DNA of 19,425 nucleotides, taken from a virus. The position numbers and the translations under genes were made by a program. Positions 1 to 19,425 of this stretch are shown here, one piece after another. Positions within the stretch are counted from its first letter, which is position 1. Every line of letters starts with the position of its first letter. The DNA lies in IMG/VR virus record IMGVR_UViG_3300045988_170948, positions 1 to 19,425 of that record; one strand, given 5' to 3'. The notes beneath the pieces are model-generated. The model saw only the letters and a list, made by a program, of their open reading frames with translations. It ran no database searches and had not been told where the DNA came from.

Positions 1-114
1 CAAAATGGAGTTCAATTTTTATTTAGAGTATCTGACGGACCAACAGGAACAGTTAAATATACAGAGAATTTAACACTAACAGAAGATACTGTTAAAAACG
101 TAACTATAAACTAA
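1..114 (+). CDS. 3' end of an unknown (probably tail-associated) structural gene, truncated by the window edge
   Basis: Frame 1 is open from base 1 to TAA 112-114 (QNGVQFLFRVSDGPTGTVKYTENLTLTEDTVKNVTIN*). The stop abuts the next ATG in a TAA-T-ATG junction like the other late genes. Confidence 0.5.
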   Translation, partial: QNGVQFLFRVSDGPTGTVKYTENLTLTEDTVKNVTIN

Positions 115-115
115 T

Positions 116-2458
116 ATGGCTGAAGAAATTAAAAAAGTAATTAGTATAGATACTAAAACCAGTTCAAAGTCGATCAAGCAGCTACGAGAAGAAGTAGCTG
201 GCTTGACGGCTGAACTTGAAGATCTTGAGATTGGTAGTACTGACTATACTAAAAAGCTTGAAGAACTTGTTAATGTTCAAAATAAGTTAGGTGTTGCTAC
301 AGAATCTATGCAAGGTAAAACTGTAAATGCAGTTAAGGCGTTTGACAGTATCAATCAAGTAGCAGGAGGTTTAGCTGGAGGAGTTTCAGCTGTTAGTGCA
401 GCATTCACTTTATTTGGAAAAGATACAGAGAATCTTCAAAAAACTATGGTTAAATTGCAAGCAGCAATTGCCATAGTTCAGGGAATTGGAGGATTAAAAG
501 GTTTAGGTGAAGGTATTCTTAATGGAGTAAAATCATTTAAAGCCTTATCTGTGGCAATAACTGGTACATCAGCTGCTATGAATGGATTTAAGGCAGCATT
601 AGTATCAACAGGAATTGGTGCGCTACTTGTAGCAGTTGGTTTGCTTATAGATAAACTTACTTCATTAAAAGATGAAGCTAAATTAACAAGCGATGAAATA
701 GAAAATATTAGACAAAGGAATGAGAATTTAAGAACTCAAGCTAAAGAATCATTTTGAGAGGAGGAATATCGGAGTCTTATTAAATTAAATCCTGAATTAC
801 AAGATGAAATAGAGAATGTAATTAAAGCTACTGATGCATATAGGGAATTAAATAGAATAAGAACTGAAACTCAAAAAAAGGCTTGAGAAGAATATGATGC
901 TAAGATATTCTTGAATAATATTATAGAACTAGATAAGGCATTTAAGAATGCTCTAACTGCTTATGATAAAGATTTACTATCAATAGGTACAAGATTTGGT
1001 AAAACAGAAGAGGAAATCTCAGAATTATTTAAAAATACGTTATCTAGACAACAATTCTTAAAAAAAGTAACTGGGAAGGATGTAAAAGAAGCAAGATTAG
1101 AATTAGAAAGAATTTCTGAAAGTCTATTAGACAATAGTAAGTATTTAGCAGAAACTAAAGATCCTTTATATGATTACCAAAATCTTGTAAAAACAGGAAA
1201 TAAAATTCTTGAAGATAGAAAAAAAGCAGAAGAAGAAGCGGCAAGAGCTAGAAAACAGGCTTTAGATAAACTTCAAGATGAAATAAAAACTAAAAAAGCA
1301 GCCATTGATAAATATTGGTCTGATAATGAAAAAACTTTATTAAGTGAAACAGATAGAGAAAATTTAATTTTAAGAGAAAATTATCAGTTACAATTAAATG
1401 ATTTAAAATGGCTACTCGATAAAAAAGAATTAACTCAAGAGGAATATTTAAAAAGAGTTAAACAAGTAAATGATGCATATAATAAAGAATATTTAGAAGA
1501 TCAGAGAGAAATTTATAAAACAGAGCTTCAAGATAGATTATCTGCATTACAAGAAATGCAAGATAGGGAATCTCAATTATTTGCAAATAAAGAGGCTGCA
1601 TTATCTGCAGGTAAATCTGGAAGTTATGAAACTAGAGTTCAACAATTTGGTTCAACGGATTTCTATCAATCTAGAGAAGATGTTCAAAGACAATATCAAG
1701 ATACATTAGCTTATAATGAACAGTTATATAATCTTACCAAAGATAGAATTACAAGAGAGAATGAATTGATGTCTCAACAGCAAGCTATCTTAGATGAGCA
1801 ATATAATAATAAACTGATAACTGAACAAGAATATGCTAATCAATCTCAAGCAATCAAATTACAGCAAGAAGCTAATGATATAGCTTTATCAGAAGCAGCT
1901 AATGCAAGAGAAGAAGCAGATCTTCAAGCATTTAAAGATAGACAAGCTAAAAAGCAACAGGCTATTCAAGCTACTATGAATGTAGCTTCTTCTTTAAGTG
2001 GAGCTTTAGCTAATGTATTTAAACAAGAAGCTAGTGATGACAAGAAGAGTGAGAAACAGAGGGAGAAATCATTTAAAGTTTATAAAGCATTAGCTACTAC
2101 TCAAGCTATTATTGATACTATCAGTTCTGCCCAAGGTGCATATAAAGCTATGGTAGGTATTCCATTTGTAGGTCCTATCCTTGCTCCTATTGCAGCTGCT
2201 ACTGCTGTTATAGCTGGTATTGCTAATGTAAAAGCTATCCAAAATGAGCAGCTTCCTTCATCTGGAGGTTCTGGAAGTGATGCAGGAACTACTGCTCCTG
2301 CTGCTTTAAATACAGCTCCTGTAGAATATACTCGGAACTTACTTGGCAATAAAGAGACGGATCAATTGAATCAACCAGTTAAATGTTATGTAGTTGAGAG
2401 TGATATTACTACTGCTCAAACTAAAGTTGCAGTTACAGAATCAAATGCAAGTTTCTAA
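116..2458 (+). CDS. Tail tape measure protein (780 aa when TGA=Trp)
   Basis: ORF-track pieces 116-757 and 911-2458 share a frame and are joined through TGA 755-757 and TGA 884-886 with no TAA/TAG between them (..KESF-W-EEEYRSL..QKKA-W-EEYDAKIFLNN..). The protein has long Q/E/K-rich coiled-coil stretches plus Gly/Ala-rich hydrophobic segments (GGLAGGVSAVSAAFTLFG; IPFVGPILAPIAAATAVIAGIANV), which is typical of tape measure proteins. Ends in TAA. Confidence 0.75.
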
Positions 2459-2480
2459 AGTGAGTAAAATTTATGACACA
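2459..2480 (+). repeat. Degenerate copy of block 2 of the 49-bp intergenic element
   Basis: GTGAGTAAAATTTATGACAC resembles AGTGAGTAAAAATTTGACAC at 19224-19242. It lies directly after the tape measure stop and runs into the hairpin at 2479-2522. Confidence 0.4.
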
Positions 2481-2522
2481 CTACTATGTAAGTTGCTGAT
2501 TATCAGTGCTTATATAGTAGTG
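2479..2522 (+). terminator. Long imperfect hairpin, candidate terminator after the tape measure gene
   Basis: CACTACTATGTAAGTTGCTGAT-T-ATCAGTGCTTATATAGTAGTG forms paired blocks of 9+4+5 bp with one G:U pair and a small internal bulge. T-rich sequence follows (CTATGTCTATTTTATTTTT). Confidence 0.4.
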
Positions 2523-2525
2523 CTA

Positions 2526-2573
2526 TGTCTATTTTATTTTTATTATATAACCTAGTTGAGTAAAAACTTGACA
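2526..2573 (+). promoter_or_regulatory. Conserved intergenic element, copy A (candidate phage-specific promoter for the head module)
   Basis: TGTCTATTTTATTTTTATTATATAACCTAGTTGAGTAAAAACTTGACA aligns with copies at 11683-11731, 19193-19241 and 17446-17397 (-). It lies 79 nt upstream of ATG 2653 and has the same orientation as the downstream genes. Confidence 0.55.
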
Positions 2574-2652
2574 TTTGATAGTATACAAATATATAAAAAT
2601 AGAAGATTGTAACAATATTACATTTTTAAAATAGCTTATATATTAATAAAAA

Positions 2653-3243
2653 ATGGAAAAAATGTATAATGATCTTCCATTATATCAAGCAATTATTGCC
2701 GATGATTGTGATGGAATAGAGTTCGTAGCATTGACCAGTAAACCTGCAACCCAAGTTAATTGGCTTGCTTTTGGGGAATCTCAGAAGTTCTCGATGGATG
2801 AAGAAAAACATATAGTTACTTCTTGTTTAATGGTATGTGATATACCTATATTTAGACGGGATAGTAAAAACGGAGAATATTATATTCAATATGATAAAGA
2901 AACTCTCCGTTTAATGGCTGAAAAAATGATGTATGATAAGAGAACTACTGATGTAAATATTGAACATTTGGAAGATTCGGTAATTCCTGGAATAATTCTT
3001 CAAGAGCTATATATTAAAGATATAGATAGAGGAATTAATCCAGTTGAATTTGCTGATTGTCCAGATGGTTCATTATTTGCTACTTATAAAGTAAATAATC
3101 CTGTTATATGGGATGCAATTAAAGCTGGAAAGTTTAAAGGGTTCTCTATTGAGGGATTGTTTACTTTAGAAAGACAATCTGATGAATATGAGGAACTTAA
3201 AGAGATTCAAAAAATGTTGAGAAAAATAAAAAGAGTTAAATAG
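2653..3243 (+). CDS. Prohead protease, XkdF-like (putative)
   Basis: The N-terminal GIEFVALTSKPATQVNWLAFGE resembles the V-A-L-V-x-x-P-A-x-x-x-x-F-x-A-F signature I recall for the XkdF-type phage serine protease domain. The gene sits upstream of the scaffold and major capsid genes. Ends in TAG. Confidence 0.5.
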   Translation: MEKMYNDLPLYQAIIADDCDGIEFVALTSKPATQVNWLAFGESQKFSMDEEKHIVTSCLMVCDIPIFRRDSKNGEYYIQYDKETLRLMAEKMMYDKRTTDVNIEHLEDSVIPGIILQELYIKDIDRGINPVEFADCPDGSLFATYKVNNPVIWDAIKAGKFKGFSIEGLFTLERQSDEYEELKEIQKMLRKIKRVK

Positions 3244-3244
3244 A

Positions 3245-3856
3245 ATGTATAGTGGAGTTATATATCTAGCAACAAATCTTATAAATGGCAATAAATATGT
3301 AGGACAAACAAATAATTTCTTGAGAAGAAAGAATGAACATAAATACAGTTCTAATCTTACATATTTTCATAGAGCGATTAGGAAATATGGATTCAATAAC
3401 TTTAAATGGGAAATTCTTCAAATCTTTTGTTGTTCTTCTACAGAATTATTGAAAAGACAACTAAATAATGCAGAAATTAAATATATTCAGTTATTTGATA
3501 CATTAAATAATGGTTATAATTTAAATGAAGGTGGAGGTTCTAATACTGGATTTAAACACAGTGAAGAATCTAAACACAAAATGTCTTTAAAACAGTCTGG
3601 AAGAGTATTAAAGGATGAAACAAAATTAAAGTTAAGAGAATGTAGATTGGGAACTAAACAAACTGAACAGCAGAAAGAAAAAGTAAGTAAACGTATAATT
3701 ATGACAGATATTAATGATACTTATATATGCACTTGGAAATCTGCTATGGACGCTGAAAGAAACGGAAATTTTGATCATAGTGCTATTATAAAATGTTGCA
3801 AAAATAAACAAAACTATCATAAAAATTTTAAATTTAAGTATGAACAAATTAACTAA
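3245..3856 (+). mobile_element. Free-standing GIY-YIG homing endonuclease gene 1
   Basis: GVIYLATNLINGNKYVGQT (GIY..YVG), RRKNEH, AEIKYIQLF..NGYNLNEGG and a NUMOD3-like GFKHSEESKHKMS are present. The C-terminal tail is basic and looks DNA-binding. The gene is inserted between protease and scaffold, starting 2 nt after the protease TAG and overlapping the scaffold start by 17 nt. It has no in-frame TGA. Confidence 0.85.
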
Positions 3857-4451
3857 ACTGAGAATCGAACTTAGTAAACTCTTAGCAAAATTTAACGATG
3901 TTAAGACTAGTGCTGGAGTTCTAACTTACGATGGTAGTGAGGATGAGGATCTAAGGGCAGGTATGAGTGTATATACAATGGATACTGATACTGGCGAATA
4001 TGCACCTGCTGCTGATGGTGAGTATGTTACCGAAGATGGCAAAACGATTGTTGTTAAAGACGGTAAAGTAGAGTCCATTACTGATCCTAAAGCTGTAGTA
4101 GATCCTGAAGAAGACAGGACTGTTGAGGTTGATGCTGCTTGTGGAACTAAGAGAGTAAAAGCTGAGGAAGTTGCTGATCCTGCTGTTGAAACAGACGGTG
4201 TTAAAGAAACTGAGACTGATGCAATCGACGCTATTCATCGCGAAATTAATGAGCTCTATGATATTGTAGATAAGCTTGTTAAGAAAGTAGCAGAACTTGA
4301 AGGAAAGTCAGAAGCTACTGAAAAGACTGTAGAAAAAATGAGTAAGATGAGTGCTGCTTTTTCAGCAGAGGAAACACTCGAAAATAAAACAACTGCTCCT
4401 ATAAGTGGAATAGCAGAAATAGATAGAAAGCTTAAAAACTTTATTGGTTAA
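3840..4451 (+). CDS. Capsid scaffolding protein (putative)
   Basis: Acidic protein directly upstream of the major capsid gene. It carries a GEY..EDGKTIVVKDGKV motif and a C-terminal helical, coiled-coil segment (IHREINELYDIVDKLVKKVAELEGK). Confidence 0.55.
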   Translation: MNKLTKLRIELSKLLAKFNDVKTSAGVLTYDGSEDEDLRAGMSVYTMDTDTGEYAPAADGEYVTEDGKTIVVKDGKVESITDPKAVVDPEEDRTVEVDAACGTKRVKAEEVADPAVETDGVKETETDAIDAIHREINELYDIVDKLVKKVAELEGKSEATEKTVEKMSKMSAAFSAEETLENKTTAPISGIAEIDRKLKNFIG

Positions 4452-4472
4452 TTTATAAAATTTTAAATAATT

Positions 4473-5378
4473 ATGGCAAATAGTCCTGTAATGACAACTC
4501 TTCCTGCTTATGTGGAGCAAAGACGTCTCCCTCTTATTAAGGAAGCTGTTTTAAAAGCTAAGAGTGCAAGTTTGTTCAATCTTCAAACAGATATTAAAAC
4601 TGATGCTGCTCTTAACCTGTTATCTACCGATGTTCAGTTCGGTGATGGTCTTACTTGTGGTTGGGATGAGGCTGGAACTCAGACTCTTTCTCAGAGAATT
4701 CTTAAGACTGGTAATATTAAGATTAATATGGCATATTGCGATAAGGCTATGCTGAAATACTGGACTCAGTATGCAGTTAAGGTAGCCGCTGGTCAGAAGA
4801 CTCTTCCTTTTGAAGAGGATTTCGTAAATGCTGTTGTAGAGAACGTAAAAGAGGCTATTGAGGTAGCTATCTGGCAGGGTGATACGGCTTCAGAAACTAA
4901 TAACTTGAAGTATTTTGATGGTCTGCTTAAGATTCTTGCTGCTGATAATGGTACTGTAGATGTAACAATTGCTGGAACATCTGCCTATACTGACATTATG
5001 GCAGTTTATAATGCAATTCCTGAGAAGGTTCTGGATGGTGCTTCTATCTTAGTTGGTGCCGATATGTTCCGTAAGTTCGTAAATGAACTTGTTGAGAAGA
5101 ACTATTTCCACTATAGCGGAGAGAGCCTTAATGGTGAGATTTATCTTCCTGGTTCACAGGTTAAGGTTATTGCTGTTAATGGTCTTAATGGAACTGGTAA
5201 GATTGTTGCTGGTCAGTTAGACAAGAACTTCTTCTATGGTGTAGATATGATGAACGATGAAGAGAAATTCGAATTGTGGTATTCACAGGATTTCCGCGAG
5301 TTCAGATTAGCTATTGAATTTAACGCTGGTGTACAAGTTGCTTTCCCTGACGAAGTAGTATTAGGCGCCAAGGCTTAA
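4473..5378 (+). CDS. Major capsid protein (HK97-fold type)
   Basis: 301 aa, positioned after protease and scaffold. The N-terminal PAYVEQRRLPLIKEAV and the C-terminal NFFYGVDMMNDEEKFELWYSQDFREFRLAIEFNAGVQVAFPDEVV look like phage capsid family proteins. The four Trp visible in the quoted motifs (CGWDE, KYWTQ, AIWQG, ELWYS) are all TGG, and there is no in-frame TGA. Confidence 0.8.
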   Translation: MANSPVMTTLPAYVEQRRLPLIKEAVLKAKSASLFNLQTDIKTDAALNLLSTDVQFGDGLTCGWDEAGTQTLSQRILKTGNIKINMAYCDKAMLKYWTQYAVKVAAGQKTLPFEEDFVNAVVENVKEAIEVAIWQGDTASETNNLKYFDGLLKILAADNGTVDVTIAGTSAYTDIMAVYNAIPEKVLDGASILVGADMFRKFVNELVEKNYFHYSGESLNGEIYLPGSQVKVIAVNGLNGTGKIVAGQLDKNFFYGVDMMNDEEKFELWYSQDFREFRLAIEFNAGVQVAFPDEVVLGAKA

Positions 5379-5418
5379 TTTCAATAGATTTTATTAACTT
5401 ATAAATGATATTGAAATT

Positions 5419-5943
5419 ATGGCTTGTTTAATAACTATCGCAGGAATCACACTTGATTGCCAACCTTCATTAGGTGGTATCAAACAGGTTTGGATTACTC
5501 AGTATTCAGATGTTAAGAGTGTAACGGTTGATCCTGAGAGCAATATGATTTCAGCTATTACTCTTGAGTCTTCAGCTAAATGGTATAACTACCAATTTAG
5601 AAAGGCTACTGGTTCTCTAACCTCAACTTTAAATGTAGATGAAAGTGCTGGTGTTAATTATGTAAGTAATGAGCTTGCTCTTGTATTTACAAAGATGGAA
5701 ACAGCAAAACGAGTAGAGATTGCAGCTTTATCAATTGGTCAGCTTGCAGTTGTTGTTGAAGACAGCAATGGTAAGTATTGGTTCTTAGGTAAAGATGATT
5801 ATGTAAGCGCTTCCGCTGGTACGGGTGTTACTGGTACTGCTAAAGGTGATCAGAATGCTTATACTCTGACACTTTCAACAGATTCAGATTCTTATCCTTA
5901 TGAGTTATCTGCAGAAGCTATCCAAAGCGTTGTAGGTGCTTAA
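5419..5943 (+). CDS. Putative major tail (tube) protein or other abundant virion protein
   Basis: 174 aa. The pattern GGIKQVWI...F..A.....T.......G..Y....L.LVF.......R.....L...QLAVVVEDSNGKYWFLG resembles tail tube families I recall. A strong terminator follows immediately, as expected for a highly expressed structural gene. Confidence 0.4.
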   Translation: MACLITIAGITLDCQPSLGGIKQVWITQYSDVKSVTVDPESNMISAITLESSAKWYNYQFRKATGSLTSTLNVDESAGVNYVSNELALVFTKMETAKRVEIAALSIGQLAVVVEDSNGKYWFLGKDDYVSASAGTGVTGTAKGDQNAYTLTLSTDSDSYPYELSAEAIQSVVGA

Positions 5944-5953
5944 TAACAGAAAG

Positions 5954-5990
5954 AGGGGCGAGTATTAATTTACTTGCCCCTTATTTTGTT
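5954..5990 (+). terminator. Rho-independent terminator
   Basis: AGGGGCGAGTA-TTAATT-TACTTGCCCCT gives an 11-bp stem with one G:U pair, followed by TATTTTGTT. Confidence 0.8.
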
Positions 5991-6034
5991 TATATACCAC
6001 ATAATGAATAATTTATATTTTATAGAAAAATAAT

Positions 6035-8170
6035 ATGGCAAACGAAACTGAAAAGACAATTCTTCCCTATCTTAATGTCCTTGAAGTCGAAACAATAGAT
6101 AAGTCAAATGTGACTAAAGTTATTGTTATTGACAAGGATGATGAAGTTAAGGTTATGGATGGTTCTCAGTTAGGATCAAGTAACTATCAAGATCTTCAAT
6201 TTAAGCCTGAAATCAATGGGGTTGAATTAAATGGAAATATTCCTTCTAAAGAATTAGGAATTCCTTCTATTGAAGATATTGACAATCAAATTACAGAGAA
6301 ACTTATTGACTATCCAACTAAAGAAGAAGTTACTGTAGAAATAACTGAAGCTACTTCTGGCAAACAAGATATATTAGTTCAAGGTAATGGTATAGTAATT
6401 GAGGATAATACTATTTCAGCAGATTATTCTACAATTAATAATAAGCCATTTTTAAATGGAGCAGAGCTTATTAATCCTACAGTAATAGTTCCATCAATTC
6501 AGATTAAAGCTATCCCTGATAAAGTAACAATAGCTCCAATATTTGGAAATCAAACTGGAGACGCTGAAGAACTTCCTGTTTATAATACTGAAACTAATTC
6601 TGCAGGTCTAATTAATGCTGATTTATATGCTCAGTTATCAGATAAATATACAAAGGCTGAGATTGACAATCTAAATGCAGAAATTAATAAAGCTATAAAT
6701 GCAAAACAGGGAACATTAACGGCAGGAGCTAATATATCTATTGTTGATAATGTAATATCTGCATTCCAGAATCACTTCTTCTTAAATTTAGATATTAATG
6801 ATCCAGATAGACAGTTAGAAATATATAACTTCATTAGAAGTAATATGGACTTCTATTTATTTGGGCAGATTACATATAATGAAGATACAATAGTAGTTCC
6901 AATGACTGTAGTAGAGCATACTAATACTATTGATTTATATGGATACTATTTTAAAGATGATGGGGTATTAGTAACTATTAATGCTATTATAGTTAATAAT
7001 GGCCAAATGACTGTTAAGACCACAGAAGTTGATCTTACTAATAAAGGTTATACTAAAGATGAAGTAGATGAGAAACTTGCAACTAAGCAAGGTGTATTTA
7101 CTCCACAAGCTCCATTAGCTTTTAATGAAGATAAATCCCAATTATCTGTAGATTTATCTGGATACCAACCAGTTGGTGATTATGCTTTAAAGAGTGATAT
7201 TCCAACTAAAGTTAGTGAGCTTACTAATGATTCTAACTTTGTAACTGAAGCAGAGGTTTCTGGAGATTTAGCAGGTAAAGCAGATAAGACTTATGTTGAT
7301 GAGCAACTTGCTACTAAACAGCCTGTAGGAGATTATGCAACAAAAACTGAACTTGCTGGTAAAGCTGATTCTTCTGTAGTAGAATCTTTATCTACTCAAG
7401 TAGCAACTAATACTTCAGATATATCAATTATTAAAACAAAGCAAGAAGAAGATGGAGATAAGATTGATTCTCTTGATAAAGAGATGGCTACTAAGCAAGA
7501 TTTACTTGTAAGTGGAACTAATATCAAAACAATCAATAGTCAATCTTTACTTGGAGAAGGTAATATAGTAATTGATAGTGGTTCTAATATTCCATATCTA
7601 TTTATAAATTCCTCAACCCATCTTTCTGGAGATTTCGCTGCTGTTAAGAATGCTATAGCTAATAAAACACCATTTGAGCTTTATTATGTAAATATTCTAG
7701 GTTATGGTGATATAGCAGCTCCAGAAGTATGTTTTGTTTCAGGAGAAAATATTCAAGCTACTTTCCATTTTGAAAGTACGACAGCTAATCATACTGTAGT
7801 TCAAACTACTATTACTCCAACTGGAGTATCTGCTGATACTAGTTATCATAGTTATCAAGAACAGTTAGTTTCTGGTACTAATATAAAGACTATTAATGGT
7901 GAAAGTATTTTAGGAGAAGGTAATCTTGAAATATCTGGAGGTGGAGGGACTACTGACTATACTCAGTTAACAAATAAACCTCAGATTAATTCTGTTGAGT
8001 TATCTGGCAATAAGAGTTTATCAGATTTAGGTATTCAGCCTGCTGGAAACTATATTGAAGCTGGAACTGGAACCCAACCTCAAATAAATACGATTACTGT
8101 TCTAACTCAAGCAGAGTATGATAGTTTATCAACTAAAGATCCTAATACACAATATTTAATTGTAGAATAA
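6035..8170 (+). CDS. Tail fibre protein with internal repeats
   Basis: 711 aa. A repeated 24-aa motif L(L/V)SGTNIKTIN(S/G)(Q/E)S(L/I)LGEGN occurs at nt 7502-7573 and 7864-7933. Repeated KP.ING.EL.GN.....LGI and TK.EL..KAD motifs are typical of phage fibres. No TGA. Confidence 0.8.
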   Translation: MANETEKTILPYLNVLEVETIDKSNVTKVIVIDKDDEVKVMDGSQLGSSNYQDLQFKPEINGVELNGNIPSKELGIPSIEDIDNQITEKLIDYPTKEEVTVEITEATSGKQDILVQGNGIVIEDNTISADYSTINNKPFLNGAELINPTVIVPSIQIKAIPDKVTIAPIFGNQTGDAEELPVYNTETNSAGLINADLYAQLSDKYTKAEIDNLNAEINKAINAKQGTLTAGANISIVDNVISAFQNHFFLNLDINDPDRQLEIYNFIRSNMDFYLFGQITYNEDTIVVPMTVVEHTNTIDLYGYYFKDDGVLVTINAIIVNNGQMTVKTTEVDLTNKGYTKDEVDEKLATKQGVFTPQAPLAFNEDKSQLSVDLSGYQPVGDYALKSDIPTKVSELTNDSNFVTEAEVSGDLAGKADKTYVDEQLATKQPVGDYATKTELAGKADSSVVESLSTQVATNTSDISIIKTKQEEDGDKIDSLDKEMATKQDLLVSGTNIKTINSQSLLGEGNIVIDSGSNIPYLFINSSTHLSGDFAAVKNAIANKTPFELYYVNILGYGDIAAPEVCFVSGENIQATFHFESTTANHTVVQTTITPTGVSADTSYHSYQEQLVSGTNIKTINGESILGEGNLEISGGGGTTDYTQLTNKPQINSVELSGNKSLSDLGIQPAGNYIEAGTGTQPQINTITVLTQAEYDSLSTKDPNTQYLIVE

Positions 8171-8171
8171 T

Positions 8172-9293
8172 ATGAATATTAGAGATGATTTAAAAACATT
8201 TTATGTAGGTGACAGACAAGGTACTGCTATTTATGTCGGCAGTACCAAAGTCTGGCCTATCAATCCTTGTAATCCACAAATAGTTACAGTTGCTAATCCA
8301 GTTCCTCAAGGTACTACAATAGTTGATCCTTGCAGTTATGTATTTAGCAGTTATGATGGAACTATAAATGATATACAAAGGGATTGAATGGGTAGAGGAT
8401 CTGACCTTACTTCTACAGTAATTAGTTTTACTGCTGATTTAAGTGAATTAGCCCTTAATATAGATGGTGTACCTCTTTGTAGTATTATAGGTTCTGCTCA
8501 AACATATGCAGATGTAAAGTTAAATAGTGGAGATTTAAGTAGAAAAGGAGGGTTTTTTAAAACATCTCATTTTGATCTAAATAACCAGGAGATTACTAAT
8601 CTTAATGAAGCATATGGAAGATGGTCTAGTGAATCTCAATTTTGGGGTCAAACAATACATAGTGCCACTTTATCTAATGTTAAAATACCTACAACTACTA
8701 AAGAAGTAAGTGCAAATTATTTATTTATTGGAGTAAAAATAGATAATAATGATTTCTCTGTAATGAATAATTTTCAAAATCTTGTATTAGTAGATCCAAA
8801 ATGGGCATTTGCAGAGACAGCTGACGGAGCTACTAATATAGATAATATAACGATTAATATTCCCTTTAAAGGAGATTGTAATCATATGTTTCATAGAGCA
8901 TTATATCTAACAACTATTCCAAGTAATTTTATCTTTACTGGAATTACAGATATAAGCTATATGTTTAGTACTTGTAGTAGATTAACAGCTACACCAGAAA
9001 TAGATTGTCATCTTGTTACAGATTGTACTAGTTTTGCTGCATCTTGTCCAGAATTAGTCACTGTAGGAGCTTTAAATGGATTAGGAGAAGGTTTTAAAAC
9101 TGCTAGTCTTCTATATTTTGCTCAATCTCCAAATTTATCTACGGATTCATTACAAACTATAGCAGAATCTATTGGTGAGTGTATATTTAGTGGTTCTGCT
9201 ATATCCTTTAAATCTACTGCATATGATAAACTTACAGATGAACAGAAATCATTAATCGCTTCAAAGAATTGGAGCATAAATCGAGTTGCATAA
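8172..9293 (+). CDS. LRR-type (BspA/DUF285-like) receptor-binding candidate 1, 373 aa if TGA 8385-8387 is Trp
   Basis: ORF-track 8172-8387 and 8388-9293 share a frame and are joined by GAT-TGA-ATG-GGT. The C-terminal part carries ..MF....L..IP-type leucine-rich repeats (CNHMFHRALYLTTIP, ISYMFSTCSRLTATPEI). The C-terminus LTDEQKSLIASKNWSI is paralogous to the end of 10710-11678. Confidence 0.6.
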
Positions 9294-9295
9294 TT

Positions 9296-9532
9296 ATGAA
9301 AATTGAAATTAAAGAAAAATATAAAGTAGTTAGTCCAGAAGAAGGTTATATACTTACTAACTATAAAGAAGGAATGGATATTAAATTATACAGTTCATTT
9401 ACTGAATGTATCTGTCCTTTAAGTTGCGATTTAGAGCATCTATCAGAAGTCTCTTTAGATAAGGATGCTGAATATAAAGAATTAGCTATTAAAGCTTCTA
9501 AAGAGTATGAGGAATCAATAAAAGTTAGATAA
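9296..9532 (+). CDS. Hypothetical protein (78 aa)
   Basis: The ATG at 9296 sits in a TAA-TT-ATG junction with the upstream stop. The ORF-track start at 9269 would overlap the upstream gene. No recognisable motif. Confidence 0.5.
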   Translation: MKIEIKEKYKVVSPEEGYILTNYKEGMDIKLYSSFTECICPLSCDLEHLSEVSLDKDAEYKELAIKASKEYEESIKVR

Positions 9533-9534
9533 TT

Positions 9535-10194
9535 ATGATTATACTTAAGAATACTAAAAATACACAAACTTTCTATGTAAGTAAGAAATGTGGTATTGAA
9601 TCTGGACAACTTCCTGTTGGTTCTTATACTAAGATTGAAGCAGATGAAAGATTCCAACCTAAAGGTAATTACATTTCTGAAGAGAAAGCAGAAGAGTTAA
9701 TTAATACTAAAGTAACAGAAAGTATTGAAGATCAAGTTCCTCCTTTAGTAGATCAATCTATAGATGCTAAGCTTGTTCCAATTAATACTGAGATTACTAA
9801 TCTTAAAGGGGAAGTTGAGGAGTTAGAAACTTCTAAGATGGAAGTATTCCAAGCTAATCAACCTCTATCTTTACATAGAAATGGAGAAGGTTTGCAACTA
9901 TCTGTAGATTTAAGTAATTATGCAACTAAAGCAGAAATTCCTGATACTAGTGATTTTGCTACTAAAGAAGAGCTTACAGCTGTAGAGAATAAGATTCCTG
10001 ATGTATCTGGATTAGCTACTAAAGATGAAGTTGCACTTAAAGCAGATAAAAGTGAGTTATCAAACTATGTAACTACAGATGCATATAATACAAAGATGAC
10101 AGAGTTAGATGGAGAAATCTCAGCAATTCAAGCTCAGATTGGTAATATTTCAACTACTCTTGATACAATTAATGGTGAAATTCCAAATGAATAG
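9535..10194 (+). CDS. Tail fibre-like protein (coiled-coil and short repeats)
   Basis: Repeats [49 protein letters not shown] resemble those of the 711-aa fibre. The start sits in a TAA-TT-ATG junction. Ends in TAG. Confidence 0.6.
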
Positions 10195-10708
10195 AGTATT
10201 AACAAATTATCCTAACTATAGTGTATCTTCTACAGGAGATGTATATAGTAACCCATTGACTTTTAAAGATTCTATTGGAAGAACCAGAAAACAAATACAT
10301 AAAAAGCTAAAACAGCATATAGATAAATATGGCTATAATTATGTAATTCTAGTATCTGGCTTAGATAAACCTAAAGCTATTAAAGTTCACAGACTAGTAG
10401 CAGAAGCATTTATTCCAAATCCTGACAATCTACCATATGTTAACCATATAAATGAAAATAAGACAGATAATAGGGTAGAAAATTTAGAATGATGTGATGC
10501 AAAGTATAATAATACATATGGAACTAGAATAAATAGATGTATTGATAAAATTAGTAAACCTGTAGGGCTATTTATTAATGATTTACTAGTTAAAACATAT
10601 AAAAATGCAATTGAAACATCAATAGATGGGTATACTCATAGTAGAGTTATAGATTGTCTTAAAGGAAGAACAGACACTTATAAAGGGGTAAAATTTAAAT
10701 ATATCTAA
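10187..10708 (+). mobile_element. Free-standing HNH homing endonuclease gene (NUMOD4-like N-terminus plus HNH_3-like core)
   Basis: [21 protein letters not shown] followed by [37 protein letters not shown](10490-10492)-CDAKYNN. The TGA sits exactly on the Trp of the conserved NLEW motif. The frame continues to TAA 10706-10708. The gene overlaps the upstream fibre gene by 8 nt. Confidence 0.85.
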
Positions 10709-10709
10709 T

Positions 10710-11678
10710 ATGGCAAATACAATTTCTGATAAATTAACGTATCTTGAAGGTACTAAAAGTGCCATTAAAGATGCTATTGTAGCTAAAGGTGTTGCTGTAT
10801 CAGATTCAGATACCTTTAGAAGCTATGCAGATAAGATAGGACAGATTTCTGGAGGTGGTGGAGGAAAGATTAATTTAAATGATTATGGATTAACATTTGC
10901 ATATTCTAGTATGACACAAGAGCAATATAATAATATAGAATATTCTCTTCCAGATAATATAAATCATTGATTTGATGGGACTAATTTCATATCTACAATA
11001 GATATATCAAGTCATATTGATCTGTCTAAAGTATATGACGCATCATATGCCTTCCAAAACACATATAATATATATATTGATAATATAAGAACTAGTGTTG
11101 GGGATTCGTACGCATTTTCTGGATTTCAAGGCATACTAAATAATTTAGAATTAATTAATACCTTATCCTCTAGTTGAAATTATGCAACAAGAACATTCTT
11201 TAATGCTTCTAATTTACCAACTACTTTAAAAGTGATAAATGAAGTTGATACTGGTGTATCATCTTTACAATTTTTCTTTTATTCTGTTAGCAGTAATGTT
11301 CCTGAAATTGAAGTTATTAATGGACAACTATCTTTATATTATTACTTTAGTGCATATAATGAGGGTGTTACAACAGTAGGAAAAATTAAATTAAATAATT
11401 GCACATTAACAGAAGATCTAAATAAAACTTCAATATGTGCATCTGCTAATACTACTGTTACTTATTTTGGGGGTGTTGAAGGAGCTGATAAAAGTATGAA
11501 TTTAGCAAATTTTAGAGCACTAAATAGTCAATCAGTAACTGATATTATTACAAATGTTAGTGATTTAACTGGAAAGGATACCAAAACTTTAACTTTTTAT
11601 ACTAACGTTTATAATGCACTTACTGAGGAACAGAAATCATTAGCTACATCTAAAAACTGAACTTTAGCATCAGCATAA
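10710..11678 (+). CDS. LRR-type receptor-binding candidate 2 (322 aa, three TGA=Trp)
   Basis: ORF-track pieces 10710-10970 and 11232-11660 share a frame and are joined through TGA 10968, 11175 and 11658 with no TAA/TAG. The N-terminus ISDKLTYLEGTKSAIKDAIVAKGVAVSDSDTFRSYADKI is a common fibre N-terminal motif. The C-terminus LTEEQKSLATSKN-TGA-TLASA aligns with ..SKN-TGG-SI of 8172-9293. Confidence 0.7.
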
Positions 11679-11682
11679 TTTT

Positions 11683-11731
11683 TGTCTATTTTTATTTTTT
11701 CTTAGTACTTTGAGTGAGTAAAAACTTGACA
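11683..11731 (+). promoter_or_regulatory. Conserved intergenic element, copy B
   Basis: TGTCTATTTTTATTTTTTCTTAGTACTTTGAGTGAGTAAAAACTTGACA starts 4 nt after the upstream TAA and ends 103 nt upstream of ATG 11834. Confidence 0.55.
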
Positions 11732-11758
11732 TTAAAGGAGGCTTAGGTCTCCTTTAAT
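11731..11758 (+). other. Perfect 10-bp hairpin abutting element copy B (5' leader structure or terminator)
   Basis: ATTAAAGGAG-GCTTAGGT-CTCCTTTAAT. The first base is the last A of TTGACA. It is followed by TATTTTAAT. Confidence 0.5.
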
Positions 11759-11803
11759 TATTTTAATACATTAGTAAATTGGTTTATATTTTAAGAAAAA
11801 GAT

Positions 11804-11832
11804 ATGTAAAAGTAATGTAAAACTATGTAAAA
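11804..11832 (+). repeat. Three tandem ATGTAAAA units (start-stop minicistrons) directly upstream of ATG 11834
   Basis: ATGTAAAA occurs at 11804-11811, 11815-11822 and 11825-11832, spaced 11 and 10 nt apart. Confidence 0.6.
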
Positions 11833-11833
11833 T

Positions 11834-12226
11834 ATGAATTATACTTTATTAATGCAAAATACAACTACTAAAGAAGTTTATACATTTGATCTTGAAAATC
11901 AGAATTATTCTGAGAATATCTACTATAAGTTTGATATTACACTTCAAGAAGGAATGAGAGACGGTGAATATCAATATATTTTATTTACTAATCCAAATAA
12001 ATTTCAAGTTATAGTTGATGTAAACAATCCATTTAGATCAGAGTTATATGGCAATCCAGTTATTCTGGTTACATATAATAATACTCTTACTAATGGTACT
12101 CAGATATTAGTTGCTGGTAAACCAATACCTATATTGGGAACAGGATTAATAAGAATTGGAGATTATGAGAATAATAATTATCAATACGACAAATCTAATA
12201 CATACGTAAGTTATGAGCGAAAATAA
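11834..12226 (+). CDS. Hypothetical protein (130 aa)
   Basis: Intact ORF ending in TAA, and the first gene after element copy B. No recognisable motif. Its end overlaps the portal start by 14 nt. Confidence 0.5.
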   Translation: MNYTLLMQNTTTKEVYTFDLENQNYSENIYYKFDITLQEGMRDGEYQYILFTNPNKFQVIVDVNNPFRSELYGNPVILVTYNNTLTNGTQILVAGKPIPILGTGLIRIGDYENNNYQYDKSNTYVSYERK

Positions 12227-13304
12227 AACAAAAGTTCAGTTAAGTGCTATTGATCCATTTATTGCAAGTAATATCGTATTACCTACAGAAACTAAAGTAA
12301 GAGGAAAAGATTATGTAATGTGGGGAGAAGATAACAAATATCCATTATATCTATGAGATTTATACTTAAATGTTGCTACTCTCCAATCTATTATTAATGG
12401 TTCTGCTGACTTTATTGTTGGTAATGATGTTAAATGTAATGCTCCAGGATTTGAAGTAGTTGTAAACAAGAAAGGTGAAACAATAGTTGATATAATGAGA
12501 AAAATCACTATTGATAAGATGATATTTGGAGGTTATGCTATCCAAGTAATTAGAGATATGCTTGGAAGAGTTGCAGAGATCTATCATATTGATTTTATGA
12601 ATGTAAGGTCAAGCGAAAAGAATGATATATTATATTATGCAACTGATTGGACAGCTTGGTCTGTAAAAGCTATAAAATATCCAAAATTTGGAGCTGCTGA
12701 TGAAAATCCAGCTAGTATATTTTATAATAAAGGTTATATAACAAGAGGAGTATATCCTATTCCTGTTTATGGAGCTGCTATTTTATCTTGCGAAACTGAG
12801 AAAAATATTAATGAATTCCATTTAAATAACATCAATAATGGATTTATGGGTAATCTTATTATTAACTTTAATAATGGGGAACCTACAGATGAAATTAGAG
12901 AGGAGATTGAGAGGAATATTAATGAGAAGTTCTCTGGTTATCAGAATGCTGGCAGAATATTGATTTCATATAATGCAGATGAGGCAAATAAGACTACTAT
13001 TGAAAGATTAGATTCTGATGATTTTGATGAGAAATATCAATCGTTATCTGAGAGAACAAGAGATCAAATATTCTGTGCCTTCAGAGCTAATCCTTCGTTG
13101 TTCGGTTTAAACTATAGCTCAGGATTTAATGAAAATGAGTTTAATGAAGCATTTAAGCTATATAATCGTACTTTTGTACGCCCAATACAATCAGAAATTT
13201 GTGACTCATTTGATAAAATCTTCGGCATTAAGAATAGTATTACTATTGAACCATTTAGTTTAACTCCAAAAGGAATGTCAGACAATGCAGAAAATGTTGA
13301 ATAA
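12213..13304 (+). CDS. Portal protein (364 aa, one TGA=Trp)
   Basis: ATG 12213 is in frame with ORF-track 12495-13304 through TGA 12354-12356. MSENKTKVQLSAIDPF...VMWGEDNKYPLYL-W-DLYLNVATLQSIINGSADFIVG together with FHLNNINNGFMGNLIINF matches the N-terminal and core pattern I associate with phage portal proteins. Confidence 0.7.
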
Positions 13305-13947
13305 TTATACAGTGTACTGCCATAAGAATATAGCTGATAATAAATTATATTTTGGAATAACATCACTTACTTTAAATAATAGATGGGGAACTAAAGGTCA
13401 AGGTTACAAGAATAATCTTTATTTTAGCAGAGCAATTAAAAAATATGGTTGAGATAATTTTGAGCATATTATAATTAGAGATAATCTTCCAGAAGCTTGT
13501 GCTAAGACTTTAGAAAAGATTCTGATTTATAAGTATAATACTAGAAATCCAAAATATGGGTATAATTTAACTGATGGAGGAGACGGTACTTGTGGATATT
13601 CTTTTTCACAAGATTATAAAGATAGTCTTAGAATTATAAGATCAGGAGAAAATAACTCATTTTATGGTAAACAGCATTCAGATGAAAGCAAGCGTAAAAT
13701 GAGGGAGGCAAGATTAGGCAAAACTCCTTGAAATAAAGGTATGAAACTCTCAGATAAAGAAAAACAACTAATTTCAGAACGTCAGTGCAAAAAAGTATAT
13801 AAGTATGATTTAGATGGTAATTTTATTTGTGAGTATAAATCAGCTAAGGAAGCTGGAGAGAAGAATAATGTAGATTCTTCTAGTATATCTAGATCTTGTA
13901 GAAAAAATAAACCCTGCAAAAATTATAAATATTATTATGGAATATAG
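13294..13947 (+). mobile_element. Free-standing GIY-YIG homing endonuclease gene 2 (two TGA=Trp)
   Basis: MLNNYTVYCHKNIADNKLYFGITS (GIY..YFG); AIKKYG-TGA(13450)-DNFEH; LEKILIYKYNTRNPKYGYNLTDGGDG; NUMOD3-like HSDESKRKMREARLGKTP-TGA(13729)-NKG. The gene overlaps the portal end by 11 nt and the next gene's start by 11 nt. Confidence 0.85.
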
Positions 13948-14614
13948 AAATGTACTATTAATATCTGAAGATTATATAAAATCAGAATCCAATTTAGACA
14001 ATAATGTTTCTGGTAAATATCTTCAGTCAGCAATTAAACTTGCACAAGATATTGAGCTTCAGTCATTAATTGGAACTAAGCTCTTAGAAAAGATTCAGAA
14101 ATTAGTAATTGATTGAAAAGACCCAAATAAACCAGTTCATCCAATAGAACCTCCTATTTATGATCCTACTTCTATAGATGACCCAGAAAATCATAGATAT
14201 AAAGAATTGCTAGATTACTATATTCAGCCTTATTTACTTTATCAAGTATTAAGTGAGATTACTATACCTATTTCGTTTAAGCTTAGTAACTTTGGTGTTA
14301 TGAGGACTGATGATGAGAAAGATTTAACTTCTGATATTAATCAAGTTAATCTTATTAAGAAATATTATAGAGATAAAGCAGATTTCTTTAAAACAAGATT
14401 ACAAAATTGGGTAATTACATATTATAATGATTTTCCTGAATTGTATTCTTATAAACCTCTTAAAGATATGTATCCAAATATGTATTCAAGTTCATCTTGC
14501 ACTATTTGGTTAGGTGGAGCTAGAGGTAAAGGTTGGAGATATAATTCTTGTGAAGGTCCTCTGCAAAGAGCTTATGATTTCCCTTCAAGTGATAACAATA
14601 AAAAGAGTAAGTAA
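13937..14614 (+). CDS. Putative head-tail connector/adaptor protein (225 aa, one TGA=Trp)
   Basis: ATG 13937 is in frame with ORF-track 14207-14614 through TGA 14114-14116. The N-terminus ISEDYIKSESNLDNNVSGKYLQSAIKLAQDIELQSLIGTKLLEKI resembles head-tail adaptor N-termini. The position after the portal gene supports this. Confidence 0.4.
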
Positions 14615-14615
14615 G

Positions 14616-15041
14616 ATGACGTATTTTGAATTAATAAACAATTTAAAAGCTTGTGCTCTTGAAGAACCCAATATTAATTTTGTAGGAAGTAAGGATATAT
14701 ATGAACTTAATAGTATCCCAACTATTGAATATAATGTATTTTATATAACTCCAAATACATTTAATATGGATGAGGATACTATTACTTACTCTTTAAATCT
14801 CTATTTTATAGCAAGATGGGATGAGACTGATAATAATCAGCTTGAAGAGCAATCAGCTGGAATATTAGCATTAACTAATATAATTAACCGATTTAATAAC
14901 CAATATCCAGAAGTTGATATTTCTTATCCTTTAATTTTTACTCCATTTTATCAGAAGTTCAAAGATATTTGTACTGGAATATTTGTTAGAGTTGATTTAG
15001 CTGTAGACAACACTCTGGGTACTTGTTCTGATAATATGTAA
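14616..15041 (+). CDS. Hypothetical virion or morphogenesis protein (141 aa)
   Basis: ATG 14616 lies 2 nt after the upstream TAA. The ORF-track start at 14514 would overlap the previous gene by 100 nt. No motif recognised. Confidence 0.5.
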   Translation: MTYFELINNLKACALEEPNINFVGSKDIYELNSIPTIEYNVFYITPNTFNMDEDTITYSLNLYFIARWDETDNNQLEEQSAGILALTNIINRFNNQYPEVDISYPLIFTPFYQKFKDICTGIFVRVDLAVDNTLGTCSDNM

Positions 15042-15694
15042 TGGAAAATAAATTAAACTGGTTTGGAAAGGTATTAGAATGAGTAGATAAATATGGACTG
15101 TGGAAAATAATTAAAGGTGGATTTGGATTTATATTTATTTCTTATGTAATAATTATAAGTACTAATCCAGGAATAATATATGATAAAGTTGTAAGTTATA
15201 TAGAAACAGTTCATAATACTAATCAAGTAATACGACAAGAAGCAGATCTTAAGGTTAGATATATTCTTAAAGATCTTTTAAATGATACGAATGCAGATAG
15301 AGCTTGAGTTATTGAGTATCATAATGGCACTTCAGGATTAGGAGGACTTCCATTCACTTATGGAATTATGAATAGTGAAGAAACAGAACCTGGAGTTGCT
15401 CCAGTTTCAAGTCATTATAAAGACTTCCTATTATCTGATTATTTATTTATATTAGAAACATCTAAAAAAGGAGGATGATTTGGAGATGTTGAAGATATAA
15501 AGGAATTAGATAGAAGAATGTACTATACATTTAAATCTAATGATGTTAATAAGATTGCAATATTCTATTTAAAATCAGAAGATAGAGATATTGGAATTTT
15601 AGGCTTATCTTATTGTGATAATGAGATGCCAGTTGATACTTGAGTAAAACTAAGAGATGCAGGAATTAAAGTAAGTATAATTTTAAATAAATAA
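15041..15694 (+). CDS. Membrane-anchored protein (217 aa) with four TGA=Trp codons; possible GAF-like globular domain; first gene of the lysis cassette
   Basis: Absent from the ORF track because TGA at 15080, 15305, 15476 and 15641 splits it into pieces under 60 aa. It begins at a TAATG junction with the upstream gene and ends in TAA 15692-15694. It has one N-terminal hydrophobic helix (GGFGFIFISYVIIISTNPG). The C-terminal part (ADRAWVIEYHNG...KIAIFYLKSEDRDIGILGLSY) loosely resembles a GAF fold. Confidence 0.65.
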
Positions 15695-15697
15695 GTT

Positions 15698-15859
15698 ATG
15701 AAATATTGGATGAAATATTTAATAGCAATAGTAATTATAATCTTAGTATTTTTAATGGTAAAAGTAATTCCATTTTGGATTACATTAGTACTCATAGCAC
15801 TTGGTGCAGGATGTCATTTATTTTACCGTTATACTATGCTTAAAGATATTATTAAATAA
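15698..15859 (+). CDS. Holin candidate (53 aa, two TM helices)
   Basis: MKYWMKYLIAIVIIILVFLMVKVIPFWITLVLIALGAGCHLFYRYTMLKDIIK has two hydrophobic helices and a charged C-terminus. It lies directly upstream of the endolysin and shares a TAATG junction with it. Confidence 0.55.
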   Translation: MKYWMKYLIAIVIIILVFLMVKVIPFWITLVLIALGAGCHLFYRYTMLKDIIK

Positions 15860-16308
15860 TGAAATATTTTACTATTAGTGAATTAACAAGATCTGATACA
15901 GCTTCTATTAAGAAGATAGATAATACTCCAAATAAAGAGATTACTGAACACCTTATAGAGTTAGTCGAGAAACTTTTAGACCCATTAAGAAGTGATTGGG
16001 CAGAGTATTGTGATGTTAATCGGTTGGGAAATCCAGCAATAAGTGTGAATTCAGGTTATAGATGTAATAAGCTTAATAAAGCTGTAGGAGGATCTTTGAT
16101 ATCTGCTCACCTAACAGGATATGCGGCAGATATAATTCCAAGTAACGGCCAAATGAAAGAATTTCAGGTTTGGATTACTGAAGCTATTGAAAAGTATGAT
16201 TTTGACGAATGCTTTATAGAAAGAAGTAGTACTGCTCACTGAGTGCATATTGCTTTATATAGTATTAAAGGATTACAACGAAGAAAGAAAGGTAATTTAT
16301 ATGTATAG
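15859..16308 (+). CDS. Endolysin, zinc peptidase M15 (Peptidase_M15_3-like), one TGA=Trp
   Basis: [28 protein letters not shown] matches the SxHxxGxAxD metallopeptidase core. The frame continues through TGA 16240-16242 (STAH-W-VHIALY) to TAG 16306-16308. Confidence 0.85.
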
Positions 16309-16891
16309 TGTATATGTTCATTTAAACAAGATTAATGGTAAGAAATATATTGGAATTACTTGTAAGAAGCCAGAGATACGATGGGCAAACGGTCTTGGCT
16401 ATAGAAAACAGCCATTTGAAAATGCTATTAAAAAATATGGATGAGATGGATTTGAACACATTATAGTTAAAGAAGGATTACCAGAAGCTTGTGCTAAAAC
16501 ATTAGAGAAGATTCTTATTTATAGATATAATACTCGTAATCTGAAATACGGTTATAATGCTACAGACGGAGGTGATGGCACATTAGGAATTACATTTACT
16601 CAAGAAAGAAAAGACAAGATAAGAGCTAAAAGTATTGGAAGACATCCATCAGAAGAAACTAGGAAAAAGATGAGTGATAGCCAGAAAGGAAGAGATTTGA
16701 GCTATTTAAATAATTCTTTTGGCAATAATCCAAGAGCTAAGAAAGTAGGTGCATATAAAGATGATATTCTTATTAAAGAATATGATTGTGCAGTTAGTGC
16801 TTCTTTAGATGTCGGAGTTCATAAAAATTCTATTGCTAAAGCAATTAGAGAAGGTTATAAAGTAAAAGGATTCAAGTGAAGATATGTTTAA
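16301..16891 (+). mobile_element. Free-standing GIY-YIG homing endonuclease gene 3 (two TGA=Trp), paralogue of gene 2
   Basis: [20 protein letters not shown]; AIKKYG-TGA(16442)-DGFEH; LPEACAKTLEKILIYRYNTRNLKYGYNATDGGDG; ..KVKGFK-TGA(16877)-RYV then TAA 16889-16891. It overlaps the endolysin end by 8 nt. Confidence 0.85.
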
Positions 16892-16899
16892 TAAAAAAG

Positions 16900-16926
16900 A
16901 AAAGGAGGGCAAATAACCCTCCTTTT
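16900..16926. terminator. Bidirectional rho-independent terminator between convergent modules
   Basis: AAAAGGAGGG-CAAATAA-CCCTCCTTTT gives a perfect 10-bp stem. An A-run lies on the left and a T-run on the right. It sits between + strand stop 16891 and - strand stop 16930. Confidence 0.85.
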
Positions 16927-16929
16927 TGT

Positions 16930-17070
16930 TTATTCCATTATCTCAAATAATTTCTCATCTTTAGGTATTAATTCTCCTGTTTGTAAGTCTACTAAAAACT
17001 TACTATTTTCTGGTATTACATATACATAATACACTCCATTTATACATACTTTATAGGTTTGGTATTTCAT
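16930..17070 (-). CDS. Small hypothetical protein (46 aa)
   Basis: MKYQTYKVCINGVYYVYVIPENSKFLVDLQTGELIPKDEKLFEIME*. The ATG lies 1 nt after the upstream stop. The ORF is too short for the ORF track. Confidence 0.4.
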   Translation of the reverse strand: MKYQTYKVCINGVYYVYVIPENSKFLVDLQTGELIPKDEKLFEIME

Positions 17071-17071
17071 A

Positions 17072-17212
17072 TTAATCAGTATATGTTGCATTAGTAATTT
17101 CTGGTTTTGGCATTTCTTCTACTTCTTCCCAAACTAAACCTCTATTCTGGTTTTCTAGTTGAACTATTCTGTATTCTAGTTCTTCAAGCTTTTTAAATAA
17201 ATGATCATCCAT
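17072..17212 (-). CDS. Small hypothetical protein (46 aa, coiled-coil-like)
   Basis: MDDHLFKKLEELEYRIVQLENQNRGLVWEEVEEMPKPEITNATYTD*. It is tightly packed, 2 nt after the upstream stop. Confidence 0.4.
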   Translation of the reverse strand: MDDHLFKKLEELEYRIVQLENQNRGLVWEEVEEMPKPEITNATYTD

Positions 17213-17214
17213 AA

Positions 17215-17376
17215 TTAATCAAATTTAGAAATAAACATATAATCTTTATTTTTTAATACTTTATCTATAATATCACCAAATCTTTTAGTAGCCTCTTTAC
17301 ATTCGAGCATTCATTTATCCAATTCTTTAATATACTCTTCTGTTTGTTTTATTGTTTCTTTAATATCACTTTCCAT
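17215..17376 (-). CDS. Small hypothetical protein (53 aa if TGA 17313-17311 is Trp; otherwise 21-aa and 31-aa ORFs)
   Basis: MESDIKETIKQTEEYIKELDK-W-MLECKEATKRFGDIIDKVLKNKDYMFISKFD*. The ATG lies 21 nt downstream of element copy D. Confidence 0.4.
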
Positions 17377-17396
17377 AATTAAAATATTTTAATAAA

Positions 17397-17446
17397 TGTC
17401 TATTTTTTACTCAACTAATGTATATAGATAAAAATAAAAATAGACA
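17397..17446 (-). promoter_or_regulatory. Conserved intergenic element, copy D (on the - strand)
   Basis: The - strand reads TGTCTATTTTTATTTTTATCTATATACATTAGTTGAGTAAAAAATAGACA. It begins 2 nt after the helicase TAG and points at the three small - strand genes. This copy has perfect 11-bp terminal inverted repeats (TGTCTATTTTT / AAAAATAGACA). Confidence 0.55.
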
Positions 17447-17448
17447 TA

Positions 17449-19167
17449 CTAATTTTTAAAGACATACTTTTTACCTATAATAGTATATCCATAAGATCTG
17501 TTTCCATTCACTGATTTTTTAGTTACCTTAACTTCATAATATTTTGTAATATCAGTAGCTTTAGCATTAGTTTTATTAACTAAATCATAAGCTTTTTGTA
17601 GTATCTTTTTAATATCAGTATTAGAATACCACATACCTAAAGTTATATCTTTATTAAGTTTATTTGCTACTTTATTATCTACAGATTTATCTGAAGTTTT
17701 AATAAGTTCATCTTTTATTTTAGTAATACAGTATTTTAGAGTGGCCATTTTATTGAATCCAAGTTTAGTAATAGCATCCATTAACCAAGGGTATTTAATA
17801 AGAGCATCATCTAATTTTGGGGTGTTTACCTTATATAAGGTTTCATATTCCTCTCTTACTTCTTTAATTATATCTTTAAATGCTTTTGTTTTAGTATTTA
17901 GATCTATTTTTATAGAATTATCATATTGTTCTACCACTTTATTAAATCCTTTATTAATATATTCCTTAGAAAGATTAGCTCTAGCAGAATACAGTCCCCT
18001 AGATACTTTAAAATTAAATAAATCAATTTTAGCCATATTAGGGTCAAATTCAAATACATCATCCCAATTTAATTTAATGTATGCATCAGAAGTAAATTCT
18101 CTAAGTTTCTTTTTAGCTATCTCTGGAAGTTTATTGTATGCTTCTACAGCAATTTTAGTTTCTTCAATATTCTGGATATTAAGCTTTTTAAATTCTTCAT
18201 AAGATATATCAGCATATCTTGTTGTAGAATAAATGTGAGTTATCCAATTAATATATTTACTATTTCTAATTCTACCAGCAATCTGCTGTATAGAAGTTGA
18301 TATATCAAGTAATGTATTAGCTTTACTTGGATCAGATATAATTATTATCCTTCCATTTTCATCATAAATATCTGAACCTTCAAATACAGTTGAAGTTAAT
18401 AAGTTTATTTTCTTAGGTTCATCTAAGACTGTTGAATTAGGAATTGACAGTTTAGTTTTATTGTTTTTGGAATATATAACTCTGGTATTATTAGATGTTA
18501 ATTTGGCTTTCTTAATAAGGTTCTTTATAAAGTCTACTGAATTAACGAATATGTAGGCGTTACCTTCAACCTGTCCGTTTAAAAATCCATTTATAAGTTT
18601 AATAGTAGAAGCTTCTACATTATCACATTTAACAGTTTGCACTTTTACATCTATAACATCATCCCATTCCTGCTTTACTAATTCTAAATCTTTTAATTCA
18701 TCTAATACAAACTCTTCCTCTAAAGGTGTTGCGGTCATAAATGTAAAATTACCAAATAATTTATAATATTTAAGCACTGATTGAATAGCAGAGCTTCTAA
18801 AGCTATACTGATTAAAGAGAATATGATATTCATCAATTAAAATGCTAAACTCTTTAGGATTAATTGCAGAAATAACTTTATAAAGAGAATCATAGGTAAC
18901 AATGATTTTAGGGCATTTAACACTATCTACATAATCTTTAATCTCTTTAATAGTAACACCAGCATAAACTCCAAATATCTTCTCAGTACGTCTTTCATTT
19001 GGATATTGTTGAAGTTTATTTTCAACTAAGCTAGTAAATGGAACACAAATAACATAAGGCTTATTGCATTCAATTGCCATTGAAGTTCCTCCACATCCAA
19101 CTTTTCCTTTATCAAATAAACAGTTAGTTGGCAACTCATTAATAATTTCATTTAAATATGTTTTCAT
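17449..19167 (-). CDS. Superfamily 2 DExH-box helicase (572 aa)
   Basis: Motif I-like GKVGCGGTS, motif II LIDEYH, motif III MTATP and motif VI QQIAGRIRN are present. The five Trp visible in the quoted motifs (QEWDD, INWITH, LNWDD, YPWLMD, GMWYS) are TGG, and there is no in-frame TGA. Ends in TAG. Confidence 0.75.
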   Translation of the reverse strand: MKTYLNEIINELPTNCLFDKGKVGCGGTSMAIECNKPYVICVPFTSLVENKLQQYPNERRTEKIFGVYAGVTIKEIKDYVDSVKCPKIIVTYDSLYKVISAINPKEFSILIDEYHILFNQYSFRSSAIQSVLKYYKLFGNFTFMTATPLEEEFVLDELKDLELVKQEWDDVIDVKVQTVKCDNVEASTIKLINGFLNGQVEGNAYIFVNSVDFIKNLIKKAKLTSNNTRVIYSKNNKTKLSIPNSTVLDEPKKINLLTSTVFEGSDIYDENGRIIIISDPSKANTLLDISTSIQQIAGRIRNSKYINWITHIYSTTRYADISYEEFKKLNIQNIEETKIAVEAYNKLPEIAKKKLREFTSDAYIKLNWDDVFEFDPNMAKIDLFNFKVSRGLYSARANLSKEYINKGFNKVVEQYDNSIKIDLNTKTKAFKDIIKEVREEYETLYKVNTPKLDDALIKYPWLMDAITKLGFNKMATLKYCITKIKDELIKTSDKSVDNKVANKLNKDITLGMWYSNTDIKKILQKAYDLVNKTNAKATDITKYYEVKVTKKSVNGNRSYGYTIIGKKYVFKN

Positions 19168-19192
19168 AGTTGTAATAATTTTGGTTATTAAT

Positions 19193-19241
19193 TGTCTATT
19201 TTTATTTTATCTATACACATCAAGTGAGTAAAAATTTGACA
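19193..19241 (+). promoter_or_regulatory. Conserved intergenic element, copy C (points rightwards, away from the helicase)
   Basis: TGTCTATTTTTATTTTATCTATACACATCAAGTGAGTAAAAATTTGACA lies in the divergent region right of the helicase start. Confidence 0.5.
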
Positions 19242-19258
19242 CCTTAATGTTAAAAAGT

Positions 19259-19277
19259 GGCAGGATTTTCACCTGCC
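19259..19277. other. GC-rich hairpin; on the - strand it is followed by a T5 run (terminator or attenuator-like)
   Basis: GGCAGG-ATTTTCA-CCTGCC. On the - strand the hairpin is followed by ACTTTTTAAC. On the + strand no T-run follows. Confidence 0.45.
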
Positions 19278-19314
19278 TAGAAGTAGTAGAATTACTTGTT
19301 TTATTTTGATACTA

Positions 19315-19346
19315 CAAATATACAACAATTTTTCTCAATCTCCAAA
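19315..19346 (-). promoter_or_regulatory. Bacteroidota-type promoter (proximal) directed at the helicase gene
   Basis: The - strand reads TTTG (19346-19343), then 20 nt, then TATATTTG (19322-19315). This matches the -33 TTTG / -7 TAnnTTTG consensus. Confidence 0.55.
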
Positions 19347-19392
19347 TAATTTGGGTATTATTTTAATAAAAAATTATTTTTTCTTTACACTA

Positions 19393-19423
19393 CAAATATA
19401 ATAATAAATTTTTATTCTACAAA
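19393..19423 (-). promoter_or_regulatory. Bacteroidota-type promoter (distal), tandem duplicate
   Basis: The - strand reads TTTG (19423-19420), then 19 nt, then TATATTTG (19400-19393). It lies within a second copy of the + strand 12-mer ACTACAAATATA (19311-19322 and 19389-19400). Confidence 0.5.
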
Positions 19424-19425
19424 AC

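Follow-up and report, generated by a model that had tools for sequence, protein, structure and literature searches.

TGA read as tryptophan in an uncultured human gut phage that encodes no recognisable decoder

Introduction

Gut phages in which TGA has been reassigned from stop to tryptophan are a kind already known, and a suppressor tRNA has been found in only 15-35% of code-4 phages (PMC11210395; 10.1101/2021.08.26.457843). The stretch analysed here (the window; 19,425 nt, IMG/VR record IMGVR_UViG_3300045988_170948) comes from an uncultured tailed phage of the human gut and covers about 60% of its circularly permuted genome, which measures approximately 30-32 kb. ENA record names label the samples of this phage family as human gut, and INPHARED holds no cultured relative. 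An earlier reading of the window, made from the sequence only, had proposed that nineteen in-frame TGA codons specify tryptophan.

Gene organisation under alternative codes

All 19 positions are TGA and lie in frame with flanking table-11 ORF fragments, 18 on the plus strand (starting at 755, 884, 8385, 10490, 10968, 11175, 11658, 12354, 13450, 13729, 14114, 15080, 15305, 15476, 15641, 16240, 16442 and 16877) and one on the minus strand (17313-17311), so that the coordinates and frames of the sequence-only reading were verified throughout. The codons are distributed over 11 genes. With only TAA and TAG as stops, a near-contiguous plus-strand gene train extends from 116 to 16891 and the six apparent gaps noted earlier disappear; the junctions, previously given as 1-17 nt, are indeed short overlaps or few-base gaps, but with one exception of 155 nt (11679-11833). 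Each ORF ends in TAA or TAG as claimed, but we count 25 rather than 26. The HNH_3, Peptidase_M15_3, NUMOD3 and, in two paralogues, GIY-YIG Pfam domains continue across TGA. The features are:

116-2458, + strand: tape-measure-like protein, 780 aa (PHROG tape-measure families); TGA 755 and 884, joined only under code 4
2653-3243, + strand: head maturation protease, Peptidase_S78_2/XkdF-like (Pfam, PHROGs); TGA-free in the window
3245-3856, + strand: GIY-YIG/NUMOD3 homing endonuclease (Pfam), TGA-free copy with F at the TGA position of its paralogues
3840-4451, + strand: scaffold-like acidic coiled-coil protein between the protease and capsid genes; no TGA
4473-5378, + strand: major capsid protein candidate, 301 aa (PHROG virion structural protein); TGA-free
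5419-5943, + strand: virion-module protein, 174 aa; TGA-free
6035-8170, + strand: repeat-rich tail fibre/tip protein, 711 aa, Phage_tail_C domain; zero Trp codons
8172-9293, + strand: 373-aa protein; TGA 8385, C-terminal ...SKNW with TGG at 9270-9272
10187-10708, + strand: HNH/NUMOD4 homing endonuclease; HNH_3 spans TGA 10490 (NLE-W)
10710-11678, + strand: 322-aa paralogue of 8172-9293; TGA 10968, 11175 and 11658
12213-13304, + strand: portal protein (Pfam Phage_portal); TGA 12354
13285-13947, + strand: GIY-YIG/NUMOD3/NUMOD1 homing endonuclease (Pfam); TGA 13450 and 13729
13937-14614, + strand: DUF6712 protein (Pfam); TGA 14114
15041-15694, + strand: 217-aa protein with hydrophobic N-terminal stretch; TGA 15080, 15305, 15476 and 15641
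15698-15859, + strand: holin-like membrane protein, 53 aa (from sequence); TGA-free
15859-16308, + strand: Peptidase_M15_3 endolysin (Pfam); TGA 16240
16301-16891, + strand: GIY-YIG/NUMOD3 homing endonuclease (Pfam); TGA 16442 and 16877
16899-16927, no strand: bidirectional terminator hairpin (terminator scan), dividing the plus-strand train from the minus-strand genes
17215-17376, - strand: 53-aa ORF; in-frame TGA 17313-17311
17449-19167, - strand: SF2 helicase-like protein, 572 aa (AlphaFold and Foldseek); TGA-free, five TGG
19259-19277, - strand: GC-rich hairpin and T-run in the leader upstream of the helicase gene
19315-19346, - strand: Bacteroidota-type promoter motif TTTG-N20-TAtaTTTG upstream of the helicase gene
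19393-19423, - strand: second Bacteroidota-type promoter motif, TTTG-N19-TAtaTTTG, further upstream

Coding density, calculated from greedy ORFs of at least 70 aa for the window and for region 8172-16891, rises with TGA as sense from 0.73 under code 11 to 0.89 in the window, the kind of gain for which the sequence-only reading had proposed to look, and from 0.56 to 0.91 in the region. There is almost no gain in the TAG-as-sense control (0.78 and 0.63, respectively). In a 98%-identical complete genome, TGA read-through lifts the density from 0.64 to 0.90. The ORF structure is identical under codes 25 and 4.

TGA positions in related phages

In nucleotide alignments with relatives, 109 of 113 non-TGA alternatives at these sites are TGG and TAA or TAG never occurs, while tblastn with TGA masked as X recovered TGA 107 times and TGG 56 times. 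The alternatives are TGG, followed by Phe and Tyr codons. Gene calls on record for relatives show W where these TGAs lie and are untranslatable under table 11. Relatives have TGA or TGG, respectively, in 20 and 1 cases at 8385, 28 and 1 at 10490, 37 and 3 at 11658, 2 and 41 at 12354, 29 and 4 at 13450, 19 and 23 at 14114 and 23 and 8 at 16442; at 16877 the counts are 19 and 1, with TAT or TTT in more distant copies, and three of the four sites of the 217-aa protein are TGA/TGG polymorphic. For 755 and 884, code-4 tblastn found TGG in five to six relatives, while the X-masked and nucleotide alignments gave no TGG in this poorly alignable coiled-coil. The minus-strand site is TGG (W) in divergent relatives, and in several relatives the codon that follows the TGA is ATA instead of ATG, so that a stop/restart pair is ruled out.

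The motif arguments of the sequence-only reading fared differently. Its internal control is real: the paralogous ...SKNW tails use TGG at 9270-9272 and TGA at 11658-11660. In the longer version of the HNH ORF the TGA is residue 128 within HNH_3 (aa 92-135), and the X-masked site aligns to the W of I-HmuI NLRW, as the NLEW assignment had implied. The M15 TGA (residue 128; Peptidase_M15_3, aa 3-131) had likewise been placed on a Trp, and all 23 full-length homologues, down to 43% identity and including the standard-code P0101 lysin, have Trp there, two codons upstream of a His conserved in all of them. The NUMOD3 argument (TGA at residue 149; domain, aa 128-164) is weak; site 13729 is TGA in all relatives, but the column is not a universal Trp and I-TevI has Ser.

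Two further ways of reading the TGAs bear directly on these alignments. Decoding as glycine (code 25), with a host among the Absconditabacteria or Gracilibacteria, would yield the ORF structure of code 4, and such phages exist (PMC10746230); Gly codons, however, are found at 0 of 71 non-TGA positions in the X-masked search and at 5 of 158 in code-4 tblastn, all five at one site, and the TGG-then-Phe/Tyr order and the conserved HNH and M15 Trp columns also speak against it. Alternatively, the TGAs might be real stops, owing to decay, a pseudogenised genome or errors in assembly, or else single sites of read-through or selenocysteine insertion, as table 11 yields ORF fragments and databases hold lysins of 127-129 aa that end exactly at TGA 16240. 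Against this, dozens of assemblies made independently from different samples share these sites, protein conservation runs on past every site, truncation at 16240 would cost the lysin its conserved His, and relatives exchange TGA and TGG freely at the 19 sites, which are spread over 11 genes. Both readings are already contradicted, the latter by the comparative data, and we regard each as exceedingly improbable. By sequence comparison, the 19 TGAs are shown to be read as sense and to be equivalent to TGG. Essential genes use TGA, namely the endolysin, portal and tape-measure genes of the window and those for terminase and the large tail proteins in the 98%-identical complete relative.

Gene-specific use of TGA

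TGG was correctly called the commoner Trp codon, with 38 TGG versus 18 TGA in the main 22-gene set (19 TGA including the small minus-strand ORF), a TGA fraction of 0.32 (range 32-37%), compared with an A-ending fraction of 0.67-0.90 for other NNA/NNG pairs. Among relatives, flips lean to TGG, with TGA to TGG at 0.34 versus AAA to AAG at 0.11 and, in reverse, TGG to TGA at 0.05 versus AAG to AAA at 0.22. The leaky UGA-C context is depleted, not enriched.

TGA bias is gene-specific within the window (Fisher test, p = 0.001). Family-wide, TGA is near-excluded from the genes for capsid (TGA:TGG 0:143 in 36 unique sequences; 57 related loci), scaffold (0:24), the 174-aa virion protein (1:89), holin (0:31) and SF2 helicase (1:81 in 17 unique sequences) and is rare in the protease gene (4:51), versus a TGA fraction of 0.3-1.0 in other genes. 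The AlphaFold model of the helicase (pLDDT 82.6) has two RecA lobes and a C-terminal domain and matches DEAD-box, UvsW and Mfd helicases in Foldseek.

The 98%-identical complete genome has TGA in terminase, tail genes, homing endonucleases, a T5orf172 gene and a small same-strand ORF that directly follows the helicase gene, with proteins of up to 1118 aa containing 10 TGAs. The earlier restriction of the recoding to a late region was thus too narrow, and capsid, scaffold, holin and the 174-aa protein are late genes essentially without TGA; given TGA in the T5orf172 gene and the post-helicase ORF, no sharp change from the standard code in early genes to code 4 in late ones is seen.

Decoding machinery and host signals

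No tRNA, release factor or Trp-tRNA synthetase could be detected in the phage, as judged from the window, the complete relatives and the other fetched family loci, and no protein scanned has a release-factor or synthetase domain. ARAGORN found no tRNA in the window or any recoded-family locus; among the 102 fetched loci (1.5 Mb) only L080, a distant relative with TAG recoded, has a tRNA, a single tRNA(CUA). The tRNA(UCA) for which the sequence-only reading had suggested a search was equally absent from these sequences, also at a relaxed ARAGORN score threshold (85%). Rfam returned nothing at E <= 1 for the window and complete relative. A relaxed 'tRNA-Cys(aca)' call over 19259-19277 was rejected as a terminator-like hairpin with an all-A:T acceptor stem. 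As a suppressor tRNA has been found in so few code-4 phages, its absence, one half of a refuting condition named by the sequence-only reading, does not overturn the recoding.

Expression signals look Bacteroidota-like in their sequence. A promoter consensus and the lack of Shine-Dalgarno (SD) motifs have been described for Bacteroidetes (PMC7366714). In the window, an SD-like 4-mer precedes 1 of 25 genes versus 36-40% in Mycoplasma phages, and start codons have A at -3 in 19 of 25 genes and A-rich positions at -13 and -15. TTTG-N17-23-TAnnTTTG matches the window twice, both times on the helicase coding strand upstream of that gene, and the pair is kept in 20 of 20 family loci despite varying spacers (45-fold enrichment); sigma-70-type promoter matches are not enriched. 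Although indirect as evidence, the few SD motifs and conserved promoters make a standard-code host likely, and the single-domain M15 endolysin implies a host with peptidoglycan. Cellular homologues of lysin and helicase adjoin Phage_int_SAM_5 integrases, one in the Hymenobacter sp. J193 chromosome. The only hits of a scan of genomes were distant relatives of the capsid protein, located in MAG bins of mixed taxonomy. Cumulatively, we infer a cell-walled standard-code bacterium, most likely of the Bacteroidota.

Discussion

We consider it probable that UGA is read as tryptophan in a gut phage of a standard-code, likely Bacteroidota host, with a decoder for which the phage has no recognisable tRNA gene. 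During infection such a factor would decode UGA efficiently, candidates being a UGA-reading tRNA encoded by the host or, once RF2 is neutralised, the tRNA-Trp(CCA) of the host; the TAA or TAG ends of all genes would be readable by RF1 alone. If UGA decoding were slower or leakier than that of UGG, selection would bar TGA from the most highly expressed virion genes and from the helicase, taken as an early replication gene. For products as long as 1118 aa, from a gene with 10 TGAs, read-through would have to be near-complete, which is hard to square with a standard-code cell that receives no suppressor from the phage; the depletion of the leaky UGA-C context also counts against this model.

In an alternative reading, the host itself uses code 4, as a member of the Mycoplasmatales, a recoded Eggerthellaceae-like or an as yet unrecognised code-4 gut bacterium, and the phage mirrors it with no need for a suppressor tRNA. 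The complete genomes of the family without tRNA, release factor or TrpRS, TGA in most genes on both strands, up to 10 per gene, and no gene needing TGA as stop fit such a host; low-GC code-4 gut bacteria are still being discovered (10.64898/2025.12.01.691617), and, as Cook et al. propose, many table-4 phages without tRNAs may just have the code of their host (PMC11210395). We nevertheless consider it unlikely, as TGA falls below the approximately 75% of Trp codons expected from NNA/NNG pairs, gene-specific exclusion is unexpected if UGA is an ordinary codon, the M15 endolysin speaks against a wall-less host, and the promoters and near-absent SD motifs misfit Mycoplasmatales or Actinomycetota. 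Moreover, two published surveys list no code-4 Bacteroidota (PMC13092985; 10.64898/2025.12.01.691617), and the reported code-4 Eggerthellaceae come from equid and non-human primate stool, whereas the phage family is from the human gut. Somewhat less likely still is a phage-encoded suppressor missed by ARAGORN and Rfam, whether a tRNA of non-canonical form (split, permuted, intron-containing or armless) or a small RNA of another kind. Borges et al. propose that suppressor tRNAs are so seldom detected because non-canonical ones escape the searches (10.1101/2021.08.26.457843), intergenic DNA amounts to approximately 1.8 kb in the complete relative and L080 carries its tRNA(CUA); the empty Rfam and relaxed ARAGORN searches, the latter with the hairpin as sole window candidate, argue against it, and the largest 'gap' of the relative contains a small ORF, its folding being no stronger than that of shuffled sequence (z = +2).

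With respect to known systems, the Mycoplasma phages MAV1 and P1 have TGA fractions of 0.77 and 0.95 at equal GC, compared with 0.32 here. The partial usage is, as first proposed from the sequence, like that of recoded gut phages and unlike that of native code-4 systems, and the present phage is another example of the former.

In-frame TGA codons and gene structure

All nineteen TGA codons that a sequence-only reading of the window had listed as in-frame are found at the place claimed and share their frame with the flanking table-11 ORF fragments. The expected gain in coding density (calculated from ORFs of 70 aa or more, chosen greedily) is also observed, as the density of the window rises from 0.73 under the standard code 11 to 0.89 with TGA as a sense codon, and that of the most fragmented stretch (8172-16891) from 0.56 to 0.91, while a control with TAG as sense gives 0.78 and 0.63, respectively. 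The complete relative IMGVR_UViG_3300045988_094921 shows 0.64 with code 11 versus 0.90 with code 4 (TGA as tryptophan), and the loci of the family, that is the recoded relatives of the window phage, rise from 0.70-0.83 to 0.91-0.96. With TAA and TAG as the only stops, the plus strand carries a near-contiguous gene train (116-16891), and TAA or TAG ends every gene so that, as proposed, none needs a TGA stop. In the HNH_3, Peptidase_M15_3, NUMOD3 and GIY-YIG genes, the Pfam domains extend across TGA codons. Read with table 11, about one quarter of the genome looks non-coding, and code 4 is needed for correct annotation of the family. The minus strand bears three small ORFs besides the following gene:

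17449-19167, minus strand, gene of a 572-aa protein

The 572-aa protein is identified as an SF2 helicase by its predicted fold only, with nothing found by sequence in Pfam, PHROGs, NCBIfam and PDB.

Tryptophan at the TGA codons

The assignment of TGA to tryptophan, previously argued from motif positions, is borne out by nucleotide-only alignments with relatives, in which 12 of the 18 plus strand TGA sites are polymorphic and the alternative codon is TGG in 109 of 113 cases and TAA or TAG in none of the 113. Tblastn with X in place of TGA in the query and code-11 translation of the subjects recovers TGA 107 and TGG 56 times, with glycine codons at 0 of 71 non-TGA alternatives; in the code-4 tblastn, glycine codons account for 5 of 158, all at a single site, and phenylalanine and tyrosine codons are seen at TGA sites in more distant copies. 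Gene calls stored for relatives already show tryptophan at these positions.

With respect to individual motifs, the masked HNH site lies opposite the tryptophan of NLRW in I-HmuI (PDB 1U3E), and the masked site of the M15 lysin opposite a tryptophan in all 23 full-length homologues, with identity down to 43%, both as claimed. One of these 23 homologues, P0101, translates correctly under table 11. As the PDB sequence search for the lysin stopped short of the TGA column, the homologue alignments were used instead; they place the site in an xWxH motif. Database lysins of 127-129 aa terminate exactly at the TGA codon and do not possess the conserved histidine two residues on, which we take to be probably the third zinc ligand of the M15 peptidase. 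Such code-11 truncated lysins (P0033, P0046, P0063, P0244 and P0247) are present in public protein collections, partly under the names 'YcbK (DUF882)' or 'putative chitinase'. The NUMOD3 'PWNKG' site, on the other hand, had been put forward as a conserved tryptophan and is not supported as such by I-TevI, which has serine there, and at two tape-measure TGA sites the alignment is unreliable and support for tryptophan weak. At the minus strand TGA (17313-17311) divergent relatives carry TGG, and a stop/restart pair is excluded because several relatives show ATA, not ATG, after the TGA; judging from these alignments, this TGA is a sense codon too.

Partial and gene-dependent use of TGA

TGG remains the more common tryptophan codon (38 versus 18 TGA in the main gene set), and the partial use distinguished early on from native code 4 is confirmed, with a TGA share of 32% among the tryptophan codons of the window and 37% across the family. 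The other two-fold purine-ending pairs have an NNA share of 67-90%, and in two phages of equal GC content whose hosts use code 4, TGA reaches 77% (MAV1) and 95% (P1) of tryptophan codons, involving nearly every gene. When relatives are compared, a TGA site is matched by G in the second genome at three times the rate seen for AAA/GAA sites, and a TGG site is matched by A four times more rarely than an AAG site, both being phylogenetically non-independent counts. A leaky read-through context was considered and rejected, as UGA-C is depleted, not enriched (again in phylogenetically non-independent counts).

TGA use is strongly gene-dependent among unique family sequences, with p = 0.001 for the contrast within the window only.

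Tryptophan codons by gene, TGA : TGG in unique family sequences
Capsid protein, 0 : 143
Scaffold, 0 : 24
174-aa virion protein, 1 : 89
Protease, 4 : 51
Holin, 0 : 31
SF2 helicase (predicted fold), 1 : 81
Portal, 20 : 130 (TGA fraction 0.13)
Terminase, tail proteins, lysin, homing endonucleases, TGA fraction 0.3-0.8

TGA is also present in the T5orf172 gene and in a small co-oriented ORF right after the helicase gene. A simple model of standard-code early and recoded late genes does not seem to fit well: those late proteins that are most abundant avoid TGA, and the small post-helicase ORF uses it. That TGA is avoided by the helicase gene and by virion genes with high expression points to a decoding cost rather than to a simple early/late switch.

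The capsid module (4001-6000) has a GC content of 0.375-0.384 versus 0.24-0.33 elsewhere in the window, and the same block is free of TGA; this could stem from selection on codons in strongly expressed genes or from an exchange of modules with phages that use the standard code. Two proteins possess no tryptophan codon of either kind, a 219-aa coiled-coil protein (9535-10194) and a 711-aa tail tip/fibre protein (6035-8170), the latter with internal repeats (SGTNIKTIN twice).

Genome and gene content

From IMG/VR, 79 loci were retrieved with the capsid protein and the 572-aa protein as queries, mostly contigs of about 30 kb and from one large collection, and ENA record names identify the samples as human gut metagenomes. 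The complete relative comprises 31,673 bp, is 95-99% identical over most of the window and is circularly permuted with respect to it, which indicates a circular or terminally redundant genome. A 148-kb contig considered as possible host DNA turned out to be an approximately 5-fold concatemer with a period of 29,846 bp; this contig (IMGVR_UViG_3300045988_175865, 148,631 bp, fetched as loci L077 and L030) is arranged head-to-tail and is not a prophage with host flanks. A 193,455-bp ENA scaffold (L099) is probably a concatemer too, since the 20-kb stretch fetched consists of phage genes only.

Outside the window, the complete relative encodes the following, with TGA in nearly all genes:

Large terminase, two more HNH proteins, T5orf172 protein, split sigma-like pair
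Three large tail proteins of 726, 1118 and 919 aa

Neither an integrase or polymerase nor a release factor or aminoacyl-tRNA synthetase was recognised among the proteins scanned.

Free-standing homing endonucleases are represented in the window by three GIY-YIG/NUMOD3 genes and one HNH gene (3245-3856, 10187-10708, 13285-13947, 16301-16891), to which the complete relative adds two HNH and one T5orf172 homing endonuclease; their presence and position vary among close relatives (L087-L101), for example beside the portal or DUF6712 genes. The sigma-like pair of the complete relative consists of an ORF resembling ECF sigma-70 region 2 (13894-14202; weak, E = 8e-4) and an overlapping ORF resembling region 4/HTH_50 (14186-14440; E = 5e-8), with 14652-15189 of L099 as a further locus, and may together make up a phage sigma factor for late transcription that is split or frameshifted. 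The paralogues 8172-9293 and 10710-11678 share a C-terminal LT(D/E)EQKSL..SKNW tail, have no match in Pfam or PHROG and may be receptor-binding or fibre-associated.

Decoding machinery

ARAGORN detects no tRNA, with UCA anticodon or otherwise, in the window, the complete 31.7-kb relative or any locus of the recoded family, and the sole tRNA in the full set of 102 fetched loci (1.5 Mb) is a tRNA(CUA) of L080, a TAG-recoded distant relative. With lower score thresholds and introns allowed, ARAGORN yields poor candidates only and no UCA anticodon at the 85% threshold; one of these candidates, a 'tRNA-Cys(aca)' at 19251-19333, was rejected as an intergenic terminator-like hairpin. Rfam gives no match at E <= 1 in the window and the complete relative, and the largest intergenic stretch of the latter shows no fold (z = +2) and contains a small ORF. 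No RF1 or TrpRS domain is found in the proteins scanned with Pfam, PHROGs and NCBIfam, a set without two tail proteins (1118 and 919 aa) of the complete relative. The absence of a tRNA is typical, as a Sup-TCA tRNA is detected in just 15-35% of code-4 phages in published surveys (PMC11210395; 10.1101/2021.08.26.457843). With up to 10 TGA codons per protein, efficient decoding of UGA is required.

Host signals

Only one of 25 genes (4%) is preceded by a Shine-Dalgarno-like 4-mer, as compared to 36-40% in Mycoplasma phages, while 19 of the 25 have an A at -3 and positions -13 and -15 are A-rich. The motif TTTG-N17-23-TAnnTTTG matches twice in the whole window, both times shortly ahead of the helicase gene and on its coding strand; the same two motifs recur in 20 of 20 family loci holding this region (45-fold enrichment), with conserved -33 and -7 elements and variable spacers; a third motif, further upstream on the opposite strand, is found in 19 of the 20. 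Sigma-70-type promoter matches are not enriched. TAnnTTTG/TTTG promoters and A-rich leaders devoid of a Shine-Dalgarno sequence have been described for Bacteroidetes (PMC7366714).

The single-domain M15 endolysin together with the holin implies that the host has a cell wall. In cellular genomes, homologues of the lysin and of the helicase adjoin Phage_int_SAM_5 integrases, one of them in a Hymenobacter chromosome. The respective island (L102; Hymenobacter sp. J193, JAJONE010000001.1 3670405-3692156) carries a 46%-identical homologue of the SF2 helicase next to a HamA and helicase pair (Hachiman-like defence), the Phage_int_SAM_5 integrase and a DDE transposase. INPHARED returned nothing with megablast of the window or tblastn of the capsid protein, and the terminase is less than 30% identical to that of any cultured phage, so that no host can be deduced from relatives. 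A search of genome contigs gave distant capsid protein relatives only, located on short contigs whose MAG bins disagree in taxonomy (Bacillales, Bacteroidaceae, Lachnospiraceae, Chitinophagaceae, Methanosphaera). Cumulatively, promoters, scarcity of Shine-Dalgarno sequences, endolysin and integrase-flanked homologues point indirectly to a probable standard-code Bacteroidota host; for the standard code of the host, the under-use and avoidance of TGA offer indirect support as well.

Related lineages with other codes

All relatives with at least 71% capsid protein identity are recoded, while L037, with a 66-68% identical capsid protein, has the standard code, as do relatives further removed. L037 (IMGVR_UViG_3300029905_000019, GC 0.28), the nearest standard-code relative and used as outgroup, has no TGA, sense or stop, in 22 genes, a sample too small to interpret; it may be a TGA-free intermediate. 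L080 and L081, distant relatives with 48-50% capsid protein identity, are TAG-recoded, and the TAG-recoded set also takes in another phage with a homologous M15 lysin; coding density in L080, L081, L097 and L098 is 0.85-0.96 with TAG as sense versus 0.54-0.80 with code 11, and the tRNA(CUA) of L080 is located at 8781-8868. With the standard-code and TAG-recoded relatives of the recoded family included, the wider lineage holds codes 11, 15 (TAG as sense) and 4 and has, on the basis of these genome comparisons, switched code more than once. The same mixture of codes has been described for several clades (Borges et al., 10.1101/2021.08.26.457843).

A recoded phage in a probable standard-code host

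As a whole, the observations are best explained by a TGA-to-tryptophan recoded phage in a standard-code, probably Bacteroidota, host, where UGA would be read by something other than a recognisable phage tRNA and selection would purge TGA from the helicase gene and from those genes with the highest expression, while every gene ends at a codon readable by RF1. We consider this explanation rather probable. That a tRNA-less family of about 30 kb and about 40 genes reassigns UGA in a standard-code Bacteroidota cell by a route other than a phage suppressor tRNA is a more tentative proposition, which we regard as rather unlikely. One option would be a small phage protein that inactivates RF2, upon which host tRNA-Trp would read UGA and RF1 would end genes at TAA and TAG; the other would be reliance on a host tRNA variant reading UGA.

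A native code-4 host, the main rival, would explain why no tRNA is seen, and further code-4 gut bacteria keep turning up (10.64898/2025.12.01.691617), but the under-use of TGA, its gene-specific avoidance and the Bacteroidota-type signals are left unaccounted for, and a wall-less code-4 host needs no endolysin, yet an endolysin is present; we judge such a host unlikely. A non-canonical phage tRNA hidden from the searches seems to us a somewhat poorer prospect still. Code 25, with TGA as glycine in an Absconditabacteria/Gracilibacteria host, is excluded as the TGA sites do not align with glycine, and pseudogene stops or sequencing errors as source of the TGA codons are likewise judged excluded, with next to no probability left for either.

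TGA-to-tryptophan recoding of gut phages is on record, though rare (46 UHGV vOTUs; PMC11210395), and within the literature examined experimental validation of gut-phage recoding concerns code 15 only (PMC9523058). The family, apparently undescribed so far among phages of this kind, comprises over 50 related contigs with complete circular genomes among them, is small in genome size and without tRNA, and has neighbours that use other codes. Should UGA indeed be reassigned without a phage suppressor tRNA, the small number of genes of unknown function would make the family a tractable system in which to find the code-switch factor of the many code-4 phages devoid of a Sup-tRNA.

Comparison with known systems

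TGA-to-tryptophan recoded phages in animal and human gut microbiomes were reportedly described by Ivanova in 2014. With the code-4 gut phages (Borges et al., 10.1101/2021.08.26.457843; Cook et al., PMC11210395) the family shares TGA at tryptophan positions in partial use, low table-11 density, recoded structural and lysis genes next to some standard-code genes, and close standard-code and TAG-recoded relatives; a Sup-tRNA is undetected in most published ones. In its small size, the genome resembles the approximately 34-kb Garnet and Amethyst clades. In contrast to the code-4 gut phages, the family throughout shows no suppressor tRNA, RF1 or TrpRS and no integrase is seen, whereas a few Jade phages carry accessory RF1 and TrpRS, none of which occurs among the proteins scanned here; and the genes that avoid TGA here are not simply early ones, as capsid, scaffold and holin genes avoid it too.

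The Zeta crAss-like phage Lera (PMC12386605) equally stems from the human gut, has a probable Bacteroidota host and about 30% GC, and uses TGA as tryptophan in terminase, structural and lysis genes. Lera, however, encodes 26 tRNAs including Sup-TCA while the family here is without tRNA, and crAss-like phages are far larger than the approximately 30 kb found here. The Mycoplasma phages MAV1 and P1 likewise read TGA as tryptophan at about 27-29% GC with TAA and TAG as the only stops and no need for a suppressor tRNA, but in their native code-4 hosts have no annotated endolysin, whereas the family here encodes a Peptidase_M15_3 endolysin beside a holin-like gene.

Follow-up and report, generated by a model that had tools for sequence, protein, structure and literature searches.

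A repeat between the gene blocks of a recoded phage

The window (the whole 19,425-nucleotide stretch analysed) belongs to the ~31-kb genome of an uncultured gut phage in which TGA is recoded, and carries a repeat of about 50 bases located between blocks of genes. Copy A (2526 to 2573, plus strand) separates the tape-measure gene from the prohead protease gene, and copy B (11683 to 11731, plus) begins 4 nt past the stop codon of a gene encoding 322 amino acids. The other two copies neighbour a minus-strand helicase-like gene: copy D (17397 to 17446, minus) begins 2 nt past its stop codon and ends 20 nt short of the next small minus-strand ORF, and copy C (19193 to 19241, plus) lies 25 nt from its start codon (19167) and is directed away from it. 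A fifth copy, E, is present in the same genome just beyond the window edge; a stop codon precedes the element by 2-4 nt at B, D and E. The four copies in the window had been proposed in an earlier note on this DNA, and we confirmed all of them at those positions, in a number far above chance. The degenerate second block claimed at 2459-2480 was also found, as a relic right half, AGTGAGTAAAATTTATGACA (plus strand), which is placed immediately 3' of the tape-measure stop codon and is kept in relatives.

B, C and D match block 1 (TGTCTATTTTTATTTT) perfectly, and A matches it with two mismatches; block 2 gave four matches against 0.10 expected, a count equalled in none of 200 shuffles. A covariance model made from 21 distinct family members, with which the window was scanned, returned exactly the four sites at 50-67 bits (A, 50.3; B, 66.6; C, 61.8; D, 58.6; E≤3e-7); apart from these, only an echo of B on the reverse strand passed E=0.3. 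The earlier note had suggested a motif-model search for copies inside genes; there were none in the window or among the ~110 matches in the related loci fetched by then. The statement that every module boundary carries the element was overstated, as on a gene map with TGA as a sense codon a copy occupies four of the seven non-coding gaps of at least 35 nt. The gaps without one are 5379-5418, 5944-6034 and 16892-16929, the latter two of which hold only terminators. All five copies of the window lineage are oriented with the genes that follow, and those at A, B, D and E are sense-oriented; the claim that this is always so holds within the window but fails in relatives. The link drawn to TGA-containing genes is uninformative, since genes all round the genome, those right of C among them, use TGA as a sense codon and none terminates with it.

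Hairpins had been reported beside three of these sites, and all were found. Abutting B is an intrinsic-terminator-like hairpin of 12 pairs with a T run (11731-11758, plus; tail TATTTTAATA), so that B, like E, is flanked by a stop codon upstream and a terminator-type hairpin downstream. B and its terminator stem are predicted to form two side-by-side hairpins (-24.3 kcal/mol, z -3.95), and E and its terminator stem two adjacent ones (z -5.6). The long hairpin at 2479-2522 (plus), between the relic half and A and followed by A's T-rich arm, is an inverted repeat with one mismatch in 44 nt in all relatives; in the predicted fold the relic arm (2459-2480) pairs with A's left arm, spanning this hairpin. 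The GC hairpin after C (19259-19277; GGCAGGTGAAAATCCTGCC then ACTTTTTAAC) qualifies as a terminator only when the minus strand is read, and stands between C and leftward early promoters. These are a canonical Bacteroidota-type promoter, TTTG-N20-TAtaTTTG (19315-19346, minus), aimed at the helicase-like gene and outside the repeat, and a second canonical one (19393-19423, minus); a third, rightward, is found just past the window. No other canonical host-type promoters exist in ~29 kb, and all three belong to the divergent early region right of C. Genome L239 has promoter, terminator, element and helicase gene in the same order as the window, and in L266 terminator, element and helicase gene likewise follow one another.

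Pairing of the element's arms

The element is an imperfect palindrome of 49-50 bp, with terminal inverted repeats of 12-13 bp and arm centres ~37-40 bp apart in dyad symmetry; the perfect 11-bp inverted ends described for copy D were confirmed. Between related phages the outer clamp of 5-7 bp differs in sequence and keeps its complementarity, as in TGTCAA/TTGACA, TGTAAC/GTTACA, TGCTGG/CCCAGCA and GAGGGT/ACCCTC, with TGTCTA/TAGACA, TGTCAG/CTTGACA and (GA)CGGATTTTT/AAAAATCCG(TC) as further arm sets. The side remark that inverted ends suggest a hairpin-forming or dimer-binding site was thus borne out by ends that co-vary between lineages and remain complementary. The inner arms are almost invariant (left T5-A-T3-4, right (G)AGT-A5) and pair, in the sense-orientation single strand, with two conserved U.G wobbles. 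The centre is AT-rich, about 8-20 nt long, and contains a (T)A(G/C)TAC or TATAC motif. One clade keeps a CGGA...TCCG core across genera.

When 21 distinct copies were aligned with MAFFT (unfitted), the 15-bp stem had 91.4% of its cells paired; sliding the partner by 1-3 columns lowered this to 46-65%. Compensatory double changes occur at six pairs (20 cells), and no measure was matched by any of 500 shuffles. Compensatory change is absent from the inner arms, which implies a sequence-specific reader as well. Of 26 distinct copies, 23 have a sense strand that folds more stably than the complementary one; the means are -11.05 kcal/mol for sense and -6.73 kcal/mol for the complement. Copy A alone folds poorly (-5.2 kcal/mol, z -0.7), the fold of C is weak (-7.1 kcal/mol, z -1.2), and for neither is the canonical hairpin the predicted structure in context. 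In the window strain the left arms have become homogenised to TGTCTATTTTTATTTT, to the detriment of B's pairing, which hints at a sequence-level constraint or gene conversion. Single genomes also hold differently armed copies, each internally complementary (B versus D/E in L001; C versus E in L226), so a single sequence-reading dimer is insufficient as an explanation.

Relatives and the copy next to the helicase-like gene

Copy C is the one conserved across relatives, with counterparts carrying other arms in L226, L024, L266 and many Bacteroidota genomes. Many Bacteroidota (pro)phages have the same architecture (clamp, T run, A run, complementary clamp) 5' of their helicase homologue: it occurs in 41 of the 99 distinct upstream regions, against only five chance matches in 155 kb of helicase coding sequence. 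Genomes of the Dysgonomonas, Prevotella and Tannerella type carry two to three tandem, iteron-like repeats of it upstream of the gene. The orientation of C is kept down to 58% helicase identity, and C-like elements persist down to ~30-40% identity, where the flanks have diverged beyond alignment, which argues for purifying selection. Helicases that are 99% identical stand beside different arms at C (L049 and L051; the window and L029). This uncoupling means that any recognition must be structural or confined to the invariant inner arms. The 572-aa helicase-like protein itself is weakly assigned by sequence (Pfam Helicase_C_2, E=0.05) and had no sequence match in the PDB.

Synteny holds for A, C and E between lineages whose helicases are 71% identical. 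Loop types have been shuffled from site to site: in the 71% lineage, A looks like the window lineage's E, and E like the window lineage's A. Sister lineages that share the flanking and downstream genes of copy B have no copy there; B plus its terminator behaves as one of two alternative cassettes at this position. Copy D is missing from sister lineages with the same flanking genes and is present only in the window's own lineage. E is inverted in place across a whole sister clade (at least seven genomes), with no recombination breakpoint seen there. L226, with two arm types, and L298 are mosaic genomes, and L072 and L226 carry full or partial duplications of the element. On these comparisons C looks like the ancestral copy; they show that A, E and, more recently, B and D were copied into other intergenic junctions in the window lineage, and that copies exchange sequence among themselves, one having been flipped in the sister clade.

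Possible functions

The repeat is real, and the interpretation first given to it is supported in part. On the best reading it would be a structure-dependent cis element rather than a recognisable promoter. We put at about one in three the probability that the repeats act through their fold, as RNA stem-loops at operon junctions. Each module's mRNA would end with the transcribed element, folding just 3' of the stop codon into a 15-20-bp A/U-rich stem-loop, which at B and E would adjoin the terminator hairpin and may serve as a processing or stability signal, like phage T7 RNase III sites or bacterial REP hairpins. The stem pairing and its compensatory changes in the 21-copy alignment point this way, as do the self-complementary copies with differing arms in one genome, the differing arms beside near-identical helicases, the better-folding sense strand, the placement past stop codons and, at B and E, beside terminators, the sense orientation of A, B, D and E, and the lack of copies within genes. 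Moreover, the only sigma-region-4-like helix-turn-helix (HTH) encoded is identical across arm types. However, no promoter found reads C in its better-folding orientation, and the leftward early promoters would transcribe it antisense. The weak folds of A and C, the homogenised left arms and the inner arms devoid of compensatory change also fit poorly; an A/U-rich stem beside a good terminator hairpin gives little obvious protection, and the tandem iteration of the Dysgonomonas type resembles a DNA site.

The T7 RNase III hairpins (R0.3-R18.5) are mutually similar intergenic stem-loops of ~50-60 nt that follow stop codons, co-oriented with transcription, and mark boundaries inside long polycistronic transcripts. 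The phage element is like them in size, family character, intergenic post-stop position and co-orientation. It differs in its shorter, A/U-rich predicted stems (15-20 bp with wobbles and bulges), in having C outside any known sense transcript and in the copy inverted in the sister clade. Integron attC sites are imperfect palindromes directly 3' of ORFs that are recognised as folded single strands, with structure conserved over sequence. The resemblance extends to position and to conserved structure with variable sequence; unlike attC, the modules here are multi-gene operons, no integron integrase was seen, and the RYYYAAC/GTTRRRY cores are unmatched beyond AAC/GTT in one lineage.

A close rival, which we regard as possible, is a structural site in DNA, a cruciform or single-stranded hairpin with an easily melted AT-rich centre, for origin-like unwinding, priming or loading with the helicase-like protein; the extra copies would be secondary entry sites. 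It would account for the architecture upstream of helicase homologues, the tandem repeats and duplications, the tolerated flipped copy and the orientation of C, which local transcription does not explain. The gene order in the window and L239, and its terminator-to-helicase part in L266, recall transcript-primed origins, and the ~31-kb genome showed neither a polymerase nor a primase gene. Iteron or AT-rich origins (SaPI ori-rep, plasmid rep-ori) share the link to a helicase-like gene, the AT-rich core and, in some relatives, the tandem arrangement, but here the copies are dispersed around the genome. Five dispersed origins per 31 kb would be unusual, the arms are uncoupled from the helicase sequence, conserved U.G wobbles suit RNA more than DNA, and the protein is only weakly helicase-like.

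The earlier note preferred a middle or late promoter for a phage-encoded or phage-modified RNA polymerase, and this is unsupported. On this reading, which we consider unlikely, the element would be such a promoter, perhaps with a dyad-symmetric activator site, for host RNA polymerase redirected by a phage factor, the downstream hairpins being 5' stem-loops or terminators overcome in a Q-like manner. With so few canonical promoters, the long rightward gene blocks need another signal or read-through; the co-orientation of the five window-lineage copies, the retained orientation of C and the invariant AGTAAAAA and (A/C/G)TAC motif at fixed places are also consistent with this proposal, as is the presence of a phage gene for an 81-aa protein with a sigma-region-4-like HTH. 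The search that the note advised for a phage RNA polymerase or sigma factor yielded, in the ~31-kb genome, neither a polymerase nor a complete sigma factor, only an 81-aa protein (g81) whose sigma-region-4-like HTH barely exceeds the Pfam Sigma70_r4_2 cut-off (26.4 versus 25.7 bits) and is identical among lineages with different arms. A model of high confidence was obtained for the neighbouring g102, and it matched no sigma-like fold. As the note had observed, sigma-70 geometry exists only at A and a -33/-7 match nowhere. At the putative -35 the sequence is free to vary and changes together with the opposite end, which is not expected of a promoter; B and E lie on the wrong side of a terminator-type hairpin, a few nt past a stop; the same downstream modules do without B or D in sister lineages; and E is inverted in one clade.

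Equally doubtful is a selfish or recombination-prone palindrome (MITE- or REP-like, or a PeSL-like boundary cassette) that persists by copying, gene conversion and module exchange with no dedicated function. The terminal inverted repeats, the filled and empty sites at B and D, the inversion of E, the shuffled loops of A and E, the homogenised left arms, the mosaic genomes and the alternative cassette at B are what it would produce. Against it, no copy has the target-site duplication by which the note would have recognised a MITE, the genome showed no transposase, RAYT or integrase, E shows no breakpoint, A, C and E are syntenic and C-like elements outlast alignable flanks. The REP/BIME repeats of enterobacteria are transcribed imperfect palindromes at gene 3' ends, often before terminators, occurring in either orientation with lineage-specific sequence and concerted evolution. 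The phage element shares its imperfect palindrome, position, both orientations, lineage-specific sequence and concerted evolution with them; REPs, though, belong to chromosomes instead of phages, and they are GC-rich and RAYT-mobilised and have a GTAG motif, none of which was seen for the phage element. The PeSL cassettes of T4-like phages combine an early promoter with a short G/C stem-loop as a composite terminator/promoter (PMC2839356, PMC4122927). Like the present repeat, they are short conserved repeats that include a stem-loop and mark gene-block boundaries, and they go with indels and modular shuffling (PMC2839356, PMC4122927). Unlike them, the phage element has no recognisable promoter, and the repeat itself is a long A/T-rich hairpin.

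Least probable is a palindromic operator bound on duplex DNA through both arms by a dimeric phage regulator (a repressor, activator or stoperator-like roadblock), which would suit the dyad symmetry, the arms usually common to one genome and the conserved CGGA...TCCG core, but no regulator tracking the arm sequence was found, arm ends differ among the copies of a single genome and also between genomes whose neighbouring proteins are 99% identical, and the variable positions remain complementary, for which pairing is the simpler explanation.

A structure-constrained palindrome family in a TGA-recoded gut phage

The element studied here is a structure-constrained, intergenic and mostly sense-oriented palindrome family, one ancient copy of which is tied to the helicase-like gene. 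The earlier note had described four copies in the window, A at 2526-2573 (+), B at 11683-11731 (+), C at 19193-19241 (+) and D at 17446-17397 (-), and all of them were recovered exactly. The right conserved half (block 2) recurs four times against 0.10 expected, a count that none of 200 shuffles matched, and the left half (block 1) is shared exactly by B, C and D. A covariance model of the family, run on the window, matched these four sites and nothing else. The degenerate right half at 2459-2480, a relic, and the three hairpins described next to the copies were also present. That every module boundary carries a copy proved too broad a claim: of the seven non-coding gaps that reach 35 nt, four hold one and three do not, two of the latter containing terminators only. 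The fifth copy, E, is located outside the window on its right side, where it separates g219 from g159 (genes are named by the length of their products in aa). The terminal inverted ends of the element measure 11-13 bp. One contig at least, L216, has both ends at copies, starting inside E and finishing at B, an indication that short-read assemblies of this phage break at the repeat.

By exact-protein look-ups, the window belongs to contigs from many gut metagenomes, 29.5-32.8 kb long. Once these contigs were joined, the gene order starts with the early rightward genes g79, g144, g102, g81, g109 and g150, followed by the terminase, g219 and E; then come g159, g726, g1147 and the tape measure gene, A, the head and fibre genes, B, and the portal to lysis genes. 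On the other strand lie the small genes, D and the helicase-like gene, and then C with a divergent promoter region. PHROG scans of the window identified a prohead protease, a capsid-like protein, tail fibre-like proteins, a portal and an endolysin; the 780-aa protein was assigned as the tape measure from its size and position, with no family match. The 572-aa minus-strand protein had no family match in these scans and is weakly helicase-like by sequence (DEYH motif; Pfam Helicase_C_2, E=0.05). Neither the whole window (nucleotide megablast in 'near' mode) nor the capsid protein matched any deposited phage, and the helicase-like protein found distant isolates only, at identities of 32% or less.

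The window has 30% G+C, and the only reading that gave a clean, tightly packed gene map was that with TGA as a sense codon, most likely decoded as Trp: 18 in-frame TGA codons stand beside 36 TGG codons in this map, and no gene ends in TGA. Early and late genes alike use TGA as sense (in the window and in the related loci L001, L017, L022 and L024); the helicase-like gene alone has five TGG and no TGA. ARAGORN detected no tRNA, suppressor or other, in the window or in loci jointly covering the ~31-kb genome; the phage reads TGA as sense, yet neither polymerase, primase nor tRNA was found in it. Bacteroidota are not known to use code 4; the early promoters here look Bacteroidota-type.

Relatives were gathered by way of the helicase-like protein and of the genes adjoining B, E and A. 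In these relatives the outer 5-7 bp of the arms (the clamp) differ in sequence by lineage and keep their complementarity. The arm sets are TGTCTA/TAGACA, TGTCAG/CTTGACA and TGTCAA/TTGACA in the window group and the 78% lineage (lineages being named by helicase-like protein identity to the window), TGTAAC/GTTACA in the 71-76% lineages, TGCTGG/CCCAGCA in locus L226 and GAGGGT/ACCCTC in locus L024, with further sets in Mariniphaga, Odoribacter and Dysgonomonas-type genomes. The suggestion that the ends form a hairpin is thus borne out by compensatory pairing across lineages. A 15-bp stem was then scored on 21 distinct copies, aligned with MAFFT without fitting to any structure: it paired in 91.4% of cells, against 46-65% with the partner slid, six pairs showed compensatory double changes (20 cells), and none of 500 shuffles reached any stem measure. 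The inner nine pairs (T5AT3 against GAGTA5) include two conserved U.G wobbles and had no compensatory change in this alignment. Because of these wobbles, the 'forward' strand is the better-folding one in 23 of 26 distinct copies. The best copies give nearly continuous hairpins of ~20 bp, with z from -4.5 to -7.4; predicted stems of 15-20 bp, U.G included, reach -14.9 kcal/mol in E of L001, -17.7 in A of L120 and -16.9 in C of L226, while A and C of the window fold poorly.

Different arms coexist within single genomes, each copy being internally matched (B against D and E in L001, C against E in L226). Moreover, 99%-identical helicase-like proteins adjoin different arms, for which reason a reading of lineage-specific arms by the helicase was rejected, and the helix-turn-helix (HTH) of g81 is identical in lineages with different arm ends. 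The arm ends therefore probably have no reader, and base pairing is the simplest explanation of the symmetry.

Positions, site occupancy and the copy beside the helicase-like gene

B starts 4 nt past the upstream stop codon, and D and E start 2 nt past theirs. Directly after B comes a terminator flagged by the terminator scan (11731-11758), and a similar hairpin whose tail is T-rich comes after E, the element's own hairpin and this neighbour standing side by side in the predicted fold; the hairpin after E was called terminator-type from its fold and tail, and is unflagged under the scan's strict tail rule. Occupancy varies among relatives. In the 71% lineage, A is an element without a terminator, the B junction has a terminator without an element, and D is absent, with the downstream genes and leader sequences conserved at the B and D junctions. 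L226 (80% lineage) also lacks D, and its contig stops short of the B junction. D is confined to the window lineage, and at one and the same junction B occurs in some close relatives and is missing from others. A local antiterminator, in which the element would compete with the terminator stem, was rejected: there is no obvious complementarity at B or E, the hairpins fold independently, and elements and terminators do not co-occur across sites and lineages.

All copies had been described as oriented with the genes that follow. This held for every copy in the window lineage, but E is inverted in place in the 71-76% clade, between flanks that are collinear and ~93% identical. The interior of the inverted E matches the other copies at 20-22 of 26 positions when flipped and at 15-17 of 26 when not. 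The inversion occurs in at least seven genomes with three flank types; no recombination breakpoint was seen at E, the only flank-type combinations being 1+1 and 2+2.

The copy at C looks ancestral, C-like elements being found next to the helicase homologue in genomes well outside this phage. Of 99 distinct regions upstream of the homologue, 41 contain the arrangement clamp / T-run ... A-run / clamp' (42-68 bp), compared with 5 chance matches in 155 kb of helicase coding sequence. Dysgonomonas, Prevotella, Tannerella and related genomes have a conserved CGGAT4-5...A4-5TCCG core with covarying outer bases. In Dysgonomonas/Tannerella/Prevotella-type bacterial genomes (loci L233, L235, L236, L239, L240, L249, L250 and L262), two to three tandem palindromic units of ~60 bp (CGGATTTTT...CTATAAAGAA...AAAAATCCG) form an iteron-like array with CAGAT-containing spacers, about -250 to -80 from the homologue. 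The helicase-like gene of the window has a single element copy upstream and one downstream. On its strand the order is early promoter(s), a terminator-type GC hairpin with a T run (19277-19259, minus, found by the terminator scan), element and helicase gene; L239 has this full order, and in L266 the terminator is followed by the element and then by the helicase gene. The remaining copies, A and E and above all B and D, seem to be secondary. Sites have traded loop types with one another, and in the window strain the left arms have become homogenised.

Candidate functions

The element is an intergenic structured repeat that belongs to no named family, lacking the defining features of sigma-70 and Bacteroidota promoters, intrinsic terminators, MITEs, REP/RAYT elements, attC sites and Rfam families. 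Its stem is A/U-rich and no T run follows, so it is no intrinsic terminator, and the scan flags the neighbouring hairpins instead. REP/BIME sequences are GC-rich, with GTAG and a RAYT transposase, whereas the element has 16-30% G+C and no GTAG, and no transposase was seen among the genes of the genome. Integron attC sites need IntI and RYYYAAC/GTTRRRY, whereas in the window lineage the element ends in TGTCWA/TWGACA, and the called genes include no integrase. At E<=1, Rfam gave nothing on the element.

We favour, with a probability of about one in three, a role in RNA: the element would form a stem-loop where operons end and at junctions between cistrons, with a part in processing or stability. 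This reading is preferred for three reasons: where the copies lie in transcripts, their wobble pairs, and the fact that A, B, D and E are sense-oriented. Its main weakness is C, which would be antisense if transcribed and folds weakly in the window. In its working, the element would be most like the RNase III sites of T7 and REP hairpins; T7-type sites present about two turns of dsRNA in the sense transcript and are cut by RNase III, and the stems here are predicted ones. A processing site or terminator-associated stabiliser would be a modest addition to known kinds, and a hairpin-defined origin or promoter would be more notable.

Somewhat less probable, and possible at best, is a DNA-level hairpin that is origin-like or serves for loading. 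It accounts for C, the tandem arrays and the tolerated inversion, but is a poorer fit to the dispersed copies and wobble pairs. Iteron-type origins have direct repeats and an AT-rich stretch beside an initiator gene; the tandem arrays of two to three units in Dysgonomonas-type relatives recall them, and the genetic linkage to the helicase-like gene is shared with initiator-linked origins. We consider unlikely a DNA signal recognised by structure, as a cruciform or a single-strand hairpin built on the invariant T5A/TA5 inner stem, which would, together with the conserved 572-aa DExH-type protein, initiate replication at several dispersed sites, or else transcription or priming that depends on the hairpin. 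If true, this would be a new multi-site hairpin-defined origin or hairpin promoter, common to many Bacteroidota phages and prophages.

A selfish or recombination cassette seems equally doubtful. Like a MITE, the element has terminal inverted repeats and filled and empty sites in close relatives, and like PeSL cassettes it sits at shuffled block boundaries. Target-site duplications, which the earlier note had asked about, are lacking: no direct repeat flanks copies A-E.

The earlier note had preferred a middle/late promoter for a phage RNA polymerase, a proposal that we now hold to be improbable. What keeps it alive is that ~25 kb of rightward genes have no host-type promoters in front, a real observation that needs explaining. 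Against it, B, D and E start immediately after stop codons and, at B and E, ahead of a terminator-type hairpin, while a promoter would be expected on the terminator's other side; the 71% lineage does without the B and D elements and conserves the genes downstream; and E is inverted in a whole clade. Nor does the sequence fit. We agree from direct reading that there is no standard sigma-70 promoter, with an acceptable -10 only at A. A sigma-70-type promoter would show a TTGACA-like and a TATAAT-like hexamer, separated by 16-18 bp and placed alike in every copy; promoter-like sites were not enriched (91 found, 112.6 expected), and the TTGACA end is replaced in relatives by GTTACA, CCCAGCA or ACCCTC. 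The mismatch with the Bacteroidota primary-sigma motif (TTTG at -33 and TAnnTTTG at -7, ~19-21 bp apart) also stands, since no full motif lies in or beside A, B, D or E; full motifs occur to the right of C, at 19315-19346 and 19393-19423 (both minus), plus one rightward just beyond the window. The -7-like TATATTTTA after each terminator, tried as a late promoter, was not significant (4 matches, 2.7 expected), and other lineages do not conserve the -7-like TAATTTTG at 19176-19183, 10 nt upstream of C, which was taken as chance. An exact-pattern scan of viral contigs with TGTAAC-N28-36-AAAAAGTTACA gave 120+ mostly unrelated single matches and was not informative. If the element were a promoter, primary 5' ends would lie at a fixed distance from AGTAAAAA.

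The enzymes expected for such a promoter were not found either. Contig Pfam annotations and PHROG scans of the genome contain no RNA polymerase; the 726-aa and ~1,147-aa proteins have no family matches and are sited among tail genes, so a polymerase role for either is unlikely. No complete sigma factor (regions 2 and 4) was found in the genome. An overlapping pair of small early genes (L001 8408-8945, minus; L024 8835-9315, plus) encodes the sigma-region-4-like HTH protein g81 (81 aa), which just passes Pfam Sigma70_r4_2 (26.4 against a cut-off of 25.7 bits), and g102, an all-helical protein of ~100 aa. The AF2 model of g102 is confident (pLDDT 85) and shows no detectable relative of known fold in the PDB. 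A split ECF-type sigma factor made of both was rejected, the two being separate genes whose order is reversed in L024 (58% lineage), and g102 as sigma region 2 was likewise set aside, with no Pfam or PDB match in sequence or fold.

The invariant inner arms or the centre of the element may have a reader that is sequence-specific; as a duplex operator the element is highly improbable.

To our knowledge almost nothing is known of how transcription and replication are laid out in small Bacteroidota phages without polymerases of their own. Besides three host-type promoters and a few terminators, the element is the only conserved non-coding signal of this widespread ~31-kb gut phage, and a version of it stands beside the same helicase-like gene in phages and prophages of many Bacteroidota genera. 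A structure-dependent hairpin in place of a late promoter makes different experiments sensible, and the compact clamp motif can be used to annotate such genomes.

Other features of the window

Within ~60 nt of the leftward early promoter (19315-19346), and ahead of the helicase-like gene, comes the terminator-type hairpin; together (19250-19346, minus) they could be an attenuator, or a gene for an RNA of ~55-60 nt. Between the convergent plus and minus gene blocks, the terminator scan found a bidirectional terminator-type hairpin (16899-16927), which coincides with the only Rfam match at E<=1, a weak sraA match at 16852-16934 (30 bits, gathering threshold 56). A 53-aa ORF with a hydrophobic core at 15698-15859 (+), directly upstream of the endolysin gene, fills a seeming intergenic gap and probably encodes a holin.

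PHROG scans also identified three GIY-YIG endonucleases and one HNH homing endonuclease (3245-3856, 10109-10708, 13285-13947 and 16250-16891). The 209-nt repeat at 13432-13640 and 16424-16632 corresponds to two paralogous GIY-YIG genes, and endonuclease content varies among near-identical genomes, L001 and L017 having a GIY-YIG gene between B and g130 that the window does not. Immediately upstream of the g130 start codon, (A)TGTAAAA occurs three times with 10-11-nt spacing (11803-11833; GATATGTAAAAGTAATGTAAAACTATGTAAAATATG), an arrangement kept with variation in relatives.

Follow-up and report, generated by a model that had tools for sequence, protein, structure and literature searches.

Do the in-frame TGA codons found in the lysis genes of a gut phage hold back lysis until the code has been switched, or do they only belong to a genome in which TGA is a sense codon everywhere? 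The question is raised by a window of 19,425 nucleotides (positions 1-19,425 of the IMG/VR record IMGVR_UViG_3300045988_170948), in which three adjoining genes of the + strand form a lysis module and one TGA of the endolysin stands close to a zinc ligand (Table 1). A first-pass annotation had proposed that recoded codons pile up in this module and that this fits a gate on late and lytic functions. The source is a small tailed phage of the human gut with a genome of ~31.5 kb and low GC (about 29%). Genes were called by sequence reading and code-4 ORF calling, and the genome-wide table combines two strains with L001 (31,531 bp, 39 genes).

Table 1. Features of the window discussed in the text
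Feature	Coordinates	Strand	Description	Basis
Capsid gene	4473-5378		0 TGA, 4 TGG	
TM217	15041..15694	+	Membrane-anchored GAF-fold protein, 217 aa	Hydropathy, AF2, Foldseek
TGA codons 14, 89, 146, 201 of TM217	15080-15082, 15305-15307, 15476-15478, 15641-15643	+		
Holin-like gene	15698..15859	+	53 aa, two hydrophobic segments, charged C-terminus; 0 TGA, 2 TGG	
Endolysin	15859..16308	+	Peptidase_M15_3 (LAS-type zinc peptidase), 149 aa	Pfam, PHROG, AF2, Foldseek
His84 of endolysin	16108-16110	+	Zinc ligand	Alignments
Asp91 of endolysin	16129-16131	+	Zinc ligand	Alignments
In-frame TGA of endolysin	16240..16242	+	Codon 128 (Trp128), W-x-H motif	Sequence, alignments
His130 of endolysin	16246-16248	+	Probable third zinc ligand	Alignments
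GIY-YIG homing endonuclease	16301..16891	+	196 aa; 2 TGA, 1 TGG; overlaps endolysin 3' end	
s53	17215..17376	-	53 aa; sole Trp codon is TGA; immediately downstream of helicase-like gene	
Helicase-like gene	17449..19167	-	572 aa, DEYH motif; 0 TGA, 5 TGG	
Two tandem Bacteroides-type promoter matches, TTTG-N17-23-TAnnTTTG	19315-19346 and 19393-19423 (entry 19315..19423)	-		

Composition of the lysis module

The module is composed of a membrane protein with a GAF fold (TM217), a small holin-like protein with two helices, and an endolysin of the M15_3 zinc-peptidase type. The first-pass annotation was right about this endolysin and its His/Asp M15 motif, as the protein matches Pfam PF08291 (2.6e-14; 53.7 bits against a cut-off of 23.2 bits, residues 3-131) and the endolysin entry phrog_894 (3.8e-26). 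Its AF2 model, whose first row is the homologue P0001 (83% identical to the window endolysin), has a pLDDT of 95, and the top Foldseek match of this model is 1LBU (E 2.8e-5), followed by VanY, LdcB, ChiX and hedgehog N-domains. In an alignment of 29 sequences, His84, Asp91, Trp128 and His130 are invariant. His84 and Asp91 align with H154 and D161 of 1LBU, and the W-x-H motif aligns with H-I-H of Shh-N, His130 matching the zinc-binding His of the Sonic hedgehog N-domain; Glu121 is the probable catalytic base. The TGA lies after [10 protein letters not shown] (His84/Asp91), immediately before V-H-I and two codons before His130, and both the alignments and the fold of the model agree with the earlier view that the third zinc ligand is found just downstream of it.

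With UGA read as Trp, codon 128 would complete the W-x-H motif, which would let His130 take its place beside His84 and Asp91 in binding zinc. With UGA read as stop, the product of 127 aa would be deprived of the last two strands and of the third ligand, and should be inactive. Relatives of this endolysin called with code 11 stop at 127 or 129 aa, exactly before Trp128; standard-code pipelines annotate the enzyme as fragments that miss one zinc ligand. Considering the known M15 LAS zinc peptidases (1LBU, VanY/LdcB, ChiX and the T5/RB49 L-alanoyl-D-glutamate peptidases), the endolysin has in common with them the triad made of H-x6-D and a C-terminal His and, in the model, the alpha/beta sandwich fold. 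It is however only about 20% identical to any solved structure, does not contain a cell-wall-binding domain and, unlike the known enzymes, has the Trp beside its third ligand encoded by a reassigned stop codon.

The stop of the holin-like gene overlaps the endolysin start (TAATG); this gene is TGA-free in 19/19 alleles and its product has no Pfam or PHROG match. TM217, whose start overlaps in the same way (TAATG) the stop of an upstream virion gene, has its transmembrane helix near the N-terminus (about residues 23-46) and also contains a long helix and a domain with the GAF fold. Its AF2 model (pLDDT 83; first row P0121, 99% identical to TM217) gave 267 Foldseek matches in the PDB at E<=1e-3, with TMt up to 0.76, and nearly all the top matches listed are GAF domains or GAF-containing proteins. 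Neither TM217 nor 10 remote relatives matched a Pfam profile, GAF included, and the sequence search against the PDB gave nothing meaningful. TM217 belongs to a large family, so far unannotated, of proteins with a membrane anchor and, according to the predicted structure, a GAF fold; this family may constitute a new kind of lysis-associated protein. A literature search gave no paper on GAF domains in phage lysis cassettes.

TM217 adjoins the holin-like gene, one gene upstream of the endolysin, and in two other phages a protein of the family is encoded immediately ahead of a peptidoglycan hydrolase (an M15_3 endolysin in L094, an Amidase_2 protein in L194). Loci of the family were searched with a narrower profile, that of diverse GAF-family members being too divergent. 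Among the 24 loci obtained, none had an M15_3 endolysin within 3 kb and one, L194, had a recognisable lysin next door; in many large phages, the family has no recognisable lysin adjoining. The same order, GAF protein then endolysin, is found with no in-frame TGA in a ~33-kb relative, which indicates that the lysis module works without recoding. Holin regulators or antiholins that combine a membrane anchor and a sensing domain exist, T4 RI for example. The single-pass TM217 likewise associates a membrane anchor with a globular domain. It has no sequence or fold relation with T4 RI, and GAF domains are usually found in the cytoplasm, where they bind small ligands.

TGA as a tryptophan codon

TGA is a Trp codon in the whole genome of this phage (code 4), as the first-pass annotation had read it. 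In the comparison of 10 strains (85-98% nucleotide identity), window TGA codons are exchanged only with TGG and window TGG codons only with TGA (12 and 13 cases), TGA having no other replacement partner. The in-frame TGA sites align with invariant Trp columns in homologues (Trp, and not Gly as in code 25), and L094, a standard-code relative, has TGG at the endolysin Trp site. From code 11 to code 4, the plus-strand ORF coverage passes from 63% to 83% and ORF fragments are joined into genes of 780, 373, 363 and 322 aa. The 39 genes of the composite genome are terminated by TAA (30) or TAG (9) and never by TGA (0). The idea that the TGAs are sequencing errors or marks of pseudogenes, and that the truncated products are real, can be dismissed with near certainty: code-11 stops do exist and several public pipelines called the truncated 127- and 129-aa proteins, but identical TGA sites recur in dozens of independent assemblies, they alternate with TGG only, frame and conservation continue past each of them (including at the invariant His130), and coding density gains 20 points under code 4.

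Distribution of TGA among genes

We consider it likely that the lysis module belongs to a code-4 phage and that its TGAs are ordinary members of a genome-wide set. The composite genome contains 53 TGA and 70 TGG, i.e. 123 Trp codons of which 43% are TGA; TGA is present in 23 of the 33 Trp-containing genes, and 59% of genes are recoded. The pile-up proposed for the lysis cassette was not recovered. With related alleles and codons counted as independent, the cassette has 5/11 TGA against 48/112 elsewhere (Fisher p=1.0, composite genome), its comparison with the rest of the window gives p=0.31, and the pooled lysis genes have 22/50 against a baseline of 0.40 (p=0.54; about 70 related loci, reduced as in the family-level tests to representatives less than 90% identical).

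TM217 has TGG at codons 7 and 21, and the earlier count of 4 TGA among 6 Trp codons was correct, as was the statement that standard decoding stops after 13 aa. W89 and W146 are invariant across the family, and the four TGA codons are TGA or TGG only in related strains. The claim that this gene has the highest TGA density in the window holds by count (4) and nearly holds once length is taken into account (1.84 per 100 aa, compared with 1.89 in the 53-aa gene of the - strand, which that annotation had left out), but not by TGA share, which is 3/3 for the gene at 10710-11678 and 1/1 for an HNH gene and the small gene of the - strand. Genome-wide the density of TM217 is unexceptional: 5/5 of the Trp codons of an HNH gene are TGA (3.1 per 100 aa), as are 3/4 of those of a 112-aa membrane protein. 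Across representatives the TGA share of TM217 is 12/17 (0.71), which is borderline rich (BH 0.053).

Other genes are TGA-rich, namely homing endonucleases, a tail gene and several small early-looking genes: the share reaches 0.75 in p322, 0.76 in HNH159, 0.77 in the GIY-YIG gene (replaced in other strains by a NUMOD1 endonuclease) and 1.0 in s53, whose Trp codon is TGA in 25/25 alleles. TGA is also present in p145, p102, HTH84 and TM112, which look early and are transcribed from a host-type divergent promoter region, and p79, first gene of the rightward operon, is TGA-free (0/14; 0/4). These four genes and s53 lie in the same promoter-proximal operons as the helicase-like gene and p79. The strongest TGA-avoiding family is that of the helicase-like gene, TGA-free in 30/32 alleles and with 1/28 in representatives (BH 3e-4); in one lineage the Trp equivalent to codon 513 of the window gene is written TGA. 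Its product has a weak Helicase_C_2 match (E 0.051) and nothing meaningful by sequence in the PDB. That this gene and the major capsid gene have no in-frame TGA in the window, as previously described, was verified (Table 1). In the endolysin, the TGA share of Trp codons (0.43) is average. Trp128 itself is written TGA in every one of the 26 endolysin variants seen in the phage group, which between them carry at least 5 divergent C-terminal modules (p roughly 0.01 with the variants taken as independent).

TGA use is gene-specific and follows neither a lysis/non-lysis line nor, with the temporal classes inferred here, an early/late one. The avoidance in this gene, the constant TGA at Trp128 and the borderline richness of TM217 suggest a selection on TGA placement, and usage as a pure ordinary sense codon does not explain these three patterns. 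The base next to in-frame TGA is not distributed differently from the one next to TGG (chi-square p=0.59), and selection in favour of weak termination contexts is not apparent. Conspicuous recoded stops in lysis genes can simply follow from a code 4 used genome-wide, and per-gene statistics are needed; here they designate the real deviants, i.e. the helicase-like gene and the holin, which avoid TGA, and the homing endonucleases and some tail genes, which prefer it.

Decoding, host and the gating proposal

The phage is another of the already known alternatively coded gut phages, which were reportedly the subject of earlier work by Ivanova et al. in 2014. Borges et al. described small TGA-to-Trp (code 4) gut phage clades such as Garnet, Amethyst and Topaz, with small genomes in the range of 14.7-35 kb, 26-71% of genes recoded and no detectable suppressor tRNA in 65% of code-4 genomes; they also observed that Agate phages preferentially recode homing endonucleases, and proposed that phage recoding gates lysis genes (10.1101/2021.08.26.457843). 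The window phage resembles these phages by its low GC and small size (about 29%, about 31 kb), by in-frame TGAs aligned with Trp and never used as terminator, by a proportion of recoded genes within the reported range, by its recoded structural and lysis genes, and by a probable standard-code Bacteroidota host and a close TGA-free relative. Its homing endonucleases are preferentially recoded, as in Agate phages. This is a likeness of features. TerL shares no more than 30% identity with the deposited phages; the whole window had no match among deposited phages by megablast, and none was found for the capsid protein by tblastn. In contrast with the published model, recoding does not favour the lysis cassette taken as a whole, the holin gene contains no TGA and early-looking regulatory genes are recoded; unlike the published phages, this one has no integrase in its genome.

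As in the 65% majority, no suppressor tRNA was detected, either by ARAGORN (window and 12 loci) or by Rfam at E<=1. Relaxed ARAGORN on the 31,531-bp composite returned low-score matches only, none with a UCA anticodon, and neither RF nor aaRS was present among the gene products surveyed.

A temporal gate would suppose a standard-code host, a first gene written in standard code and a later code switch admitting the TGA genes, by which premature endolysin and GAF protein would be prevented. We hold this to be unlikely, while giving it some weight. It agrees with the avoidance of TGA by the helicase-like gene, with the TGA-free p79, with the constant TGA just before the third zinc ligand, with the TGA share of TM217, with a TGA use that is low overall, such as costly decoding in an RF2-containing host would produce, and with Bacteroidota-like host features; analogous recoded lysis genes accompany the published proposal (10.1101/2021.08.26.457843). 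On the other hand, the failure to find a suppressor tRNA in the ~31.5-kb genome leaves the switch without a physical candidate. TGA is present right behind the host-type promoters (p145, p102, HTH84, TM112), in s53 downstream of the helicase-like gene and, in one lineage, inside the helicase-like gene itself. Taken together, the lysis genes show no enrichment, and the TGA-free capsid gene, a late gene, runs against the idea that late genes are gated. In the classical lambda-type scheme, an endolysin in the cytoplasm does no harm before the holin is triggered, and the holin sets the timing. Gating the endolysin and not the TGA-free holin would consequently give no protection from premature lysis. 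The TGA-free helicase-like gene and the constant TGA at codon 128 speak for the gating claim of the first-pass annotation, and the capsid gene, the holin, the cassette and the tRNA searches speak against it.

A related proposal, which we regard as still less likely, is that of a standard-code Bacteroidota phage without suppressor tRNA in which UGA must be read as Trp for nearly all genes, the TGA of Trp128 and the TGA-rich TM217 acting as a fail-safe. Decoding could come (i) from a phage mechanism other than a tRNA, (ii) from a near-cognate host tRNA-Trp together with neutralisation of RF2 or (iii) from a suppressor that large TGA-recoded phages infecting the same cell would provide in trans. 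Competence for lysis would hinge on the code switch, ahead of which no sizeable protein other than the TGA-free helicase-like one would be made. If gating were true, the phage would offer a compact 31-kb system without suppressor tRNA for asking how a phage changes the meaning of UGA, a question left by the presence of suppressor tRNAs in only about 35% of code-4 phage genomes.

Finally, the bacterium itself might read UGA as Trp, in which case no phage tRNA would be needed and the TGAs would have no regulatory meaning. Such a native code-4 host would be consistent with the tRNA searches, with TGA in nearly all modules, early-looking genes included, and with the fact that TGA ends no gene; we nevertheless judge it highly improbable. 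At a GC3 of 16%, every other NNA/NNG pair has 72-96% A, against 43% for TGA (p about 1e-11); this under-use relative to composition argues against a long adaptation to a native code-4 host, and such a host would not account for the avoidance of TGA by the helicase-like gene and the holin. Known code-4 Mollicutes have no cell wall, yet the phage keeps a peptidoglycan peptidase. The phage is common, its helicase-like protein being listed in 99 blocks of the contig index. Code 4 or 25 is used by only 18 of 4,930 species-level genomes of the human microbiome (PMC8153819).

The promoter, ribosome-binding-site and endolysin-relative signals, all of them indirect, point instead to Bacteroidota, which use the standard code, and we infer that the host is most likely a standard-code Bacteroidota. 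The two Bacteroides-type promoter matches of Table 1 are the only ones of the window and point at the helicase-like gene; matches are confined to the divergent intergenic region, where all three of L007 also lie. No gene out of 40 is preceded by a Shine-Dalgarno sequence (0/40). Relatives of the endolysin in bacterial genomes are overwhelmingly from Bacteroidales, the best being 46-48% identical. A weak BACON match points the same way, and no CRISPR spacer or prophage link to a host was found. A related endolysin is present in a crAss-like contig.

A 148-kb IMG/VR contig considered as a prophage/host junction was rejected: what adjoins the small phage there, by way of a fibre segment that both share, is a large TGA-recoded phage and not a bacterial chromosome; no tRNA was found in the 20-kb pieces scanned. 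In one lineage of the small phage, this tail-fibre segment of ~1.7 kb is common to large TGA-recoded phages, with about 93% nucleotide identity.

Gene organisation of the lysis region

When TGA is translated as sense, the window becomes a long plus-strand array of phage genes. The codon counts given in the first-pass annotation for TM217 (the 217-aa product of the gene opening the lysis cassette), the endolysin, the helicase-like gene and the capsid gene were all correct. Matches to Pfam PF08291 (2.6e-14) and phrog_894 'endolysin' (3.8e-26) identify the 149-aa protein as an endolysin of the Peptidase_M15_3 family; a single holin-like gene separates its gene from that of TM217.

Features of the window, with their tryptophan codons
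Feature	Position	Strand	Description
Homing endonuclease genes	3245-3856, 10187-10708, 13285-13947, 16301-16891		free-standing; three GIY-YIG, one HNH
Other virion genes	3840-4451, 9296-10194, 11834-12226		no Trp
Capsid gene	4473-5378		0 TGA, 4 TGG
Tail-fibre gene	6035-8170		711 aa, Phage_tail_C; no Trp
TGA-rich gene	10710-11678		TGA 3/3
TM217	15041-15694	+	217 aa; start overlaps stop of upstream virion gene; TGA codons 14, 89, 146, 201; TGG codons 7, 21
Holin-like gene	15698-15859	+	53 aa; two hydrophobic segments
Endolysin	15859-16308	+	149 aa; start overlaps stop of holin-like gene
Endolysin TGA	16240-16242	+	codon 128
s53	17215-17376	-	53 aa; directly downstream of helicase-like gene
Helicase-like gene	17449-19167	-	0 TGA, 5 TGG
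Promoter consensus matches	19315-19346, 19393-19423	-	just upstream of helicase-like gene

In an AF2 model (pLDDT 83), TM217 comprises an N-terminal membrane helix and a GAF-fold domain, and Foldseek gave 267 PDB matches at E<=1e-3; those listed at the top are, with few exceptions, GAF domains or proteins that contain one. A profile search recovered 1,167 clusters of similar proteins of about 230 aa (E<=1e-3); neither TM217 nor the ten remote relatives tested matched Pfam, and PHROG gave only weak matches to families of unknown function. The model points to a GAF-fold protein with a membrane anchor, and its family is large and unannotated. In L094 (a relative of about 33 kb described below) the gene of this family immediately precedes that of an M15_3 endolysin, and in the 170-kb phage L194 that of an Amidase_2 protein, and a recognisable lysin beside it is absent for most large-phage members; TM217 might conceivably play a role in lysis control.

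Tryptophan at TGA and the zinc site of the endolysin

TGA encodes tryptophan in the window phage, which is about 31-32 kb long, is present in many human-gut assemblies and is one of the alternatively coded gut phages, a class already known. Indeed, in 10 strains of 85-98% nucleotide identity, the TGA sites of the window are occupied by TGA or TGG only, with 13 exchanges from TGG to TGA, 12 from TGA to TGG and no other partner for TGA, while Trp128 and His130 are invariant in a 29-sequence alignment of the endolysin and Trp89 and Trp146 are invariant in the TM217 family. Endolysin relatives called with the standard code are 127 or 129 aa long, terminating immediately ahead of the Trp that corresponds to Trp128. 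ORF coverage of the plus strand rises from 63% to 83% with code 4, and TGA terminates none of the 39 genes of a composite genome (31,531 bp) assembled from the window, L001 and the related contig L007.

The third zinc ligand of the endolysin had been proposed to lie beyond its TGA, and both the alignments and the structural model bear this out. In the alignment with the Streptomyces albus DD-peptidase 1LBU, His84 and Asp91 fall on His154 and Asp161, and in the family profile W-x-H aligns with H-I-H of the Sonic hedgehog N-domain and Glu121 with the Glu of 'YYES', which in Shh-N are the zinc-binding His183 and the catalytic Glu177. The best structural match of the AF2 model (pLDDT 95) is 1LBU, ahead of VanY, LdcB, ChiX and hedgehog N-domains; the last two strands of the model span residues 127-132 and 143-148. 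This places the third ligand downstream of the TGA, and the 127-aa product should be inactive.

Trp128 is TGA in 26/26 distinct variants and Trp47 always TGG. These variants are mosaics in which near-identical N-terminal halves carry at least five divergent C-terminal modules (loci L004-L013 and L098-L159), a pattern that implies recombination within the gene; the TGA before the third ligand is kept in all the modules.

Distribution of TGA and a possible timed code switch

Tabulation of all 39 composite genes gave TGA for 53 of the 123 Trp codons (43%), in 23 of the 33 Trp-containing genes. The pile-up formerly proposed for the lysis cassette is not supported (5/11 versus 48/112 elsewhere, Fisher p=1.0; window alone, p=0.31), and TGA is denser than in TM217 in the gene of an HNH endonuclease (5/5), in that of a 112-aa membrane protein (3/4) and in the TGA-rich gene of the table. 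Across about 70 loci of the phage group, TGA use is uneven among genes, yet the cassette is not singled out: its three genes pooled have 22/50 against a baseline of 0.40 (90% representatives; p=0.54, only indicative as related sequences were counted as independent).

TGA use by gene family (one representative per 90% identity cluster; BH-corrected p, indicative only)
Family	TGA/Trp codons	BH p	Use of TGA
Helicase-like gene	1/28	3e-4	avoids
Holin-like gene	0/10	0.048	avoids
p322	18/24	0.007	prefers
HNH159	13/17	0.043	prefers
s53	6/6	0.033	prefers
GIY-YIG (220 aa)	10/13	0.046	prefers
TM217	12/17	0.053	borderline
Endolysin	10/23	not significant	average

TGA is under-used in the composite genome (GC3 16%), with 43% against 72-96% A for every other NNA/NNG pair (p about 1e-11), which suggests that UGA decoding is costly or recent. 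By class, the TGA share peaks in the homing endonucleases (15/22, nominal p=0.016); the genome has at least seven of them, four within these 19 kb, and their presence differs between strains.

It had also been proposed that a timed code switch, operated by a suppressor tRNA, gates TGA-containing genes including lysis functions, which we consider unlikely. In favour of such a switch, alleles of the helicase-like gene as far apart as 67% identity have almost no TGA, and this gene apparently comes first after the host-type promoters; the constant TGA at endolysin Trp128 across divergent modules and the under-use of TGA point the same way. However, the sole Trp of s53 is TGA in 25/25 alleles, TGA is present in promoter-proximal genes of the rightward operon (p145, p102, an HTH protein and a DUF1360-like membrane protein), the helicase-like gene itself carries a TGA in one lineage, and the capsid and holin-like genes have none. 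Since an endolysin in the cytoplasm does no harm before the holin acts, gating the endolysin with the holin left free would give no timing control. Weightiest against the switch is the absence of a suppressor tRNA from ARAGORN (window and 12 loci) and Rfam (E<=1) searches, and of any UCA anticodon in the composite genome with relaxed ARAGORN. The literature shows this absence to be common among recoded phages, a suppressor tRNA being detectable in only 35% of code-4 phage genomes (10.1101/2021.08.26.457843) and in only 13% of TAG-recoded genomes of Dutch cohorts (PMC9610469). The first-pass interpretation is partly supported: TGA is recoded to tryptophan, the endolysin TGA precedes the third zinc ligand and the helicase-like gene is code-neutral, but a pile-up specific to the lysis genes and a switch by suppressor tRNA find no support.

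Related phages and host

A relative of about 33 kb (L094/L095) shares 50% identity with the window phage in the capsid, 47% in the endolysin and 27% in the GAF protein, and nine complete genes of this relative have no in-frame TGA, 26 TGG and only TAA or TAG stops. The genes for its GAF protein, its endolysin and a 172-aa protein follow one another in that order (L094 3315-4974, also L095). The module thus does not need recoding to function, and the recoding arose within the lineage of the window phage. The 172-aa protein combines a lipobox-like N-terminus with a C-terminal membrane helix, a unimolecular-spanin-like architecture that hints at a Gram-negative host.

Large, heavily TGA-recoded phages form contigs of 85-170 kb (L160 1-13468; L161-L167), and a 148-kb IMG/VR contig, which may be a chimera, joins one of them (TGA at 23/33, 10/15 and 15/21 Trp codons) to the small phage at a tail-fibre segment. 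Chimera or not, one small-phage lineage has this segment of about 1.7 kb in common with large phages (about 93% nucleotide identity), which indicates that the two exchanged DNA recently and probably have a host in common.

No gene is preceded by a Shine-Dalgarno sequence. The Bacteroides promoter consensus is reportedly TTTG-N17-23-TAnnTTTG, and its only two window matches are those of the table; in L007, all three matches lie, correctly oriented, in the same intergenic region (9485-9679), from which the helicase-like gene and the rightward operon diverge. This is a clue to the host, and the region probably holds early promoters. The great majority of endolysin relatives from species-representative genomes belong to Bacteroidales, another with in-frame TAGs is found in a crAss-like contig (L096), and one tail protein has a weak BACON match. 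Few bacteria of the human microbiome use code 4 or 25 (18/4,930 species-level genomes; PMC8153819). We infer a standard-code Bacteroidota host.

The 112-aa protein, multi-pass and encoded upstream of the terminase genes on the reverse strand of L007 (14431-14769, outside the window), has a CxxC...W(W)IG motif resembling one in the 133-kb phage contig L182, in a DUF1360 protein encoded there three genes downstream of the gene of the GAF family. Finally, the L096 endolysin (4001-4405, with Crass_capsid adjoining) is of the M15_3 type and has three in-frame TAG codons, one directly before the first zinc-ligand His, which parallels the window TGA before the third ligand.

Follow-up and report, generated by a model that had tools for sequence, protein, structure and literature searches.

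Positions 15041-15694 of the + strand encode a 217-aa protein that is probably a remote relative of the class III holins T4 gpt and T5 hol, with a predicted holin function and a GAF-like, putatively regulatory domain. The gene lies in the 19,425-nt viral DNA analysed here (the window; IMG/VR record IMGVR_UViG_3300045988_170948). Because its architecture matches that of class III holin T, whose own globular domain appears to be GAF-like, the protein is more likely to be a holin or co-holin than to serve as antiholin to the 53-aa protein encoded next to it.

Reading frame and genetic code

The original prediction had placed a hidden 217-aa gene between a TAATG junction at 15041 and a TAA at 15692-15694. 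This frame was indeed open apart from four TGAs (codons 14, 89, 146 and 201), its only in-frame stops in table 11, and with TGA read as W the earlier translation was reproduced exactly. The gene has 217 codons and a TAA, and its ATG (15041-15043) overlaps the TAA of the upstream gene (15039-15041) in the junction TGTAATG (Table 1). On the + strand the standard-code ORF list offers no more than a 41-aa fragment at this place. With the base composition of the window, the chance of a 217-codon frame without TAA or TAG is approximately 3.5e-7.

Table 1. Positions of the 217-aa gene, its parts and its neighbours in the window
Feature	Positions	Strand	Basis
Upstream 141-aa gene, no TM helix	14616..15041	+	TAA overlaps ATG of the 217-aa gene
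217-aa gene	15041..15694	+	ATG 15041-15043, TAA 15692-15694, TGA = Trp
N-terminal segment, residues 2-19, predicted helical, putatively cytoplasmic	15044..15097	+	AF2 model, charge count
In-frame TGA, codon 14 (Trp)	15080..15082	+	Alignment with orthologous genes
Single TM helix, ~residues 20-41	15098..15163	+	Kyte-Doolittle maximum 1.86
Long bridge helix, residues 43-83, from TM helix to globular domain	15167..15289	+	AF2, pLDDT 81-97
GAF-like alpha/beta domain, residues 84-217	15290..15691	+	Foldseek against PDB and BFVD; conservation
In-frame TGA, codon 89 (Trp), conserved motif NADRAW	15305..15307	+	Alignment with orthologous genes
In-frame TGA, codon 146 (Trp)	15476..15478	+	TGA/TGG swap among orthologues
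In-frame TGA, codon 201 (Trp)	15641..15643	+	Alignment with orthologous genes
53-aa gene, two TM helices; candidate small holin, co-holin or antiholin	15698..15859	+	Hydropathy
Endolysin, Peptidase_M15_3, one in-frame TGA	15859..16308	+	PF08291 E 2.6e-14; PHROG 894

The orthologous genes of 10 other contigs contain 2-6 in-frame TGAs each, and TGA and TGG interchange at four shared alignment columns. The column of codon 14 (alignment column 20) has TGA in nine of the ten orthologous genes and Ala in one; that of codon 89 has TGA in six and TGG in four. In homologues using the standard code, codon 89 corresponds to W or Y (13/15) or to L (2/15), codon 14 to hydrophobic residues and codon 146 mostly to F or Y, and Gly was never found at these positions. 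Because homologous genes exchange TGA and TGG at identical columns, the alignments indicate that TGA is a sense codon for Trp in the 217-aa gene. Code 25 (TGA = Gly) was ruled out because of the same swaps and the aromatic or hydrophobic residues of the standard-code homologues.

Code 4 turned the + strand into a tightly packed phage late operon: with TGA as a sense codon, positions 116-16891 form a near-gapless array in which every gene ends with TAA or TAG. The 217-aa gene is real and was missed only through TGA recoding. It has the highest TGA count of any gene in the window, TGA making up four of its six Trp codons.

In alternatively coded phages lysis genes are preferentially stop-codon recoded (Borges et al., bioRxiv 10.1101/2021.08.26.457843). 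The window phage resembles these phages in reading TGA as Trp in structural and lysis genes and in having a lysis-cassette TM protein among its most recoded genes. It differs from them in that TGA is present in almost all genes of the window, small presumably early ones included, and that neither a suppressor tRNA nor another RNA was detected by ARAGORN and Rfam searches of the window and its relatives; there is thus no sign of a code switch in mid-infection.

Conservation and distribution of the family

Absence of homologues, of codon-level conservation or of a confident fold had been named in the original prediction as arguments against the gene. Full-length homologues were found (P0001, a 99% identical protein, and 20 others), the gene is under purifying selection (pairwise dN/dS 0.07-0.25 within the clade), and the AlphaFold model of the protein is confident (pLDDT 87). 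A wider family search yielded 6,393 clusters at E<=1e-3, these being clusters at 50% identity. Members of the family are known from ~30-kb TGA-recoded phages and from Bacteroidota, cyanobacterial and crAss-like phages; gene 12 of Nonlabens phage P12024S, a cultivable relative, is an example. A scan of a genome collection with a 22-sequence alignment returned two Bacteroidales MAG loci only. D86, R87, H94, N95, G102 and E113 are invariant or nearly so. The family has no conserved Cys; the 217-aa protein has a single one, C192. Scans of the protein against Pfam, NCBIfam and PADLOC gave no match, and its matches in PHROGs were confined to families of unknown function.

Membrane anchor and GAF-like domain

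Hydropathy and the AF2 model agreed on the one N-terminal TM helix that had been proposed. It is the only hydrophobic segment of the protein by the Kyte-Doolittle scale, and 185 of 198 family members likewise have one N-terminal TM helix. The structure model, made on P0001 (99% identical to the protein of the window), consists of helices 2-41 and 43-83, strands 87-96 and 105-115, helix 135-141, strands 145-149, 171-179 and 182-191, and helix 200-216.

A GAF-like domain had also been suggested from the letters alone, and the model bore this out. With the globular domain, Foldseek found 279 PDB chains at E<=1e-3. Only two of the best 50 among these 279 matches were not GAF-containing structures, and the TM-scores to GAF domains, taken with normalisation to the GAF target, reached 0.78. 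Weak matches to Pfam GAF were seen in 25 of 50 family members (best E 0.003), and none for the 217-aa protein itself (PF01590). A profile search of PDB sequences gave the GAF protein 3hcy as best match (E 1.4), and in the alignment with 3hcy the GAF-typical signature of a helix, then ADR, then the first strand was present. As judged from the model, the C-terminal domain has a three-layer alpha/beta fold of GAF type, the same as that of the GAF domains (PF01590) of cyanobacteriochromes, phytochromes, DosS and sensor kinases found by Foldseek. Unlike in those proteins, it lacks known ligand or chromophore residues and is fused to a membrane anchor, in a lysis cassette, without an output enzyme or DNA-binding domain.

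The charge distribution gave mixed signals on topology. The protein has five Lys/Arg residues before the TM helix and one after it, which favours N-in; residues 2-19 hold three of the five Lys that precede the hydrophobic core. Family-wide counts in 15-aa flanks showed no bias (2.15 before and 2.39 after), and for genuine T holins, with values of 2.69 and 2.44, the measure hardly discriminates either. Because the family-wide count was unbalanced in neither direction, the positive-inside rule was dropped as evidence for topology. GAF domains are usually cytoplasmic.

Similarity to class III holins

T, the class III holin of T4 and T5, has its short N-terminus in the cytoplasm, followed by a single TMD, a bridge helix and ~130 aa of globular domain (PMC9636201, PMC12162936); in T4 this globular domain is purely regulatory (PMC12162936). 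The original prediction had described the 217-aa protein as not being a canonical lysis-cassette component; its layout of N-terminal segment, one TMD, long bridge helix and C-terminal alpha/beta domain is, on the contrary, that of T. The lengths are also similar (217 aa and, for the T4-type holin, 218 aa). The model of the T4-type holin has helices 28-61 and 63-93, strands 97-104 and 111-119, helix 140-146, strands 151-153, 171-178 and 184-192, and helix 200-217. The order of elements (b1 b2 a b3 (a) b4 b5 aC) is the same in both models, at near-identical positions, and helix 43-83 is the equivalent of helix 63-93 of the T4-type model and of the bridge helix described in PMC12162936.

Searching BFVD with the model (Foldseek) recovered a 'Class III holin' of Proteus phage Stubb (E 2.1e-5), a 'Holin' of phiP4-3 (E 2.4e-5) and a 'T holin lysis mediator' of Serratia PS2 (E 2.8e-4, TM 0.68). 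The T model recovered the crystal structures 6PXE, 6PX4 and 6PSK (TM 0.95-0.98), and the other entries among its 50 PDB matches listed were all GAF-containing (E 1e-6 to 4e-5). By these models the globular domain of T is itself GAF-like, of a fold class common to both proteins. A literature search found no paper linking GAF to the T4 holin.

Sequence comparisons pointed in the same direction. With an HMM of the family, E-values below 1e-3 were obtained for 38 of 126 T holins, the lowest being 1.8e-7, and the matches formed two collinear segments. These E-values are those of targeted tests on 126 T holins; the bit scores, ~20-24, would be non-significant in a database-wide search. In the reverse comparison the T HMM matched one family member at 2.6e-6; reversed and shuffled controls gave E 0.005-0.9. 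With large profiles (198 and 126 sequences) hhalign aligned 138-145 columns at P 1-2e-4, controls giving P 0.039-0.65; with small alignments (50 and 7 sequences) the result was not significant (prob 3%). A residue-numbered hhalign run paired residues 38-195 with residues 46-196 of T. The invariant E113 aligns with the near-invariant E118 of T, and identity over the aligned region is ~8%.

The two groups also differ. Neither the 217-aa protein nor any of 50 relatives matched PF11031 (Phage_holin_T) at E<=1, and no family member matched any holin model in the Pfam and NCBIfam scans. The Cys pair C175/C207, invariant in T-holin alignments and presumably the periplasmic disulfide of T4, is absent from the 217-aa protein, and the family has an invariant motif of its own (NADR...HN...G...E), unlike T. 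Its phages are TGA-recoded, Bacteroidota, cyanobacterial and crAss-like, not T4-like or T5-like. No homologues of the T4 antiholins RI and RIII were evident alongside the 217-aa protein, where there is a small two-TM partner gene instead. In T5-like phages and in Vibrio phage Luma a T-type holin gene lies directly upstream of the gene at the endolysin position, a placement also seen in the family of the 217-aa protein. The gene at the endolysin position is annotated as M15 in Luma; in the T5-like phage it encodes a 137-aa unannotated protein, which we take to be M15 as well.

Another class III variant, the class IIIb holin gp142 of phiKZ, has a single TMD and one large soluble regulatory domain and is regulated by a cassette-encoded partner (PMC12894885). 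Its large domain is N-terminal, helical and cytoplasmic, whereas that of the 217-aa protein is C-terminal and GAF-like.

Lysis-cassette context

The M15 endolysin gene expected just downstream was identified by its Pfam match (PF08291), and it also matched PHROG 894 'endolysin' (E 3.8e-26). The gene order that had been proposed for a synteny check is conserved in the ~30-kb recoded relatives, many of whose contigs have the fixed order portal, DUF6712, 141-aa gene, 217-aa gene, 53-aa two-TM gene and M15 peptidase. A gene of 140-154 aa was called at the position of the upstream gene in every ~30-kb relative.

The 53-aa gene is conserved in the clade (dN/dS 0.10-0.48) and had no significant family match in Pfam, PHROG and NCBIfam scans. 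A dual-start motif (MKYWM) was ruled out, since Met5 is not conserved, and so was a lipobox, in which the Cys is replaced by Ser in relatives. Judged on its own, the 53-aa protein with its two TM helices would pass as a conventional candidate for the holin, a point against the holin reading of the 217-aa protein.

In relatives, distant standard-code ones among them, a peptidoglycan hydrolase gene lies directly downstream of the family member or one small TM gene further on. The adjoining hydrolases represent seven Pfam families: DUF5675, GH108+PG_binding_3, Amidase_3, Glucosaminidase+Amidase_2+SPOR, Amidase_2, M15_4 and M15_3. In lineages L037, L038 and L049 the cassette consists of the family member, the endolysin and a u-spanin-like lipobox protein with a C-terminal TM helix, and holds no TM protein besides the first and the last of these. 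In L099 and L100, both Bacteroidales MAGs, the protein of the third gene has a lipobox, and the only TM helix detected in it was N-terminal. From this gene content, the family member appears to fill the holin slot in all five cassettes.

These cassettes bear on one role put forward in the original prediction, in which the protein regulates the timing of lysis or is an antiholin. The true holin would then be the 53-aa protein; the GAF-like protein would bind to it in the membrane and delay or gate its triggering, possibly in response to a ligand. Such a role would suit the conservation of the small two-TM gene between the 217-aa gene and the endolysin gene in the window clade, the similar small two-TM genes flanking family members in L070, L073 and L077, the typical use of GAF folds as sensory modules, and the purely regulatory nature of the homologous T4 domain (PMC12162936). 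However, L037, L038, L049, L099, L100 and L062 have a family member and an endolysin with no small TM protein nearby, so the family cannot solely regulate such a partner. The closest characterised relatives in structure and sequence are holins, not antiholins, and known antiholins are either isoforms of holins or small proteins, soluble or secreted, of which RI is an example (PMC11413866). We regard an antiholin as unlikely, and prefer a holin or co-holin because the family protein is the sole membrane protein upstream of the endolysin in several relatives.

In roughly half of the non-redundant lineages the family member stands in a non-lysis context, with no recognisable endolysin beside it; such settings include Microcystis phages and large phages in which it follows tail-fibre-sized genes. 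This could suggest a membrane GAF sensor or toxin unrelated to lysis, serving in superinfection exclusion (also put forward originally), in host takeover or as a SpoIISA-like toxin, whose endolysin neighbour is merely co-late. A precedent is SpoIISA of Bacillus subtilis, a membrane-attached GAF-fold protein that kills cells: its expression disrupts the membrane, and it has been proposed to be holin-like, with the GAF domain regulating assembly (PMC3057836). SpoIISA differs from the 217-aa protein in having three TM helices and a cytoplasmic GAF domain, in being chromosomal without an associated endolysin, and in being neutralised by SpoIISB, a basic disordered antitoxin, whereas the small neighbour of the 217-aa gene encodes a two-TM membrane protein (PMC3057836). 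Neither three TM helices nor an antitoxin partner was seen for the 217-aa protein, and no sequence relationship with SpoIISA was detected. A non-lysis role is improbable in our estimate: adjacency to seven hydrolase families across distant lineages is hard to explain otherwise, the 217-aa protein had no PADLOC match, and its context is a lysis cassette, which also speaks against superinfection exclusion. In T4 the holin gene is separate from the endolysin gene, and in a T4-like phage it follows tail-fibre genes; for this reason a location outside a cassette was not counted against holin function.

There is very little probability that the protein is instead a spanin-like or other envelope-disrupting component, with the topology of a type II membrane protein and a periplasmic domain directed at the outer membrane or cell wall. 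It does have an N-terminal TM helix and, within a lysis cassette, a C-terminal domain that may be periplasmic, and the window holds no recognisable spanin. Nor does the window hold a lipoprotein partner for it, though, and where i-spanins have a coiled coil (PMC12894885), this protein has a compact GAF-like domain of alpha/beta type. In relatives, spanin-like lipoproteins are encoded by genes of their own downstream of the endolysin, and the 217-aa gene lies upstream of it, in the usual holin position.

Proposed mechanism and implications

As a class III holin, the 217-aa protein would accumulate late in infection and insert in the cytoplasmic membrane by its one TM helix, with the short amphipathic N-terminus inside and the long bridge helix carrying the GAF-like domain on the far side. 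At a set time, oligomerisation through the N-terminus, TMD and bridge helix would permeabilise the membrane and let the adjacent M15 peptidase reach the murein. The GAF-like domain may be a regulatory module, by analogy with T4, whose holin can form holes without its globular domain, the part that receives the antiholin; it could keep the holin inactive or answer to a partner or ligand. The 53-aa two-TM neighbour might be a co-holin or antiholin partner.

If the protein is a holin, the 6,393 clusters (E<=1e-3) would add to class III a branch of great size and divergence, all of which PHROGs list under 'unknown function' and which Pfam, NCBIfam and PADLOC lack; many lysis cassettes of Bacteroidota, crAss-like and marine phages would then have their missing holin. 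T would be seen to have a regulatory domain of GAF-like type, a hint that the timing of lysis may involve the sensing of a ligand or partner. A bolder and doubtful idea is that the present family and the periplasmic domain of the T4 holin share descent from a GAF-type sensor and together make up a widespread group of holins gated by a ligand or partner. Were this so, many Bacteroidota, cyanobacterial and recoded gut phages would time lysis by a signal that a GAF-like domain reads. In T4 lysis inhibition periplasmic DNA is sensed with RI; sensing of this kind would then be common and not a T-even speciality.

The window also shows concretely how annotation suffers when the wrong genetic code is applied: table 11 breaks the lysis module at in-frame TGAs, both in the holin candidate and in the M15 endolysin.

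The gene and its genetic code

Translation with the four in-frame TGAs as Trp reproduced exactly the 217-residue product of the original prediction (see the table). Its ATG shares bases with the upstream gene's stop codon TAA (TGTAATG), and the standard-code ORF list contained only a 41-aa fragment at this locus. From the window composition the chance of 217 codons without TAA or TAG is ~3.5e-7, and pairwise dN/dS values within the clade are 0.07-0.25. The gene is real and escaped notice only because it was read with an unsuitable translation table. This aspect is ordinary: a code-4 phage was read with table 11. The protein is already present in public collections as P0001 (99% identical), and its 90%-identity cluster has 364 member sequences.

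When TGA is read as sense, the + strand forms a near-continuous phage operon in which all genes end with TAA or TAG. It encodes tape-measure-like and capsid-like proteins, a portal protein (Pfam Phage_portal), a DUF6712 protein, an M15 peptidase and several homing endonucleases. Ten orthologous genes of other contigs contain 2-6 in-frame TGAs each, and in these TGA exchanges with TGG at four shared alignment columns. Among 15 homologues with the standard code, codon 89 corresponds to W or Y in 13 and to L in two, and the positions of codons 14 and 146 are occupied by aromatic or hydrophobic residues, never by Gly. Judged from the TGA/TGG exchange and from these residues, TGA encodes Trp (code 4); code 25 (TGA = Gly) was ruled out by the same observations.

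TGA is used as Trp in nearly all genes of the ~30-kb genome type, including the terminase and small, presumably early genes, and none of them ends in TGA. This holds throughout the window and over positions 1-20657 of L006. Searches of the window and of nine related loci, which together apparently span the whole ~30-kb genome, detected no tRNA (ARAGORN) and no Rfam family. The decoder is either a host that reads TGA as Trp yet has peptidoglycan (code-4), or an unconventional, non-canonical factor.

The gene has the highest TGA count and density in the window (4/6 Trp codons vs ~18/51 window-wide), and the fraction reaches 6/6 in orthologues (L009-L011). Preferential recoding of stop codons in lysis genes has already been described (bioRxiv 10.1101/2021.08.26.457843); the TGA richness found here, small numbers from one genome, fits that report.

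Coordinates of features in the window and in related loci
Sequence	Feature	Position	Strand	Remark
Window	Operon, TGA read as sense	116-16891	+	
Window	217-codon gene	ATG 15041 to TAA 15692-15694	+	open once TGA is read as Trp
Window	In-frame TGAs (codons 14, 89, 146, 201)	15080, 15305, 15476, 15641	+	from translation
Window	53-aa gene	15698-15859	+	two TM helices
Window	M15 peptidase gene	15859-16308	+	
Window	Homing endonucleases	3245-3856, 13285-13947, 16250-16891		GIY-YIG
Window	Homing endonuclease	about 10109-10708		HNH-type
Window	Hairpin	16904-16922		stem GGAGGG...CCCTCC
Window	Inverted repeat	17397-17446 and 19193-19241		43 nt, imperfect (81% complementary)
Window	572-aa gene	17449-19167	-	
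L037	Lipobox gene	5089-5595		3' of endolysin
L038	Lipobox gene	5240-5848		3' of endolysin
L099	Lipobox gene	5202-5852		3' of endolysin
L100	Lipobox gene	4806-5453		3' of endolysin
L037	DUF5675 gene	4664-5092		endolysin position
L049	DUF5675 gene	4677-5105		endolysin position

Conservation and fold of the protein

Homologues (n=21) share 39-99% identity with the protein, and 20/21 are full length. The synteny check proposed for related recoded phages showed one constant gene order in the ~30-kb contigs: portal, DUF6712 protein, 141-aa protein, the gene studied here, the 53-aa two-TM gene and Peptidase_M15_3. The 53-aa gene, sometimes uncalled in these contigs, is conserved (dN/dS 0.10-0.48). 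The nearest standard-code relatives of the protein are found in Bacteroidales prophages. By profile search the family comprises 6,393 cluster representatives at E<=1e-3 (1,794 at E<=1e-10), nearly all 200-270 aa long, and one N-terminal TM helix was predicted in 185 of 198 sampled members. Pfam, NCBIfam and PADLOC hold no model for the family; the PHROGs matched by most members (30125, 38864 and 14038) are all of 'unknown function'.

The structure was modelled with AlphaFold2 on P0001 with a 50-sequence alignment (pLDDT 87, pTM 0.71). Helix 2-41, with a hydrophobic core at about 20-41, corresponds to the single N-terminal TM helix anticipated from the sequence. A second long helix (43-83) leads to an alpha/beta domain, which has strands 87-96, 105-115, 145-149, 171-179 and 182-191 and ends in a helix at 200-216. 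Foldseek found 279 PDB matches at E<=1e-3, of which 50 were listed; with two exceptions these were GAF-containing structures (cyanobacteriochromes, phytochromes, sensor-kinase GAFs), the best TM-score being 0.78, normalised to the GAF target. The GAF-like character guessed from two sequence motifs was right at the level of the modelled fold. Despite this fold the protein does not reach the Pfam GAF threshold; weak Pfam GAF matches were obtained with 25/50 relatives (best E 0.003).

Similarity to T-type holins

A BFVD search with the model returned similar phage proteins of ~200-245 aa. Its matches also included proteins annotated as T4-type holins, from Proteus phage Stubb ('Class III holin', E 2.1e-5), phiP4-3 ('Holin') and Serratia PS2 ('T holin lysis mediator', E 2.8e-4, TM 0.68). 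In the T4 holin T (218 aa) a short N-terminus in the cytoplasm is followed by a single TMD, a bridge helix and a globular domain in the periplasm; this last domain is not needed for hole formation and mediates control by the antiholin RI (PMC12162936, PMC11413866, PMC9636201). In a comparison of the two models, the order and positions of secondary-structure elements in T were almost superimposable on those of our protein. The AlphaFold model of P0201, a T4-type holin, recovered the crystal structures 6PXE, 6PX4 and 6PSK (TM 0.95-0.98), and all remaining entries among its 50 listed PDB matches were GAF-containing structures (E 1e-6 to 4e-5). Judged from these matches of the model, the periplasmic domain of T resembles GAF domains just as the domain of our protein does. 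No mention of this likeness was found in the searchable literature, which did not include the original T structure paper.

The likeness was also detectable in sequence profiles. Alignment of 198 family sequences with 126 T holins by hhalign gave P 1-2e-4 and a probability of 46-58% over 138-145 aligned columns, vs P 0.039 for the reversed control and 0.13-0.65 for 20 block-shuffled controls; smaller alignments gave no significant result. In the run with residue numbers, residues 38-195 paired with 46-196 of T. Glu113, invariant in the family, pairs with the near-invariant Glu118 of T. With the family HMM, 38/126 T holins were matched at E<1e-3, the best at 1.8e-7 with 23.6 bits, and the matches fell into two collinear segments; the T HMM reached a family member at 2.6e-6, the reversed or shuffled controls giving E 0.005-0.9. 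These scores are significant only because the comparison was targeted, and are too weak for a database-wide search. The protein falls below the threshold of the T holin family PF11031 and lacks the invariant Cys pair of T.

On computational grounds the protein probably works like T-type holins and is probably a distant homologue of them. The large unannotated phage family, whose members are typically located beside endolysins, appears by the same criteria to be a diverged branch of class III holins. This link, with a GAF-like domain in both the family and T, is the less ordinary part of the finding.

Lysis-cassette context

Gene context was compared in 21 non-redundant standard-code lineages (IMG/VR and two Bacteroidales MAGs), the window clade and Nonlabens phage P12024S. 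Directly downstream of the family member, or one small TM gene further, lies a peptidoglycan hydrolase of one of many families: DUF5675 (L037), GH108+PG_binding_3 (L038, L058), Amidase_3 (L054), Glucosaminidase+Amidase_2+SPOR (L062), Amidase_2 (L070), M15_4 (L073), M15_3 (L077 and the window) or, in P12024S, an annotated 'peptidase M15'. The 192-193 aa downstream proteins of the MAG loci L099 and L100 begin with the same GH108-type N-terminal sequence as that of L038 and are putative hydrolases by this likeness. Other contexts occurred in about half of the lineages, often after tail-fibre-sized genes; gene t of a T4-like phage is likewise located after tail-fibre genes.

The recurrent association with endolysins of different families speaks for a role in lysis. 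A membrane sensor or toxin unrelated to lysis, or a superinfection-exclusion factor as proposed in the original prediction, is unlikely, and the defence library (PADLOC) gave no match. A GAF protein that is attached to the membrane and lytic has been described before, namely SpoIISA (PMC3057836).

In L037, L038 and L049 the product of the gene following the endolysin combines a lipobox with a TM helix at its C-terminus, as in a unimolecular spanin. In L099 and L100 this gene encodes a lipobox protein in which an N-terminal TM helix alone was detected. The lipoboxes of L037, L038, L099 and L100 are N-terminal and include LTFIGC, FASVSC and LLVSCG. No other membrane protein is encoded nearby in these loci, therefore the family member fills the holin slot of an otherwise complete Gram-negative-host cassette. 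That the protein is itself a spanin-like component is very improbable in view of its fold, the position of its gene and the presence of separate spanins in relatives. The lipobox genes of L099 and L100 lie at an apparent prophage end.

The endolysin position of L037 and L049, where Pfam identifies DUF5675 at E 5.7e-34 with a weak Tlde1-like match besides, lies between the T-like protein and the unimolecular-spanin-like gene, which suggests that DUF5675 is a phage endolysin family.

In T5-like phages and Vibrio phage Luma a genuine T-type holin is encoded directly upstream of a gene in the endolysin position. In Luma the latter carries an M15 annotation; its counterpart in the T5-like phage encodes an unannotated 137-aa protein, which we take to be M15.

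Proposed function

The analysis shows the reality of the gene, its code, the single TM helix, the fold, the similarity to T and the cassette linkage. A remote class III holin is the most likely identity of the protein, and we favour it with moderate confidence. Late in infection the protein would build up in the inner membrane in an N-in/C-out topology; its positive charge count favours N-in, the family-wide statistic being uninformative. Its N-terminal segment, TMD and bridge helix would form holes that permeabilise the membrane and release the M15 peptidase. The GAF-like domain may serve as a regulatory module, and the 53-aa two-TM protein as a co-holin or antiholin. The reverse assignment, in which our protein is an antiholin or regulator of the 53-aa protein, is plausible in the window clade, but it is weakened by lineages that have no small TM partner, and we give it a minor share of the probability.

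Other features of the window

The four homing-endonuclease genes are scattered in the structural and lysis module, and their presence and position vary among close relatives: L003 and L008 have no GIY-YIG gene after the portal gene, and in L003, L005 and L007 the M15 gene is followed instead by one for a NUMOD1 protein. Such variation indicates active endonuclease turnover.

The imperfect inverted repeat, accompanied by an adjacent 16-nt perfect one, brackets exactly the 572-aa gene. This is the longest window gene without TGA among its Trp codons (0 TGA, 5 TGG), and it had no PHROG match. The bracketed gene could form a cassette that is mobile or invertible, or the repeats could be paired regulatory sites.

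The + strand late operon and the minus-strand genes converge on a GC-rich hairpin, preceded by an A-run and followed by a T-run, which looks like a bidirectional intrinsic terminator.
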